A model generated the notes under the pieces. The model had not been told where the DNA came from. It did not search any database and saw only the letters and a list, made by a program, of their open reading frames with translations. From positions 37,138,001 through 37,202,000 of the forward strand of contig CM114271.1 of assembly GCA_050084515.1 (NCBI GenBank): a DNA stretch of 64,000 bases, in the 5' to 3' direction. Below are positions 1 to 64,000 of this stretch, one piece after another (within the stretch, counting starts at the first letter, position 1; the number at the start of each line of letters is the position of its first letter). The DNA is from Blasia pusilla. Lineage: Eukaryota. Made by a program: the position numbers and the translations under genes.

Positions 1-317
1 AACACAGTCAGATTCTCCCAAACGCTAGTCGTGTTCCAAACTGATTCTTACCTCTTTGGCAACCACCTCCCAAGACTCAACTCATCTCAAGTCTCGGCTC
101 GCGTTTGGTCTAGGTTTCCTGGTCGCGACCACTAACGCATGAAATGCACAACTCTGTTCTGCGTTTTGTCTCTTAGACTTTTCCAAGAGAGTCTTCCAAA
201 CGCCTCTCCAAAGCGCAAACCTCGCAACGTGAGTTCCTTTGAGTTCTGAAGTTTCGCTTGGCGCGTATTTGGTGTTGTTTGGTTATGAGGGTCGCGACAC
301 ATGCACACTGACGTTCA

Positions 318-1467
318 GCAGTTTGTTGCCATGTGCATGATGTGTGATCGAGTCTGAGCATCATTCAATGCTCCGACTCCACAGTTGCATCCATTATCGA
401 TCATGGGCCTAGGGTATAGATGGAATTTGGATTTTGCAGGACCTTTGCCTTTGACGGAGCGTCACAATCGTTATGTGTTGGTGATGGTCGAGCACTTCTT
501 GAAGTGGATCGAGTTGGTTGCATTTCCTGACAAAGCGAGTGAGGGAGTAGCTTATGCCTTCCTTGACAGAGTGTTGAGTCATTATGGCACACCGGCTGAG
601 GTGTTGACAGACCATGGTACCGAGTTTCGCGGTGAGTTCCAGGCCTTGTGTGATCAGGCGCTGATCAATCACCGCACGACTTTGTGAGATCATCCCGAGG
701 TGGATGGATTAGCATAGAGAGTTGTGCAGACGGTGAAGAGGGGTCTACACAAGTATGGCTTGCAGAGAGGTCAACTAGGAGATTGGGACCTCCAGTTTCC
801 GTGGTTGGTGATGGGATACAGATTCAGCAGGCATGCATCCTTAGCATCTTTTTCATCGTACTTGCTACTTTATGGCCGAGAGCCAGATTTACCAATGGCC
901 ATTTTTCAAGATGCTGGTGAGGTGCTGGACCGTGATGACCCAGATGTATGGATGTGAGCATGTTCTCAGAGGGCTGAGTTGTTCCGGAGAGTGATGTCAA
1001 TGGCGTTCAAGAACTTGGCGATTGCGCATCATTGGAATACGTTGAGGTATGTGACTTTTCGGAGTGGTGGTTATCGACCAACTATCTGGAGGTTTCATCA
1101 GGGAGATTATGTCTACTTGCAGCAGACGGCATCGACGATATTGGATGTGACTACACGGCGCACTATCCTGAGAGTGCGTGACGTTTTGCCATCAAATGTT
1201 CTCTTGCTGGAGGGACGCGATGGTATGGTATGGAAGGACCATGTGCGTAATTGTGCGTCATGTCACCTTCCTAACATTGATGGTACAGTAGATCCGAGCT
1301 CAGTAGTAGCTCTTGCAGGCTTCCGTTGTATGTTGTGTGGTTCTGCTCGTGGTGCGGCCACGATGCTAGTCTGTGATGGATGTTCACGAGGTTGGCATAT
1401 GGCATGTGTGACGCCACCTCTCATTAGGGTTCCTCGGGGACGATGGATGTGTTTTAGATGTACATAG
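318..1467 (+). pseudogene. Ty3/Gypsy integrase (end of Zn-binding region, core domain) with C-terminal PHD finger; decayed, 5'-truncated element
   Basis: Translations CMMCDRV, WNLDFAGPLP, VMVEHFLKWIE, VLTDHGTEF, then CMLCG..MLVCDGCSRGWHMACV..WMCFRC (C4HC3 PHD). Internal stops and frameshifts. Confidence 0.9.
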
Positions 1468-1640
1468 CGGAGATACTAGGTAGGTTTTGAGTCCGACTTT
1501 TTCTATGACATGGATGACAGGAAGGCACCTAACGATGGGGCCACATGAGCACCCGGCCTTTCTGCTCTTAGCGTCCTAGAGATGTATGTTGTGGTAGGTA
1601 GGGATAGATGGCTATCTGGAGTTAGAGGAACCTAACCACC

Positions 1641-1780
1641 AGTTAGGGGGACGATTGGAGATATTTTGGTACTTCTTGCCTCTGTGTATGGATGCCATGA
1701 GTTAGCATGGGATTGTGTGTGTTTATGAGTGTGTGTTCGATGACAGCAATGTATGTTGTGAAGCGATGTGTATGCGCACG
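1641..1780 (+). mobile_element. Polypurine tract and start of the 3' LTR of the first Gypsy element
   Basis: AGTTAGGGGGACGA follows a 3' region (~1530-1650) clearly similar to ~36625-36748, which precedes the LTR of the second Gypsy element. Confidence 0.55.
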
Positions 1781-3574
1781 ACATGGGCCCAATGCAGATC
1801 TGACGTAAGCCAGTGTGGGCTTAGGGCGGGCTACAAGCGGGCCGATTCTTTCCTGGCTCCCTTAATCTGAGCCCTAGGGTTTGGGAAAAATCCGAGCAAA
1901 GGACCCATTGGGCATATCCGTCCCATGGACGGTCATATCCACTTCCATGCAACCGTGGTCCAATTAAACCCCAAAGCTAACTTCTCAATCCATCACATGC
2001 CCTTGGTTCACCCCCATGGTTCCCAAGATGGAGTTCAAGTTCCAAACACCCTTGGAGACCCTCCCCCTTAGATGTAGTTCTAGAATCCCCACCCCGTCCC
2101 TACTATTAAGAAAGTCCTCTTGGGCCACTCCTTATGGCCTTCAATTCAACTGTCATTTTGATAGTTTGGGAATGGCTTCTAGATCTTTGCTCATGCATTT
2201 TTTTGGAATTTTTATGTGTCAGAATCGTCTTCCTAGAGCCTTTCCCACACCACCTTATTCATCCCAAACATACATTGGGTCTAGCCGTTATGACCTCAAA
2301 CATGGAGAACCTCCAAACGCATAATCAAGTTCCCAGCCAAGTTGCACTCCCCTTTCCATCCAACTCTTGTGGAACTTGTGCTCTTCTCAAGTCCTACTTA
2401 AAGTTTGATCTTGTTCTCCTAGGTCACGATCTTCCTCATTTTAAGGCATCCATCAAGGCTCAAGTCTTACTCATAAGACTCTAACGCGATGCCCAGCAGG
2501 TCCCCTTCCTATGTTTTTTTTTTCACCCATGTTGCCCACACGGGCTCTAGATGCAAGTACGGGTGCCGGCGAGATCGAAAGGGTATGCATGTTACAAGCC
2601 CTTACCATGTCTGCATCGGGCCCACTTTCCTGCTACCAGTGCAGGCCCTAATCTTGTCCTCTATGGGTCTTGCAGGCCTTGTGCAGGCTCTGCAGCCCGC
2701 TCTCTGCGGGCTAGTTTGGACCGGGAAGGCTCAATGTAGGCATGGTGACGGGTCAATACATGACTCTCCGGGCTCGATATGGGCTACAGAGCTGTTAGTG
2801 AGAATGTGCAATGGATCGCTAGATTATGTGCAAGCTGGTTGAGTACAGGTCTACGTTGCGGGCAGGGCGGACCCGGATGCAAATTCGGGCCGCACAAACC
2901 CAAGCACGCAAGGATATGTCCATCCCTATGACAAATATAAGTCTGCAGACAATAAATTTGTCTTTGTAAAATCTTGCTAGCCATTAGACACATGAAATGC
3001 GGGTCCAAGCTTCAAGGTGAATTTGGGGAGCGAAGAGTTGCTTAAACTACAAGAAGCCTCCGCCAAGCTATCTTGATGGATAACGAGTCAAACTCTAATT
3101 CACAGGTCGTGAACCATGTTTGATTTAAGGGCCAAAATCAAGGGCTCGAGGGGGGAAATGAAAAAGGTGGCGTTCCCCTAGAGATCCCCCATAAGTACAT
3201 ATAGGGTGGACACTCTCCCTCTCTACTCACTCAAGTCGTTGAACTAAGAACTAACCATGACGTGTGTTTGTACGTGTTTCCGGTTTGAGTTGAGGGACAC
3301 ATCTTGAGGAATGAACCGATGTGCTTTGGTTAAGGCAAACAACTTGGAGAGATTGGTCAAGGCTTGGGGAAGAGGCTTCCTACGAACACGGTACGCACTT
3401 GGGGAGACTCAACCCAATTAGCCCTTGGCGGCTTCTTGGCTACCTACGGAATGCGCAACCGGTTGAGTCTTTCAGACTCAATCTAAATCTTTGGCACTCA
3501 ATCTTAGTCTTCTGCTTGCAAAGCTCCAATGCCAAGAGTGCTTCGTTGTGAAGCTAGGTGGAGTAGAGAAGAGA

Positions 3575-3721
3575 CACTACAACAATTTGACTCTCACAAG
3601 GCCATATCTCAATTATGCAGTTGGTTTTCTCAACCAGCTTATGCAATCACCACTAAAGTCCCATCTTCATGCAGTGAAGCGTATTTGTGAGCATGTGACG
3701 TTCACTATTCAGTTTGGTTTC

Positions 3722-3785
<64 letters not shown>

Positions 3786-3880
3786 ATAAATCGATCTAGA
3801 CTAGGCACAAAACGCCCTTGAAACGATATCATCTTGCGTTATATCTATTTAGATTTGGAAGTGATATGTTGAGTTGGGAT
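3575..3880 (+). pseudogene. Ty1/Copia RT/RNase H relic interrupted by a (GATA)n tract
   Basis: LTLTRPYLNYAVGFLNQLMQSPLKSHLHAVKRI matches the Copia RT C-terminal LTxTRPDIxYAVxxLSQFMxxPxxxHxxAVKRI pattern. Confidence 0.7.
3722..3784. repeat. (GATA)n microsatellite
   Basis: About 15 consecutive GATA units read directly. Confidence 0.95.
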
Positions 3881-4708
3881 TTAAAGACACATCCCTATGC
3901 AACGAAAGGGTAGGGAATTTTTTTAACAAAGAAGAGTTGTTTTCCCAAAGTAGGTTGGTGGAATAAAAGGTTTCCCAAATGAAGCAAGGGAGCACAGTAT
4001 GGGATTATAATACAAGGTGTGGGTTTATTAAGGAGGAGGGAGGAAAGGGCAATGATATTTTTTTTTCAAAATGTTGGTGACGGGAATGTTTTTCCCCAAA
4101 GTGAAGAGGGCGAAAGATTTGTTAAGGAAGGGAGTGGAGCTAAGGAAAAGAGGAGGGATTCACGTTTTCCAAATGAATAAATGTAGTTTTGTTTTCCAAC
4201 TAAGATACAAGGAAAGGAAATTGCACTCACTACATGAGGTGAGACGAAATGTTTTCAAAGAAAATAAATGAAAGGAAATGTTTGTCCCCATCTTCTTAAG
4301 AAATTAAGAAGATGGGGGAAAAAATGTAGTTATTCAAAATGAAAATTTTGTTCAGAGTGAACATAGAGATTTTTTTGATGTCTTTAAAATCTAGTCTTTC
4401 GTAGAAGATCCCTCCTTAAGTTATCATTCCCTCTTCAGTGTGATTTTATTAATGCTTGATTATTTATCTCACTCACCATTGTCAAAGTCTAAGGAGCAAT
4501 AGCTAGAGAAGATTATTTTGATTTACCGCACTTAGTTGTCTCGATCTCGTCCTTTACTAGACAATGGATAGGGATTCCTTGTAGCCATGCACGTGCTTGA
4601 GTGACCAGCAAAGTTTATCGACAAAAGTATTTAAGTCTCCATGGAAATATGGCCGAGTAAACTACAAGATTCTCTTTCGCCATTATGTGGTTATCCTCGT
4701 GAGAAACC

Positions 4709-5424
4709 ACTAGTAAGGGGTCCGTGCATCGCACAGGCTATAAAACAACTTTTGGTAGTGTAAAGGTAAGGGGCTAATGATTTTGTACATAAATTCAAAT
4801 TGTCTTGCTATCCACTGCATGTGAAAGATTTTCTTGTTGTCCAATTGCCACATGTCGTATTTGCAAATCAAAAAAACATTCCCATAATAATATATATTTA
4901 GGCACACATATTAATTTAATTGCAAACTAGAGCAGAACGATTGGTAAAGTTGAGAGGTCATATCCCTCTCATATCCTAGACTCATGTAGCAATAGACCAT
5001 TACGCTCTAGTAGTACCCGTGCACTGTTGCTGCGGAAGTAGAACCGAGCGGCTGGCACCGAACATGACAGGTATAGGTTTTTCCATGGACGGAACGGCAA
5101 TTCCCAGTCAAAGCAATGGAGTAACAGCCGATCTCATGTAAACGTTAAGTGAATTAGACAATTCACTCGGCCTTTATGTCAGTGTTCAGTGTGTTTGACA
5201 ATTGTCATCTATGTTATCCACGTGATGGAGAATTAGCTGCTCATGTAAAAGCTAAGTGAATTAGACAATTCTCACGGCCTTTACGTGAGTGTTTACTTGA
5301 GTGCTTGACAATTCTCATCTATGTTATCCGCGGGATGCGACGGATCACCTTTACGACTCAAGACACTCGTTTCCGTTTTCAATCCATGAGGCCGAGCGTT
5401 GCGCAGCCCTGTTTGCCTACTAGT
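4709..5424. mobile_element. Possible non-autonomous Helitron-like fragments with an internal ~105-bp tandem duplication
   Basis: GC-rich imperfect hairpin next to CTAGT at ~4709-4737 (minus strand) and ~5390-5424 (plus strand). Direct repeat CTCATGTAAA..GTTATCC at ~5133-5235 and ~5240-5337. Confidence 0.4.
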
Positions 5425-7169
5425 GACCAGAATTCTTCAGAGAAATTGTGAAGTTCAAGACACATTCTTCATTATTGAAGTTGTAAAATGTTGGAATACC
5501 GTTCAGGATTGAAGCTCTTCCCACCTGAAGTCGATGCGTTGAGGGGCTTATTCAGAAAAGGTTATAATTTCTTGAAAGACTAGAAGCAAATGATTCATTA
5601 CGATCCTTCTTTTCAGATGTACTTTTACCCTTGTGGAAAATCTTGTTTACTTACTTTAAGAAGACATTTTGTGTCGGGGAGTTCATGACAAACACCGGAT
5701 ATAAAGCATGAAAAACACGATGAATCATGCATAAACATGTCCAAAAAGCTGCTTCAATGAAAATTGCTTTGGAACTTTAAACAAGACTGGCTGCAGGATT
5801 GGTGTCTTCCACCAGACTTGTGCCCATGTGAAGTAGCAAACAGTACATAAAATTTGAGGATGACAATCAGTCCAAAACGGCAGTCCCATGATAAGGTCTC
5901 AAAATTGGAAGGCCTAAAGGTGCTCGAGTAACTTGAAATCACTTAGGTCTCACCTTTTCCATTTTACTGTTCCCCATGCTTAGCCATGACCTTCTTTACA
6001 GATGAAAACATAGTAATTCAGCTTATTCAAATTGTAGTCCAAGAAGTGGAGTACCTGCTCCCTTCAAATGAATATCCAGAAGACATGCAAATTTCAGTTA
6101 AGAAGCAACTTCCCACCTATACTACTCGTGAGATTAAGAGATTAAGAACGACTCAAACTCTAGCTTTCCGAGGGGAGAACTCCATAAGGAGTGATCTCTC
6201 ATATTCTAGTACGGAAAAAAGGTGTCAGGGTCGACAGAATACAGTGCTCTGTTTCACCTTTTCTGGGCTTCCACATCAGTTAATATAACAGCAAAGCATC
6301 CACCCAAAATCAGGGGCCTTGGGGGAGATGATTGTGCATCCTACCACAGGTTATAGTATGGGAAAAATACCTCCCTTACTCTGCAGTTCTATGGACTGGA
6401 ACTTCCAAACGGTGTAGGAGTGAAACAGGAACCTAGGTCTAACTGGCTATTGCAGGTACCGTGCTCCCCAAAGCCAATCAAAAGCAAGCAAACAATGCAT
6501 TTCCATATTTTGTCAGTATCTTTTCTCAAATTGAATTGTAGATTTACATTTTGGATCCAAATGCATTACAACGCAACCCATAGACTTCTGATAATCATTT
6601 GTAGTGGAAATTACCACGTTTCTCCAAGAAAATCAGCGAACAAATCTTTCCTGTAGTACAAGTATCCGATAGTTATCTGAGAGAGTTTGAATGCTTAGAA
6701 CTGTCCAATGAAACTTTACACTTAATAATATACACACAAATATCAGTATAATATTCCTAAGATAAATAAATAGGCTCGTGTAATAGAGAGGTAAAACTAA
6801 TTGGATGCTGCAACTACTGGTTTTTCAATCCAAATTTGAACATTTAAAATTGGAGCAAATAAAAACACAGATCCCCCTTGCAGCTCTTACTGGTACGCAA
6901 ATGAAGTGTGATAAGACAAGGATATGGACAAGGATTGCTCCTTGTAGACGACATGAGCATTCCCTGTGCATCAATTTTCATGCAGCCCAGGTCTTGCCAC
7001 CAAACTCTTGATTGCTCAAAGAGCATCACACCTCACAAGTTGAAGGAGCCAATAAGTAACTAGATTTTACCATTAGAAGCCTCGGAAAATCTCTTGAACT
7101 CAGAGTGCTAACCTTGAGACCAGAACCGTGGGCATAACGTCCTGGTGTATGCTGGGATGACTTCCAGAA

Positions 7170-9208
7170 TCAAGAACGGCAACCGCGCAACAGAATGCCA
7201 CCGCAGAAGAAGGCAATGGTCATGTAGATCAGAATAACAAACAGACATGTCAAAGACGCCCTGTTACACAAGAAACGCAGTCTGGTCAGGACACCTTAAG
7301 GGTGATTCTAGGATGGGCGAATATATTATGACATCACATCTTTGCGGGGATCTGCAATGCCTGCCTCAAGCCCCTTTCTGGAGTAACAGTATCAAAACAA
7401 AAATGTACACCTATACAGGAATGTAAGAGGCAGAAACAACATTTTCCTTTACAACCTAAAATTTATTCAAGACTTCACCAAAGTGCTGTGACAAAAACAA
7501 CCCTGAAGGAATTGCAACCATAGAAGCGCATACATGAGCTTGGCATTTTTTATCCAAAGAGCATGACGAAGCCGTCTTGACTGCTTCTTCAGTCTAAAGG
7601 TGCTGTCATGTATGGTCGCAGTTTTGTCCACTAGCAACTCTATCCTGTCTCCTCTTTCCAAGACCTTGTCAATATTTTCCACCATGGCTGCACGAACCTG
7701 CATTTCAAAGGACAAAACTACCAGTTAGACCATTACACATCTTCTAGCCTCTTGACCATACTGGATCTAGTTTCAAGCAATGGTGAGAAAGGTTACAAAT
7801 GTCAGGAAGAAAGGAGTAGGAAAGAAAGACTAAATAAGGAGGAAAGCTTTCAGAGACTGTTGGTCCTTACCACACAGACAGTGAGAGGGTGGAGTTTCCA
7901 GGTAATACCCAAGAAACTCTTTACAACAGAATCTACCTTCCATGACTATGGAACATAAAAATACTATTGATAGGTGCAATAGGTTTGTGTAGTGAATCTA
8001 GGCCACTGAACTTGAAGACCAATTTTGGTGATTACGCTTTAGGGATTTTGCTTGGGTTCCCATCCTTCTCTTTGTGTAATTTGAGTGAATAGCCCCAATC
8101 CTGAACTTAAAAGGGAAGATCGATGCAGATGGCAAGGCCAAAAATCAAATTTTCGTCCAGCAAGAGAACCACTGACAATGTGACACATTGTGTCACAAAA
8201 CTAAACCGGAAAAATATGCACCGTGATCTCCATTTCTCATTTGCTACAACTGTTGCAAGTATGTCTCAAAAGTTTCGCACAGATGATGCAAGAAATTCCA
8301 TGCACAATCACCGTAGTTCTAACCATTTCATGCGAAAGCAAATGAACTAATTAGCTTACCCATTCACCAGGGATACTTGAGGGAGAAAGTGCAGTCCAAA
8401 AGAGTGAATTGAAACAATCCACCAGAAAATGTAAGTTGACACATATGAGGAGAGAGTTTTGACTCAATTCTGTGTCAATCCAGTTGAAGCCTAAGGGCAG
8501 GCTTACCTCTGCAATCTCTCCCTTCACCCTGTTTATCGTGTCAGCATTAGGATTGCTGGAAAAGTATTCCATCTGCTGGTGTAAAACCCTGGAAAATTCG
8601 TCATTCATAGCATAAGCAAGAGCATTCTGTGCTGTCCGCCCATAAGTCTTATTGAAGCGCATCTGAATATCATCAAGATAAGCGAATGGAATTCTCCCTG
8701 CAGCACATGACGGTAATAATGGTCACTTCTCAACGACGAATCTAGTTCAGGAAGGGAATGCAACATGCTTCCAGAGTTCTAAGGGAAAAAAAATTAATAG
8801 GAAGTGTTTCCAGAGAAGTGCTATTAAAGATAGTCCTAATAAATGTGTGTATACAACTACACATGTACCACTTGTGATGCATGGGATTTTTCTATTCATA
8901 AAATACTGCGTACAAAATTTAGTACCAAACGAAAGAGAGCTCAACTTTAGTGAGCAATGGGCAACTAGTGAGTTGGAGAATAGCAACCTACTTCCAAACG
9001 TGTCATTTGCCATGCACAGGAAAGTAAAACCCTCGGCTTTCATGATATGGAATATATGTCGGTCCTGGGAAAAGGAAACACGACTGTCTCCACTGGTGGT
9101 TAATTTCTCCAAAATTCGACGTGCCACGGTGCTTGCGTTTCCTGATGCAGCACTGAATTCAGCAAGCACCACCGTACCTCGCGCGACGAGAGAATACAAA
9201 ATAGTCAT
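7170..9208 (-). CDS. VAMP714: Vesicle-associated membrane protein, VAMP71 family (longin R-SNARE), 220 aa; exons 9208-8992, 8697-8507, 7697-7534, 7260-7170
   Basis: MTILYSLVARGTVVLAEFS (longin domain), RIPFAYL..AYAMNDEFSRVL, SNARE motif MVENIDKVLERGDRIELLVDKT, C-terminal TM ending FFCGGILLRGCRS*. All introns are GT-AG with consistent phases. A 5'UTR intron probably spans 10159-9218. Confidence 0.95.
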
Positions 9209-12200
9209 CTTGACGGCCTGCACACTTCTGCTTACAGAGTAAGTCAAGCCCACTTGTGAGAATTTCTGTACATGACTTGAGAAAGAAACCCTCGACTCTT
9301 CATCCTGTCAGTCTAATGGTCCCAAATGAAATTTCGTAGACCATCGGTTGCTGTCGTTGCTTCCCGAAATTCCATAAAACTTTTAAGCATGGAAAAGAGG
9401 TGTGGTTCTTGAAAAGAAGATGGAATGTGGATCGGTGCTTAGCCTGACGGTTTGGGACCTACTATACCCTCACTGCCGGAGCTAGACGTCGAACCTCACT
9501 TCCTTCAATCCACCCTCTCGCAAAAGACTAGAAATCTTGAGCAAACGACATCATTAATTCTTCAAGACTGATGCCATTTCCAGGGCACTGTTGTTGAATC
9601 TCAACCCAGTTGCACTTTGAACCCGCTTAAATTTGAGCCGGAACAACAATCTCCACTGCAAGGAAGACTAACACCGGATCTAGCGGCCACTATTAATCCT
9701 TCTAGAGGCGTAAACACAAGTGCTGATCGGACAGGGAATCCGGGTGACCAACACTTTCAAGAGAAACCTGCGAAGACGGAACTAGATTGAATGAACGATT
9801 CCAGATTATTCAAGGTTTAGAGATTAATCTCAAAGAATCATGAAGATCCTATTTCCAATTACACCACAAACGGGGGGCAACTGGAGTAAGGGCTGGAGGG
9901 TGCCTGCCTTGGCAACAATCGCTCGCTAATGTGGAAGCGGCACTTCTCGTCCAGCCAACACCAGGCAACTAGTCGAGCACGCGGCAGAATCAGGGAAGAA
10001 CTTTCCCTACGGATTGAGCGTCAAGAGAGGCAATACCCATTGATCTGCAAAAATCCGCGAAAGAAACTCAGCTCGGGTAAAGGTTAAAGGCGGTTGAACC
10101 GAACAACAGCATTAAGCAAACACTCCTCCTTTTCTCTACCTCCCACCAAAATTTCTTACGATGATGACGAACGACAACTGTGGCGAGAAGGTGAACACGA
10201 ACAATCTTCACCTAATTGAAGACGTACGCAGGACGGACAGACAGTGAGCACCCGCAGCTTCTTCGGGACGCGCACGGTTTCCCGGAACAAGAGAAAACAC
10301 ACAGAAAATTCAGGGGATCGATCCGGGAAATAATGGAAATCTGGATGAAGAAGCGGGCGACCGTGAACCCCGAAGGTGAAAAGAGATTGGAAGCGGGTCG
10401 TCTGTAGACAATTGATGGCAAGGAGAGCGCACACACAGGCTCGCTCGAGCAATCGACGGGGAAAGGACCTAAGGGGGTTTGAAGACTCTCCCAGAAAAAG
10501 CGCGCTGGGAGCGGGAATTGTCAGAAGGACGCGCGGGGGCAATTCCCGCCGTCTCCAGGAAGGGCGGGGGGGGAGCTGCCTGTCGGCGGACGTGAAAACA
10601 GTAGGTCCCCACTCACCGGCGTCGTGACTCAAAAGAAGGCGCATTGCCGGGAATTACACTTCCTCATCGCCGTTGGCTGCGTTCACGGCTGCCCACCTGG
10701 CGGGTTACCGAGGGGATCACTTGCGACGAACAGTACCGGAACACTTGTCATATTATATGTTCTCCACCTCTGCCCATGTGTACCATCCCATACGCTTCCC
10801 CATATTTGACTGCCTGGCTCGTTTAGGGTGCCTCGTTGGGCCGGACTCCCGAGTGCTAGAGAGCGAACGAACGATCGACTTTTCAGTGGCCGTACAAGAG
10901 TTCAACTCTTGTTCAGTAAGGTTAGTTGGCTCAGGAAGTGATTCGATCACACCTCCTGTCTCCGCAGTCCCACCCTGATATTCGCAGGAGATGGACGCTA
11001 ATGACGGAGCCGGATAACACGACTCCAGTTTCCGCGGCTGCGCTGTGATATTGCCGAATGAGGCGTTTGCACTTTGATGTTCGCTAGGAGATGCAATCCC
11101 AATGTTCAGGTTCCTTGGCGTAGGCCAATTACGAATTCGGTACAAATAGTAATTCGGGAGAGAAAAATGCTCGAACAGTTTTGTATAGTGTGTCCGTGAA
11201 GAGATGAACGATGCTGCATACAAATTCCATCTTTTCTTCATTACCATGAAATGTGAAACAATTTCTTACTGCCCACTTCAACAAATCAAGAAAGCACTCC
11301 CGTTTAGATGTAGCGCTTCGTAGGCAGAGAGGGATGGTAATCAGGAGGAAGGCAGCCCACGGGTTCCTATCGTGGACATTGATCGCTTCCGGAGTTTAAT
11401 CGTGTTGGTCGTTGATTGACTCACTGATATATCGTCAGTGACTTAGGCCATTCAGCTGGTACGAGAAGGGCGTACACCTGAGTCGTTTCATTGCCTACAA
11501 TGGAGTGTGGACTCCGGCTTTCGACCGTCCCAAGGGATCCATGGCTAGTCATCTTCAATTTCGGGGAGATGCATAAGAGCATTCTTGCCGGTCCGGAGAA
11601 CTTCGGCGTTTCCGTTTCGGGAGCGCAATTTCAGTGATCAAGCGGGCGGTTTCTCGGACCGTTGCCTTAGTTGCCTGCTTTTGGGATCAACATTTCAGGT
11701 CGGCAGGAGACGGGAAAAGTATGGGAATTAGTTAGTCCACATGCTGGATTCCAAGAGAGTTGAAGAACCAAGCCCAGTTGAAGAACATCCCTCCTTCAAG
11801 AAAATGAGCACAGATATCTTTTCTCCAAGAAGTTGAATGCCTTAAGGGTAACTCCGTAACTGGCCTCTACGGCATTTGTCGACAGCAGAAGCCTAAAAAA
11901 TCGCTTTTTTATATTCACATGACGTCCACTAGTTGCAACGTCTCGTCGGAATGGCAAATGACACTCTTCATGTGGAAGTTTTCTACAGAAATTTTCATTA
12001 ACGTTTCCACTCCTATACCCTTAGAAAGTCCTTACATTTTCTAATAGTAAACGCCCAAACTACAGCTGTAGTACACCTCTACCGGAACAGGTAAATAGAG
12101 GCATCCAATATGTATGTCCCGTCGTTCCCAGGTAACTCGGACATAAACTCTCGACACCGAAGACACCACCGCTCCAGACACACATTTCGCCACTTCTTCC

Positions 12201-12465
12201 GCGGCCTCACTTCACTACTTCCTCGATCAGTTGTGAATAGATACAAAAATGTTCACTTTGGTGGTCTGGTGAAAGAAGTGTTCAAGCACAAAATATAATG
12301 CGCCATCATTACATGTGTTTCCGTGGCAGGAATCGAAAGGTTTTCTTTTCCCTGGGTTTCGGGCCGGTCACTGCACTCCACGGCGCCACCGGCTACAATA
12401 AAGCCGAAGTTTACTGTAATGGACTTCAAGTCTCAGTGGAGGAAACCGGTACTGGGTACAGATGT

Positions 12466-15059
12466 TTACGAACTCACGGAAGCACTTTGCGAGAAGTTCA
12501 ATTGCATCTGTTTTCTAGGCCTCAGGACGTCTGCAATACAACCACTCGTTAGAGCAGCATTGCAACATAAAGGCTCCTGGAAGGGGGGATCAAATACAGC
12601 TCGGGACGTTTTTCCAGTCATCTGTAAAGGATTTTGGTGGCAAGCAGGATTGTGCCTATACCTGATCCAGACGAGGCGTGTTTGATGGAATTGAGCGCAC
12701 TTAACGCAGAGGCCTTCCATTCGTTGTACGAATCTTTCTCCAAAGACTTTTTTGACCTTTTCAAGCCAGGAACCTGTGCAATATTCCTTACACGAGTGAG
12801 ATTAAGCCTCAAGGCGCCGGGACTGTGGGGCTTGCAGACCCTAAACGTAGTTGCCCACTTAACAATTGGGATGATGTTGCAATATCTGTCACGAAATAGG
12901 TTACTATTGGAAATGAAAATAGAACAGAGGAGTGCTCATATATCTAACTATCATGTGTTTCCTTATAAACTTACCAAGGAAACCTCCTCCCCTTCTACCG
13001 AATCTTCATCTGACTCGTGCTCATCGTCGCAATTCTTCCGTTTTCCGGGAAGGGCATCCAGCAAGTCTGCCGCATAGAAGGGAAGACATTCCAAGCAATT
13101 AGCCATATGAACCTGATGACAGATCAAATCTACCAGAACATCAATTAAAGATAACGTCTTTACCTCTGTTGGTCTTGATTGCTTTAACATCCTTTTTCTC
13201 CCTCTGGACGCCAAAGATATCGAAACAAAGATCCATCATGGAAGTAGACACCTGGTTTGGAAGCCACAATGTTAGATACAGGTCTACGAAGCCAGATGGG
13301 GGAAGCCCAGAGTCTTAGTGAATGTATACATCGAAATGAAGAGTGACAGACAGATATTCGGTTCTCACATTACTGAATTCGGAGTCGGAAGTATCGCATG
13401 ATCCGATCAGCTTGTGCTTGTCCACCTTCAGCTGGAATCACAGAAGGCACGAGGTCAGAACCCACGCTAAATGGCAGCAATTTCACTTGGTGTGCTAGCC
13501 GAGTTTCTAGGGAACGCTGGTGCATGACGACTCAAGTCCTTACCAGTTTAAATTCTGGATGGCCCAATAGATCAGAAACAAGTTTATAAGCTGTGACTCG
13601 TAGCGGATCAAGAAATTTGGAGCTTCCGTGCAAACTATACAAAGACAACAGAATTGCATAAGAGATGGAGCAAATTCATACCTTATGTTTCTTAGCGCAC
13701 AAGAAAAATGCAACACCCGTGAACACCGGACGATTAAAGTCAGCGCTCGCACGTCGGGCTTCGGGGAGGGCTGCCACGAATCTTTGTTGATACCTGGAAT
13801 AATCAGGTCGATTATGATCAGAGGCAAGAATAATGCTGCCTCCACTTCGACAAATTCACGACTAGTGTGCTCCTTCAAGTAGGATAATTGGAATAAAGTT
13901 GGAGGTCCAAAGTACGATATACACTGAGGGTAGAAAAGCCAACACGCTGAAGGATTGACCAATGGAGCAACCAAAACGTTGATCTTTAAGGACGCTACTG
14001 TATTAGTACTGATGGAAAATAGAAGGGGGAGATTGTTCAGTGAAAAATTGAGGATGATTTATCAAATTGCAGGTAATGTTGAGAAATTGCAACTCACAGT
14101 GCCAAGGCCTTTTGTACTGAATCTATCAATCTCACGCAGCCGAATTGGACAGCCAACTCTCGGACGTCAAGTTTTTTCCTGCCAACAAAATATGAACCCC
14201 TCAAGTGAGATGCTGGAAACAGAGTAACAGTTGGGAAACAGCATCTTCACTCACCCTGAGAATGATGATTCCACCTTAAGAAACAGAATTGAGAGTGTCA
14301 CAAAACAACTCACCGAAAACCAAGTGCACTTTGAATTGCAGTGTATGTCCTTAAATAAGCTTTCTCAGATAGGCCACTGTAACGGATTGCTTTTTGACGA
14401 TCGAAACGAACCTGCAAACTGCACCAATGAGCCCAGAAATAAGACATAAAAATACATCCAAATCCCAAAGCTTAGTCAAATGCTCAGGTATTTCGGATCA
14501 AAGCTGTTTGGACTATGACTTCAACCCCCCTGGATGAGACTCAGTTCATTCAAATGGCTGGCGCTAGAATTCCACGCTAAATTCAAATTGAGTGTGGACA
14601 ACGAGAGTTCTTCACACGTGATGGAACGAGCACCTCCATGATGAACTAATTCAAGTACTTCATCGAGAAGCTAGTGTGAGATGTAAACGTAATCAATACA
14701 GAAAAGGGTCCTTGTAATGAAAATTGAGAAGAAAAACTCACACGGTACAGGCAAGCTCGAAACAGAGAACTGCTTTGCATATCTCGCCCTGTAGAAGAGC
14801 GACAACATGAGAAGGGGGACATTTGGCAGATTGATTACAGTGCTGAAATCCATTGATAGAGGCTTGAAGCAGCGGCAAGTTGAGAATTCCACATATTCTA
14901 CATTGAGACGAAGTGGAAGTCTGAGGGAATCAAACTTACCACTCCCAACGCCGAAGAGTTGAAGTGAACATTGCTGAGCCTCTGTAACTCTTGGGCTTTT
15001 CTTGTCAGCTTCAAGTTTTCCGGCAAGCCTAACTTGATCTGCACCTGTTTCATATCCAT
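12466..15059 (-). CDS. ORC6: Origin recognition complex subunit 6, 294 aa; exons 15059-14940, 14788-14742, 14418-14314, 14178-14098, 13793-13682, 13431-13369, 13251-13164, 13066-12975, 12773-12662, 12530-12466
   Basis: Manual splicing gives MDMKQVQIKLGL..SSALGV/GEICKAVLCFELAC/..FDRQKAIRYSGLSEKAY/..LDVRELAVQFGCVRLI/YQQRFVAALPEARRASADFNRPVFTGVAFFLCAKKHK/LKVDK../VSTSMMDLCFD../DLLDALPGKRK/..YNEWK.., recognisable as plant ORC6. Nine GT-AG introns; the 885-nt frame is open. Confidence 0.93.
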
Positions 15060-15668
15060 TGGTGATGTATTGATGAGACCAAAAGTAAGGCAGCGGTTCG
15101 AAGAGAACAGGCCTGAAAACCACGTCCCTCCTCAACTCTGAGCCATGCCCTTTGCGGCTTCTTCTCTCACGAAACCAATTCTAATCGCCAATGCAGCCAT
15201 GTGACCGACCCGACCACAGAAGTTCTAATCCTTCGGACCCTGCTTGCACATCCGGTTCGCAAAGCTCCGGGCAAACCCGCTTCTTCGCTTCCAATCCGCC
15301 TATCCTGGCCAGGATTGACAATAATTCCCGATAATCCTTCGTGACCACGCTCGCCACTCTCCCTGATTCCAGACCTCCAGATCGAAAAAAATTCAGCCAG
15401 ACCGGGAAAACAAATTTCCACTGCCCCGATGCCTCCTCAGACTGGATACAGCGATCAGAACTCATCCATCCATGCTCGCGGATCGTCTGAATTGCGATGT
15501 GGAGCCAGGGAAACCGAGGGAGTCCGAGCCGTCTGTACAAGTCGGCATGGAAGAGTAGCACCAGGACATGAGAAGCATCGCACCTGGAGGTTGCTAGGCA
15601 TCTAGTCATGGTGGATCAATTATGGAGGCGAGCGCGCGAGAGGAGGGCGGGAAGAGAGTGCGCGCTCA

Positions 15669-15677
15669 GGCGGGAAA
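15669..15677 (-). promoter_or_regulatory. E2F binding site TTTCCCGCC upstream of ORC6
   Basis: GGCGGGAAA on the plus strand in a CpG-rich upstream region, with related GGCGGG motifs at ~15646 and ~15691. Replication-licensing genes are established E2F targets. Confidence 0.6.
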
Positions 15678-17731
15678 CCCACACAGCAGTGGCGGGTAGA
15701 GTGAGGGAAACGAGCCTCAAATTTCACTTTCAAACGGGGACAGGAATGCCCTCAACCTCCAGCGGATCTGCTTCTCTCATCTTCTCTCCCTCCGTTCACG
15801 GACGTATGAACGGGAATATTCCACATAGTGATTAGGGGGTCCGAAGAGATGTTCCGTAGCGCACTACGTCCAGATGGTGAAAAAAGTGGACGCACGCCGG
15901 TTGTTTACGGTGCGGACGTCCTGATTTACTCATGACAATTCAATTCAAGAAGAAGGGGATGCATTTATGATTGATCCTAGTGCTCACACATCCATCTATA
16001 CGAAAATAAAAAAGTGATTGAAGAACAATTTATCTCGCAAAGGAAAGATTATCGATGCTCTAAAAAAATTATGTTCATAATATGTGAAATTATTTTTTTT
16101 TTGAATTATCATATGTAGAGCAAAGAAGTGTTTACAAATAATAAAAAAATTTCTCATAATAATATAGATAAAGAAAATAAAAAATGTTTGAAAAACTAGT
16201 GTATAGTCTGTGAAGGGAAGAGATTAATGATGATGCATACAAAATCAAGTTTTTTTCTTTATTCTCCCATAATAAGATAGATCATTTGAGGAGCACTTCT
16301 TCAAGTGGCGACACCTCTTATTTTTTACATGTGTCTTTTGGGCTTCAAAACTTCTTCCGCATATATTGGGAAATTTGAAATTTTTTAAATCTTTTGAATA
16401 ACTTAAAAAGCTATTTGAAAATAAGTTTCTAAGAGCGCCAAACTATACGCGTTTTGGCCTTTTTAATTGGAAAAGGGGTTTTGGAATTAAGTTGCTATGG
16501 ATGCCAAGCCGCCAAATTCTACACATAAACTAGACGCGTTTTGGTTCAACTCATACCTCAAATACTTGGACCTTTCCACAAGCTCTGACTCGGAGTACCA
16601 CCCCTCTCCTTTGGGGCTTTAAAAGGGACATTGTTGCACCCCTCAAACCTGCAAGGTTCGAGAGAAAGAGATCGAAGAAGTTTAAGTTTGACTATTGAGC
16701 TTCTTGATAGTATGTCACATTCTAAAATCCAAAAATCTATCATCCATGTGTGTTGATGAGTTTTGTCACACATGTAAGGAGAGATATGCCTCCAATTTGG
16801 GTCGGCTCTATGTGCCTTGTCGAAATCGGTCACAAAGAAGCCAAAAGCTATCTCCCCAATATAGTCCCATCACCTCAATTTCCTTCTCGGTCACATTCTC
16901 TCAATACTCTCGGATCTTTGCAGTTTGCTCAAATCCGAGGCACAAAGATGTCATGATGTTGCTATTGCAAACCAAACGACTATTGGACAAAAAGGATTGC
17001 AAAATCGAACCCAACGAAGGGGAGCCTTCCTAACAGGTAGCTAAAGCCAACACATTGCATGAAGGAGATTGATCAATGGGCTTTGCACGAAGGTGTCTGC
17101 AAGGAAGCCATATTTGCGTAGAGAGCAAGACAAAAGCAATATTGAAATGCATGAGATCAAAGCGAGTGAGCTTACTGAGAGTGAAAGTTTAGCCAAGGAA
17201 ATTGATAGGGAACACATGCAATCGCTTGAGAGAGATGAGAAAATCATCTAGGGCTCAAGCTAAAATTTTATTGTGACAAACTAAACAAGAGCTTGGGCTT
17301 TGCTATCTGCAATCATGAAGAGCATCATGAGGAGCTCAACCCTTCTCTCTGCCTTGCTAAGCTTGGCTATGAGTCTTCCCTACTCTCCTGGACATGAAAT
17401 TACAAAAAAGGAATGGTGAGACCCACAAGTGCATGTGCACACTATATGAGCAAAGGAAGAAGACGATGCACATTCAAGGAAGGGCGAGCGTAGCGTGAGG
17501 GAAAGAAGGAGCGTAAGGTAAGAAAGCTATTCAAATCCAAGACAAGCACAAGATGAAAAACAATGCTTAAACAAGTGCGTGTTTCCACTAAGTTGCACAT
17601 CCCTGCACAATGTGGGTGAGACAGCCGCACACAAAATGAGAGAGCCATGTAGAGAGGGAGTCTCGCAGGTAGAGAGCCTCGCAAAGAGAAAGATCCACCG
17701 CTTGAATGCAGCCGCGCACAGAGAGAGCAAC

Positions 17732-17837
<106 letters not shown>

Positions 17838-18879
17838 GCAATAAGTTTTAGAGCCACGCACAAAGAGGGTCGAGCCTTAAAGATGATTGCATATCGGTAG
17901 AGACGAGCTGTGCACGGTGAGAATGAAGTTGAATGTTGGGCGGGAGAGACGTGCCCATGCCTCGACAGAGATGATTCCAAATCGGGAGAGAGAAGACATA
18001 CGCGGTACATGAGAGTGGAGAGGAATGCTAGCCATGAGAGAGTAGCCTGTACGTCGAGAGAGACTCAACCAAAAGCATGCGTAAGGCAAGAGAGGGTAGG
18101 GCAGAGGACTTAGGGTACCGTTGAAGCTAGCCTTAACTTCATTGGTCCAATCTCTCTAGATTTGAATGGCCTTATCTAGTTTTGAATGTGCAAGATTTGG
18201 GGGTAGAAAATAGGGGTAACAAATAGAGAGGCATTTAGGTTAAGTGGGGCAGGGGGAAAAAAGATGAAAGGGGGCGGTAGGGTGGGAAGGGAAAAAAATA
18301 ACTTTTACTTGGTGTCTGGTGTGGACTCGAGACATCTCGTAAATGTAGTTGGACGTACACGTGGGCATCAAGTTGGGATGGTACATGATGGTCATGGGTT
18401 TGATCGCCGGCCAATCGATGGTTGCAATAAATAAATTGCATTCTTGCAACTATAATAGTATATTCACTCTTGACACATGTCTTTTTAGGGTTGGAGGTTT
18501 TTCCATGTGGAACCACAAAGCACTAAAAAATCCCACATGTCTTGCTCATAGTTTTGATTTCACTCTATAATTTTCTTATTTAAAACAAATACCAAAGTGA
18601 ACTATTTTGAATATTTCCTAAGTTTATTTCCATTTATTTGTGATATGTTTCTTACAGATTAAAATATTGAAGGGACTGGGGATGGAGGACAAATCACTTT
18701 TAGACATCACAAATTCGTCCGTTTCGTCTTCGACAATAAACAAACAAGATCCTTTACTGATTTGAATATCTCCAGCTTAAGTCCACGTTATATAAAGTGC
18801 ACGAAGAGATTGAGAAATTTACACTTCAAACTATAACTCAACTTTTCTACCTACCTTCAACATGATTTAACATGTTTTG

Positions 18880-19520
18880 TATGACTCCATTTCTTGTAGA
18901 CTTCCTATTCCATCGAATCCTACAAATATACGTGACTTCCGAAAAGTATTGCATGATGAGGCACAAAGAAGAAAATTTGCATTTTGTGTGGAAAAACTAG
19001 CAAGGCGAGCTAAAACATGTCATCTTCTAGAAATCAATCATACACCAGCGTGTGGTCATATCTTCAACATGTGATGTTTTTCTTTCATGTGACTCGATGG
19101 CCACCCTTTTTTAAGATTGTTGTAATCTTGAAGCGATTAATTTACTTGCATGAACCCACATCTTGCAGACTTCCTGTTCCATCGAATCCTATAGATATAT
19201 GTGACTTTCAAAAATTTATGCGTGGTGAGGCACAAAGGCAAAAACGCACTCTTCGTAAGGAAAAATTAGCAAGCCAAACTGAAATAGTTCATCTTCTACA
19301 ATTTAATAATACGGAAATATATGGTCGTATCTTCAACATAACAAATTTGCTTTCATTCCTCTCTATGGCCACTCTATTGGGTGATTCTCGTAAGTCCAAA
19401 GTTATTATAATTGCATGAAACCACCTTTTGCATATCATCTTTTCCACCTTTTCCAATTCCATCAATTCCTACGGATATATGTAACTTTTGAAAAGTGTTG
19501 CGAGGTGAGGCAAAAAAAAG
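18880..19520 (+). repeat. Three diverged ~265-bp tandem units upstream of the Helitron Rep region
   Basis: Recurring TTCCATC(G/A)A(A/T)TCCTA..TGACTT..GAGGCA(C/A)AAA block at ~18900, ~19170 and ~19450. Confidence 0.75.
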
Positions 19521-19842
19521 AGAAGACGTGCCCTGCAACATCATGTAGGATATTCTTATAATATTGGAGGAACAGAAGATGATAGAAATATTGTTATGAT
19601 GGAGACTCCAGTTCAAGATATCCCAAGGTATAGAACCTTATATGAATACCTTATGATCTTGCACTACAATTTTTTTGGGGCAACTATTTGTCTGATTCAT
19701 ACTTACAAAGTCGATTTTAGATGCAAGAGTCAGGAGGAAATTATCATAGTTCCTATTTATGATGAAGTTGCTTCCATGCCACCCTTGTTTGATGAATTAT
19801 ATTCTTGAGTGAATGGGGTTAAGGTGCCTAATATGAGAAGTA

Positions 19843-22800
19843 TTGGAGAGGAGATACGATTACCAAGAAATGAAGAGGATGAGGTCAATTTTTTATGCAT
19901 CCACACTTCCACCAAAAATTGAGGACGTGCCTACTATACTTCATGGAGTAGACAACCCATTAAGTGGTGGACTTATGCCTCCTACTTTGAAAAATATCCA
20001 TACATTGGCTAATATCGGGAGGATTGTGAAAGTCAACAAGTTATTCAATCTTGCACAGACTCGAAACTTCCAAGAAAGTGATGTTAGAAAACTTGGGATG
20101 TCATCAATTGTAAGTCAAACACTAGGCCGTCTAAACATAGGGAAGATGATTGAAACATGTCCTTCGTGTCATGCTCTCCATTGGAAATGTTAGAAGGTGA
20201 AGGCTATAAGATTTTGCAACTCACGTTTTGGTATGTGTTGCGATTTGGGATGCCATCAATTGTAAGTCAAACACTAGGCCGTCTCAACATTGAGAAGATG
20301 ATTGAAATATGTCCTCCGTGTCATGCTCTCAATTGGAAATGTGAGAATGTGAAGGCTACAATATTTCGCAACTCACCTTTTGGTATGTGTTACAAACATG
20401 GAAAAGTACAATTTCCTTTTTTTAAGAAGATTCCTCCATTCTTGCAATCATTAATTTTAGGTATTGGTGCTCAAAGTGATCACTTTCTTACCCGTGCTCG
20501 GGCTTATAATTTTGCATCATTATTAGCTTCTTCTGGAGGAACTTGGTGGTACTTGACACTTTAGGGTTCAAGGTGGCATCTACCATACTATTAGAGCACT
20601 ACATCTAGACGAAGGGGATTATCCTAAATTTAAATTTTCTCAAATCTATATTCATGATACTGAGAATAAGTTGGAGCATTGATGAAGAGTTATGTCTCAT
20701 GATCTCCAACTGACATCTTACAAGGGCTACTAGAGATGTTACATCAGCATAATCCCTATGTTAAAGTATTTTGTAACATTGCAAACGAGGCAAGTGATCG
20801 CAATATGTGTATCATCCTAAGGATAAGTAAGGGTGGTCTCGAGGCAAAACATTACAACTTACCATTAGCTTTTGAAATTGCAACAATTTTGCCAGGTGAT
20901 GAAAGTGATTGTGTTGATCGCCATGACATTATTGTGCAATTACATGGGAGGGGGGCAAGACCTATATCAGACCTAAATGAAGCATATATTATGCTACACT
21001 TTGTTATGTTGTTTGTTTATGGTGAAGTACGGTGGCATCTTGGAATAAAATTTGAGAGTTTTTGAGAAACTACAACCAATATCGTTGTGAGGGATAATAT
21101 ACTCCATGGTGCATAGAGACGTAGAATGTTCCAATGACTCAACAAAGGAGGATATAGTTTATCATGGGATAAATGAGGAGACCTTCATAAAGAATCGAAA
21201 AGTATTGCAATCTTGCAATTTGTCTCTTTTCGACTACGGACACGGCTTGGAGCTCAGGAGGATAACCGATTACTTCGATTTGGTCGTCGAGTACATGGTT
21301 GACCTCTATGCTACTATAGAGATGCAAAGATTATGTTGGGTTTGATTAAATCAGAAGGAGTTGCGGGCTGAATTATATCAAGGTGTAAAAGATGCCTTAC
21401 ATCAATACAATATGGATGGGGCGAGGTTTGGGAGACGCATTATTTTGCCTTCTTCTTTTAGTGGGGGGTCATGTCATATGCATCAACTATATTAAGATGC
21501 AATGGCTATTGCGAGGCAATTTGGAAAATCATACTTTTTTTTTAACTATGACATGCAATCCTAAGTGGGAAGAAATTACATCATCATTGTTACCCTGCCA
21601 AACTGATGTAGATCGGCGTGATTTGGTTGTGGGATTTTTTGAGAAAAAAAGAGGGAGTTACTACGACTTGTTATGAAGAAGCATAATTTGGGACAAGTTT
21701 TGGGATGTCTTCATGTGGTGGAGTTTCAAAAAATAGGCTTACCACATGTCCATATATTGATTATTCTCAAGCAAGCCAAGTACCATTTATGATTATGATG
21801 ATATTATTTTAGATGAGCTTCCAGATCCAATCATGCATCCAAGACTCTATTCTATTGTGGCTAATTGCATGGTTCATGCGGACAATTAAATCCAAATGCT
21901 CCTTGTATGGATAGGGAAAGAGAAAAATTTACCAAATGCTATTCTAAGGCTTTTGCGATTGTGACTTCAGAGACTGAAGATGTTTACCCAATCTATCGGA
22001 GGTACTTAAACTATGAGTTTCTTAATGAAGTATGAAGTAGAGCTTCTTGTAATATACAAATTTCTCTTATCTTTTGGTTATAAATCCTACATATATTTTT
22101 CATCTCTTCTAAAATTATGTTCTTTCTTACATACGCTAGATCAAACGATGGAAAACACTTGTTAATGAAGCGTAACAAGTGGTTGGATAATCGATGGATT
22201 GTGCCTTGTAATCCTTTATTATGTACCCTCTTTGATTGTCATATTAATTTGGAGATTGTAAACAATATTTTGTGATGAAATACTTACATAAATACATATA
22301 GAAGGGATCTAATGTTGTGTCATTTTAGGTCTCAAAAGATATGGATACCTCTACGATGATGGAAATCTTCAATGAGACAAACCAATATATCAATGCAAGC
22401 TAAACCTAACAAAATTTGATTATATTCCCGATTCTAATTGATTGTTTTTTGAATGACATGATATACATCAAAATCTATAAAGTAGGTAATATTGGAATTG
22501 TATGTAGGTAGATCTCTTCTTGAAAGGCATGTTAGCAACTTTTCAAGTTTAATTTGCATGTTGAACAACCAAGTGTTAAGAGATTGGTTGTTCATCTACC
22601 AAAGGCACAAACAATTTACTTCGATGATTATGACATGTTTGGGGATATTTTGCAAAGAAATAGTGACAACACATTGACTCAATGGTTTATTACTAATCAC
22701 CTTGATCAAACGACTCGAGAGTATTTATATCTTGACTTTCCTTTATACTATCGTTGGAGTAAAAAGAAATGGGTTGGTAGAATACGAAAAAGAAATAGTT

Positions 22801-23190
22801 GTCGTCCTCTATTGGATGTTTATACCTTATTCGTGTAAACATTACGTGTCGTATTATGATTATGTAAGCATTATTTTAATTTGGGTTTAATTTTTAATTT
22901 TATTTTAGGAATATTCATGTAAGAAAATGAATGAATTTTTGTTCGTTACTAAATGATCTAACTGATTACATAATTTTCTACAGGTGATGGAGAACGTCAT
23001 TGGATGCGGTTACTTCTTTGTTATGTTCGAGGTGCAACTTCCTATGAACACTTGAGAATTGTACATAGAGTCGTATATCCAACTTGTAAGGAATATACTA
23101 TTTACTTGGGACTTCTTGAGGATGATAATGAAGTATTCTCTTGCTTACAAGAAGCTTTACATATTTGCATTGGTCCCTCACTCCGACAAT
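19843..23190 (+). pseudogene. Helitron Rep/Helicase, Zn-finger and Rep (HUH) part; decayed, truncated before the helicase
   Basis: CPSCHALHWKC..CYKHGKV, LRAELYQGV, ILPSSFSGG, FLTMTCNPKWEEI, VVEFQKIGLPHVHILI (HUH), KYLHKYIYKG, LLLCYVRGATSYEHLR. Includes a ~152-bp tandem duplication at ~20093-20395. Confidence 0.9.
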
Positions 23191-23329
23191 ACGAGACATC
23201 GCTTGCATTTGCAAAGACAACCAATCGTTGGGGACTTTTGCAGGATTTTCCAACTCAGGGTAGATGTTGTGGCTCGTCGGATTGCTAAGGGTTGCCTCGG
23301 AACTATGCGTTTAGGGATAGAAAAGCGTG

Positions 23330-23960
23330 CAACTTGTCGCTAACCGACGGGTTGCCCTGGTACCTTGCCTATTACCCCAAGATAAGCAAAGCGTGCAACC
23401 CGTCGGCCTTCGACGAGTTGCGTGGGTACCGCGCCTTCTTGCCCAAAGACAGCGGAGGCGCGCAACCCGTTCGCCTCAGACGGGTTGCGCAAGTGCCTCG
23501 CCTTGTAACGCTTACATGAAGGAAGCGTGCAACCCGTCGGCCTCTGACAAGTTGCGCGGGTGCCCCGCCTTCTTGCCCAAAGACGGCGGAGGCGTGCAAC
23601 CCTTCGGCCTCAGACGGGTTACGCAAGTGCCTCGCCTTGTAATGATTACATGAAGGAAGCGTGCAACCCGTCCACCTACGACGAGTTGTACGGGTGCCTC
23701 GTCTTCTTGCCCAAAGACGGCGGAGGCGCGCAACCCGTCGGCCTCAAACAGGTTGCGCAAGTGCCTTGCCTTGTAACGCTTACATGAAGGAAGTGTGCAA
23801 CCTTTCGGCCTCCGAAGAGTTCCGCTGGTAGCCCGCATTCTTGCCCGAAGACGGCGGAGGCGCGCAACCGGTCGGTTTTCGACGAGTTGCCAGGAGGACG
23901 GATGCCTGCAACCTGCGGAAAGCGTGCAACCCCGTCAGAGCCCTCGGAGTCGTCGGGTTG
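23330..23960. repeat. ~133-bp tandem repeats, each with two GCAACCCGTCGG..CCGACGGGTTGC-type palindromes
   Basis: CCTTGTAA(C/T)G(C/A)TTACATGAAGGAAG recurs at ~23502, ~23636 and ~23769. A shorter equivalent array is at ~38780-39080. Confidence 0.9.
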
Positions 23961-24050
23961 GTGTTTTTCACGTCCAGACTTCCATAACGGCCAACACGTC
24001 ACCGTCGGAACGACGATGCGACCCAACGGTCATCCCAACGGCTCGAAAAG

Positions 24051-24058
24051 TATAAATA
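24051..24058 (+). promoter_or_regulatory. TATA box of the ParB-MTase gene, copy 1 (equivalent at 39208-39215 in copy 2)
   Basis: TATAAATA is conserved in both copies, ~210-250 bp upstream of the ATG of MTRKK. Confidence 0.55.
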
Positions 24059-24297
24059 ACCGAGTGTTTGCTCATTTCCGGTTTTTTGTTTCGCAATCTC
24101 AATTGCTCTTCTGCGCAGCAGCTGACCAGATGCTAAGGGGCGCTTTACACCACGACTCATCGTGAGACGATTCGAGCTACTCATCAAGGCGACTCATCAC
24201 AACATTAGCAAGGCGACTCATCAAGGCGACTCCTCGAGGCGACTGATCGTGCACAAAAAGCAATTTCCTTGTCCATAGGAGGCATTTTCGGGAACAA

Positions 24298-25410
24298 TGA
24301 CAAGGAAAAAAACTCAAGCAAGCAAGGTTGGGAGCTTCACTCCCAAGGGTGGGAGGACTCATGCGTCACCATCTCCATGGCCTCGTTCGGCCAATGAGAT
24401 AAGGCAGCAAGAAATCGAGGAGCGGGAAAGGGAAGCGGAGATGCACAAGCAGGAGCTTCTTGCAAAATGCTTTAAGGAGGCGCTCAAAAAACAGAACGCA
24501 GAGGCTGAGGCGTCGCAGTCCTTGAAGAAAAGGATCGCCGATGAAAAGCGTGAGAAGAAGCGTTTGGACGCGTTGGTGAGGAGAGCAGAATTGGAAAAAG
24601 CTCAAAGGGAAAAAGCGATTGCCATTGAAGAAAGCCCTGCTCGTCCAACCGAAAGTGTTGAGATGCAGGAAATATCCCCGATGAAGTCCGGGGACACAAT
24701 CAATATAGTGGAAACAGACGAAGTTCGAGTGATGGATGATGAGGTCATGAGGACCGCCATCGTGGAGATGGTGGACATCGCTGAAGAAGCTGAAGAGCGC
24801 TCTTCCTCGTCTCTTAGCCGGGCGGAAGAATCGACCTCTATCGGATCGACGAGTTTCCAGTGGACTTGCCAGATGTTGTCCCAGAGTAGTTGGCTGGCCA
24901 AGACACCGACCCAATCTTCGAGCGGGTAAGAAACGATCTTGGATCTTTGAGTTATGTGAAGGGCCATGTTGCAATTCATTGGAAATTTAGTGTGGTTTAT
25001 CGACCTTGTCCCCGTTGTGACAGGTGGTAAAGTAGATGGCACTGATGGAGGGCTAGAACGCCCTGAGAATTCCACTTTGCCGATTGCGGACAATGGAGTA
25101 CGTTCGCGAAATTCTTGAGGGAACACAGCAACTGTTTGACCTTTGTAAAGAGGCAAAGGAAGATTACGATAGGCTAGTTGGGACGTACAACTCTCCTCCG
25201 AAGCCGAAAGCTCTGGTTCTAGACCCACCATTGGTAGTGACACCATCGTCACTTCCCCCGATTCCAAAAATCGGGAGGGCAAGGCCGACAGTAATTCTGG
25301 AAGAGCTCTCGGACGATGATGAGTGAGTTCAAAGAACTCAAGGACCCAGCTTGATTGCAGCGTTTGGAGTAGGGATTTATTTGATGACGAGGCAAAAGAA
25401 TTCATAGAAT
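24298..25410 (+). pseudogene. Internally deleted copy 1 of the ParB-MTase gene (N-terminal charged/coiled-coil exon fused to the C-terminal tail)
   Basis: The MTRKKTQASK.. exon matches 39418-40053. MEYVREI (=~40221) joins directly to LEGTQQLFDLCKE (=~44100). Confidence 0.75.
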
Positions 25411-26499
25411 AGATCAAATGCACAGTTCCGAGCTTCTTTCGGATGGAATAATGGACAAGATTTTTTCGAACGATGATGGTGTTTGTAAAAGTTTGTTGAA
25501 TATATTTTTTGGTCTTGTCGAATGTGATCGTCTATGTACTCCGAGGACTTATTTTTTATAACCCGTCGGATTTCCACGACTTGCAACTTCTCACTTTTTG
25601 ACCACTGCACCTATTTAACCACTTCCAGGCAACTTGTCGGATTCCAACAGGTTGGCTGCGTGAGTGATCGGACTCTTTCCCTGTTGGTCCAACTTTAGAG
25701 GCATTCTGGCGGGCTTCTTCACTTTGACACCTTCCCCCGGTATCGTCAAACAAGGCGTAGGCTTCTTCTCTTCTCTAAGATGTGTTGGATTCCTACTACC
25801 TGTTGGATTGCCATCATGGTATTTCCAAGGACGGAGCATATATTGATACTGGATGGGTGTCACATTGCAGAGCATACAAGATATATTGCCGAGGAAGGCG
25901 GTGGGACTCAAATCAGGTTACATGGGACCGTTATGGTGTACCTAGGGGGGGGCCAAGGTTCTCCAATTCGCCAACATTTTTTATCCCAGTCTGCAATCGG
26001 CCAGAGGAGCCACTTGTATCCCAAGACATTCCTTTTGTACAGGAACCTAGGAGAGTTAGGAGTAAATTTGTAGATGACGAGGTTGAAGAAATCATAGACT
26101 AGATCAAATGTACATTTCCGAGCTTCCTTCGGATGTAATAATGGACGAGATTTTTTCAAACAATAATGGTGTTTGTAAAAGTTTGTTGAATATAATTTTT
26201 GGACTTGTCGATTGTTTTCGTCTAGCTACTCATAATGTTTATTTTGCAACCCGTCTGATTCCGACGCGTTGCAACTTTTCACTTTTTGACCACTGTAACT
26301 TTTCAACCATTTCCAAGCAAGGTGTCGGATTCCGACAGGTTGGCTGCTTGAGTGATTGGACTCTTTCCGTGGAGACCAAATTCTGAGGCATTGTGGCGGG
26401 CTTCTTCACTTTAGGCTCGTTCCCCTAGTATCATCAAACCAGTCGTAGACTACTTTTCTTCTCTAAGACGTGCTGGATTCCTATAACCTGTCGGAAGGC

Positions 26500-28197
26500 C
26501 CCCTTCCTTTTGTTATGCCTTTTGTGAGGAAGACATGGGATGCTGTAGACATAGCATTGCTCTTGCCCGGTCTTGTTGGCATGCCTCCACAAGTGAAATT
26601 GTTTGACATGCTTGTGACAACCTCCAAGAGGAATGAACGCTTTCAGCTCCACTTATGTTGGGGCAAAGGGCATTTTCATGAATGTTCAATCCCTGCAACG
26701 ATGGCGATGTGAGAAGGGAACAAAAATAGCTCAAAATTCAAAGAAGTAAGCTTCTTGTCGGAACCAGATGGGTTGCAAGGCCGAGGCATCCCATGAACGA
26801 CTCTGCGACGTGTCAATTCCTGACGTGTTGCAACATCCAGGAACCACCTAGTGCAACCCGTCCGATTCCGACGTGTTGCAAGTAAATTTGGCCATGCGAC
26901 TTGCAACCCGTCCTTTTCTGACTGGTTGCACACTCAGGCAACCCATCAAACCATCCTTTTCCGACTGGTTGCACTCTCAGTCAACCCGTCAAATTCCGAC
27001 GGGTTGCAAGTAAATTTGGCCGTGCAACTTGCACCTCCTCGGTTTCCGACTGGTTGCACACTCAGGCAACCCGTCAATCAGCGACGGGTTGAACGGGTTG
27101 AGCAACCTGTCGCATCCGACAAGTTGCTTGATTTCTTTGGTTTTAAATCCCTATAGTGACCACGCTTCTCAACTTTAGCTGCAACCCTTCAAACAATTTT
27201 CAGCGAGACAAATTAGTGAACTCACTTCCCGCATGAAGTTTCCCCATTGTCTCATTCGTACAGTCCACCAACTCAACCAAGAGCATAACTCTTTGTACTT
27301 CCCCTCAATCGCATGTTTCCTCCACCACCCATGAATTTCTTCTTGGCATTCCATGGTATGTTTCAAGGTTTTGTTGTCCTTGCAGCCTTGGAGTAGAGTG
27401 ACATGCTCCGTCCTCTTATTCTCCTTGATGCAAGATTTGGTGTACCGGGTCACAGACTGTTGCCAATGGAAAGCATCCGACCTTTCTCTCTTCGATTGAA
27501 CCTCCTCACCCCAAAACACTTCCCTGGTAGCAATCCACCCTTGGTTGTGCATTATCCGCCATAAACCCATAAATTTCCGAAGGTGGCCTTTTTTTTCCTT
27601 CATCACCTCCAATGAGAGTAACCAGCACATCTTCAAACTGCCAACGTCTTCTGCTTTTACTTCACATACAAATATAGTTTTGAGTCCCTTCTCCACATGG
27701 TCATAAATGTGAGCACCCATTGTCAACCATCCATTCAGCACTGTGTAGCAAATATCAAAGCTTACCCAACTTCCGTAAAGATCTTCCCCTTCCCTCATTC
27801 GATCTGTAAGATCAAGGCCACTCGACGGACTTGTCGTTGATATTTTGAAGACATAGGCCCTGGATCCTTTGCCTCCATGGCCCATGAACTGCCATCTCTT
27901 AATGAATGGAAATCTAGAGTTGGCCTTGATTCTGGAAATAGCATCCATTTCGGCCGTCTTTCCATCCAGTACCCATATTTGACGCAGCAAATTCGAGAAG
28001 CATTCAGGATCGGCGAGAAATGCGAGATTTTCCCATGGTAGTTTTTGCTCAGCAGCCGTGATCTCGCCCTGACCAGGGATTCCAAGAAGTTGTTCACAAA
28101 ATTGTGATGTTGTTGTTAACTTGATCACTCCACGCTTTGAACCCGGAGAGTTTCTGTAGACCTCGGCCACTTTATTTGCCATATCCTCCTTGTTTAC
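26500..28197 (-). pseudogene. Mutator-like (MULE) DDE transposase, catalytic half; exons ~28197-27225 and ~26692-26500
   Basis: WVSFD (first D, ~27755), GFMADNAQ (second D, ~27555, across a frameshift), DAFHWQQSV (the MULE C/DxxH motif). After a GT-AG intron comes PNISGAESVHSSW (E, ~26643). Confidence 0.75.
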
Positions 28198-28539
28198 CAT
28201 ACGGATTATGTCGTAGAGTATAGTGTGCTAGTAGAGGACATTCCTTATGTAGGACCGTAGTGGCTTGGTAGAGATGCGGTTTCATACATAGGGTTGGGGG
28301 TGACTTTCCCAGTAGGGCCCGCTCTTAGGTTGGAGGATATAAGGTGGAGTGCACTCTAAGAACAATCAGTTCTTTGAGTTGAGCCTGTTGCGTTGGGAGT
28401 TAGCCTTGGTAGTGAGTAGAGCCCTTGGCTATGGTGTTTCCCGCAAGCTTTGACCTAGATTCTCCCATCGTGGAGTGGGTTTGGCTCGATTGTATGTGAT
28501 TCTATATGTGTTTTATGACAGTAGGTCTTTCACGGATTT
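28196..28539 (+). repeat. 5' LTR, the part alignable to the 3' copy; lacks the first ~98 bp, true 3' end unresolved
   Basis: ACCATACGGATTATGTCGTAGAG..GGTCTTTCACGGATTT is near-identical to 36847-37170. Confidence 0.85.
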
Positions 28540-29716
28540 CACTCCAAGAACTGCAGTAGATCGATGGTAGCTTCGATTGTAGATCAGTAGGATCTGGTTA
28601 GGGCTGATTGTGTACTCAGCCGTGGATGTTCGTGGCTTGTGGCCTATGTTGGAGGTGTGAATCTCGTGCGTGGTTGGTTGGGAAAGAAGGGCCTTGCTGA
28701 GAGCTTTCCAACGCGCTTTAAATCGCCGGATTTCATCAAGGGAGTTGGAGGCTTCGAGGCAACTCGTGGTAGCTCGGGATGAGTGGGCGTGAGAGGCGGA
28801 GCAAGGAGCAAGCAAGCTGCTTGCTTGGGCGTGAGGCAATTTTTGCAGGATTTGGGATTTGAGTGTTGCATAACTGGTCACCTATCTTTGGGCTATTCTG
28901 CCTGGAGGACGCTTAACTGCTGAGTTCTTTACTATGCTAGTGTTCACACTGTTGTAGCTCATTTGGTGCTGTTCGGAGATGTTTAGGCGCTTTATGCATC
29001 TCAGGTTTTTGGTTGATGTACCTCTAGCGCATAGTACGGTGTAGCCTCTCCATGCAGGTGATATTTTTAGGTGCTGCGAGTTCGACTAGCACGTCATCGA
29101 CCCGCGGTGGAGTAGCTATTGCGTTAGAATTGTGTGGTGGGTTTTGTGGATTCAGGGGGCACCACGTTTGGTGAATTATGTTACCTTGATTTCCATTTGT
29201 GGATTCAAGGGGCACCACGTTTGGTGGATTATGTTACCTTGATTTCCATTTGCAATTGGAGGGTTGTCGTTGGACTTCTTGTGTTTGGATCCCATCCATC
29301 AGTGCTTCTTGCTTGCGCGCCCATTGTTAGGGTTGACGCTGATTTCCAGAGTAGTGTTACTCCTGTGTGCTATCGGTAGTGAGGCTGGAGGGATGACGAG
29401 TAGACGGTGGGAGGCTTCTTGTGGTGATGACAAGTTAGGTTGCCTGCACCCATAGCTAGTAGAGCTAGAATAGTATAGCGACATCGACGTCACTTGGTTA
29501 TTTGGTGGTGGTACGGCATCGGCGTTGGTCATCACGAAGCTGTCGGGTGGTCTGGTTGGGGACCGTGGTGCGGACAGTGGTGGTTTCACACGGAGTGGAT
29601 TTAGGTATCGGCTACCTTTTCTACTTCCAACGGTTGATGAAGAGGAGGACGAGGGTGTTCCAAACATCGAGTCTTCTACGTTGTTATCGAGTGTTGCAAC
29701 TCCATTGATTTGGGAC

Positions 29717-30914
29717 ATGGACGGTGGATATGGGGCCATGAAGGGCCCACGACGATACTTGGGTGCAATGGGCACCATTGAGTTGGAGGACTTCATGTAG
29801 GAGTTTGATACGTGGTGTGATATGCAGATGTTGCGGAACGCCACGTTGTTTACACCCTTCTTGGCTTGGAAGGGGTTGTTTCAACACTTGGAAGGACCAC
29901 CCATGGATGATTACCATGAGTTTAGGAAGGACCATGTTGATGAGATTGAGGCATGGAGACAATATTGGTCTCCAGGCTATGTGTCTATCACCCATGGTGG
30001 TATTGGTAGTAGTGCTCCTACTATGCCAGCCAGCCCGACGTTGAGTGAGCCGAAGTGGGGGTACCAGTGGAGGTATTAGTGGGGGTACTAGTGGAGGTAC
30101 TAGTGCCTCACCATCGTTCAGCCCGGTTGCAGAGTTCTTCAAGAGGTTGAAGAAGAACTCTCAGGGAGTGAAGACGGAGAAGTTGAGGAGTCTTCAGGAA
30201 TTTGAGCGAAAGACTGGTGAGAGTCTTCGTGAGGCATACACTTGTATGCGACGCTTGATTTCAGTTACCCAGGGTGTGATTGAGGATCAGGCAGTCCCGT
30301 TTTGGTATGGGATCTTGGACAGAGATTTGCGCCGTAGGGTACATGATGCTACTCTTATGAGTGATGATTCATCCACATTGACCCATGTGTTTGCTCTATC
30401 TGAGAAGATTGAGCTTAACATGGTGAAGGAGAGAGTGGTGACATCCGCATTCAAGAGGGGATACAACTACTACTTCGTGTTCAGTTGACCCACCTCACGG
30501 TCTCGTAGTAGTGGTGGTGGTAGTAGTAGTGGGAGTCATGGGGGGTACACACGACCTCAGTTAGGTCCTAGAGGGACACTTGCGCAGAGACCATTGCCTT
30601 CATTTGCTGCCCCGCAACAAGGACAATTATGTTGGACATGTGGAGGTGATCATGTTAGGAAGTTTTGTCCCCAAGAGGATGGGAGACGGACTTTGGAGGA
30701 TGGGCCTCAGTCGGCCCCAACTCGGTGTGATCATTGCGGGAGACCAAGTCATCCTCGAGAGCGTTGCTTTGATCTTCATCCAGAGTTGAGATCAGGCCGC
30801 GGCCGTGGTGGAGTAGCTCCGAGAGGCCGAGGTGGTAGAGGTGGACCAGTGGTTGGAGAGCCTACGGTGGCTACCCCTACCACTACGACAGTCACTATGG
30901 GCTGCCAGGATTGA
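29717..30914 (+). pseudogene. Gag with two CCHC zinc knuckles
   Basis: LRSLQEFERKTGESLREAY (retrotransposon Gag pattern), CWTCGGDHVRKFC and CDHCGRPSHPRERC, then RGRGG repeats. Broken by stops and frameshifts. Confidence 0.85.
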
Positions 30915-31559
30915 GTAGTTGGAGCAGAGTTGGCTACTATGGTGGTATCCAAAGATAGATCAGGTTCGGGAGCAGGGCTTCCACCTCTTATGGAGGGATG
31001 ATCTCTCTTATATGGCGAGTGCAAAGACAAAGGTTGAGGCATCACCTGCAGCTTTCGAGAGGAGCCACTCGAGCGTTAGAGCCACGTGGTGCTACTGTGG
31101 AGTTGGACCCACAGAGGGGTGAGGCTGGGAGGCAGGCTAGGCTTCCCGAGTCATTCTTGTTGTATGAGGTGCTTAGGACTCCACCATGGTTCCCTCAGCG
31201 GCCTATTGAGCCGGCGCAGTGGGGACTAAGGCATCTACATCGCGTGTAGTAGACACGGATGCACCATCCGATCAAGATTGTGCGGATGGCAACCGATGTT
31301 GGGATCCCCATTGTTTTCGGCCACGGAGCTGATGGCTTTAGGAGTTGACTTAGCTCATGTATTTCAGCTAGCAACCACGTTGTGTGAACGTGGGGGTGTT
31401 ATTGCTACACGTGTTGAGGTGGATGAGAGTGTTGCGGTGGAGCGACCCTCTATGTCGGTGTAGCATTGAGTACGATGTGCTACTTGGCGGGCGGCGGCGG
31501 CGAAGATGGATGCATTACCGGCCCGACCACCATTGATCGTGAGAGGCTTACACCTCGTG

Positions 31560-31960
31560 TATGTATGTTGGACAACCGGGTGGGATCTTCCGATTGGTTA
31601 GTCCTACACGGGGCAGTGTATAGACCGGATAGAGTCTTGTTAGACTCACGGTGCCCAACCTTGATGTTGGGAAAGGCGGCATGTATTGGTTTGGGTATTC
31701 GGAGGTCAGAGCTTGAGCCTTGCCCATTCCAGATTCAAACATCACTTGGAGGATCCAATGATAGGTCTCAATTAATGACACGGGAGAAGTTTTCTGTACT
31801 GTTGAGACCAAATCATGCGACTGATAGCTCCCGGTTGGGAGTATCTACGGTAGTCACATCAGCCGAGTCATATGATGTACTAGTTGGAGGAGCAGTATTG
31901 TACCCGATGGGTTTTCAGATGGATTACTGGATTGAGACAGCGTCTTATAGACCTGGTTGG
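31560..31960 (+). pseudogene. Retroviral-type aspartic protease
   Basis: VLLDS(R/G) active-site motif and the downstream YDVLVGG motif. Confidence 0.7.
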
Positions 31961-32368
31961 CAGTCCGGGGATGGACGTATGAGCCAAGTTCCTATGAGAT
32001 TTATTTCTAGGGCTCGACCAGGAGGGTCTTCCCCAACAGTGTTAGCGTCTATGGCTGGTTTTAGTGGAGTAGTCACTTGGCCAGGAGACTTTTTGGAGGG
32101 TAATATTTATGCTATGGATTCTCCTGCGCGTGAGGAGGTAGAGGAGGTCCCTATTCTTGCAGCAGTGGCATCCTCATCGTTGGATGTGCCACTTTGGAGT
32201 TCAGGCGGTGCACTACGGCAGAGGCGTCGCCTAGTGCAGAGGAGGCTTGGTGTGAGGTCATTATACCTCGACAAGGAAGAGGAGACCCCACGGCGGACTC
32301 CTACTTTTGGTCCAGTTGGGTTATCCCCTTTGGATACTACACCCATTGTATGGCAGTATCCGCCGAAG

Positions 32369-33330
32369 GGCATTTGTGTGTTAGATCTCTTTGGTGGGAT
32401 TAGCACTTGGTTTTTTGCAGATGTTGCCGGTATTCCCGTGCGGAGATACGTGTATGTGGAGCGAGATGAGACGGCCCAGAGAGTCTCATCCCGACATATT
32501 GGTCAGTTGATGCGGAGATATCCTGAGTTGTTGCCGCCATCAGCTATTCGTGGGTACCAATGTGCTTTACCATCACACATTGCATTGTTGGGGGCGCAGG
32601 ACCTTGAGAGGGTTGGTCCTGTGGATTTGGTGATTGCTGGATGGCCATGTCAGGGTCATACACGTGTTGGTCGTGGTGAGGGATTACATGACCCTAGGTC
32701 TTGATTTTTTTGGGAGATGTTACGGGTGTTACGACATCTTCAGGTTCACCAGGCACGTGCTCTAGCTTACATTTTGGAGAATGTTCCATTGTTGGATGAC
32801 ACTCGGACCCGGATGATGGCGAGTGTTCATGAGGTGCAGTCTTGGATTGGACCAGCAGTGTTGTTGGATGCAGCGTGAGTTGGCTCGCGTGCACATCGTC
32901 CACGCTTGTGGTGGACAAACTTGTTGCCTAGGGAGGTTCTCGTCAAGCATATGATGCAAGGTCAATGGGATCCTTGCCTTACCGTGGATAGTATCTTGGA
33001 TACTGGGCGACTTTCTCAAGTGGTGAGGGTTATTGATCGGTCACCCATGGCAGTGGTGAACCGTGTGGGCCAGCCTAGGATGGCACTACCCACATTTGTG
33101 AGTTTTCCCTCGTCACATGCCTATAGAGAAGGTGATCCTGGGCTTGTATGGGATTCTCATGTGCGACAGTTGGTGGAGCCTAACGCTGATGAGAGAGAGC
33201 GTGCGATGGGATTTGCTACTGGTGTGACAGCGATTGCTGCTATTTCTGAGGCTTCACGACGTCATGTGTTGGACCTGAATTGTTTGACTTGGATTTTGAG
33301 TCTTGGTATGGCCGAGCAGCGTCGACTTCG
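32369..33330 (+). pseudogene. DNMT3-like C5 cytosine DNA methyltransferase domain within Pol
   Basis: Ordered motifs: I VLDLFGGI, II YVERD, IV VDLVIAGWPCQG (32642-32653), VI YILENVP (32777), VIII AHRPRLWWTNL (32891), IX ERERAMGF. There are stops/frameshifts between some motifs. Confidence 0.9.
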
Positions 33331-33713
33331 GACTATGTCTGTGGGTCTTCCACCCCTTGTAATGAGCTCGATGGCTACCGGGACGGTAGAGGCATCGGCT
33401 GGAGGCGAGGAGAGTAGTATTTTGCATCCTTGGAGTAAATGGGATGTAATGGCTGGGCATGTGGAGTTGGTTGCTCATGTTGGTGGAAGAGTTATTTGCT
33501 CAGATGATGGTGTAGCTAAGGGTGTACCATTTTGTGAGGGGGTTGCGTAGCAGCCAATGTCATCGTCCTCTCCCTCTAGTGTGCTAGTGGAGGAGACTTG
33601 GGAGCCATCACTTGGGCCCAAGCTTACGGGAGGTGAGAAACGACGCTTGACAGAGTTCCTACGTGCTTATAGGAGTTGTTTTGCCTTTAGCATGAAGGAG
33701 TTGGGTTCTCTGG

Positions 33714-35000
33714 TTGGACCTGGTATACGGAATTGATTTGGCTAGTGATACGCCAATCTTCCGTCATCCCTACCGATATAGTGATATGGAGAGTAGGACG
33801 TTGGACCTTTTGGAGGCTGGATTAGTGGAGTTGTCGCATGGAGAGTATGCATCAGCCATTGTCATGCCTGCTAAAAAGGATATGCATGGCAACTACACGG
33901 ATAGGCGGATGTGTGGAGATTACCGTCCTATCAATCGAAAAACCAAGGCCGATAGGTATGCCATGCCTACCCCTGAGGAGATCTTTGATGTGGTGGGACA
34001 GGCAAAGATTTTTAGTACTTTGGATCCTCGGGTAGGATACCATCAATTGCCGATTCGAGAGAGTGACAAGGCCAAGACAGCATTTTGGGGTGTCAACTCT
34101 CATGGCAAGGATTGTTTGTACCAGTGGAAATTCTTACCCTTTGGGTTGAAGAATGCACCTGCCGAGTTTCAGAGAGTGATGGACAGGATCCTAGGAGGGT
34201 TGGATTTTGTTCGGTGTTACATTGATGATATCTTGGTGTTCAGTAACACGGTGGAGGAGCATCAAATATATTTGCAGATAGTGTTTGAGCGGTTGAAAGC
34301 TCATGGTCTACGTTTGCATCCAGGAAAGTGTAAGTTCTTCCATGAGGATGTTGAGTACTTGGGTCATGTGATCTATCTAGGTGGTTTGGGAGTTCAGCAA
34401 GCAAAGATGGAGGCTATTGCAGTTATTCCGCGTCCGGTAGATGTGAGTAGAGTTCAGGCATTCATGGGATTGGCGAACTACTATCGGAGGTATGTGAAGG
34501 GATTTAGTGCTATGGCAAAGCCTTTAAACCAATTGCTGAAATCAGATCAAGAGTGGCACTGGGGAGATGATCAAGAGAGAGCTTTTGTGGAGCTTAAGGC
34601 CCAGTTGGTGGCGGCGCCTATCTTGAGGAGACCTATCAGAGGGCGCCCATTTTAGTTACACACTGATTGGAGTAGGTTGGGACTTGGAGCGGTGTTAACA
34701 CAACATGATGATGAGCACATGGAGTTTGTGGTGGCCTATGCAAGTCGTTTGAATAATGCAACGAGTCGTCGCTATAGTTCATATGAGGGAGAGTGCTTGG
34801 CAAGAGTGTGGGGGCACACTTTAGGTGTTACTTGTTTGGTACGAGTTTACCCTTGTTCTTGATCGGCGACCGCTCAAGTGGTTGATGGAGTCGACAAGCT
34901 TACGGGGGAAGCTTGCACGGTGGGCTCTTATCTTACAGAGTATGACTTCCGAGGTGGTACATAGACCTGGAGTTTCCAACCTTGATCTTTGATGGGTTGA
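33714..35000 (+). pseudogene. Gypsy reverse transcriptase and RNase H
   Basis: RMCGDYRPIN, GYHQLPI, KTAF, LPFGLKNAPAEFQR, CYIDDILVF, YLGHVI, LHTDWS..GLGAVL, YSSYEGECLA. Confidence 0.95.
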
Positions 35001-35399
35001 GTAGGAACCCATGTACTAGCCAAGAGGATACATTGGGGCTAGATGGCATGGCGAGGTTGATGAGGAGATGGTGCGAGGTTGGCATGCATCCGCCTTTTAT
35101 GTTGGTTAGGTGGACTCTAGTATGGAGGATCACATTATATCTTACTCGAGCCGGAGGATAGGTGGCCACCTTGAGATCCTAAGGTTGGAGATGGTGGTAC
35201 GGATCGGTGTGATATTCATGGTGATGCATTGGTGTTGGAGTTCCTCTTGACCAAGAGGGTGCCAGGCATAGTGAGTGCCAAGGAGCAAGACCGTGTTCTT
35301 CAACGTGCTAAGAGGTATCGATTGAGGGAACACATATTCTCGCGTGTGGGAGGATGGTAGAGTACGAGTAGTGCCACATTTGGCTCGAGAGAGAGTGTT

Positions 35400-36580
35400 G
35401 ACATGCCCATGAGGAGTTGGGACATTTTGGGGTAAAGCGACGTATAGCTTACTCCTTGGCGATATTGGTGGCGTGGCATGCATACTCGGTGCACAGATGG
35501 TGTCACGTTGTATGGTTTGTGACCGGCGAGGGCATCATTCAATGCCCCTACACCATAATTACACCCCTTGCCTATTATGGGGTTGGGTTACCGTTGGAGT
35601 GTGGACTTTGCGGGACCTTTTGTTGGATCCCATGCGACATCATCGATATGTGTTGGTGATGGTGGAGCACTTCTCCAAGTGGATTGAGTTGGTGGCATTA
35701 CGGACAAGGCAAGTGAGGAACGGCGTATGCGTTTCTTGATAGAGTGCTTAGTCATTTTGGTGCATACTAAAAGTCTTGACCCACGGGTACTGAGTTTGGT
35801 GAGTTTCGGTCTTGTGTGACAAGGCGTTGATTGATCATCGGACCACGTCTCGAGATCATCCAAAGGCGGATGGTTTTGAGCGTGTGGTTCACAGTGAAGA
35901 GGGCATTGCGCAAGTATGGCCTCTGAAGGGCATCTTGGAGGTAGGATATTCGATTTGCAATGGTTAGCCATGGGGTATAGGTTGATCGCCAAGCATCCTT
36001 GGCTTCCTTCTCACCTTGCTCTGCCCGAGATCAGACTTGCCAAGAACAATTGGTCGAGTCTAATGAGGTGGTGAACCTTGATGACCCAGAGATGTGGATG
36101 AGAGTGTGTTCTCGGGCATAGCTCTTCGGAGAGTTATGCCAATAGCCTTTGAGAATCTTGCCATTGCTCAACACAGGGATACGTTGCGGTATGCAACCAA
36201 GAGTGGAGGTTATCGACCATCGATTTGTAGGTTCCATGGGGACTATGTGTATTTGCAGCAGATTGCAAGACAACGTTGGATGTGACGACAGGCGCACTAT
36301 TTTACGAGTTTGCGAGGTGTTAGCTTTTGGAGTTCTCATGTTGGAGGGTCGTGATAGAGTTGTTTCATGCGCCATGTCATCTTCCAAATGTGGATGGTAT
36401 CTTGTTGACCCAAGCTTAGCCATAACGTGCTAGCTTGAGATGCATGTTGTGTCGTCTCTGTAACGCCACCCTTATGTTGGTGTGTGATCGGTGTTGTAGG
36501 GGTTGGCACATGATGTGTTTGACTCACGTATGGATGTTGTTCCCTTTTGGAAGGTGGGTTTGTCCTCAATGTACTTAGGA
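35400..36580 (+). pseudogene. Gypsy integrase with C-terminal PHD finger, heavily frameshifted
   Basis: HEELGHFG..CMVCDR (HHCC), WSVDFAGP, VMVEHFSKWIEL, then CDRCCRGWHM..WVCPQC. Homologous to 318-1467. Confidence 0.85.
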
Positions 36581-36748
36581 GAGGTAGATGACTTGATCTT
36601 TGCATGATATGGATTGGATGTGCGACTTACGATGGGGCAACCTAGCACCCGGCCTTCCGATTCGGGCACCCAAGAAGATGTATAGCATGTAGTAGATGTA
36701 TAGGGCTACGGGAGTTAGAGGACCTAACCGCTTGATTAGGGGGGGAGT

Positions 36749-37268
36749 TGTGGTACACTTGTATTTGTGGATACTCTCGTCTATGTTATGTATGGTATGT
36801 TAGCGATGTATGTTGTATGACGATGTGGATTTCGCATTTTGTCATGACCATACGGATTATGTCGTAGAGTATAGTGTGCTAGTAGAGGCCATTCCTTATG
36901 TAGGACCGTAGTGGCTTGGTAGAGATCGGTTTCATACATAGGGTTGGGGTTACTCGGTTGGGGTGACTTTCCCAATAGGGCCCGCTCTTAGGTTGGAGGA
37001 TATAAACAAAGTTCTTTGAGTTGAGCCTGTTGCGTTGGGAGTTAGCCTTGGTAGTGAGTAGAGCCCTTGGCTATGGTGTTTGACCTAGATTCTCCCATTG
37101 TGGAGTGGATTTGAGATTCGATTGTATGTGATTCTATCGTGTTTTATGATAGTAGGTCTTTCACGGATTTGGTTGTGGTACACTTGTGTTTGTGGATACC
37201 GTCTATGTTATGTATGTATGTGAGTATGGTATGTCAGCGATGTATTTTGTATGACGTGTGGATTCGCA
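36749..37268 (+). repeat. 3' LTR (36749-37170, truncated) followed by a second copy of the LTR start (37174-37268)
   Basis: TGTGGTACACTTGT begins at 36749, right after the PPT, and again at 37174. Confidence 0.85.
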
Positions 37269-38170
37269 CGACATCCTTGATGTGTCTCTGAATTGCATCA
37301 CTCACAGGATGAGTGTGGGAGCCAACATGAACTGCCAACCTTGTGTACTCTAACGTGGAACCCAAGTCGTGGACAATGAAAAATATGTATGCAAGACACG
37401 CTCCAACGCAGAAAGGGGATGCTTGACAATGAGGACATCGATGGCCTCCCGGCGGTATGGTGGCACCGACCTCATATGGAGTTTCTGCATTCTTGGGAGG
37501 AAATTGCGACGTATTGACCCACATGTTGCGCTCTAGATACAGGCATGCATGACTTTTACACACCAAGGCTCCAACGTATTGGCGGCAGGAGACAATCCAA
37601 GGACAATGTGGAATTGAAGCACTAGTACGTTGAATCCTGCACCATCGATGACAGGACTTTCGTCCATATAGCGTCCTCCATCTTTCTTTTGAGCAGGAGC
37701 AGCAAGTGGAGGCAACTCAAAAATGGAATTACCATCGTACGTGGGCGGAAAATTGTCGACAAGAATGTGCTTGAACATTTTCAAGGTCTGAGACAATAGC
37801 AAACTATTGCCTGATACTCGCACTAAGGTTGATAACATGAGGAATTTCTTCAGGAAGTACAACATTGTAACGAACGTATGAAGTTGGAGTCGATGCCGGA
37901 TCTTTTGAGCTAGGAGTTGCAAATGTAGAGCTCGGTGCACTAGGAAATTCTTGACCGTCTACTTGGAAAAATGAGGAATTCAGAGGCAAGCTGTAAACTC
38001 TGTATTGACCATTTGCTAGAGGTAGGAGATTCCATACTTTACGGTCTGCAATCACTTGCTAGACTGTCTCACGTATTATGTCCTCCGTACTATCCACCCT
38101 AACATCCTTGGATACAAAGATGGTTCCAATTTGGAGAAGAAATCAAACTGAGAGAAAATTTTCATCCATT
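37268..38170 (-). pseudogene. N-terminal half of the MULE-like transposase, with a GCM/WRKY-like Zn-binding region
   Basis: CPHCQASPFCVGACLAYIFF..RLAVHVGSHTHPV (Cys cluster plus HxHP). It reads in frame into the 28197 half once the retroelement is removed. Start codon uncertain. Confidence 0.65.
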
Positions 38171-39417
38171 GGTATGAAAGACTCACGAGCTTGCGGTCGA
38201 ACGATTTCTGATTGAGGAAGGGCCGCAAGATGACTACCACAAGTGAGCTTCACATAATTATCCACTCCCAGAAGATTCCACCGGGAGGAGACTGAGAATA
38301 AGAATGAGGATAAGAATGGGAATGGGTATGAGAATGAGAATGTTCAATTTATAGTGAACAGGGACTCAAATTCTTTTGACAGAATTTGACTAACAAGATA
38401 AAGTTTGGTGGGTGAGATTGTCTAACATTATGGATTCAATTCTGTTGCAACCAGTTGGAGTTCCATGGGTTGCAGAATTTGGGAATGAGAGACGTGGGTT
38501 GCGAAGCACCCAGTTCCATTTTTTGTTTCCGTATCCCAATGCAAATTGGAAGCCGTCGGAGTCCGTTGGGTTGGTACCCCCTTCATGCTGACCAATGGTC
38601 TGTTGAGACTATTTTGCTAGCATCAAACACGAGAAATCGCTTGCATTTGCTAAGGTAACTAATCGCTGGTGATTGTTAGGGGATTGTCCAACTCAGGGTA
38701 GACTTTGTGATCCGTCGGATTGCAAGAGGTTGCCTCGGAACTATCCGTTGTCGCATTGTTACCCGAGGGATAGAAAAGAGTGCAACCTGTCTATAACCAA
38801 CGGGTTGCCCAGGTACCTCGCCTATTACCCCGAGATGAGGGCAGCGTGCAACCCGTCGGCCTTCGATGGGTTGCGCAAGTGCCTCACCTTGTAACGCTTA
38901 CATGAAGGAAGTGTGCAACGCATCGGCCTCCGACGAGTTGCGCGGGTACCCCGCCTTGTTATCCCAAGACGAGGGAAGGGTGCAACCCCCCGATCTTTGA
39001 CGGGTTGCACGGGTACCTCGCATGCTTGCCCCAAGATGGCGGAGGCGCGCAACCTGTCGGAATCCCACGGGTTGCCATGATAGCTTGGCTAGGACGGATG
39101 CCTCCAACCTGTCAGAGACCCTCGGGTTGGTGGTTTTCACGTCTAGACCTCCATAACGGCCGATACGTCACCATCAGAAAGACGGTGCGACCCAACGGCT
39201 CGAAAAGTATAAATAGGCTAGGGTTCGCTCATTTCCGATTTTTCCTTTCGCGATCTCGATTGCTCTTCAGCGCAGCAACGGACCTGATACCAAGGGGCGC
39301 TTTACACGGTGACTCATCGTGAGACGATTCGAGTGACTCATCCGAGCGACTCATCAAGATGACTCATCGTGCACAAAAAGTAATTTCGTTGTCGAGGAGG
39401 AGGCACTTTCGGGAACA

Positions 39418-42400
39418 ATGACGAGGAAAAAATCTCAAGCAAGCAAGGCTATGAGCTTCACTCCCAAGTCCAGGACTCATGCGTCACCATCTCCAGGGCC
39501 TCATTTGGCCAATGAGATAAGGTAGCAAGAGATCGAGGAGCCTAAAAGGGAAGCGGAGATGCACATGCAGGAGCTTCTTGCAAAACGTGTTAAGGAGGCG
39601 CTTGAAAAATAGAACGCAGAGGCTGAGGCGTCACATGCCTTGAAGAAAAGGATCACCGAGGAGAAGCATGAAAAGAAGCGTCTGGACGCGTCGGTGAGGA
39701 GAGTAGAATTGGAAAAAGCTCGAAGGGAAAAAGAGATTGCCATTGAAGAAAGCCCGCCCCGTCCAACTGAAAGTGTTGAGATGCAGGAAATGTCCCCGAT
39801 GAAGTCCGGGGATACAATCAATATAAAATCAGCTGAGGAGACGGCCGAAGTTCAAGTAACGGATGATGAGGTCATGAGAACCGCCAGCGTGGAGATGGTG
39901 GATATCCCTGAACAAGCAGGAGAGCGGTTTTCCTCGTCTCTTAGCCCGTCGGAAGAAATTGACCTCTATCGGATCGACGAGTTTCCAGTGGACTTGCCAG
40001 TTGCTGTCCCATAGTAGTTGGCGGGCCAAGACATCGACCCAATCTTCGAGCGGGTAAGATACGATCTTTGTTCTTTGAGTTATGTGAAGGTCCATGTTAC
40101 AATTCATTGGAAATTCAATGTAGTTTATTGACCTTGTCCCGGTTGTGACAAGTGGTAAAGCAGATGGCACTGATGGAGGGCCATAACGCCCCGAGAATTC
40201 CACTTTTCCGACTGCGGAAAATGGAGTATGCCGCGAAATTCAGTCTGAGGAGGATATTGCGAAGCTGAAACAATCGACAGCGACTACATCCTACGTCGAC
40301 AACTTCCCTCCGTTCTAGGTTCAGCCTTACGATGAACATGGAACCCAAACGCTGGTGACTGAGGAGGACTTGGAAGCGTTCGACACATTTTGAAGGATGA
40401 GAGATCAAGAATTCAGAAGAGCGATTGAGGGGACGGAATTCAGCTGGATGCGGAACCTCTATTTCTTCATATGGGATGGATACCACAGGTTCATGGCGTG
40501 GACCCAGTTTGAAGAGGAGCGCCAAAACTCATTGGAGGCGCATTTCTACGTGAAGGCACTCGTGCTACATCCATACCCTCATCACATGGCGATAGTGGGA
40601 ATGGCCATGCATGCCATGAACACGTAAGTTTCCTCTTTCTTTATTTTGATTGCTGCAAACCGTCAGACTCCGACAAGTTGTTTAACTAGTGCTAACAAAA
40701 CATCAGATGCCTTAAAGCAACTCGTCAAAGTCCGACGAGTTGCTTGACTGGCCGCTGTTTTTAGGATGTTTTTGGCCAAAAGAAACTCTTCGGAGTCCGA
40801 CGAGTTGCTTGACTGGCCGCTTTTTTTAGGATGTTTTTGGCCGAAAGCAACTCGTCAGAGTCCGACGAGTTTCTTGACCGGACGTTGTTTTTAGGATGTT
40901 TTTGGCCGAAAGCAACTCATCAGACTCTGACAGGTTGCATGCGCCGACATGGGTAGGTCATCGGAGTAGAGGAGCTTGATTTTTGGCATCAAATTGCAGC
41001 TTTACTTGAAATTGCACAACATGTCATACTCCGACGGGTTGATATGTCCACTTTTTCCGCGGCGACCACTCTCTGAATACAAATTATCTGACAACTCGTC
41101 GGAGTTTGACGGGTTGTAATTAGGCAATCACAGATCTGAATGCAATCCATCGGACTCCGATGGGTTGCAATATTTAGCTCGTAGCTACCATTCCAACCAT
41201 GAGGTGTGGCGACCTGTCGGAGTCCGATGGGTTGTAGGAACTGATGTAGCTTGCAAAAATTCTAATATTGTGTTTGGATGTGCAAGATTGTATTTGAGGG
41301 GAATGTCACCCACCACTGGATCCAGGATTGCGATCGAGTGAAGAAAGTGCTAACGACGCACTTGGTAGAGTATAAGGGGTTCTTGGGCGACGCCTTTGTA
41401 AATGAGATGTTGGCGAAGGGGGCTCAAATAAAAAAAAGACTTGGGCAAATACATTTATTTCTCAAGATGCAGCCGTGACAATCCTTTGCTGGTCGAAGAT
41501 ACAGACCGCCAAGAAGAGCGCTTCATTGGAGCTGGAGCGGAGGGAGAACCTGTCTTTGTCTGAGCGTGCTAAGTTCATCCAAGTTGCAGTATCTAAAACT
41601 TCAAAATACACTGCAAGCAAGATGCGCTACATCGCCATTCTCAACCCCGAACATGGCCCCGATTTCTACAAGAAGCTGAAGGCGATCATCAAGCGCCAGC
41701 GGAAGAGTGATGAAGATCCGCATGGTCGGATTGGGGAGAAAGTGTCTCTCGAACGCGTCCATAGATTTGCCTTGTCTGGAATTTTGAAATTTAGGAGAAT
41801 CCGACTGATGAAAATCAGTCTCGAGGGCACAGAGGCCCAAAAGACGGCGGCACACCATCCTTCAGGTGTCTCTGATCCAGTGATCTCCCACTGGCTCCGT
41901 GAATGGTCATTCTGGGACGCGTTGCGGCTTCTCGGGAAGTCCATGCTCTTGGGTCTCAAAGCGGAGCTGAAAAAATAGAGCCACTTTCGGAGGAAGCAAA
42001 CTTGGAGAGTGTTGAAGATTTTGAACTTTGGCTGGATGACATCCGGGACTAGCCCATAAAAAAGCTAGGCTTCAGGACGATGTTCAAGGATCACATCCTC
42101 CCTCAGGCAGACCTTGATGAAGAAATAGAGGCGAAGAAAAGGGATTTCGCAAAGAAAAAGCGAGATCTTCAAGAGTAGGCGGCTGATGCATCTTGACTAA
42201 GAGCTGCCCAACGCATGGTGTTCAGGTACCTTGTCCATTGTAAGAATGCAGGTACGTGGCGAGAGACATTTTCCATGTTCGAGATGGAGATGGCTCAAAG
42301 CATGTCCGACTGGGAGGTGGAGAATTGCCCCATCTAGCTGGCCTTAAACAACCCCGAGGACATCACCGATAAAAATCTTTGACGTGTGTATGATGTAGTG

Positions 42401-44400
42401 GCCATAGGTAGGGACGACATCCCGAATTTCGTGCAGCTTGAAGACTTTTTCGAAGGAGATGCGGAGGAGCAAGCCCTCGAGACAGCAGAGTTGGTGTCCA
42501 AGGTCGTCACCGCCAAGGACAAATCTACAGCGGGTCTCAAAGCCAAGGCGAGGGGATCGAAGAAATTCGAGGCTGAGTCTTCCAAAAAAGAGGCTGAGAA
42601 TTCAAGGCATGAGGCGGAATCGTCCGGGCGAGCGGGGAGAGAGGGTCGGACCAGGTCCTCCGCCAAAAAAACTCCACCAGAGTGTAAGGTAATAGAGACC
42701 CCAACAAGCCGACTGCAAACTCGGGAGAAGCGGAAGCGAGAGGTGCGAGGTTTTTCCCAAGGAGCATACCAGGATGTGGAATACATTCCATCATCCTTGG
42801 GAAGACATAGAGAAACAACGACTTGGAAAATCGTCATCATTCACTGCACGAATATTCTGGATGAGCTGCAAAGTTTCAGTTCCCAAGCGTCGACACCTGC
42901 CATCGACAAATTGACAACGCAGGGACGGAAGCTTCAACGAAACGGGCACGCTCCCTCAATGGTCCATGGGGAGGTCGAGGAGGTGGCGGTGGATCTCCTC
43001 GTCGCTGATTTGCCCTCTGGGGTTACGCTTGTGGGACGAGAATCGATCTGACAATGTCCCAGACTGGAATGTCCCTCTTTCTTATGACCAGATCGCGCTT
43101 CTATTTTCCTTTGCATACGCTTATCTCATCGACAAGGGTTGTTTCTTGGTCTTGACTGGAGGGAGCGAGGACAAGCTCTTCAACGTGCAATGCGTCAAGA
43201 GGTCGCTGAAGTGGAGGACGGCGCAATCGTGGGTCATCAAGAACGAGTACCCACTCTGATCGGCGATGAGTCAAATCCGGTAAGGGCTCTAAATCCATAT
43301 ACAAATTTTCTTGCTCTGACAGGTTGTATCTCTGCATGCAACCCGTCGGATTGTCTGAGCTGGAGACTTCGGTGGTGCAATCTATCTGAAAGCGACGGAT
43401 TGCAAATTTACGGCAAGTCTCCATTGGGTGAATACAACCCGCCGGAACGTGACGGGTTGCAAGTGCTTATGCTTTTCCTTGTGTTTTTGGAATGATACAA
43501 CCCGTCTGAAAGCGATGGGTTGCTCTTAGCCAACCATGGGCTGCTCTAAGCCAGCAACCCGTCGCCTTCCGACGGGTTGCTAATGGCAAAAAAAATCACT
43601 AACACTTATAAAACAACCCGTCGGACACCTACAGGTTGCTCCAATATTAGGACTATAAGTTCTCTGCGGTTAAGCGAAGTTCTTTGGGGACGAGTTGCAC
43701 ATTGTGTCACCATATTGATAGTAGACTTTTCTTGTTGTTGCATACTCAAATTAGCTCTTTCTTGTTGCTGACATTGTTTCCAACCTGCTTCTTTACACAT
43801 GGATCATTCCTTTGTGTGTTGTTTTGTAATGCCCGAGCACAACTTCCAACTGTTTCAGATCCTCGATCTAGTGGATCCATGCTCCGATGGGTACAGCTTA
43901 GATAGTTTATACAATTACCCCCCAGGGAATTTACATGCAAAATGGTACCCCCTTACTTGGAGGAAGGGAAAAGTCGTCAACGCTAATGCAAACGCTCATC
44001 GAGCTCTACTCAAGGCCGGGTGACTTGGTGTTTGACTTAGTGGGCTTAGCAATTGCGAGTATCAAAGGCGCCTGGCATAATGGCAGGAACATTCTCTGCC
44101 TTGAGGGAATGCATGAACTGTTTGACCTTTGCAAAGAGGAAAAGGCAGATTACGACAGGCTAAATGGCAGGCATTACGACAGGCATACAACTCTCCTCCG
44201 AAGCCGAGAGCTCGGTTCCAGACCCACCATTGGTAGTGACACCATCGTCACTTCCCACGATTCTGAAAATCGGGAGGGCAAGGCCAAAAATAATTCTGGA
44301 AGAGCTCTCGGACGATTACGAGTGAGTTCAAAGAACTCAAGGACTTGACTGCAACGTTTTGGAGTAGGGATTTATTTGATGACGAGACAAAATAATTCAT
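39418..44400 (+). pseudogene. ParB/Srx-like domain plus beta-class N4-cytosine/N6-adenine DNA methyltransferase fusion; exons ~39418-40053, ~40151-40623, ~41287-43279, ~43800-44400
   Basis: ParB-like IPLFRL..REIQSEEDIAKLKQS..FFIWDGYHRFMAW. MTase KIVIIHC..VDLLVADLPSG..WN..YDQIALLFSFAYAYLIDKGCFLV, then EKSSTLMQTLIELYSRPGDLVFDL..SIKGAWHNGRNILCLE. GTAAG donors at 40054, 40624 and 43280. Several stops and frameshifts. Confidence 0.75.
40725..40945. repeat. ~63-bp tandem repeat (3-4 units) of the palindrome inside an intron
   Basis: AAAGCAACTCGTC..GTCCGACGAGTTGCTTGACTGGCCGC..TTTTAGGATGTTTTTGGCC repeated. Confidence 0.9.
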
Positions 44401-47400
44401 AGAATATATCAAATGTACAGTTTCGAGCTTTCTTCGGATGTAATAAAAGACAAGATTTTTTCGAACGATGATGGTGTTTGTAAATGTTTGCTGAATATCT
44501 TTTTTGTCTTGTCGATTGTGATCGTCTATGTACTGCAAAAATTTATTTTGCAACCCGTCGGATTGCCACGGGTTGCAACTTTTCACTTTTTGACCACTAC
44601 ATCTTTTTAACCACTTCCAGGCAACTTGTCGGATTCCGATAGGTCGGCTGCGGGAGTGATTGGACTCTTTCCTTTGTTGGTCCAACTTTACAGGCATTCT
44701 GATGGGCTTCTTCACTTTGGCACCTTCCCCTAGTTTGGTCAAACAAGTCTTAGGCTTCTTCTCTTCTCTAAGACGTGTTGTATTCCTACTACCTGTCAAA
44801 TTGCCATGATGGTGTCTCCAAGGACGAAGCACATATTGATACTGGATGGGTATCACCGTGCAGAGCGTACAAGATTTACTGCTGAGGAAGGCGGTGGGAC
44901 TCAAATCAGGTTACATGGGACCGTTATGGTGTACCTAGGGGGGTGCCAGGGCTCTCGAATTCGCCAACATTTTTCGATCCCCGTCTTCAATTGGCCAAAG
45001 GAGCCACTTGTATCCCAGGACATTCCTTTTGTACAGGAACCTAGGAGAGTTAGGAGTAAATTTGTAGATGACGAGGTTGAAGAAATCATAGACTAGATCA
45101 AATGTACATTTTGAGCTTCCTTCAGATGTAGTAAAGGACAAGATTTTTTCAAACAATAATGGTGTTTGTAAAAGTTTTCTGAATATATTTTTTGGACTTG
45201 TCGATTGTATTCGTCTAGTTGCTCAGAATGTTTATTTTGCAACGCGTCTGATTCCGACGGGTTGCAACTTTTCACTTTTTGACCACTGCAACTTTTTAAC
45301 CATTTCCAAGCAAGCTGTCAGATTCTGACAAGTTGGCTGATTGAGTGATCGGACCCTTTCCCTATGAGAACAACTTTTGAGACATTTTGGTGGGCTTCTT
45401 CACTTTTGGCTTGTTCCCCTTGTATCGTTAGACCAGTCGTAGGCTTCTTTTCTTCTCTGAGACGTGTTGGATTCCTACTACGTGTCGGATTGCCATTTCG
45501 GATTCCCAACTACATGTATTTTCGTGGGTGCATGATGGAATGGAATCACTTTTCAAAATCTTTCCTTTGTTATGGTGAGCTTGCTTGCAAGGGATGCAAG
45601 CCATTTGATTCCGACGGGTTCCAAGAGTTGCAACCTGTAAAATTTTGACGGATTGGGAGGGGTGCAACTTATCGGTTTCTCTGATTTAGGATCTGAATGA
45701 AGGGACATCGGTTCCTCTTTACTCCAGATTGTTAACAATATTTTGGTTCAATTATTGTCTACTATGTTCACATTTCACAAAGTTGGTCTTTATTTGAACC
45801 TTTCATTGAGATGAGATTGCTACCTATGGTCAAATTATTTGCCAATGGTCCTCCAACAAAAATACCCATGGGCACAGCTTACTGTAGACTGAGACAGGCA
45901 ATGTGAAGAAACTTAGGCTCACATGGAGAGTGATGGAAAAATGTTTGTAATGGTCTTATGATATCTACTTGTTTTTCGCCCCCTGGAAAAAGGAGGTTTC
46001 TTTAGGCCCGAATGTGGACCACTACCTACTCTCTTCTAAAGATTTCATGAATTTGAAAGCAAACAAAAATTTCAAATATGTCAAAAATTTTAAGAGAGGA
46101 GGCGGATTTGGCCCTTTTTTTTTAAGAGAGACTCTCCTCTCTTCCTCTCCTTTCTTCCTCTCTCCTGCCAGAATACCAGCCCCCAAGGCGTTGGGACTCC
46201 AATCATGTTACATGGGACCGTTATGGTGTATCCTGGGGGGGGGGGGGGGCAAGGCTCTCGAATTCCCCAACATTTTTTATCCCCGTCTACAATCGGCCAA
46301 AGGAGCCACTTGTATCCCAAGACATTCCTTTTGTAAAGGAACCTATGAGAGTTAGGAGTAAATTTGAAGATGACAAGGTTGAAGAAATCATAGACTAGAT
46401 CAAATGTACATTTATGAGCTTCCCTTTGATGTTATAAAGGACAAGAAGTTTTTGAACCATGATGGTTTTTGTAAACTTTTGCTCAATTGTTTTTCGTTCT
46501 TGTCGATTGTGTTGGTCTAACTACTCGAGGCTTTTTAGTTTGCAACCGTTGGATTTCGACGTGTTGCAACTTGTCAGAATATTTTTAACCCCTTTCAGGA
46601 AACCTATCGGATTTTGACAGGTTGGCTGCTTGAGGGATCCCCCTCTTTTTGTAAACTTTTGCTGATTTTTTTTTGTTCTTGTCGATTTTGTTGGTCTATC
46701 GACTCGAGGCTGTTTATTTTGCAACCCGTTAGATTCCTAAGGGTTGCAACTTGTCACAATATGTTTAACTCCTTTAAGGCAACTTGTCAGATTCCGACAT
46801 GTTGGTTGCTTGAGTGATCCCACTCTTTCCCTGCTAGTCCAACTTCTTAGGCATTCTGGCAGGCTGCTTCACATTTGCCTCGTTCCCCCATTATTTTCAC
46901 ACCATTCTTCTCTAACACGTTATTTCAGAGACGTGTTGGATTCCTACTACCTGTCAGATTCTCATGTCAGATTCCCAATCTGTCGGATTCTCATGGGGTC
47001 TAGGGTGGAATGGAATCACTTGTCAAGATCATTATTTTTTTCTAGTGTGTTTGCTTGTAAGGGGTGCAACCCATCGCATTGCGATGGGTTGCAAGAGTTG
47101 CAATCTATCGTATTTTGACGGGTTGGAAGGGCGCAACCTGTTGGATTCCGACATTTAGGGTCTGAATGAAGAGACATGGGTGCATCTGTTCCTCTTTACT
47201 CTTGACAACTATCAACCTTTTGGTTCAATTGTCGTCTCAATCTGATCACATTTTCTTCTTGATGCATACATTTCTCAGTGGTTGAGAAAATGGTGAAACC
47301 AAATTGTCAAATGCACAACAATCCATGGTATACTTTATGTACCCATTCATGAGCCAACATCATCCAATGATGTCATGAAAGTCTCCGGCTACCATCAGTG

Positions 47401-47940
47401 ATGAGTGATTTGTTCTGTTGTGGAAACCCCCCTCATGGATGAATATTGATCGGATGGGATATTTAATCCATAATGTCAACCACATCTTCAGAGAAGTTAA
47501 ACCTTGAAGGGCACATGTGTCTATTGAGACCATAGTTAGAGTCTTTATTTGAACCTTTCATTGAGATGAAATTGCTACTTCTGGTCAAATTATCTGCCCA
47601 TGGTCCTCCAACAAGAATACCCCTCTGCATGGCTTAGTGTAGAGCTAGCTTAGACAGGCAATGTGAAGAAAATTGGGCTCACATGGAGAGTGATGGAAGG
47701 ATGTTTGTAGTGGTCTTATGATATCAACTTGTTTTTCCAAGCCTGGAAAAAGAAGGTTACTTTAGGCCCGAATGTGGTCCATTTGTTTCTCTCTTCTAAA
47801 GATTTCATGAATTTGAAAGCAAACAAAAATTCAAAAATGTCAAGAAGTTTTGAATAGAGGAGGCGGATTCTGCCCTTTTTTTTTTTTTTTTGTAAGAGAG
47901 ACTCTCCTCTCTTACTCTCTCCTGCCAGAATACTAGCCCC
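44370..47940. repeat. Array of diverged ~0.7-kb and longer modules downstream of the MTase gene, also present at 25375-26490
   Basis: GATGACGAGG..GAA..CATAGA(C/A)TAGATCAAATG at ~25383, ~26072, ~44378, ~45067, ~46368. GTTACATGGGACCGTTATGGTGTA at ~25917, ~44910, ~46207. 45490-46180 is repeated at 46950-47940. Confidence 0.85.
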
Positions 47941-50299
47941 CCATCATCTGACTTATAGAGGTTTTCGTGCCTACTACGTCAGTTTGTACGTCTTGACATT
48001 GCTTCTCAAAGTTCTCCATTCTGCTGATCAAGCTCGTCAACTCACTCTACACACATCCAGAAATATGTATCTCATCATCAAATGTGTACTTGCTAATCAT
48101 AAAACACATGAAGTCAATAACCCTATATTCCTTGTTGAATTCATCCCTCTACCTTATATTGCCACTAAAAAGATGAATCTCCAAACCCCACAAGGTAAGT
48201 CTTATATGTTAATAAGAAACTTTATCCCTACTTCAAATCTTGACAATCTTCTCTAAATTAGGTTCCCATTAGGTCATGACTTCATGCAAACTTCTTCAGC
48301 TCAGTATAGGAAATGCCTTTGTGTTGATCGATTGATGACTCTTCTCTATTTTTTTAGGTGCTCCCAATGACTCTGACAAGTCTTCCAATGTGGGGCTTGT
48401 CCCACGCTCTTTCCTCTACATATTACAATATATACATTCTTAGAGTACAAATACTATAGAGATACAATTAAAAAAAGCAAAGGTAGTAAATTGAGAGTAA
48501 ATCTCAATATTAAAGAAAGCCAACTTACCATATAATTCCTCTGGCCAGCATATCCACGTCTCCCATGCGGATTCAAATGCTCCACCTTTGCCCTATTAGC
48601 CTTCATGCGTTGAGATCTAGACTCACCCTCAGGAGATAACCAATAACTTTTCAAATTCTCCCATGTTCAAGGATTCACATCCAAGGGTGCAAGGCATTCA
48701 GATCCACCCCCCTTGATCTTTCCACACTTTCTTCAATCTGGCCCTTTCTCTCTTCATCAAATATTGTAGAGAAGTCCTCCAAAAAAAAATCGTAAGCTCA
48801 CCACCTTTATATTCATATCGTGAGTCTATATCTCGCCAAATTGTCTTAAAGTCATGGTCCAATTGCTTGATGACATCAATAATGCTAAGGTCAAGGTGAC
48901 GATGGATAGAGACCTTAACATCATCATACCACGCTCCCATTGCCTTCACATCCATAGACTATCTCACCATTTGGAGTCACCTCCACAGTCGGCAACAAAC
49001 CGGCACCCTCTCGAATCTTGGTACTTGCCTCCCAAGCTTCATATTCCTCCTTTCTCTGCATACGAGAAATGGATGAGTCTACCTTCCATAAAAGATACAT
49101 CGTCAAGAGTTGGAATGAGGGAACCAAACACGATGAAACACCACACTATACATATCTTTCAAAATGTATTTAACTTTGAAGAATATAGAAGACTCACACT
49201 CCATTAAAAATAGGAATAAAAGTAGCAAAGTAGCTAATATATGCTCAATAGAAAGTAGAGCAGGTCAAGGAACAAAGGGTACAAATCTTACCAAGAGGAG
49301 GTTGTGCCCTGATAGGCCACTCAGACATTTGGGGTTGAGGAGGGGGTGGAGGGGGTGGATAGAAAGACCCTCATGCACCATAGGGACCCCAACTAGGTGG
49401 GATAGATCCTACAATATGACATCAATCCAAGACATGTAAATAAATTATTTTTTTCTGATATCTCAGCAAATAGAAGAAAAATAATTGATATTACCTAGAT
49501 TCTTTAAAGTTAGCACCTTTCAGCTGTCAACTACCATGGTAGCAATATATCCATTCATCAACATAATCACAACAACTTTTGGGTTGAATGTTTCCAATCC
49601 TTACCTCCCATTGTTGTCGGCCAGTGTTGCATTGGATATCCAAGGTTGTACCCTTGCATAGGCCATTGCATTCCATGGTAAACACCTTTCTGCTCTTTCT
49701 TTCTCATTTCCCTTGGACTTGAAGACTGACAACCACATATTAGTTTCTTTGGCCTTCTACGAATGCATTCGATAATTGAAAAATCTGCATCACTAGTATC
49801 ACATCTAAATTTGAGAAATACAATACAAGGATCAATCAACACAAAGATCTTCACTCACATGTAAATTTCCTTCAAGGGGTCTCTTTTTCTTCTTCTTCAT
49901 TTTTGTGGTTTCAAGAGATTCAAAATCAGCATCATCTGATTTCTCGCCATGGATGTCAAACTTTGGATCAGACGAGTTATCTCCACATAAGAATCTCTCA
50001 TTCTCTGAGCCTACCTCCTCGATAGAGTGTTGTAAACACTGTCTTATGGTAAATATGTCCCTGGAATGATGAATGTGCACCCTTACTTGTAGGTACACTT
50101 GTTGATCTAATGTTACGAAATTCTTTAGTTATGTTCAAAACCTTGGAAGCCAAGTGATTCAGATTCAATAATTAGTCCATTGTTGATTTTCAGCAAGCAA
50201 TGAGGCAACTAACCACCACGTCACAAGGAAGCCAAACACTCACTTTATAAACCTAAAGCCTTGCCTCCTTCTATGCTCAAAGAAAAAATATTCCCCCTC

Positions 50300-53200
50300 C
50301 AAACCACCTATGAATCCTACATCCATTCATCTTTATCCCATTCAAAGCCAATATTGAGGAATATCTTCCCATGGATAGAGAGGGCAAAGGCCCTAACAAC
50401 AAGTAAAAAATAGAAGCATAGCTGCAACAATAAAGCTTAATATAACAATTCAGTAAATCATTACCACTAAATGCAAAATTCAAACAAAAAAGTAGTGTAT
50501 CAAGAGAAAAATGAAACATATTACTGGTTTCACTTCAACTTCACCAAAGAAAACTTGTTCTACTTGGCTTGGAAACACAAAGGGATCATAATTTATTGGA
50601 AGAAGCTTTTTGCAATTAGCCAACAAGAAACCATTCTCACCTCTAATCATTGTTGGATCAGGAGGGCCCCATACAGATTGAACCCATTTCCCCCTCATCA
50701 ACACCACGTGCTGATCTTTCACTCCATACTCTAATGCAATGTTATCAGTAACTATCCCAATATAAGTATCTTCTTTTACTTGTGAATTGCTATTATTCTT
50801 TGATAAGAATATAACTGCTATCCCTGAGAAAATGAATTACTTTTGGTACCATTTTCAATCCTATAATGATTCCCATTTTCTTGTAAGAGAGGTAATTCCG
50901 TGATGGAGGCACAAATAGTTTTAGTGCCATATCATCTACCTCCTTCCCCTCACCAACCCATTTCCTGATCTTGGGTCGTATCCAATCAGAGAAATATTCC
51001 TCGCCCGCCCCCTCGACATTGTATCTTCTACGTGTCAAAATTATAAATATGTGGTAAAGTTAGCAACCAGTAGATAGCACTTACAAATAATGAGAAATAT
51101 TTTCATCACTTTCATAATCAATCATAAAACTAACATGCTTACTCCATCCAAGAAGTGAAGCATTCACTATTTTCCAAGACGTATTTGTGTGCCACTTCCA
51201 CTATTTCGGTTAACAATTGTTGCTTAATAGCAGGCCCTTCCATCACCTTGCCAATCACACCCTCCTCTTCACATTTATTCCACTTTTGTTTGTAAAATCT
51301 TGTAATCTTACATGTTCTTTGTAATGAAGCCCAATGCCTCATCAAGAATATAACCTTCAGCCATACAAGCTTTGGGCCTAGTTCTAGACCTAACGTAACC
51401 TTTCAAGACACCTAGATACCTCTCGATTGGATACATCCATCGATTTGCAACAGAGCCACATATATCAAGCTCCTCCACTAAGTGAACCATGAGATGGGTC
51501 ATGACATCAAAGAAATAAGGAGGAAAGTGAATCTCCATCAAGCATAACGTGGTTAATACATCCTCTTTCAAAGACTTCATTTCAGAGGGATCCCACATTT
51601 TCGCACAAAGCCGTTGAAAGAGCCGCAACATGCGCATGATGATCATTCTTACATGAGCCTCCATGAGACCCCTTAAACAAAATGGAAACACTTGTTTCAT
51701 GAAAACATGCAAGTCATTGGACTTTAAGCTACCAAGCTTATTTCGGAGAAGGTGCTTTTGTAAAGCACATGCCGCCACTGGGCACTTTCAGTGCACTTAC
51801 TCTAGAATATAAAATCTTCATCTCATCAACACTTAGCACATAATCTGCTCTAGGTTTCAACTTAACTGTGGGTCTATGAGGATGGGATTAAAGCCATAAG
51901 TGAGGACGGATTCCTCTAACCTCCAAGTCTTGCCTTGCTTGGACATAATCCTTCTTTGGAAAACCAAATATGGTTTTGATGGTATTATATGCAATGTTCT
52001 TCTCACAATGCATCAAATCCAAAGCGTGTCGAATCAACAAATCTTGGAAAAAGAAATAAAGAATCCCGTCAAGAGACTTTCATTACCAACTGATATGGTC
52101 TGATATTCCAAGGGCATTTCTACAATTAATTAAGCATGCATAATTTCTTACCTTCCAATAAGGCAAGTAAAAAAGTACACTCCTTTTTTGGACACCGTAG
52201 ATCTTGTAGGGATCTATGATATAAGATCCACCTCTTCTTTTCCGTATTCTTGGGGCAACATCATACTACATCTTCAAATCGGCCAACTCCAAGATCTCCA
52301 CACTTGATACTCGACTCGGAGTTGCACGCATCTCAAATGTACGATTGAACAAGTTTGCCATATTTCTCTCCCATATGGATGCCCTATGTTTTTGTATCCT
52401 CTGTGACCTTGAAATGTGGGCTTGTGTAGAGGTTTTGAATAGTAGGAGTCTACATCAGGTCCACAAATGGAGCACCCTAATAACCCCTTGGTTGCTTGAC
52501 CCGAAATCACCCCCAAACCAAGATAGTCATTAATTGTCCATATCACCATAGCTCAAAGAAGGAACCTCCCCCTTCCTTCTGGATGGGTGCTATCATATTC
52601 TTGAACTCCCCTCCACAAAAATTGCAACTCATCTACAAGTGGAGCTGAATACACATCAAGATTGCTAGATGTTATAGACTCCTTTCTAGGAATGATAAGA
52701 GCCAATTGGAGAAAAAATGTCTTTGTGCAAAACCAAGGAGGTAGATTATAATTGACTTACACAACAAGCAAGATAGACCATCTATTGTTCTTATCGCTAA
52801 ATGGGTGTACTCCATCCAAGGCTAGTCCAAGTCTACAACTACGAGGGTCTTTTGCAAAATCAGGCCACATTTCATCTATGTGTTTCCATGGCTTGGAATC
52901 CCCTGGATGTCTAACCTTGCCATCTACACTTTTTTTGCAACTAGTCTATTTCATTCATTAAAAAATGGATCTACATGTGTACAACTGTTTCAATGGAGGA
53001 ATGATGGGGAAGTGCCTTAGGACCTTTGTGGCTATCTTGCACTTGCCGACGTCCTTAAACCTATGAGCATTGCACTTTGAGCATTGAGCCAACTCAGATT
53101 GCGCTCCTTGGAATAACATGCATCCATTAGGAAAAGCATGGATTTGCACGTAGTTAAGTCCTAGATTGGATATTAGTTTTTTTGCAGCATAATGATTTTT

Positions 53201-53870
53201 AGGGACAAGATTATCGACAAGTAGGAATTGTAACCATAAGAACTTCAAGAGCTCATCCACGGTTACATTCGACATGCTATCCATACTACATATATTCAAA
53301 AATATCATTGTGAATGCTAGAATACTGGTTTGGCTTCCATGGAATAGAGCTTGACATGCGCTCTTCAAGGATCTAGAGTATGTTTCTAAATCTTCATCTC
53401 GTATGTTTTCATACAAATCTTCGGTCCTTGTCTTAAAAGGAACCTCATAAGATTGGTCTTCAACTTCCATTGGTTCATTAATATCACATTCAAGATCCTC
53501 CATGTCCCCTTGATCAAAGCAATGGAATGCTTCAATGATCATTCTAGGAATCTCCAATCCCTTATCAAAACTATCTTGTTGGTTGATCTGATCTACACTT
53601 TGGGTCAAAGTTGGATTATCTTGCATCCTCTCAAAATTCAACCTTTGTGATTTCCACTCTTATTGATAGGAGTCATAATCAATTGTATTTCTCCAAATCC
53701 TTCTCAGAGGATACCGCTTATATTCAATCAAGTGTTTTTCTACTACATGCAAGAATCTTAACTTGATTCCCTTTCACTAATTACAAGGAAATCTAAGCTT
53801 TTGTAGCCCTAGGACCCTTGCTGCCTCCTTTTCTCTTTGCCGGAGTTTCTCATCATGGAGAGCAATTTGA
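50300..53870 (-). pseudogene. CACTA TnpD transposase
   Basis: IHAFPNGCMLF..CSKCNAHRF..KVLRHFPIIP, LGLALDGVHPF, WTINDYLGLG..GCSIC, LKSNDLHVF, FFDVMTHLMVHL..RWMYPIERYLGVLKGYVR, DPFVFPSQVEQVFF. Confidence 0.92.
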
Positions 53871-53957
53871 CTTGGATCCGAGAGTTCTTTCCTTTCCATA
53901 TATGCACAACTTGAAATCACTCAAAAAGGCTATATCCAAGATTTTATGAATAAGGTC

Positions 53958-54090
<133 letters not shown>

Positions 54091-55112
54091 GAAGACATCG
54101 AAACCCTATTTTTGTCTCCAATGATGTCGAATGAAGGGTTTTGACAGCATGATCAAATAGAGTACTACTGCATAGAGTTCTCGAATCAATCCTCATGTGA
54201 ATCTTGCGAGAGAAAAAATTTGGATAGGCGGAGAAAGGATTCGAAAGGCAAAGAGAAGTCTTGGAACGTGAGAAGAAAGGGGCTTGAAAGCCAAGAGTTC
54301 AAATAAGAGAGAGATAAAGCCAAGCATTCCGAAGCAAACATACCTCAATACAAACTCGAACGATTCATCACATTACACTTCCTAAACGATGTGTGCTCCA
54401 CTACCCACACACAATACTGAGAGAGAGGAATCACAATTCCAAGCCCTAAAAAAAATATTGCGTGCTCATATACTTTACAATTTAGCCCCTGCCATAAGCT
54501 TGGACCCCTCAGAGATCTTGATTGTATGTAAGACTTGGTATGTAGGAACTCTCACCTTTTCGGAAAGGTATATGCACGAGAGACTTTTATAAGTTTATAT
54601 GTTTCAAATCTTACATCAGAAAAAAAAAATATCCCGTGAATATAAGAGTAGGAGTGTCATCATACTATTGTTTCCTTTGCGAATGATTTTAAGCCACGTG
54701 ATATAATATTTTATGGTACTAGACTAGATTAGTTGTAGTTCTAGTATTATAAAATCCATGTCATTTACATAATTTTTTATTTTAAAATTAATTTATTATT
54801 ATTCCTAACTTACACGTGTCTATTATTTAGTACTTTTTAACTAGTTGTAACTACATTTAGTTTTTCCAACTGAAGTTAGTATCTATGTAGGACATGTCGT
54901 TATTAAAAAATGATAAGATTAAAATTTATCATTGTCAAAAATTTTAATAATATAATGCTAATGCCATATCATTACCTTGTAGTTCATCCTAGTTGTAAAA
55001 TAAAACTAACATATGACATGTCATCATTTTATGTCTAACTAGTTGTATATGTAGTGTTATCGGACGTAGTTGTAAGTATCCTAGTGTTAAAAATATGTAT
55101 TTCCTTCTAGTG

Positions 55113-57128
55113 ACTGCACACGCTACAGCATGTGTCTAACACACCTTAGGCATGTTCTTCTCATTCAGCATAGCTCGTGCTGCCTCAGCAATATGTCGAT
55201 TCTTCCTCTTAGCCATTCCATTTTGTTTGAGGGTGTAACGGTAAGTCACTTGACGTTGGATGTCATTCTGACGTAAGTAGTTATCAAATTCTGTTGAAAG
55301 ATATTGGCTTCCTCTATCGCAACGCAATTTCATAATGTATTCTTTAGTCTGCTTCTCTACTATAAATTTGAATGTTTGGAATACTAAGAATACCTATGAC
55401 TTGGCTTTGAGAAAGTATACCCATATATATCTAGAGAAGTCATAAATAAATGAAACAAAGTACTAGCAACCACTAAGACTATGTTGTGATGTTGTCCACA
55501 CATCACTATGAATCAACTCCAATATCTTGGATGTTCTTGTATCTTGCTTTGGAAAAGGAAATCTAGCTTGTTTTCTAAATTGGCAAGCAAGATATACCTC
55601 TAACGTAGCAAGACTCGCTAATTTAGGAAGTCGTATTACTAGATTAGATGATGAAAGAATCTCTAATCTTTGAAGATTCATATGTCCAATTCTCTTATGC
55701 CACACATTTAAATCTGTGACTTGTTGGCCAATTTGACCATACATTGATGTTTGAATCTCTGGCACAAAAATATCTAATTTGAACATTATGCCAGATCTAG
55801 TTCCTTTGGCTGTCGTAGTCTGGTCATCCATTGTTTCAATGAAATAACCACATGTGTTAAACTTCACTTGATAATCATGTTCTACTATCTGTCCCACAAA
55901 GATCAAATTTCTTGCGATGGTAGGAACATAGAGAATATTTCCAAAAGCACAAAGGTCATCTGATGTTATTGGAACTTTATCGGTATGTGTGATATGATGT
56001 TGAGTGTCATCTCTTGTGAGCATAATTGTAGGATCTTTCACCGGCTCCAAATTACTGAACCATTTAGCTTGTGAGGTCATCTGATTTGATGCACCAGAGT
56101 CAATATACCAATGTGTTGTCGGATCTTTCTTGACCATTCCTCATATATGATGAGTCATGACCAACAGATGCTCAATTTGTGAATATTGTTGTTTTTGGTA
56201 ATGCCCTTGATGTTGTTGCTCCATATAGTTTTGTTGCTCTAAGGTTCATGTTCACATATGTGCTTTCTTCTTGAAATAAAACTTTGCATAGTGATCCTTT
56301 ATCCCACATTAATTACAAGATCCAAGGACCCTTTGCTATTGACCTTGACCCCAACGGTTTCCACAAATCATCACCTTGTGATTGTGTTTGGTACTGATTT
56401 GTAGTTGATTGAGTAACATTATATTGAGTGCCTCTCCCTCCATGTTTTTTATATCCACCACGATCACAGAAGCTTTTGCCACGACCCGTGCCTTTATTTG
56501 GTCCATTATCTGCGAATAGAGCACTCTCTTGCAGACTAGACAAGCTACCGTTACCTATTAGGCGTATCTCCTCATTGATTAATAGTGGGACTAACTCTTG
56601 AAAGGTTGGATACTTCTCTCTCACCGAGATAAAGGTCTCAAAGGACTTGTAATCCTTTTAAAGACTTTCAAGAGTGAACAAAATCAGATCATCATTTTCA
56701 ACTGTCACTCCAATGCTATTAAACTCATCAACAATATGTATGATGTTCAAAATACAATCATTGATGCTCTACGATCCTTTCCTCACTTCATTCAACTGTT
56801 GTTTCAATTGAAGTTTTATGACCTTTGTAGATGTCTTGAACAATATTTCCAATGCATCCCATGGCTCCTTCGCAATATCAACACCTTGAATGTAATTTAT
56901 CATTGGCGAAATGATCGTTATTGAAATGTAGTGGATTACTTGCCTTGCTTGTTTGTTCTAAGTGCGAACATTCAAATTTTTTAGTCACCTTTTGGCTTGG
57001 CCTCAATACTTGTGACAAACTCCCATAGTTCTTGACCCATGCAAAATTGTTTCATGCAAAACTTCCAGACATTGTAATTTTGCTTATCTAGCTTATCGCT
57101 TGTGATTGTTGTTGAAGAATACTCCATG
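55113..57128 (-). pseudogene. Ty1/Copia Gag-protease-integrase, cut in the integrase by the CACTA terminus
   Basis: KLDKQNYNVWKF (Gag), WYIDSGASNQMT (protease), WHKRIGHMN (GAG-pre-integrase), ELIHSDVW, LRCDRGSQY..QNGMAKRKNRHI (integrase core). Confidence 0.92.
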
Positions 57129-57599
57129 ACAAACGATTTCAATCCTAAAACGTAATTTCAGGCATTCCACTGCTCCAATTGAAGCATGGACCATTCCTAC
57201 ACATAAATCAATCTAAAATTTGCCAAAATTGATCAACTCTATGAAAAAATTAGTCGAAATTAGGCTGTAGAGAGCAAACTACACAGCTTTTATTCACTAA
57301 TTGCACTTTCCTACACTGAAATTGCTATTGCAAGAGCTCATAATGTCAAAATCGAGTGATTTTGGATGCGTTGGAAAGCTCTCAAAGAGCTCTATTACAC
57401 AATTAGAGCATGTACAAGCAAACCTAACCATGATCTTAACCATAGTTTTGAGTTAGACTAACAGCGATTAACTAATCTTAGTTAAGATAATCGCACGTAA
57501 CATACTAACCAAGATTAAGCTTCCCTACTTCGTGTGAGTGCCAAATATAGCACTTCAAGTGTCTCATGAGCTTGAATATAATTCAATCTTCAAGAAAAA

Positions 57600-58520
57600 T
57601 TAGGATGTAGCATATCTTCGAGTATTGTATATGAAGTTACATATTATTTAGGAAAAGATAAAGGTAGAAAATTTCAATCATGGAAACCAAAACTAAGGTA
57701 GAAGACTTGATTCCCTACTCAAGGTCTATAGAGGTAAAATTGCCAAGGTCGACATCAACAACAATAACCATACAAATAATGTAATAGCAATTGTTGAGGT
57801 GGAGGAAAAGACCGCAATCAAGGTTATCGACCACTTCGGTCTTGCAACTGATATATGATTTAAGATCATTGTGACAAAGAATTCTTTAAGAAATATAAAA
57901 ATATTAGGTTTGAAGTCATTTGAAATGAATTATGTGGAGTAGCATAAGAGTGATTCGAAAATGTCGACTATTTGACTATCATTGAGTTAGAAATTGCAAA
58001 TACCAATGATAGGGAATGATATATCAATTTAGGAATACGAAGTCTTCTGAATGCAAAGAAAAATGGTCCACCAATAGAGAATCTTTGAGAAATCAATCAA
58101 TTATTATAGTTTAGTTATACAAAGATAATGGACATCATCAAATTATCCTCATTTGTATAATTTCAATCATTCTTCTATTCTCTAGCATTGATATTTGGGA
58201 AATGTTATAAGTGTATCTACTATAATTAAAAATTTGATCTCTATATAATATACGATTTAAAAGAATTATAAGATTTTGTTGGATAAAAGAAGGTTGGATG
58301 TTGAATTATCCACCAAATAGTAGCAAGGGGAAGTACATCCAATAGGATAAAATTAGATTTTACAACACATGTTGTAGAAGCAGTAATCTATGGACAAGGT
58401 AGTCCAAAGGAAGAAATTTTGGAAACTTTGAATAAATGATAAGACACATCAACAATCATTGATTGAAGAGTCTACAAAACTTTAACAAAAAAGTAAGAGT
58501 ATCATATTTTATTTCCCTTG
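57600..58520 (+). pseudogene. Highly degraded second Copia Gag/Pol relic
   Basis: Remnants resembling RGRGGGK, W-Y-I-D, NLISI and RHIN motifs, with many stops. Confidence 0.35.
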
Positions 58521-60299
58521 GTATTCGCTCACAAGTTGTCATGTTTTACCATTTAATAGATAAGCAAGGAATAAATTTGTAAGATTTTTTTTTTGTTTGT
58601 ATTAAGAATGTAAACCAAATATAAATATCCAAGACTGTATATGGAAAATGTCTGTATGGGCAAACATATCAATGTTCATGGATTTATGTGCATGCTATGG
58701 AAGGACTTGTTCATGAGGCCTCCATCTTCCCCTTCTTTCTCATTCCCTCCATTTTCGTTCATGTTCTATACTTTATTGTATCATGTCATGTCGAGAGCTT
58801 TTCTTCGAGTATGGATGGACCTTCTAGTGCGGCAAACGTGGTTGATGGACGGTGAATACTATAAGAAGTTATCTTTTTTCAATATAGAATTATTATATAA
58901 ACCCTCTATTCTCTCACGATAGAAAGCACGAATGGTAGTGCCGAGGTCATCACTTCTTCATAACATCGAACCCAAAAATTCCTAACTATGAAATCCGTGT
59001 AAATTACGCTTATACACAAGAAATGTAACACAACTAGTGTTAAACCCTACTCAAGCAAGCCTATTAGCTTCCATTGATCACTATATAAGAACATATAACG
59101 TACAATCCCATATCCTTCCATGCGTGACAATAGAAAAAATTCACCAGAATTGGACACTACATGAGTAGGTTCATGAATGCCTTCCCAAAATGATAAACTA
59201 GATAGCGAGTAAACCAATGCCTATCTATGAAGAGAACCTTCACGTGGTAAAGGTTAAGGAAAGGAAAATCGGATACAACTCGTGCTCCACCCCTATCCAT
59301 ACTTTACGGACATTCTCTATTCTTCTCAAGAATGGATTTTGGTGGAGTTGTTCTCCCAAGAGGAATAATCCACTCTCATTGGGAAAATAACAAGCCGAAA
59401 CCATCCACTATCTCTAGTATGACTAAACTCCCTAAGATGATAAGTCTCTCATCTCCACACATACCACACTTTAGAATCTTTTCGAATAATAGATCATGGT
59501 CAAGTTATTCTCCCAAGATGGATAATCCACTCTCATTAGAGGAGCAAGCAAGTCCAGTGTCATCGATTCAAGAGTGACACGAGAAATTCAAGAAATGTAG
59601 CAGAAGGTGATGAACCCTTGAAGGTCCCTCCTCTTTATATAGTCTCAAGGGATCCACGAGAGTATAAAATATGATTAATCTTAACTTGTGCCACATGGCT
59701 TCCTTTCAAGACTTAGCCAATCCCCTTTTGATACAAGTAGATTACATATTATCTCCTCCAAAATATTATCATCAACTCACTTCATATTCTCCAAACTATC
59801 CGAACTACCGTGACCATCAACCTAGACTACTTTTGTTTTTCTTTCATTAATACACCGACCCACTACTTTACTTTTATACTTCCATATCTTATTTATTACC
59901 TATTTTCCTAAAGTTTGGCCATCCTAAAGAGGTTTAAACATGGAATTTTCATTTTTCCTGAGCTAATTTACTTAATACTAATAAAATTATCTTTAATACT
60001 TAATGAGAGAGGAGTTTATATAGTGGGCGGTTTTAATATATGACACCGATTTCTTCCTCCCTCTACCTCCACTCCATATCCTTGTATTGCTCCATTTTCC
60101 CGTGCCCTACCTTCCATCATAAGCTATGAAGGATGAGCCCTACCTCTTATAATTCATGGATATGGACATCCCCATACATGTCCGTCCATATTCGTCCTAA
60201 GGACAAACTTGTATGTTTTTTTGCAATTATGCTTATACCTACCTTTCAACAATAGATTTATGGCCTAGAGATCAAAATTTTATAATCAACATACCCTTC

Positions 60300-61100
60300 C
60301 TAAATATTTTACATAATTTTGAAATGTTTGACGAAGATCAACCTAAAGATTTATAATGGGAAAATGGAACATAATTTATTCAGAGCTCTTATTGGTGTGA
60401 ATAATTTCAAGAAGACATCTCTGTTTCCACATAAAACAAACCATAAAAAAATATGGTGTATTGGAAAACGATGATCATGGCTTATTACCACATTTGATCG
60501 TCTTCATTTTAGACCCTTTCCAAAATGTATATTGTTACAAATCGACAATCATAAGAATGATAACAATAGTTGGAAAATGGTTTCCTTTTCAAAGTAATAT
60601 TTTGGGCTTCAATGATTAGCTATGCATATAAGGATGTTGATGCAATGTTCTCCAAAATAAATGTCGCATTAGCCTACAAACTTATTATATCTCTATTCCG
60701 ATTGATAGAAACGACATAGAGTTGGGAGTTTGGAAATTCAATGATCTTTTATTTAATGTAAGAGGTTGCGAATTATAATGTTAGTACACACCCTTCTATT
60801 ACATATATAGGAGGGAATTATTGACCAATTGGATTTATTGCTTTAATTTATGGTAACATTCATATTTATCGAGTTAGCGCAAGCTTGATAATTTGATAAT
60901 TACTTATGAATGGAAGATGCATATGGCAAAAATTCCAAAAAATCCCTTGTGGATTTTGGGTTCAATTGACATCAAAGAAATTTATAAATGAATATTTATC
61001 TTATCAATGTATCCTTGATCCATATGCATTCAATTCGTCCAATTATTCATATACTATAAAAGGGTTGTTAACTAAACTTGGAGGGAATAATAATACAACT
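60300..61100 (+). pseudogene. Very degenerate DDE transposase relic, possibly Sola-like (LQxDN..GHTHEDID type)
   Basis: LQIDNHKNDNNS at ~60535 and YAYKDVDAMFS at ~60620 have the spacing of the LQLDNCxxxNKN..GHTHxDIDxxFS motif pair. Confidence 0.4.
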
Positions 61101-64000
61101 ACTTTAAATATTTGTGAAAAACTCCCTAATATGTAATGATTGATTGAGTACAAGTAGAAAGTAAAAGATGTTTTGAATGCAAGAGATGGGGCTTCGCCTA
61201 ATGAAGGTGGAAGTTCTATTTTAGAAAGATTTTGCCCAAGAACCAATCATGGAATATGTAAGATTATTTTCATACAAAGAACCATAGTTATTTCAATGGA
61301 TTCCCAATTAAATGATAAGGGCCTAGACATTATGAAGGATATCTTGCTGACAGAATGATCGTGAATTTTCTATAAGAGACTATTGTAATTTAGGAATAAG
61401 ATGAAACTTTTGCCTTTGATATGATAAAGTGGATGAAGGAATCCACTTCACTATACTTTTAGAGGTCAAAGAAGAAAAAATTTTTTTTTTTATCAAAATG
61501 ACTATATGTATAAGGGATGATTCCAAAGAGATCTTTGAACAAATATTGAAAACCAAAGACTTTGGAAATTCCCAACGACAAGTATAAGGTACATTATCAT
61601 CTTCATAATGCTTTATCCACTAGACACTCTATCTATAAATTCAGGAATATTTTTATATATTTAATGCATAAGTTTTTTTGGTAAGTAGATTTACTTGTAA
61701 TTTTCAAAAACTATATTTCAAAAAAACCATCATTACATGGATGATTAAATTTTATTAGAATGATGCTACATTAGAACTAGATTATTTATAAATCTTCTAG
61801 TGGACATGTGTGCAATGTGAAGGTTAGTGATGGGTAATTTAAATAACCCATCATTAACATAAAATAGAAATAATGATTTAACTAATTCCCACAATTGTGA
61901 AATGATCTCTTAAATCTACTCCAAATGGTTTTATTGCCTAAGAGGGCCATATGCCAAAAGGAGGGGAGTTTGAAAATTAAAGGGATACTTTACAATAATA
62001 AAATAGATCCTCGTTCTTACTTAAAGATTTTTTAATGACATAAATTTCCAATCCTTATTTTCCATATTATTTATTATTATTATAAGATTAAATATAATAT
62101 TTGAATTTTTCAACAAACATTACTCCAAACTCCAAACTATGTAATGTTTGTAGTAGCATTGCCAATGTTTGTAGTACATAATATGGTAAAAGCTATGGAA
62201 TGGCATTGCCAATTTGAAATTAAAATAAAATTAATTTTACCACTCAACTTACATTATTAGCTTAAGAACTAAAAAAATATGTGTTGGAGATTGAACCAAA
62301 AATTCACATAGTAATTTTATTTCTTAAATTATTTTGAACAAGGTTTTCCAATATAGAAGAGCTATGATAAGTTGAGATTATAAAATTATAAAATCCCTGA
62401 TTTTTTTCTATGCAAAAAATAGTAGTAAATTATTTCTTAAAATTTAAAATATCACTCATTGAAATTTATCCTTGAATTAATCATAAAAAATAGCATATCA
62501 GATGTTTGGTTTTAGAAAATGGATTTTTAAAGATAAAAACAGTATTTATTGATCTCATTGGATACATCATACACGAATTTCTTAAGTGAGATTCCATCAT
62601 GAAATATATTCAGAAAAAACATACCCAACGGAAAAAAAATCGAGGTCAAAGTTATGTCGTTGGGAATATCCAACTAGGAACCTTTCAAGCCAGATTTCAG
62701 CCGCTACAAATATCCATCTAGAAAATTCCTAAGTTAGATTGTGGTTGGATATAGTCATTATGATAGTTTCAATCAAATTTGTTTCTCAAATCAGATCTCC
62801 TGGAAATATGCAACCAAAAATGTCAATTGGAAAGTTTTCAAGCTAGGGTCATCATAAGTTTTTCGATCACATTCTATGTCTTCTAAAATTCTTTGATGAC
62901 AATACGCTCTACGAAGAATTTATAGAACGCATTTGTTGGTTGGAAATACCCTACAAAGAATGTTTATAAAAAACAATGTAATAACCAATCTATACTATTA
63001 TTGGAGAGTTTCTTTTTTTATTTGCAAACATTTGTCTACATGACACGTGGCAACTGGACAGAAAAATAATAAAATCCCATATTAGGCGAGAAAAAAAAGT
63101 AGAATTTGTGTGTATCATGATTAGTCCCTTCACTCTCGTGCATGGCACGTTTATACATGCATGTACACTAATTTTTCATACTCACATGTCTTTTCATGGC
63201 ACTTCTGGTATGATCATCATGCCTATTCATCATCCTAGAGTCGAGATAAGCGGGACGTACACTTTGGCAAGAATGAGCACACATGCCGAATTCGAACTCA
63301 TGACTTGTTGTTTCGCATTGGGGTAGTTACTCATAACGATAAAGCCTCCTGCACACTTACATGGAGAACGTAGAAACTTTATTCTCATTCCACATGGGAA
63401 TTTGGAAGAGACATCATAGTTAACTAACTCTTTTGAAAAGAGTTAGTTAACTATTATGCCTTCGATGATGAATAAGGCCGAGGAATGTAAGTATCACACT
63501 CATGCTTCTACATCCATGGTGTCACCCGAAATCATGCATTTTTCTGAAGTTTGGACCCTTAGATTTGGAAAGTATGATTCCACTCCCACGTGCTTTTTAA
63601 CCAATATTTACAATTTAAAATAATTATAACTTTAAATTAGGAGGGGCAAAACTACTCATCACTCTCATCTCCATCTTTATATCTGTCCCCTCGAATTAAT
63701 AATATCACAACCCAAAACCCAAGAGTCCCCTCCCTACGAGAAAAGGATCTATACCATAGATCAAGGCAATTTAAACAAGTGTCGGGTGATGATGTTGAGA
63801 GTAATGATGACATTTCCAACAAAAGCCAGTACGTATTATCAAAGGAGCTGGAGCGAATCATGACGCGTACCGCAATACAAAGCCGTAAGTGAAACATATC
63901 CCGATCAACAACTAGTGTGCGGGGCGCGTTTTAGAGGAGAATTAATTATTATATTCTTGTGACTGAAGGATACGTGAATCAATTAAAAGTGAAGAAAAAA

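Follow-up and report, generated by a model that had tools for sequence, protein, structure and literature searches.

Motif arrays on plant and algal transposons

Arrays of motifs borne by the element itself are already known or proposed for transposons of plants and algae. In VANDAL21, a Mutator-like element of Arabidopsis, it is experimentally established that the protein VANC21 binds motif arrays in introns and in intergenic and terminal non-coding regions; the effect of VANC on methylation is experimental as well, and in their evolution the arrays behave as tandem repeats (Hosaka et al. 2017, PMC5735166). As far as that description goes, the Blasia pusilla locus examined here is similar in that a transposon with an accessory gene, Mutator-type there and apparently so here, carries a short motif densely in its non-coding parts, in arrays made and remade by tandem duplication. 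The VANC motif is rare elsewhere, and our motif has no site beyond the element in the window, by which we mean the whole 64-kb stretch of DNA analysed. The VANC motif, however, is described as a 9-base, asymmetric motif in one orientation, whereas ours is a 27-bp palindrome, and VANC is described as neither a ParB nor a methylase protein, while the system here is known from sequence alone.

Two further cases are algal. In red algae, tandem inverted-repeat arrays adjoin the ParB-domain accessory genes (PAG3) of Plavaka transposons, homologous accessory genes are reported from Mutator elements of Chondrus crispus, and the hypothesis was put forward that the accessory protein binds and modifies its own transposon (Petroll et al., bioRxiv 10.1101/2025.02.11.637652). 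The likeness is one of arrangement, taken from the description given there: a giant DNA transposon, an accessory gene with a putative ParB-like domain and neighbouring inverted-repeat arrays. On the same account, and unlike here, PAG3 combines ParB with a 2OG oxygenase, a gene of its own (PAG2) carries the methylase and the transposase is of the EnSpm/Plavaka type. In Ectocarpus, Sola1-1_Ec32 carries a ParB-like and DNA methyltransferase accessory gene opposite the transposase (Dinatale et al. 2025, PMC12477816). As presented in that article, it shares with our locus the opposite-strand accessory gene, the two domains proposed for it and the suggestion that its product binds and modifies the transposon that carries it; it differs in belonging to another transposase superfamily (Sola1), and the passage that describes it mentions no repeat arrays.

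The palindromic sites of the bacterial ParB-parS, SopB-sopC and KorB-operator systems are often in tandem or scattered over the replicon and nucleate a dimeric protein that acts at a distance; KorB also represses promoters. Our sites are like those of ParB-parS in being clustered and palindromic (here 27 bp, in about a dozen clusters) and unlike them in sequence. In En/Spm, the TnpA motif is on the 12-base scale, in direct and inverted orientation, and its clusters are subterminal. According to a 2026 preprint (10.64898/2026.08.24.746577), the transposase of AtMu1 acts as an activator of its cognate copies, and TnpA binds to densely clustered motifs. As far as these systems are described there, dense motif clusters are common to En/Spm, where an element-encoded regulator binds them, and to our locus, but the arrays here lie in the promoter, introns and tail modules of an element whose termini are undefined.

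A palindrome confined to the element

The palindrome has the consensus GCAACCCGTCGGANTCCGACGGGTTGC, which is perfectly symmetric (12+3+12); the arms are constant and the central three bases vary between arrays. The original observation of dozens of copies holds: the full 27-mer occurs 10 times with up to 3 mismatches (no match in any of 100 dinucleotide shuffles) and 36 times with up to 5, while a weight matrix with a threshold of 8 bits finds 60 sites, against 0.3 expected per shuffle (20 block shuffles). Its consensus and its five example coordinates are also correct, one of them being shifted by a single base (26981-27007 instead of ~26982-27008).

All 60 weight-matrix sites fall within 23269-47159, in the non-coding DNA of the element and at the places first named (promoter arrays, transposase intron, two gaps of the accessory gene, tail modules), so that the originally noted confinement is borne out in this sample of one locus and a single 64-kb window. 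The weight-matrix scan found none in the nested Gypsy retrotransposon, the methylase ORF or those transposase exons that homology supports, and no full palindrome in the remaining 49 kb, which include the region of a host Longin-domain gene. The 12-base half-site with up to 2 mismatches occurs 78 times, 77 of them within 23344-47144; the lone one, at 11356, is at about chance level for DNA outside the element.

Structure of the element and its broken genes

The repeated element extends from 23188 to at least 47941, beyond the range initially given, and its features are collected in Table 1. In copy A, the segment 23188-25114 is about 80% identical to 38626-40241 and the segment 25114-26495 is 88% identical to 44100-45489; a counterpart of 40241-44100 is missing, yet the arrays are retained. 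The Gypsy insertion has LTRs at 28196-28539 and 36847-37170 that are about 84% identical, and an RVT_1 domain at 33696-34655.

Table 1. Features of the element (positions in the window; strand "." for features without orientation)
Feature	Positions	Strand	Remarks
Copy A, internally deleted partial duplicate	23188..26495	+	
Promoter-type array, copy A	23269..23890	.	10 sites at a 67-bp period, with a higher-order unit of 134 bp
TATAAATA box, copy A	24052..24059	+	~160 bp past array 23269-23890; read directly in sequence
Tail modules, copy A	25558..26343	.	two palindrome pairs, 71 bp apart: 25558/25629, 26246/26317
3' transposase exon ORF, NISGAESVH stretch	26516..26737	-	aligns with homologue P0119 residues 223-257, E=7e-05
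Transposase-intron array	26750..27092	.	8 palindromes, spacing 35-55 bp
Transposase ORF, 350 aa	27178..28227	-	130 homologues; RNase H-like model
Nested Gypsy retrotransposon	28196..37170	+	interrupts transposase gene; palindrome-free
5' transposase exons, Cys/His zinc region	37234..37958	-	37234-37716 aligns with P0005 residues 130-187, E=2e-07
TATAAAT, copy B, transposase side	38353-38347	-	
Divergent-promoter arrays, copy B	38447..39130	.	9 sites, period 67 bp
TATAAATA, copy B, accessory-gene side	39208-39215	+	
Accessory gene, pseudogene	39418..44348	+	stops and frameshifts
Accessory gene, first long gap array	40655..41235	.	9 sites: 5 in 65-bp tandem repeat, 4 with unrelated spacers
Accessory gene, second long gap array	43301..43639	.	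6 sites, spacing 57-76 bp, spacer similarity at chance
Methylase C-terminal ORF	43902-44345	+	N6_N4 DNA methylase resemblance
Repeated tail modules	44550..47159	.	14 sites, in pairs (spaced 71 bp and 58 bp) and in short arrays of 34 bp

The transposase looks Mutator/IS256-like. In PDB, its predicted model (pLDDT 81) best matches the transposase of ISCth4 (E=2.4e-3, TM 0.22), a member of the IS256 family; IS256 is related to Mutator. Its atlas neighbours are MULE clusters (0.94), there was no Pfam MULE match, and a word-indexed homologue search with this ORF returned nothing, an empty result there being weak evidence. The Cys/His region is conserved across the transposase family and the second catalytic D is lost. 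A 5' splice site (GAA/GTGAGT) lies near 27216, and the intron filled by the array at 26750-27092 is, as judged from the sequence, proven to be the transposase intron.

The accessory gene runs divergently from the transposase. Resemblance weakly supports a DNA methylase identity for its C-terminal ORF: the match to PF01555 (N6_N4 DNA methyltransferase) has E=0.047 and 14.1 bits for a cut-off of 26.7, the atlas score is 0.95 with 26 of 30 matches in the N6_N4 methylase family, and 36 phage records match with E of 0.07-1, 14 of the 15 among the matches listed falling on annotated methylase genes. The catalytic (DPPY-type) and cofactor (FxGxG-type) motifs are degenerate, reading DLPS and FDLVGLA, and a frameshift separates the halves of the domain. 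GANTC, a methylase target, was dropped as a candidate at the palindrome centre, since it occurs at only 20 of the 60 sites and is absent from all 10 sites of the promoter array of copy A and from all 6 of the array in the second gap.

The ParB domain that had been proposed for this gene did not fare as well. Its sole trace, near 40472-40489, is a WDGYHR-like motif whose reading frame contains stops, and no relevant match was obtained in Pfam or PDB (both E<=10), by tblastn against phages (E<=1) or in the protein database. The 77-aa ORF with this motif was predicted by single-sequence AlphaFold as one long helix (pLDDT 63.5, uninformative), and the helix-turn-helix that would follow ParB is reduced to a weak Pfam HHH_7 match (E=0.11) of the ORF 41406-41975; word-indexed searches, whose empty results are weak evidence, gave no homologue of either ORF. 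With both its transposase and accessory genes broken, the element copy in the window is dead.

Arrays, promoters and spacers

The palindromes form about a dozen separate clusters across 24 kb, in at least 8 flank contexts, and most copies belong to tandem arrays whose periods are 67/134, 65, 43 and 34 bp. These arrays expanded via tandem duplication, and the homologous promoter array comprises 10 sites in copy A and 7 in copy B. Within 41016-41235 and 43301-43639, the spacers have an identity of 0.45 (0.43-0.44 when shuffled), while the palindromes of these two arrays have identities of 0.71 and 0.67. The claim that the sites are something other than tandem repeats was thus overstated, because most copies belong to tandem arrays; what stands of it is the variety of flanks and the chance-level spacers of two arrays.

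In the divergent promoter of copy B, palindrome arrays lie directly upstream of the TATA box in both directions. Counting both divergent genes and copy A, in which the ATG of the truncated accessory-gene copy is at 24297, the distance from array end to downstream TATA box is 78-160 bp for three TATA boxes.

Symmetry, conservation and origin of the site

Compensatory changes and excess conservation over the flanks, two of the tests first proposed, gave negative or mixed results. Compensated cells, i.e. double changes that keep the symmetry, number 23 against 15.0 +/- 3.2 expected (naive P=0.013), but they fall to about 16 events when a change that several copies inherited in common is scored a single time, so that symmetry-keeping substitutions are not above chance after allowing for shared descent. 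One-sided changes that break the symmetry prevail (192 cells against 23 compensated), and paired cells total 493 of 696, for 482.5 +/- 6.7 expected (P=0.07). Between paralogous copies, 484 of 602 palindrome positions are conserved (80.4%) against 3508 of 4304 other positions (81.5%): in recent paralogues, the palindrome is without excess conservation.

Insertion of a MITE or foldback element was rejected, the flanks of the 60 sites showing no consistent duplication by eye; apart from the palindrome, no inverted repeats were found in 22000-49000, and neither terminal inverted repeats nor terminal clustering could be demonstrated. A prokaryotic origin of the site was also rejected: in 185,579 genomes of bacteria and archaea, neither of two patterns with 22 specified bases had an exact match, and blastn against plasmids and phages gave no match to the palindrome.

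A candidate recognition site of the element

In the best reading, the arrays are relic binding sites for an element-encoded protein. We consider the chances about even that the palindrome is recognised by a DNA-binding protein with two-fold symmetry that the element encoded, most likely the accessory protein, with its putative methylase and possibly a ParB-like domain. With many sites crowded into its promoters, introns and tail repeats, the element would have a locally high site density, which would allow the protein to locate its own element, to control the two TATA promoters that adjoin the arrays and, if the methylase was active, to mark the element's own DNA. The transposase zinc region is an alternative candidate binder. 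The sites would now be decaying relics, because the copy in the window is dead. The self-recognition proposed at the outset is partly supported: confinement, flank contexts, TATA proximity and the VANDAL21 and red-algal precedents speak for it, the ParB domain is not supported beyond its one motif, and the symmetry and conservation tests were negative or mixed.

The stronger version, that a eukaryotic transposon captured a bacterial-style ParB/parS module, in which a ParB-like clamp fused to a methylase loads at the arrays, spreads along the element and writes N6-adenine or N4-cytosine marks on it, is distinctly improbable to us; if true, it would amount to an epigenetic label that the element addresses to itself and that controls its divergent promoter as well. 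Self-finding motif arrays have been proven for no more than a few plant systems and are so far a proposal for algal transposons with ParB-domain genes; the interest of this locus is that it offers a well-defined candidate site, a palindrome of 27 bp that is present in about 60 copies and whose consensus is clean. If a methylase-bearing protein binds it, a transposon would be marking its own DNA with a methyl mark other than cytosine-5. Because the copy here is dead, the value of the locus is that of a pointer to a transposon family and not of a working system.

Weighing the alternatives

The transposase itself might bind the sites through its N-terminal Cys/His region; they would then let it autoregulate the divergent promoter and recognise the element in transposition, as with the reiterated TnpA motifs of Spm. 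The conservation of that region, the arrays that flank the transposase TATA box and fill the transposase intron, and the AtMu1 and TnpA precedent, as far as that preprint describes it (10.64898/2026.08.24.746577), argue for this, and it fits the present evidence as well as an accessory-protein binder does; many sites nevertheless lie deep within the accessory gene, away from the ends, in an element with no demonstrable terminal repeats or clustering, and we hold it unlikely. We are equally reserved about passive minisatellites, in which a structure-prone palindrome would have seeded replication slippage in unconstrained DNA with no protein partner. Tandem arrays, unremarkable conservation, the want of real compensatory excess and stable single-strand hairpins (-6 to -14.4 kcal/mol) all suit such an origin, but slippage would copy spacers too, and two arrays combine conserved palindromes with chance-level spacers; the recurrence of the motif at about a dozen places over 24 kb and the consistent array position upstream of three TATA boxes also tell against it.

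Action at the RNA level, with intron transcripts forming long hairpins that would enter small-RNA pathways or influence splicing, is the least probable reading of all. The transcript of 40700-40950 does fold at -107.2 kcal/mol (z=-7.7), adjacent palindromes pairing together, and this pairing accounts for the miRNA-precursor models that match below threshold; Rfam MIR6020 and MIR814 score 34.9 and 28 bits, far below their gathering cut-offs of 118 and 90, and an Rfam RNA identity was rejected, as these sub-threshold models were the only matches (no tRNAs were found). Selection on RNA structure was rejected as well, G-U-compatible changes having no strand bias (60 against 48), and many sites would be absent from transcripts starting at the TATA boxes because they lie upstream of them. 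Scarcely more probable is that a host transcription factor recognises the sites, which would serve the element as CpG-rich enhancers: the 49 kb outside the element, host gene region included, hold no site, against which stand the promoter-proximal position of the arrays and the fact that the non-coding DNA of the element is less CpG-depleted than its surroundings (CpG observed/expected of 0.99 and 0.78, against 0.46-0.68).

Distribution and make-up of the palindrome

The 27-bp palindrome GCAACCCGTCGGANTCCGACGGGTTGC is far more frequent in the window than chance would allow. The full 27-mer was found 10 times with at most 3 mismatches, against 0 in each of 100 dinucleotide-preserving shuffles, and 36 times with at most 5 mismatches. 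With a weight matrix built from these 36 matches and a threshold of 8 bits, 60 sites were obtained, against 0.3 per shuffle in 20 block shuffles, whose top score was 11.1 bits. All 60 sites fall within 23269-47159; the remaining 49 kb of the window, the homology-supported exons and the nested Gypsy have none. Of the 78 matches to the 12-base half-site (at most 2 mismatches), 77 fall in 23344-47144, the other being at 11356. The original prediction had proposed both this consensus and its confinement to the non-coding DNA of the element, a decayed giant DNA transposon, and both are borne out.

The consensus is a perfect palindrome of 12+3+12 architecture. Conservation is highest in the outer GCAAC/GTTGC and at T9/A19, and variation is highest in the four CpGs. 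The arms are common to the arrays, while the central 3 bases are array-specific (GCCTC, GAGTC, GATTC, GAAAG). A GANTC centre is seen in 20 of the 60 sites, including 6 of the 9 from the accessory gene's first gap array and 8 of the 14 from the tail modules (for example in 40717-40938 and 44550-45336), and in 0 of 10 and 0 of 6 sites of the arrays 23269-23890 and 43301-43639, respectively. GANTC is the target of CcrM/HinfI-type methylases, which belong to the same Pfam family as the putative methylase of the accessory gene; this occurrence is too inconsistent between arrays, and the idea of a methylase target at the palindrome centre was dropped.

The sites are grouped in about a dozen clusters, for which Tandem Repeats Finder reports periods of 67/134, 65, 43 and 34 bp, and their flanks vary from cluster to cluster. 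Within the arrays 41016-41235 and 43301-43639, spacers are 0.45 identical to one another (0.43-0.44 when shuffled), and the palindromes 0.71 and 0.67, respectively. The palindromes had been described as a self-recognition array "rather than passive tandem repeats". This wording is too strong, because most copies belong to tandem arrays; what stands is that the flanks differ and that, in these two arrays, the palindromes are conserved between spacers that resemble each other at chance level.

Coordinates of the palindrome clusters, genes and other features of the element
Feature	Position	Size or count	Details
Palindrome cluster	23269-23890	10 sites	spacing 67 bp
Palindrome cluster pairs	25558/25629 and 26246/26317	2 + 2 sites	spacing 71 bp
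Palindrome cluster	26750-27092	8 sites	spacing 35-55 bp
Palindrome cluster	38447-39130	9 sites	spacing 67 bp over last five
Palindrome cluster	40655-41235	9 sites	spacing 51-104 bp
Palindrome cluster	43301-43639	6 sites	spacing 57-76 bp
Palindrome cluster	44550-47159	14 sites	spacing 71, 58 and 34 bp
Transposase gene	between copies A and B		minus strand
Transposase ORF	27178-28227	350 aa	130 homologues at E<=0.001 among 1.84 billion representatives
Gypsy, nested	28196-37170		LTRs 28196-28539 and 36847-37170, about 84% identical; RVT_1 33696-34655
Accessory gene	ATG 39418 to about 44348		TATA-type box TATAAATA at 39208-39215 upstream
MIR6020 match, sub-threshold	40838-40946		Rfam
MIR814 match, sub-threshold	40775-40878		Rfam

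Structure of the element and its transposase gene

Self-comparison matches 23188-25114 to 38626-40241 (about 80%) and 25114-26495 to 44100-45489 (88%), so that the left block, copy A, is a partial duplicate of the right one, copy B, without an equivalent of 40241-44100. The tail consists of repeated modules that extend to at least 47941. The transposase gene is split by the nested Gypsy: the ORF at 37234-37716 aligns to residues 130-187 of a homologue, P0005 (E=2e-07), and the 350-aa ORF matches residues 193-526 of the same protein, directly after that stretch. As the two LTRs of this Gypsy are now just about 84% identical, the death of its host element is dated as old. On the other side, the ORF at 26516-26737 aligns to residues 223-257 of a second homologue, P0119 (E=7e-05), downstream of the match of the 350-aa ORF in that protein. 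It is therefore a downstream coding part, and the eight palindromes in between are inside a true intron, the 5' end of which reads GAA|GTGAGT. Several aligned homologues end a few residues past the conserved RQWG motif, which suggests that this intron may be conserved in position.

The affiliation of the transposase can reasonably be called MULE-like, which is not proven. A language-model atlas places P0005 among MULE clusters (0.94; 10 of 10 best matches in one clan), and for a model built from 27 sequences (pLDDT 81.3) the ISCth4 transposase is the top PDB match (E=2.4e-3 and probability 1.00, with a TM of only 0.22), ahead of other RNase H-like folds. ISCth4 belongs to the IS256 family, the bacterial relative of Mutator. 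Against this, the window ORF and 26 homologues matched no Pfam family beyond a single weak ZSWIM1-3_RNaseH-like hit (E=0.054), and a search for terminal inverted repeats of the element found none. The window transposase has lost its second catalytic aspartate (GLWRIMH, against GFMAD in homologues).

The accessory gene and its promoter

The accessory gene, which is divergent from the transposase gene, is interrupted by several in-frame stops and one or more frameshifts. The ORF at its end (43902-44345) has a likeness to N6_N4 DNA methylases, weak in Pfam (E=0.047) and also seen in the atlas (0.95; 26 of 30 matches). A phage search with it returned 36 records at E 0.07-1; of the 15 listed, 14 fall on annotated methylase genes. 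The positions of the catalytic and cofactor motifs read DLPS and FDLVGLA, and the methylase motifs are thus degenerate. The ParB identity of this gene is putative. It is based on one motif, FIWDGYHRFMAW near 40472-40489; searches of Pfam, PDB, phages (by tblastn) and the protein database returned nothing for a ParB domain, and a single-sequence fold of the ORF with this motif was uninformative.

The arrays lie close to the promoters. In copy B, the plus-strand array ends at 39130, 78 bp before the TATA box, and on the minus strand, on the transposase side, the palindrome 38447-38473 is about 95 bp before TATAAAT (38353-38347). The array of copy A stops at 23890, with TATAAATA (24052-24059) about 160 bp further on. 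These distances place the arrays where operators or upstream activating sites of both divergent genes would be expected. The accessory-gene leader holds a second reiterated motif, the 13-bp tandem repeat ACTCATCAAGGCG, which both copies have between TATA box and ATG (24179-24248, with 5.5 copies, and 39310-39370).

Symmetry, conservation and decay

The original prediction had named two tests, for compensatory substitutions and for excess conservation over the flanks, and neither gave a clear excess. Across the 58 sites of at least 16 bits, the 696 arm-pair cells comprise 470 consensus cells, 192 changed on one side, 23 changed on both sides yet paired and 11 changed on both sides and unpaired. 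The 23 compensated cells exceed the 15.0 +/- 3.2 obtained when right arms are shuffled among sites (naive P=0.013), but 7 of them represent one T-A pair shared by homologous module copies, and 3 stem from tandem copies of a single change, which leaves about 16 independent events, equal to the null. Paired cells in total number 493, against 482.5 +/- 6.7 expected (P=0.07). In six paralogous alignments, palindrome positions are identical in 484 of 602 cases (80.4%), and other positions in 3508 of 4304 (81.5%).

The palindromes were therefore under no constraint after the paralogous copies diverged. This fits a dead element, broken by a Gypsy whose LTRs are 16% diverged; the copy in the window is a relic. 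What speaks for past constraint is thus an older signal: the palindrome is conserved between unrelated spacers. Its CpG positions decay fastest (26% changed, 69% of them transitions), against 21% for other C/G and 9.5% for A/T. The CpG observed/expected ratio is 0.46-0.68 outside the element, with an excess of TpG/CpA; copy A has 0.99 and copy B 0.78. The non-coding DNA of the element is comparatively CpG-rich in a host genome that looks CpG-depleted.

Proposed readings of the palindrome and known systems

The palindromes might act at the RNA level. Single-stranded, they fold to hairpins of -6 to -14.4 kcal/mol, and in a transcript of 40700-40950 neighbouring palindromes pair together (-107.2 kcal/mol, z=-7.7), so that the arrays, if transcribed, could yield double-stranded RNA. 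The pairing of adjacent palindromes into stems of about 27 bp also accounts for the matches to two plant miRNA-precursor models, which are well below threshold (MIR6020, 34.9 bits for a cut-off of 118; MIR814, 28 bits for a cut-off of 90). No strand bias is seen among G-U-compatible changes (60 vs 48), and nothing therefore indicates selection on RNA structure, a reading that we rejected. As to a prokaryotic connection, the exact palindrome is absent from 185,579 bacterial and archaeal species (one genome each), and blastn of the region 38700-41300 found no match in plasmids or phages.

The best available reading is that the palindromes are cis-acting self-recognition sites of the element; judged on architecture and analogy, it has about an even chance of being right. 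The idea is not new in kind, since several precedents are published. The Mutator-like VANDAL21 has a 9-base motif, bound by its protein VANC21, that is packed densely into its introns and its intergenic and terminal non-coding DNA, in arrays that evolve as tandem repeats (PMC5735166). In the Plavaka transposons of the red alga Bostrychia, a ParB-domain accessory gene is adjoined by "tandem arrays of inverted repeats", and its protein is proposed to bind and modify its own transposon; homologous accessory genes are reported in Mutator elements of Chondrus crispus (bioRxiv 10.1101/2025.02.11.637652). In Sola1-1 of Ectocarpus, a gene that combines ParB-like and methylase parts lies opposite the transposase (PMC12477816, where Iyer et al. 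2011 is cited on cases in green algae), and ParB-type HTH domains fused to Dam-like methylases are described in chlorophytes and chytrids (Iyer et al. 2015, PMC4738411). Among the papers listed by literature searches on ParB, methyltransferases and transposons, there was no other case from eukaryotes. The locus is a further and rather clear example of this known kind, with palindrome arrays in the introns of both genes as an additional feature.

Other features of the window

The window is a transposon-rich region. A stretch of the same Gypsy family (68% similar) lies at 358-1650, with a PHD-finger ORF at 958-1467 (E=1.6e-10). Immediately to the left of the element, ORF fragments (22536-23288) include an LLEDDNE-type stretch, presumably of the sort found in Helitron Rep/helicase proteins; Pfam gave no match for them at E<=0.001, and the homology of the element with copy B starts abruptly inside them, at about 23190. 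On the minus strand are an ORF with DUF4218 (51308-51787, E=5e-34), a domain of CACTA-type transposases, and a Copia-type ORF with Pol_BBD plus gag_pre-integrase (55463-56140). The only clear host gene seen is probably the one at 8351-9307 (minus strand), where two ORFs, presumably separated by an intron, match the Longin (regulated-SNARE-like) domain (E=1.7e-08 and 5.3e-10). Two perfect microsatellites are also present, (AG)50 at 17736-17836 and (GA)64 at 53962-54089.

What the first reader, a model, noticed from the sequence alone, without database searches (positions are those of the whole stretch)
26500..44400. Mutator-like transposon carrying a bacterial-type ParB / N4C-N6A methyltransferase fusion gene
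Seen in sequence: a spliced plus-strand gene (39418-44400) has a ParB/Srx-like segment with DGYHR (40475-40489). Downstream are VDLLVADLPSG (42989-43021) and EKSSTLMQTLIELYSRPGDLVFDL..GAWHNGRNILCLE (43968-44105). It lies head-to-head with a MULE DDE transposase, and the pair recurs in tandem. Established: a catalytic DPPY-type motif preceding a KPxxLxxxLIxxxSxPGDxVLDPF..GRxxIGxE SAM-binding region defines beta-class amino-methyltransferases. ParB-MTase fusions occur in bacteria and phages, and horizontally acquired 4mC enzymes are known in bdelloid rotifers and Marchantia. Inference: this is a plant DNA-transposon family carrying an intronised prokaryotic amino-MTase that may mark its own DNA with 4mC or 6mA, and it could be a vehicle by which such enzymes entered plants. 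Caveat: this copy is a pseudogene, and both DPPY (here DLPS) and FxGxG are degenerate, so the domain may be catalytically dead. I cannot verify novelty without a search.
Basis: partly seen in the sequence, partly recalled or inferred. Interest (0 to 1): 0.92.

Follow-up and report, generated by a model that had tools for sequence, protein, structure and literature searches.

The report
Decayed transposon gene with amino-methyltransferase domain
A broken copy of a very abundant plant repeat carries a long spliced gene ending in a phage-type DNA amino-methyltransferase domain and surrounded by arrays of one palindrome, much like transposon helper genes recently described in algae.

Summary
All three motifs sit at the stated coordinates. 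The last exon (43799-44345) is truly related to beta-class N6A/N4C DNA methyltransferases. Its only 4 PHROG hits are methyltransferase families, best E 2.4e-4. Pfam N6_N4_Mtase gives E 0.047. 28 of the 30 listed phage tblastn rows lie under methylase genes. The DLPS half lines up with the profile but is not significant alone.

The ParB reading rests on DGYHR and a language-model lead; four profile tests found nothing. No Pfam profile matches the "MULE" ORFs, and the window holds no terminal inverted repeats.

"The pair recurs in tandem" is wrong. The second copy (23188-26499) lacks both the ParB-like and methyltransferase parts and has no transposase.

New here:
- The family is very abundant.
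- Most copies restore a G-x-S-G SAM loop.
- Sense transcripts come mainly from a rare variant copy.
- A 29-bp palindrome occurs 38 times, only within 23.3-47.1 kb.

ParB-like/methyltransferase accessory genes with inverted-repeat arrays are already published for brown, green and red algal transposons. This is therefore a new member of a known kind, possibly the first in a land plant.

The parts
23188..26499 (+). Copy A: internally deleted copy of the gene unit. It holds the palindrome array, exon 1, the extreme 3' tail and the 3' 690-bp repeats. It lacks the equivalent of 40241-44100.
   Evidence: Self-BLAST: 23614-25114 matches 38800-40241 at 80% and 25114-26495 matches 44100-45489 at 88%. 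Boundaries are shared with copy B. tblastn of the gene pieces finds only exon 1 and the tail.
26854..27091 (.). Cluster of 5 copies of the palindrome, just beyond the 3' end of the transposase-like ORF.
   Evidence: Pattern search.
27178..28191 (-). C-terminal part of a transposase-like ORF. By eye it is MULE-like (FDICY..., D-A-F-H as a [C/D]xxH motif). It is cut by the nested retrotransposon.
   Evidence: A 350-aa open frame. No Pfam hit at E<=10. Atlas best clusters ZSWIM RNaseH-like/MULE at 0.76, a lead only.
28192..37273 (+). Nested LTR retrotransposon flanked by the 5-bp duplication TCCTT. It is not part of the finding. It carries a C5-DNA-methyltransferase-like stretch (32300-32704) upstream of RT (33696-34655).
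   Evidence: LTR pair 28196-28539 / 36847-37170 at 84%. Flanks read. 1009 DNA reads run on before 37274 into sequence that agrees at 26 of 30 bases with window 28158-28187. RVT_1 E 2.8e-31. phrog_116 DNA methyltransferase E 9e-6.
37274..38058 (-). N-terminal, frameshifted part of the transposase-like gene. It is Cys/His-rich and by eye resembles a WRKY/FAR1-type finger.
   Evidence: ORFs. Most reads carry extra bases at 37661-37670. No Pfam hit.
38626..45493 (+). Copy B: the full gene unit as delimited by the boundaries shared with copy A.
   Evidence: Local alignments of both ends.
38783..39129 (.). Upstream array of the palindrome TGCAACCCGTCGGA-n-TCCGACGGGTTGCA: 6 copies at a 67-bp period. 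The matching array of copy A is at 23330-23889.
39418..40054 (+). Exon 1: ATG, a charged and coiled-coil-like region, 4 in-frame TAG codons, GT donor at 40055.
   Evidence: Conserved in copy A.
40149..40624 (+). Exon 2 with the candidate ParB/Srx-like segment (LYFFIWDGYHRFMAW; DGYHR at 40475-40489). It has 2 stops, and 1 base is missing at 40230 relative to most copies.
   Evidence: 367 of 427 reads have an extra T. Atlas: DUF6551 cluster 0.92 and a cluster with ParB_N in 11% of members 0.91. No profile hit.
40625..41262 (+). Intron 2 (GTAAGT donor), filled with 8 copies of the palindrome including a 65-bp tandem array.
41263..43266 (+). Long exon 3. It holds an unassigned 190-aa region, a charged low-complexity region, then the N-half of the methyltransferase domain (42959-43266) with VDLLVADLPSG in the place of motif IV. 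It has 6 stops and 3 frame changes.
   Evidence: It is colinear with a methyltransferase profile (positions 49-129, DLPS on DPPY), but 106 of 2000 shuffles score as high. No Pfam or PDB hit.
43267..43798 (+). Intron 3 with 4 copies of the palindrome. In most copies the acceptor reads AG: 43798 is G in 500 of 557 DNA reads.
   Evidence: also 11 RNA reads of X16 with loose ends before 43799.
43799..44345 (+). Last exon: the C-half of the methyltransferase domain (EKSSTLMQTLIELYSRPGDLVFD-VGLAIAS-..GRNILCLE, the motif I / SAM-binding region) plus a tail.
   Evidence: Pfam E 0.047. PHROG E 2.4e-4. Phage tblastn. BLASTP against a 224-aa Bacteroides-phage methyltransferase, 34% over 73 residues, E 4e-8 pairwise. 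It is the only one of 1636 six-frame ORFs hit by a methyltransferase profile, E 4.7e-6. Most reads at 44049-44054 give G-L-S-G.
44378..45496 (.). 3' tandem repeats of about 690 bp with further palindromes. More palindromes follow up to 47125.

Best explanation
Region 38.6-45.5 kb is a dead copy of a very abundant DNA-repeat family, most likely a DNA transposon or its accessory module, in a streptophyte (land-plant-like) genome.

It encodes a roughly 1,200-codon, 4-exon accessory gene. The last ~210 codons form a compact beta-class (motif IV before motif I) N6-adenine/N4-cytosine DNA methyltransferase domain of the phage/bacterial type. The N-terminal third may hold a ParB/Srx-like DNA-binding domain.

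A 29-bp palindrome stands in arrays upstream of the gene, inside two introns and in the 3' flank. A transposase-like gene lies head-to-head with the accessory gene and is split by a later LTR-retrotransposon insertion.

Proposed mechanism (inferred, not shown). In intact copies the protein binds the palindrome arrays of its own element and deposits 6mA or 4mC there. This would mark or shield the element from host silencing, as proposed for the ParB-like/methyltransferase accessory proteins of algal transposons.

Shown: methyltransferase homology of the last exon, high copy number, decay of this copy, restriction of the palindrome to the element, and sense transcripts from other copies.

Inferred: ParB identity, binding to the palindromes, activity, and unity with the transposase.
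For: Methyltransferase homology:
- The last exon hits only methyltransferase families in PHROGs (4 of 4, best E 2.4e-4).
- Pfam N6_N4_Mtase E 0.047 on profile positions 165-188.
- 28 of the 30 listed phage tblastn rows lie under methylase or methyltransferase genes.
- A pairwise alignment with a 224-aa phage N6_N4_Mtase protein gives E 4e-8.
- A local profile of 121 phage methyltransferases hits this ORF alone among 1636 six-frame ORFs of the window.
- The N-half aligns colinearly, DLPS on DPPY and LIDKGCFLVLTGG on RVLKPGASLYVF.

Family and expression:
- DNA depth over the exons is about 790-1270 with about 1% of run X11 read. Only 206 of 65,285 laid reads are >=99% alike, which points to hundreds of copies or more.
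- At 44049, 44052, 44053 and 44054 most DNA reads differ from the window (594/738, 590/737, 711/737, 720/737), turning V-G-L-A-I-A-S into V-G-L-S-G-A-S.
- RNA reads are strand-biased in the gene's sense, peak at 43880-44547 (depth 14-34), and carry the majority letters.
- The intron 3 acceptor is supported by RNA loose ends.

Palindrome: 38 matches against 0 expected, all within 23330-47125.

Precedent: a 1104-aa ParB-like plus N4C/N6A methyltransferase protein on the strand opposite the transposase in Ectocarpus Sola1 (PMC12477816, passages). Tandem arrays of inverted repeats lie next to ParB-like accessory genes in red-algal Plavaka elements (10.1101/2025.02.11.637652, passages).
Against: - Pfam's own cut-off is not reached (14.1 vs 26.7 bits).
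- 1.84 billion representative proteins gave no hit at E<=0.001 for the last exon.
- PDB sequences gave no methyltransferase hit.
- The motif IV half is not significant: 106/2000, 402/2000 and 298/2000 shuffles reach its score with three profiles.
- ParB: no hit in Pfam, NCBIfam or PHROGs, and no phage tblastn match. An HMM of 11 phage ParB-methyltransferase fusions hit no gene ORF. The AlphaFold model was unusable, pLDDT 37.7.
- The best pairwise alignment of the DGYHR stretch to a phage fusion falls on the start of that protein's methyltransferase domain, not on its ParB domain (E 0.33, not significant).
- The transposase has no Pfam hit.
- There are no TIRs.
- Both gene copies share ends at 23188/38626 and 26499/45493 that leave the transposase outside.
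- DLPS cannot catalyse transfer if it is also the family state. The rows for that place were not among the 40 shown.
Confidence: 0.6

Rival explanations
1. The gene unit and the transposase-like gene are two separate repeats that lie side by side here. The gene unit (38626-45493) would be a mobile or dispersed element in its own right, or cargo of another superfamily. The 'MULE' would be unrelated.
For: Copy A and copy B share sharp left (23188/38626) and right (26499/45493) boundaries that exclude the transposase. Copy A has no transposase ORF beside it. No TIRs enclose the pair. DNA depth dips to about 370-570 between the two genes. In red algae, accessory genes led to elements being misfiled as MULEs (10.1101/2025.02.11.637652, passage).
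Against: The head-to-head layout matches the Ectocarpus Sola1 case. Depth over the transposase part (about 1320-1340 at 37534-38201) and over the gene exons (about 790-1270) is of the same order. A palindrome cluster also lies beyond the transposase's far end (26854-27091). The unit itself has no TIRs or recognisable termini. Its right boundary falls inside a palindrome half-site, and DNA reads show frequent rearrangement joints at palindromes.
Confidence: 0.3
2. The methyltransferase-like gene is inert cargo. It would be a captured or long-dead pseudo-enzyme with no role in the element's life cycle. The palindrome arrays would be ordinary subterminal or satellite repeats, or transposase binding sites.
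For: In this copy both catalytic motifs are degenerate (DLPS; V-G-L-A). Most laid reads are under 90% alike (43,150 of 65,285), so the family is old. RNA depth is low for so many copies. Arrays of short motifs are usual in CACTA and hAT ends (established knowledge, recalled).
Against: Most copies keep G-x-S-G in the SAM loop, and the exons hold higher depth at >=82% likeness than the introns. That fits past constraint on coding sequence. Transcripts come mainly from a rare variant: the 44139>44185 joint is seen in 30, 8 and 20 RNA reads but only 3 DNA reads. Comparable genes persist in three algal lineages.
Confidence: 0.25
3. The methyltransferase likeness is a chance motif match and there is no methyltransferase here.
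For: No hit among 1.84 billion representatives, PDB sequences or NCBIfam. Pfam is below its threshold.
Against: Three independent libraries put methyltransferases first for the same 60 residues. The upstream half is colinear. Most copies are closer to the family motif than this copy.
Confidence: 0.04

Closest known systems
ParB-like + N4C/N6A DNA methyltransferase accessory protein of the Ectocarpus Sola1-1_Ec32 transposon (PMC12477816; passages read)
   Same: Both are long proteins (1104 aa there, about 1200 codons here). Both are encoded on the strand opposite a transposase in a large DNA repeat, and both carry a prokaryote-type amino-methyltransferase domain. The N-terminal domain is called ParB-like there and is a candidate here.
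   Different: The host is a brown alga there and a streptophyte here. The superfamily is Sola1 there and unassigned (MULE-like by eye) here. No sequence comparison was possible, because the algal protein was not at hand. This copy is a pseudogene.
Plavaka accessory genes PAG2 (PF01555 + SET) and PAG3 (ParB-like + 2OG oxygenase) of red algae (10.1101/2025.02.11.637652; passages read)
   Same: A PF01555-type methylase is carried by DNA transposons. Tandem arrays of inverted repeats lie next to the ParB-like gene and are proposed as its binding sites. The accessory genes move between superfamilies.
   Different: There the methylase and the ParB-like domain are on two proteins and are fused to SET and 2OG domains. 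Here one gene would hold both, and no SET or 2OG domain was seen.
Phage/bacterial beta-class N6_N4 methyltransferases (Pfam PF01555), e.g. the 224-aa enzyme of Bacteroides phage BT-TP2 and the ~350-aa enzymes of enterobacterial prophages
   Same: Motif order IV then I, a compact ~210-aa domain, and the block K(P/S)xxLxxxLIxxxSxPGDLVxD...GRxxxxxE.
   Different: Here the domain is split by an intron and embedded in a ~1200-codon eukaryotic gene. DPPY reads DLPS, and the glycine loop is shortened in this copy.
Phage ParB-methyltransferase fusions (ParB_N + N6_N4_Mtase, ~400-470 aa; 456 phage records matched the ParB half of one such protein)
   Different: A profile of 11 such proteins hits none of the gene's ORFs. 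Several of the printed N-termini of these proteins carry G-H-x-R-type motifs (LAGHGR, VVGHTR) rather than DGxHR. About 600 extra codons separate the two parts here.
MpDN4MT1 of Marchantia (10.1101/2021.02.12.428880; passages read) and bdelloid N4CMT (PMC8885841; passages read)
   Same: Beta-class amino-methyltransferases of prokaryotic type working in eukaryotic genomes.
   Different: Those are low-copy host genes with an intact TSPPY or SPPY motif and proven 4mC activity. They are not transposon cargo. No relation to them was tested here.

Membership tests
Beta-class N6A/N4C DNA methyltransferase (Pfam N6_N4_Mtase, PF01555) | Profile match at or above Pfam's gathering score | tested here: not met
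   14.1 bits against a 26.7-bit cut-off, E 0.047, covering profile positions 165-188 only. The N-half gave no hit.
Beta-class N6A/N4C DNA methyltransferase (Pfam N6_N4_Mtase, PF01555) | Homology of the motif I / SAM-binding block (KPxxL..PGDxVxDxFxGSG..GRxxxGxE) | tested here: met
   The only 4 PHROG hits are methyltransferase families, best E 2.4e-4. 28 of the 30 listed phage rows lie under methylase genes. BLASTP E 4e-8 against a protein that itself scores 1.2e-30 for PF01555. Most copies read G-L-S-G in the loop.
Beta-class N6A/N4C DNA methyltransferase (Pfam N6_N4_Mtase, PF01555) | Catalytic (D/N/S)PP(Y/F/W) motif N-terminal to motif I (permuted order) | tested here: inconclusive
   DLPS stands at the colinear place (profile positions 49-129 on residues 7-87), but 106 of 2000 shuffles score as high. 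The family majority at this place was not among the rows shown.
Beta-class N6A/N4C DNA methyltransferase (Pfam N6_N4_Mtase, PF01555) | Methyl transfer to adenine N6 or cytosine N4 | not testable with these tools
   Needs an enzyme assay or modification-aware sequencing.
ParB/Srx superfamily (Pfam ParB_N, PF02195) | Profile match | tested here: not met
   No ParB family at E<=10 in Pfam, NCBIfam or PHROGs. No phage tblastn match. An HMM of 11 phage ParB-methyltransferase fusions gave no hit on the gene.
ParB/Srx superfamily (Pfam ParB_N, PF02195) | Hydrophobic strand followed by a DGxHR / GxxR motif and a helix | tested here: met
   LYFFIWDGYHRFMAW at 40454-40498. This is a motif only. The Atlas lead is DUF6551 at 0.92 and a cluster with ParB_N in 11% of members at 0.91.
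ParB/Srx superfamily (Pfam ParB_N, PF02195) | ParB/Srx fold | tested here: inconclusive
   Single-sequence AlphaFold2 model with mean pLDDT 37.7, not searchable.
Mutator-like element (MULE) | MULE/MuDR transposase domain (PF10551 and relatives) | tested here: not met
   No Pfam family at E<=10 for 27178-28227, 37237-37716, 37536-37958 or 37807-38058. Atlas 0.76, a lead only. The FDICY and D-A-F-H motifs were read by eye.
Mutator-like element (MULE) | Long terminal inverted repeats | tested here: not met
   No inverted repeat beyond the 25-bp palindrome motif. A minus-strand BLAST of the window on itself gave 2 rows, none of 45 bases or more. End-to-end alignments scored within the shuffled range of the one null computed.
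Mutator-like element (MULE) | 8-11 bp target-site duplication | not testable with these tools
   The termini are not defined in the window and no genome is held.
Transposon accessory ParB-like/methyltransferase proteins of algae | Encoded inside a DNA transposon, opposite to the transposase | tested here: inconclusive
   The orientation is head-to-head, but a common element is not shown.
Transposon accessory ParB-like/methyltransferase proteins of algae | Arrays of inverted repeats beside the gene | tested here: met
   38 palindromes against 0 expected, with 67-bp and 65-bp arrays.
Transposon accessory ParB-like/methyltransferase proteins of algae | Sequence homology to the algal proteins | not tested

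The most novel reading that the evidence does not exclude
A land plant, or close streptophyte relative, keeps at least one intact, transcribed copy of a transposon-borne beta-class amino-methyltransferase. It would be guided by a ParB-like domain to the 29-bp palindrome arrays of its own family and would write 6mA or 4mC there. That would be a self-marking system of prokaryotic design working in plant chromatin. The rare variant that dominates the RNA reads (the 44139>44185 joint: 58 RNA reads against 3 DNA reads) would be that copy, possibly domesticated.
Probability: 0.15. Interest if true: 0.85.

Novelty: new member of a known kind. Interest (0 to 1): 0.55.

Why it matters
Amino-methylation of DNA (6mA, 4mC) in plants is disputed, and few candidate writers are known. 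Transposon accessory proteins that bind and modify their own element are known in plants mainly from VANDAL elements.

Algal work in 2025 proposed ParB-like/methyltransferase accessory proteins as a new class of such factors, but no function has been tested. A high-copy family of this kind in a streptophyte with RNA-seq and Hi-C data would give a tractable system. It has a defined candidate binding site (the palindrome) and a transcribed minority copy. With these one could test whether such proteins mark their own DNA, and whether transposons spread prokaryotic methyltransferases among eukaryotes.

This particular copy is dead and has no function of its own.

Tried and rejected
- Whole genome: none is held, so genome-wide linkage could not be tested.
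- Earlier findings of this scan: nothing by place, sequence or words.
- Protein searches: the 190-aa middle piece and the last exon found no longer relatives. The last exon found nothing among 1.84 billion representatives. The third search, with a methyltransferase alignment, returned only enterobacterial-type enzymes and no ParB fusions.
- PDB sequence search: no methyltransferase or ParB hit for any piece.
- AlphaFold2 of the ParB-like exon: pLDDT 37.7, so no fold search was made.
- Reading across the frameshift with a four-letter step first hit other in-frame words. A shorter range worked, but Pfam still found nothing.
- Sequencing runs: no RNA holder was listed in the index.
- Introns 1 and 2: no splice joints appeared among the 15 rows shown of 293, so they rest on GT/AG reading only.
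- An accession recalled for a Wolbachia phage was not in the collection.
- Helitron reading of the unit ends: no TC...CTRR ends were seen by eye. Dropped.
- Giant-virus origin: nothing points to it, given the introns and the high copy number.
- Complex prediction was not used. No binding claim between proteins is made.

Full report
**What is there**

The window is repeat-rich DNA of a plant-like eukaryote. It holds a longin-domain gene piece (8750-9307, E 5.3e-10), a CACTA-type DUF4218 ORF (51311-51787, E 5.3e-34) and a Copia piece. No whole genome is held.

They lie in one plus-strand gene running from the ATG at 39418 to the stop at 44346. My best path through it has about 1217 codons in four exons:
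- 39418-40054
- 40149-40624
- 41263-43266
- 43799-44345

The path has 12 internal stops (8 TAG, 4 TGA) and at least five frame changes. This copy is dead.

**The methyltransferase**

The last exon is related to beta-class amino-methyltransferases beyond chance.
- Pfam N6_N4_Mtase matches residues 23-46 at E 0.047. That is 14.1 bits, below the curated 26.7.
- In PHROGs the exon matches four families at E<=10. All four are methyltransferases, best phrog_3008 at E 2.4e-4.
- tblastn against 50,697 phage records matched 93 records. Of the 30 listed rows, 28 lie under genes annotated as DNA methylase or methyltransferase, one has no feature and one is annotated 'unknown'. Individual E-values are 0.07 to 4.
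- BLASTP against the 224-aa methyltransferase of a Bacteroides phage gives 34% identity over 73 residues, pairwise E 4e-8. That protein itself scores 1.2e-30 for PF01555.
- A profile I built from 121 phage-type methyltransferases hits this ORF alone among 1636 six-frame ORFs of the window, E 4.7e-6 against 1.6 for the next. The family was chosen because it matched this exon, so that figure is not independent.

Against this:
- 1.84 billion representative proteins gave no hit at E<=0.001.
- PDB sequences gave no methyltransferase.
- NCBIfam gave nothing.

The upstream half (42959-43266, read across one frameshift with X) has no Pfam or PDB hit. Against a mixed methyltransferase profile its best alignment is colinear over 81 profile positions. 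VDLLVADLPSG falls on ADLIITDPPYG, and LIDKGCFLVLTGG falls on RVLKPGASLYVF. However, 106 of 2000 composition-matched shuffles score as high, and 402 and 298 of 2000 do so with two other profiles. The order 'motif IV, then motif I' is therefore consistent with a compact ~210-residue beta-class domain split by intron 3. Only the second half is statistically supported.

**What the reads add**

I laid one genomic and three RNA-seq raw-read runs of the same coded organism on 37200-47200 at >=82% likeness.
- With about 1% of the DNA run read, depth over the exons is about 790-1270. It is about 1320-1340 over the transposase-like part at 37534-38201. It falls to about 90-220 beyond 46218.
- Only 206 of 65,285 laid reads are >=99% alike, and 43,150 are under 90%. 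The family therefore has on the order of hundreds of copies or more, and most are old.
- Where the window differs from most reads, it mostly has A or T where the majority has G or C (414 of 972 such places, against 112 the other way). That is the pattern expected from deamination of methylated cytosines. It fits the excess of TAG/TGA stops.
- At 44049, 44052, 44053 and 44054 most DNA reads differ from the window (594/738, 590/737, 711/737, 720/737). This changes V-G-L-A-I-A-S to V-G-L-S-G-A-S. The degenerate SAM loop is private to this copy, and the family majority reads G-x-S-G.
- All RNA reads at 44053 and 44054 also read G (33/33, 18/18 and 28/28 in the three runs).
- The rows for the DLPS codons were not among the 40 of 1313 shown. 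Whether the family keeps DPPY is open.

RNA reads are strongly strand-biased in the sense of the gene. The bias follows the same convention that gives sense reads for the neighbouring LTR end. They peak in the last exon and 3' end (depth 14-34 at 43880-44547) and are low elsewhere (0-8).

A variant joint (44139>44185, with 11 other letters between) is carried by 30, 8 and 20 RNA reads in the three runs but by only 3 DNA reads. Transcripts therefore come mainly from a rare copy.

Intron 3 is supported. At 43798 most DNA reads have G (500 of 557), which makes an AG acceptor. Eleven RNA reads of X16 run on before 43799 into sequence resembling the end of exon 3. Introns 1 and 2 rest only on GT...AG reading, since no joints for them were among the 15 of 293 rows shown.

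**The ParB claim**

The segment LYFFIWDGYHRFMAW has the shape of the ParB/Srx core: a hydrophobic strand, DGxHR, then a helix. The tests gave the following.
- No ParB family at E<=10 in Pfam, NCBIfam or PHROGs.
- No phage tblastn match.
- No PDB relative.
- An unusable AlphaFold model, pLDDT 37.7.
- I collected 11 genuine phage ParB-methyltransferase fusions. One of them scores both PF01555 (9.3e-25) and ParB_N (0.0036). A profile built from the 11 hits none of the gene's ORFs at E<=20, not even the last exon.
- The best pairwise alignment of the DGYHR stretch to such a fusion falls on the G-x-H-R-L...DPPY start of that protein's methyltransferase domain. It is not significant, E 0.33.

The only positive lead is the protein-language-model search. 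A DUF6551 cluster scores 0.92, and a cluster in which 11% of members carry ParB_N scores 0.91. I recall, but did not check, that DUF6551 belongs to the ParB clan. Given the algal precedent, I put ParB-likeness at roughly even to 60%.

**The transposase and the element**

The minus-strand ORFs (27178-28227; 37237-38058) are one gene split by an LTR retrotransposon at 28192-37273, which has a 5-bp duplication TCCTT. In addition, 1009 DNA reads run on before 37274 into sequence that agrees at 26 of 30 bases with the window just left of the insertion. In most copies the gene is therefore uninterrupted.

No Pfam family matches any of its four ORFs at E<=10. The Atlas gives MULE/ZSWIM clusters at 0.76, a lead only. 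By eye it has a D-x-x-Y block, a D-A-F-H ([C/D]xxH) motif and a Cys/His finger, which is MULE-like.

There are no terminal inverted repeats anywhere around the pair.

The second gene copy (23188-26499) is not a second pair. It lacks the equivalent of 40241-44100, and with it DGYHR and the whole methyltransferase. It has no transposase ORF. Both copies begin and end at the same points (23188/38626 and 26499/45493), which leaves the transposase outside.

Either the gene unit is a separate repeat, or these boundaries come from rearrangement at the palindromes, which DNA joints show to be frequent. I hold one common element at about even odds.

**The palindrome**

CAACCCGTC-N7-GACGGGTTG, allowing up to 3 mismatches, occurs 38 times against 0 expected, and every match lies in 23330-47125. 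The consensus is TGCAACCCGTCGGA-n-TCCGACGGGTTGCA.

It forms 67-bp arrays upstream of both gene copies and a 65-bp array in intron 2. It forms smaller clusters in intron 3, beyond the transposase's 3' end and in the 3' flank. This is the most concrete candidate for a binding site.

**Comparison with what is known**

I read passages of these papers, not the whole texts.
- PMC12477816 describes, in the 21.5-kb Ectocarpus Sola1-1_Ec32 element, a 1104-aa protein on the strand opposite the transposase. [quoted passage not shown] - The Bostrychia preprint (10.1101/2025.02.11.637652) describes Plavaka accessory genes PAG2 (PF01555 + SET) and PAG3 (ParB-like + 2OG oxygenase). Tandem arrays of inverted repeats lie beside PAG3. 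The authors propose that the protein binds and modifies its own element. They warn that such accessory genes caused elements to be misfiled as MULEs.
- PMC4738411 lists chlorophyte and chytrid Dam-type enzymes fused to a ParB-type HTH.
- Marchantia MpDN4MT1 and bdelloid N4CMT are host genes, not transposon cargo.

Six full-text searches found no report of such a gene in land plants. Subscription papers and supplements were not searchable.

**Verdict**

It is wrong in one detail, the tandem pair. Two labels, ParB and MULE, are unproven.

The kind of system is already described in algae. This is a new member, possibly the first in a land plant, with a well-defined palindrome and a transcribed minority copy worth following up.

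Noticed in passing
window 28192-37273 (DNMT-like part 32300-32704; RT 33696-34655): The LTR retrotransposon nested in the transposase-like gene carries a C5-cytosine DNA methyltransferase-like stretch upstream of its reverse transcriptase (DLFGGIS...GWPCQGHT). phrog_116 'DNA methyltransferase' scores E 9e-6 and Pfam DNA_methylase E 0.17 at motif IV. DNMT-bearing retrotransposons are published for dinoflagellates and the charophyte Klebsormidium (PMC5890265, abstract and passages). A further streptophyte case would be of interest in itself.
   Followed up: partly
window 44139-44185 and 44334-44817: RNA reads over the last exon mostly carry a replacement variant: the 44139>44185 joint with 11 other letters, in 30, 8 and 20 reads in three runs. 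Only 3 DNA reads have it. The transcripts therefore stem from one or a few rare copies, perhaps an intact or domesticated one.
   Followed up: partly
window 37200-47200: Relative to most reads of the family, this copy has A/T where the others have G/C at 414 of 972 differing places, against 112 the other way. All 12 internal stops are TAG or TGA. This is the signature of cytosine deamination in a silenced repeat.
   Followed up: partly
window 39075, 40629-40871, 43555-43581: DNA reads show many joints between distant palindrome arrays (e.g. 39075>43555, 43581>39030, 43581>40846, and a strand switch at 40629/40871). The palindromes look like hotspots of rearrangement among copies.
   Followed up: no
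window 36801-37273: Hundreds of DNA reads, and 68-117 RNA reads per run, continue beyond 37273 into sequence like the LTR's own start (as at 36841-36870). This suggests LTR-LTR junctions or tandem LTRs in other copies of the retrotransposon.
   Followed up: no
window 20154-20561 (+), 51311-53659 (-), 55466-56140 (-), 958-1464 (+), 8750-9307 (-): Other content of the window: an ORF that by eye resembles a Helitron N-terminal finger (no Pfam hit), a CACTA-type DUF4218 ORF, a Copia gag/pre-integrase piece, a PHD finger at the end of another retroelement copy (358-1650 is 68% like 35532-36743), and a longin-domain (VAMP7-like) host gene piece.
   Followed up: partly
window 45884-46217: RNA reads here have the opposite strand bias (first mate on +, depth 14-24) to those over the gene. 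A separate minus-strand transcript lies in the 3' flank repeats.
   Followed up: no

Follow-up and report, generated by a model that had tools for sequence, protein, structure and literature searches.

A decayed Gypsy-type retrotransposon in Blasia pusilla and a family likely to encode its own DNMT3-type cytosine methyltransferase

In a 64,000-nucleotide stretch of Blasia pusilla DNA (hereafter the window), a segment resembling a DNMT3-type C5 cytosine methyltransferase (DNMT) is found within a Gypsy-type retrotransposon. Did a single copy happen to pick up this segment, or does a family of elements carry the enzyme as its own, and what might the elements gain from it? We consider it likely that a Ty3/Gypsy-type retrotransposon, dead in this copy, occupies positions 28191-37273 on the + strand, the strand of all features of the element described below, and that its family encodes its own DNMT3-type C5 methyltransferase. 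An earlier note on this DNA had described a DNMT3-like domain sandwiched between protease and reverse transcriptase (RT); we confirm that observation, and the interpretation as a Gypsy-type element is supported.

Structure and distribution of the family

The earlier note had placed the element at 28196-37268. It is indeed one element, with true limits at 28191 and 37273: its termini are TG..CA, and the bases read directly on the two flanks are the same 4-bp target duplication, TCCT (28187-28190 and 37274-37277). Duplications of 4 bp also flank the related loci L075 (AAGG) and L054 (TCTC). A 4-bp target duplication combined with TG..CA ends is the mark of a DDE integrase. A putative empty site is represented by three DNA contigs from run X1, which join 28173-28179 to 37274. 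The surrounding region is rich in nested repeats, and a sister fragment of the element at window positions 1-1500 carries a PHD domain (E = 8.5e-10).

The terminal repeats are direct and split, in the order A1-coding-B1-A2-B2. The 5′ terminal repeat A1 (28191-28545) starts with TG, contains a TATA-like TATAA (28338-28342) and is repeated as A2 (36840-37171); the two differ by 14 substitutions over 315 aligned positions and by 8 indel events. Repeat B1 (36747-36839) matches 37172-37268 (83% over 99 columns) within B2 (37172-37273), whose terminal CA is the 3′ end of the element. The leader (28546-29716), which separates A1 from the Gag region, holds a 57-nt tandem duplication (29143-29252) and, just 3′ of A1, the sequence CACTC(C/A)AAGAACT, a candidate primer-binding site common to the window, L075 and L054. 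A G-run read directly at 36738-36746, abutting B1 upstream and present at the equivalent position in L075 and L054, is a putative polypurine tract that may serve as a primer.

Between the repeats, the coding sequence is recognizable and badly damaged. The Gag region (29717-30914) has two CCHC knuckles (30630-30668 and 30726-30767) and is broken by frameshifts: tblastn with the Marchantia proteins P0122, P0123 and P0127 places residues 1-99 at 29717-30013 (frame 2) and residues of about 106-354 at 30075-30794 (frame 3). Pfam has no match on the window Gag pieces; zf-CCHC is detected in the relative L043. The protease and its linker (30959-32344) are 64% identical to P0123 over 272 residues (BLASTP, E = 8e-107), and Asp_protease_2 is found at the corresponding place in the relative L080. 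The catalytic triplet region (31637-31654) reads LLDSRC, versus LLDSGA in P0123. As had been claimed, the protease and the first half of the DNMT share one ORF. Downstream of the DNMT, the RT leader and RT (33551-34655) include YIDD (34218-34229) and a frameshift near 33731 in the tblastn map, and the ORF at 33696-34655 matches RVT_1 (E = 2.8e-31). An RNase H remnant (34653-35124) matches RT_RNaseH_2 (E = 1.1e-11) and RT_RNaseH (E = 1.2e-10) in read-through translation, with tblastn support. Integrase remnants lie in three frames (35187-36352) and are recognizable only via relatives (tblastn of P0161 and P0163), because they have no Pfam match at E ≤ 0.01. At the integrase C terminus, a PHD-finger remnant (36441-36572) was read directly from its Cys/His pattern and falls below the Pfam threshold; the integrase of L080 has a PHD finger at E = 2.6e-10. 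Judged by sequence, the integrase thus carries a PHD finger, which refines the earlier description.

The window copy is dead: two premature TGA codons interrupt it, its protease triplet is mutated, it contains at least 10 frameshifts and, near 33263-33292, it has a gap where four residues are missing. The earlier reading of a decayed copy with motif X partly deleted is right, because 16 of the 17 rows that reach this column of a 21-row alignment carry these four residues. Family copies are mostly dead as well: any ORF of at least 400 aa occurs in just 6 of 80 loci, and 4 of 46 collinear DNMT segments are stop-free.

Relatives that share 59-78% identity were found in Marchantia polymorpha, Calypogeia, Riccia and Sphagnum, and also on moss-like metagenome contigs. 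A near-length protein search at E ≤ 0.001 gave 170 matching proteins, 120 of them listed, and a search among longer proteins gave 48 matches; the named matches among those listed were 19 Marchantia polymorpha clusters, 5 Calypogeia fissa, 5 Sphagnum and 1 Riccia. Liverworts and Sphagnum supply the closest relatives that bear a species or genus name, which fits the suggestion that the genome is that of a land plant. A relative is encoded in 338 of 517 candidate metagenome stretches, and 466 representatives of 50%-identity clusters match at E ≤ 1e-30. Intact relatives have two in-frame ORFs with one stop between them, Gag(CCHC)-protease-DNMT3 and RT-RNase H-integrase-PHD finger. In L080, the ORFs of 1369 and 1047 aa contain Asp_protease_2 and DNA_methylase, then RVT_1, RT_RNaseH, Integrase_H2C2, rve and PHD, and the window has the same domain order.

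The earlier note had proposed looking at other family members, and those of Marchantia, Calypogeia, Riccia, Sphagnum and the metagenome loci do carry the DNMT segment. The DNMT is a feature of the family rather than of one copy that captured it. That one copy captured a piece of host DNMT3, or that nested transposon pieces interrupted a host DNMT3 gene, is barely credible: host DNMT3 genes are reported from non-flowering plants (PMC6453930) and nested repeats abound in the region, but the DNMT and the protease share one frame, their order recurs in Marchantia, Calypogeia, Sphagnum and 80 metagenome loci, the C-terminal domain described for plant DNMT3, DUF3444 (PMC6453930), does not appear in the segment, and the target duplication brackets the whole unit.

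The methyltransferase domain and its conservation

The DNMT domain (32345-33547) lies in a single frame (31427-33550) that closes at TAG 33548-33550 and is open up to that point except for TGA codons at 32702-32704 and 32876-32878. Motifs I (LDLFGGIS, 32381-32404), IV (PCQ, 32645-32653), VI (ILENV, 32771-32785), VIII (AHRPRLWWTNL, 32891-32923) and IX (ERERAMGF, 33191-33214) follow one another as claimed, and the catalytic motifs had rightly been described as surviving in this copy. The suggested search with PF00145 matches the segment (E = 6.5e-8, 32.8 bits versus a cut-off of 22); the query, P0001, was the segment translated through stops with X at each stop, and the match spans residues 93-159 only. 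The two DNMT halves searched separately match no Pfam family at E ≤ 0.01. No DUF3444 was found, because PF00145 alone passed its Pfam cut-off in the segment.

The resemblance to DNMT3 holds by sequence, profile and fold, in all of which DNMT3A/B/C are the closest solved relatives. In a single-sequence search of the PDB, which gave 52 distinct sequences, ranks 1-29 are DNMT3A/3B/3C throughout (E = 1.9e-8 to 1.7e-5), followed by M.HaeIII (E = 0.0022) and DRM2 (E = 0.38). The family profile matches DNMT3A (E = 2.2e-19), DNMT3B/3C (about 1.5e-17), DRM (3.1e-10) and M.HhaI (5.6e-6), and DNMT1 is absent among its 52 matches at E ≤ 0.01. An AlphaFold model of the DNMT of a natural relative, L005 (69% identical; pLDDT 68.3, pTM 0.71), retrieves only DNMT3A/B/C at listed ranks 1-50 of a Foldseek search against the PDB (best E = 8.6e-17, TM 0.77 by target).

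The proposed dN/dS analysis indicates purifying selection on the DNMT between lineages (0.19-0.30), not neutrality there: against the Sphagnum-like clade, values are 0.24-0.30 for the window and 0.19-0.23 for L043. RT values are lower (0.17-0.18), and among close copies the DNMT values reach up to 0.34-0.94. Throughout the family, the domain retains its catalytic Cys (PCQ), as well as ENV, RxR and the SAM-binding FxGxG motif, with PC[QNY] in 87 and EN[VI] in 95 of 104 type-1 rows, and the catalytic motifs are held even in lineages down to 39% identity. If binding were its only role, the domain could shed these residues at no cost, which makes it improbable that it is a pseudo-enzyme, a structural module devoid of catalysis and kept for binding of DNA or chromatin. 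In its favor are the weaker constraint on DNMT than on RT and the report that KnitGypsy-Dnmt3 showed no de novo methylation in yeast, a result that its authors call inconclusive (de Mendoza 2018, PMC5890265); against it, SymbioDIRS-Dnmt3, of the same DNMT3 class, methylates CG in yeast, as demonstrated for two copies (PMC5890265).

The family is also transcribed. In each of three RNA runs, 2497-2973 reads aligned to the element at ≥92% identity, and first-mate-on-minus depth exceeded first-mate-on-plus depth in 30 of 30 bins in all three, so that, provided the libraries are of the usual stranded type, transcription of sister copies follows the sense strand. No more than 16-29 reads per run reach ≥99% identity to the window copy, and the transcripts derive from other copies; a 1-nt indel behind 31660 separates every RNA read from the window copy. 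At A1, RNA depth rises from 4-6× (bin 28000-28313) to 39-53× (bin 28314-28627).

The stop between ORF1 and ORF2

The DNMT had been placed inside pol. It does lie between protease and RT, but not strictly inside pol, because it is the C-terminal part of the Gag-protease-DNMT ORF, which a conserved stop closes ahead of RT. In the window, this boundary is the in-frame TAG followed by CAG CCA (33548-33556), a UAG CARYYA context. The homologous codon is a stop in 56 of 58 alignable loci (40 TAG and 16 TAA; the other two are TAC), loci that are not independent because they are mostly close copies from few hosts. The full UAG CARYYA motif is present in the window, L043 and L080, and CAACCC, which fits CARYYA in five of six positions, is present in 50 of the 58. 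The Marchantia ORF1 models P0122 and P0123 terminate within about 20 residues of the boundary stop (tblastn), and protein P0161 continues from DNMT into RT without a stop. Downstream of the boundary stop, we found no convincing conserved RNA structure (−11.2 kcal/mol, covariation term +3.16).

UAG CARYYA is described as the type I readthrough motif of plant RNA viruses such as tobamoviruses (PMC5382211). There, too, UAG CAG CCA parts an abundant upstream product from a polymerase-containing extension; here the setting is a retrotransposon, with the motif ahead of RT, the fit is five of six positions in most relatives, and readthrough is predicted. We doubt, although we take the possibility seriously, that the stop is a true terminator and that RT-RNase H-integrase is made through splicing, reinitiation or a second transcript, or that other copies provide ORF2 in trans. 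The five-of-six fit of most loci, the TAA in a quarter of them and the lack of a supported downstream structure would agree with termination, as would Marchantia gene models that bridge the stop by an intron (P0130 skips the window equivalent of 33296-33598). Against termination, ORF2 continues gapless in the same frame, coding conservation spans the stop in lineages that are 46-70% identical, and the full type I motif occurs in three divergent lineages, with a chance of 1 in 512 each by our own arithmetic on the motif.

We therefore favor a leaky boundary stop, at which the bulk product would be Gag-protease-DNMT and readthrough would yield scarce RT-RNase H-integrase-PHD. Because the DNMT belongs to the ORF1 product, upstream of the presumed leaky stop, it would be made together with Gag and released through protease cleavage, and it would probably enter the particle. 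New cDNA or the fresh insertion could then become methylated there, with CG as the probable target, as for DNMT3 enzymes, and the PHD finger would direct integration through reading of the histone H3 tail. The benefit to the element may be self-limitation, or a gene-body-like mark that escapes harsher silencing. None of these steps is possible for the window copy itself.

Origin of the family and comparison with known systems

A literature search found no description of such DNMT-bearing elements in bryophytes. The DNMT-bearing Gypsy family is large, still transcribed and present in liverworts and peat mosses, and the puzzle of a transposon-encoded DNA methyltransferase could therefore be studied in model plants.

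A link to the Gypsy-DNMT elements of charophytes is backed by the unusual A-coding-B-A-B layout held in common, in a comparison with the published description alone. According to that description (PMC5890265), KnitGypsy-Dnmt3 of Klebsormidium nitens likewise has the LTR-Gypsy domain set, a non-rearranged, intronless DNMT3-type domain within the polyprotein, A-coding-B-A-B repeats and a DNMT under purifying selection. Its host is a charophyte, whereas ours is a bryophyte-grade land plant; noted here, and set against KnitGypsy-Dnmt3 by description only, are a DNMT that closes ORF1 before a conserved stop and an integrase that ends in a PHD finger.

De Mendoza 2018 regards the gain of the DNMT as particular to the K. 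nitens lineage (PMC5890265). It is a substantial possibility, albeit not the one we prefer, that the bryophyte family acquired DNMT3 independently rather than from a common streptophyte Gypsy-DNMT3 ancestor. Repeated independent DNMT captures are documented (de Mendoza 2018, PMC5890265), no Klebsormidium-named protein is among the matches listed in our protein searches, and the DNMT has a second placement in a sister group (RT-RNase H-DNMT-integrase versus protease-DNMT-RT here). However, both placements have a PHD-tagged integrase and mutually related DNMT domains (35-39% identity), and the rare repeat layout and Gypsy domain set match the published Klebsormidium description (PMC5890265), in keeping with common ancestry.

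Other systems share single features with the family. SymbioDIRS-Dnmt3 of Symbiodinium also has a DNMT3-class domain within a Pol polyprotein and A-coding-B-A-B repeats (PMC5890265), but those elements are DIRS with a tyrosine recombinase, whereas ours have a DDE integrase (rve), TG..CA ends and a target duplication. Host DNMT3s (the DNMT3A/3B structures and PpDNMT3a/b, PMC6453930) are alike in motif order and wording and in catalytic-domain fold; in contrast, the domain of the element sits within a Gag-protease polyprotein, Pfam found in the element no PWWP or ADD (animal) and no DUF3444 (plant), and identity to human DNMT3 in structural alignment is about 20-23%. Chromoviruses, for example MAGGY, also carry a chromatin-reader domain at the integrase C terminus (bioRxiv 10.1101/2021.11.30.470311); theirs is a chromodomain, whereas the reader predicted here is a PHD finger.

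Organization of the element and its split repeats

On the forward strand, positions 28191-37273 of the window form one retrotransposon, which starts with TG, ends with CA, and is bordered by the target-site duplication TCCT, read at both flanks (28187-28190 and 37274-37277, + strand). The earlier note had put the element at 28196-37268; the element itself holds on that strand, and its ends move outward by 5 bases on each side, as given by the TG..CA termini and the TCCT duplication. Three DNA contigs from sequencing run X1 fuse 28173-28179 straight to 37274, in the manner of an empty site, which suggests either that the flank itself is repeated or that an empty allele is present. The insertion splits a long minus-strand open frame (27175-28190 and 37274-37716; 337 and 147 codons) for which no Pfam match was found. 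Just 5′ of the element, a 96-nt direct repeat occurs twice, 128 nt apart and 88% identical (26854-27077, + strand). A minus-strand Copia-type fragment (55463-56140; Pol_BBD, E 5.3e−17; gag_pre-integrs, E 1.6e−10) is found farther to the right, where the window is AT-rich. The CpG observed/expected ratio is 0.62 to 0.68 in the element, 0.78 to 0.80 in the near flanks, and 0.45 in 47000-64000; CpG depletion was discarded as a line of evidence.

The coding map, built from tblastn searches with bryophyte polyproteins and from Pfam scans, bears out the proposal that this is a Gypsy element with a DNMT3-like domain between protease and reverse transcriptase (RT). On the + strand, tblastn places a Gag with two CCHC knuckles at 29717-30914 and the protease (PR) with a linker at 30959-32344; these are followed by the C5 methyltransferase (32345-33547, Pfam and tblastn), a TAG stop that bounds ORF1 (33548-33550), and the RT, which extends up to 34655 (RVT_1, E 2.8e−31; YIDD at 34218-34229). 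Further 3′ lie remnants of RNase H (RH; Pfam and tblastn), of integrase (IN; tblastn), and of a PHD finger (36441-36572). Gag, protease, and the separate DNMT halves of the window copy matched no Pfam family at E ≤ 0.01. The long leader between the 5′ repeat A1 and gag contains a 57-nt tandem duplication, 96% identical (29143-29252, + strand). The Gypsy order PR-RT-RH-IN is seen in the window by tblastn and is also the Pfam order in the intact relatives L080 and L043, two metagenome loci. Pfam detects a DDE integrase (rve) in relatives; the window integrase, recognized by tblastn only, falls below the Pfam threshold. Target duplications of 4 bp flank all three complete copies examined. We rejected a DIRS, Ngaro, or PAT identity, as the relatives carry Integrase_H2C2 and rve and no Phage_integrase, and target duplications exist.

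The terminal repeats do not form a conventional identical LTR pair: the 5′ end is repeat A alone, with no B beside A1 in the window or in metagenome loci L075 and L054, and the 3′ end consists of three direct repeats on the + strand, B1 (36747-36839) abutting A2 (36840-37171), followed by B2 (37172-37273). The same A-coding-B-A-B layout, again with 4-bp target duplications, recurs in L075 and L054, the pair of metagenome loci in which both A copies are present. In all three copies a G-run lies directly 5′ of B1, and conventional reverse transcription should therefore yield [B+A] at both ends. The integrated form would then be a circular permutation of a [B+A] element, with its opening at the point where the CA of B meets the TG of A. 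The 3′ part of a second, related element, truncated by the window start, occupies 37-1785 (+ strand). It retains an integrase core (rve, E 1.7e−10) and an intact-looking PHD finger (E 8.5e−10), is 72% identical in DNA to 35532-36300, and has a G-run followed by a repeat that resembles B and terminates in CGCACGACA near 1785. Within 1300-4000, a further B repeat was sought and not found.

The copy in the window is decayed, as first judged by eye, with two premature stops in the DNMT, a protease mutation (the triplet D-S-R, versus D-S-G in the Marchantia polymorpha ORF1 model P0123), frameshifts, and diverged repeats. The tblastn map requires at least four frame changes in ORF1 and at least six in ORF2, and a comparison of A1 with A2 shows 14 substitutions over 315 aligned positions plus 8 indels. 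The window copy is dead, a fossil, and the interest lies in its family.

The DNMT3 domain and the stop behind it

The methyltransferase lies in one frame (31427-33550) with two internal TGA stops. When these stops are read as X, the PF00145 model scores 32.8 bits against a cut-off of 22, matching residues 93-159, with no match to either half alone. In a PDB sequence search with the window copy, DNMT3A, DNMT3B, and DNMT3C make up the first 29 of 52 matches. A profile of 21 family members gives the best PDB value to DNMT3A (2.2e−19), followed by DRM (3.1e−10), M.HhaI (5.6e−6), and DNMT2 (~2e−5), and DNMT1 is absent from its PDB matches. We also examined an AlphaFold model of L005, a natural relative 69% identical to the window domain (pLDDT 68.3, pTM 0.71), in which the core is confident and the last 70 residues are not. 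In a Foldseek comparison with the PDB, ranks 1 to 50 as listed are all DNMT3A, DNMT3B, or DNMT3C (best E 8.6e−17). Judged by profile similarity and predicted fold, the methyltransferase domain is assigned to the DNMT3 class.

Motifs I, IV (PCQ), VI (ENV), VIII (RxR), and IX follow one another in unpermuted order, and the suspected partial deletion of motif X is real: relatives have LLGQAMDLNCLTW, and the window copy is four residues short. Both Marchantia ORF1 models P0123, the representative of 18 member sequences, and P0124 keep all six motifs. By a crude motif count, PC[QNY] occurs in 87 of the 104 type-1 DNMT rows and EN[VI] in 95. Pfam scans of four ORF1 sequences (window, L080, L043, and P0123) find neither the animal readers PWWP and ADD nor the plant DUF3444, and the PHD finger is carried by the integrase rather than by the DNMT ORF.

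The nearly intact locus L080 displays the design of the family. Its ORF1 (1369 aa) contains Asp_protease_2 and DNA_methylase, its ORF2 (1047 aa) contains RVT_1, RT_RNaseH, Integrase_H2C2, rve, and PHD, and the two ORFs share a frame with a single TAG between them, as they do in L043. A stop occupies the homologous codon in the window and in 56 of 58 alignable loci (40 TAG and 16 TAA; the other two have the sense codon TAC), a tblastn-projected count that skips 4 of 62 loci with alignments starting more than one residue in. The Marchantia ORF1 models P0122 and P0123 also terminate at this stop. Two further Marchantia models, P0130 and P0135, span the boundary by a predicted intron that omits about 100 codons and joins DNMT to RT. 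This bridging is an annotation artefact, which conceals the stop and makes the ORFs of a transposon look like genes of the host.

In plant RNA viruses, type I readthrough is signaled by the sequence UAG CARYYA (PMC5382211). The six bases 3′ of the stop fit CARYYA in the window (TAG CAG CCA), L043 (TAG CAA CCA), and L080 (TAG CAG TTA), and CAACCC, which follows the stop in 50 of 58 loci, agrees at 5 of 6 positions. On this motif similarity we infer that the boundary stop may be leaky, in which case Gag-PR-DNMT would be abundant and RT-RH-IN-PHD rare. Several observations speak against leakiness: most copies match the motif imperfectly, a quarter of the loci have TAA, the lineage of protein P0161 does without any stop, and RNA structure 3′ of the stop amounts to a weak consensus with no covariation support. 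If the stop is leaky, the position of the DNMT 5′ of it suggests how the element adjusts methyltransferase levels against those of RT and integrase.

Breadth, selection, and transcription of the family

The DNMT segment is no one-off capture, the alternative that the earlier note had raised, since other family members in bryophytes and metagenome loci carry it. A near-length protein search with the domain returned 170 proteins at E ≤ 0.001 (120 listed), and a search for longer proteins returned 48 matches. Among the matches listed, the named sources are Marchantia polymorpha (19 clusters), Calypogeia fissa (5), Sphagnum (5, from four species), and Riccia sorocarpa (1); a first tier is 59 to 78% identical to the window, and a second (42 to 49%) and third (34 to 39%) are all environmental sequence. 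An exhaustive profile search at E ≤ 1e−30 recovered 466 sequences, each representing a cluster at 50% identity, and many of these are polyproteins of 1000 to 3400 residues. When 517 candidate stretches on metagenome contigs were scanned, 338 proved to encode a relative. Most of the 80 loci retained for analysis are decayed: an ORF of at least 400 aa is present in 6 of 80, and stops interrupt all but 4 of the 46 collinear DNMT segments.

For the DNMT tree, 60 rows were hand-picked from 169 near-complete domains. Because no Klebsormidium-named protein or recognizable host DNMT3 turned up among the listed protein-search matches, in the cluster look-up, or in the Atlas, the tree lacks these outgroups and is rooted solely on the type-2 group. 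All 7 Marchantia rows make up one clade and all 3 Calypogeia rows another, and the Sphagnum row groups with the main metagenome loci. The window falls within the starred crown group (24 rows), yet outside the Marchantia, Calypogeia, and Sphagnum groupings, a placement from which its host would seem to be a further bryophyte. The DNMT domains of a large Gypsy group with the order RT-RH-DNMT-IN-PHD (P0163, P0164, and 64 more proteins found with P0164, from metagenome and EukProt sources) are sister to those of the PR-DNMT-RT group (support, 98). Protein P0043, filed as a "DNA cytosine methyltransferase" of a Candidatus Obscuribacterales metagenome-assembled genome (MAG), is a close neighbor of L080 on the tree (branch lengths, ~0.03) and most likely represents DNA of a eukaryotic retrotransposon that was assigned to a bacterium during binning.

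Neutral evolution of the DNMT segment, also raised at the outset, does not describe the differences between lineages, where dN/dS is 0.19 to 0.30. Compared with the Sphagnum-like clade, the window gives a dN/dS of 0.24 to 0.30 for the DNMT (dS 0.59 to 0.74) and 0.17 to 0.18 for the RT (dS 0.86 to 0.99), and the DNMT of L043 gives 0.19 to 0.23 at a dS near saturation (1.4 to 1.7). Close, decayed copies inside the Sphagnum-like clade have DNMT values of 0.34 to 0.94, as expected where neutral decay of inserted copies accounts for most of the recent change. Selection on the DNMT is clear, with values diluted by such decay.

Three RNA-seq runs bearing the species label of the best-matching DNA run yield 2735, 2497, and 2973 reads along the full length of the element (≥92% identity), with depths of 24 to 80× in DNMT bins and up to 135× in RT bins. 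The depth of first mates on the minus strand is greater in 30 of 30 bins in all three runs, which indicates sense RNA if the libraries are of the usual stranded type. Only 29, 16, and 19 reads per run are at least 99% alike to the window copy, and the RNA therefore derives from sister copies. The depth profile suggests that the transcript starts in A1 and ends in A2. From the DNA run, 183,038 contig pieces aligned, and the family is therefore highly repeated there.

Overall reading and comparison with known elements

Taken together, we tentatively propose a reading that we consider possible, although rather less probable than its negation. An old Gypsy lineage would extend from charophytes to liverworts and mosses and be transcribed today. 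One particle would combine an active DNMT3 about as abundant as Gag, an RT-integrase arm kept scarce by a leaky UAG like that of tobamoviruses, and an integrase PHD finger; the split repeats would be those of a conventional [B+A] LTR element opened at its internal CA|TG, hinting at a circular intermediate. The element's newly made DNA would be methylated by its own enzyme ahead of integration or as it occurs. The model liverwort Marchantia has copies in which ORF1 is intact, and with these the reading would be directly testable.

Why a transposon should bear the class of enzyme that hosts use for transposon silencing is a puzzle that dates from DNMT-bearing retrotransposons in dinoflagellates and one charophyte, hosts that are hard to manipulate. 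Elements of this kind are common among bryophytes, including Marchantia polymorpha, for which transformation, gene editing, and published methylomes exist. In database records, the elements of bryophyte genomes pass for genes named "hypothetical protein" or "DNA (cytosine-5-)-methyltransferase"; the label given to those from metagenomes and from one MAG is bacterial "site-specific DNA-cytosine methylase." Annotators should be warned that transposon ORFs filed as methyltransferase genes inflate counts of host DNMTs.

The closest known systems include KnitGypsy-Dnmt3 of Klebsormidium nitens, which has in common with the bryophyte family the Gypsy domain set and a DNMT3 domain in the polyprotein. 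It is described as having a DIRS-type repeat structure with Gypsy-type domains, and the layout of SymbioDIRS-Dnmt3 of Symbiodinium is given as "A-coding region-B-A-B" (PMC5890265). Compared by published description, the A-coding-B-A-B layout of KnitGypsy-Dnmt3 matches that of the window, L075, and L054. Its DNMT is reported to be under purifying selection (Ka/Ks < 0.2; PMC5890265). The available text of that paper reports Gypsy-DNMT3 solely from K. nitens, as an acquisition in that lineage, and does not contain the word "Marchantia" (PMC5890265). Later papers citing the 2018 work speak of "streptophytes" in their available text (PMC12344493; bioRxiv 10.64898/2026.05.21.726589), and their supplements may list bryophyte copies. 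In the main texts of openly accessible papers, we found no description of DNMT-bearing Gypsy elements in bryophytes. The element is a land-plant addition to the known Gypsy-DNMT3 kind, and three features of its family may be new: a DNMT placed 5′ of a leaky-looking stop, a PHD finger on the integrase, and split repeats combined with DDE-type target duplication.
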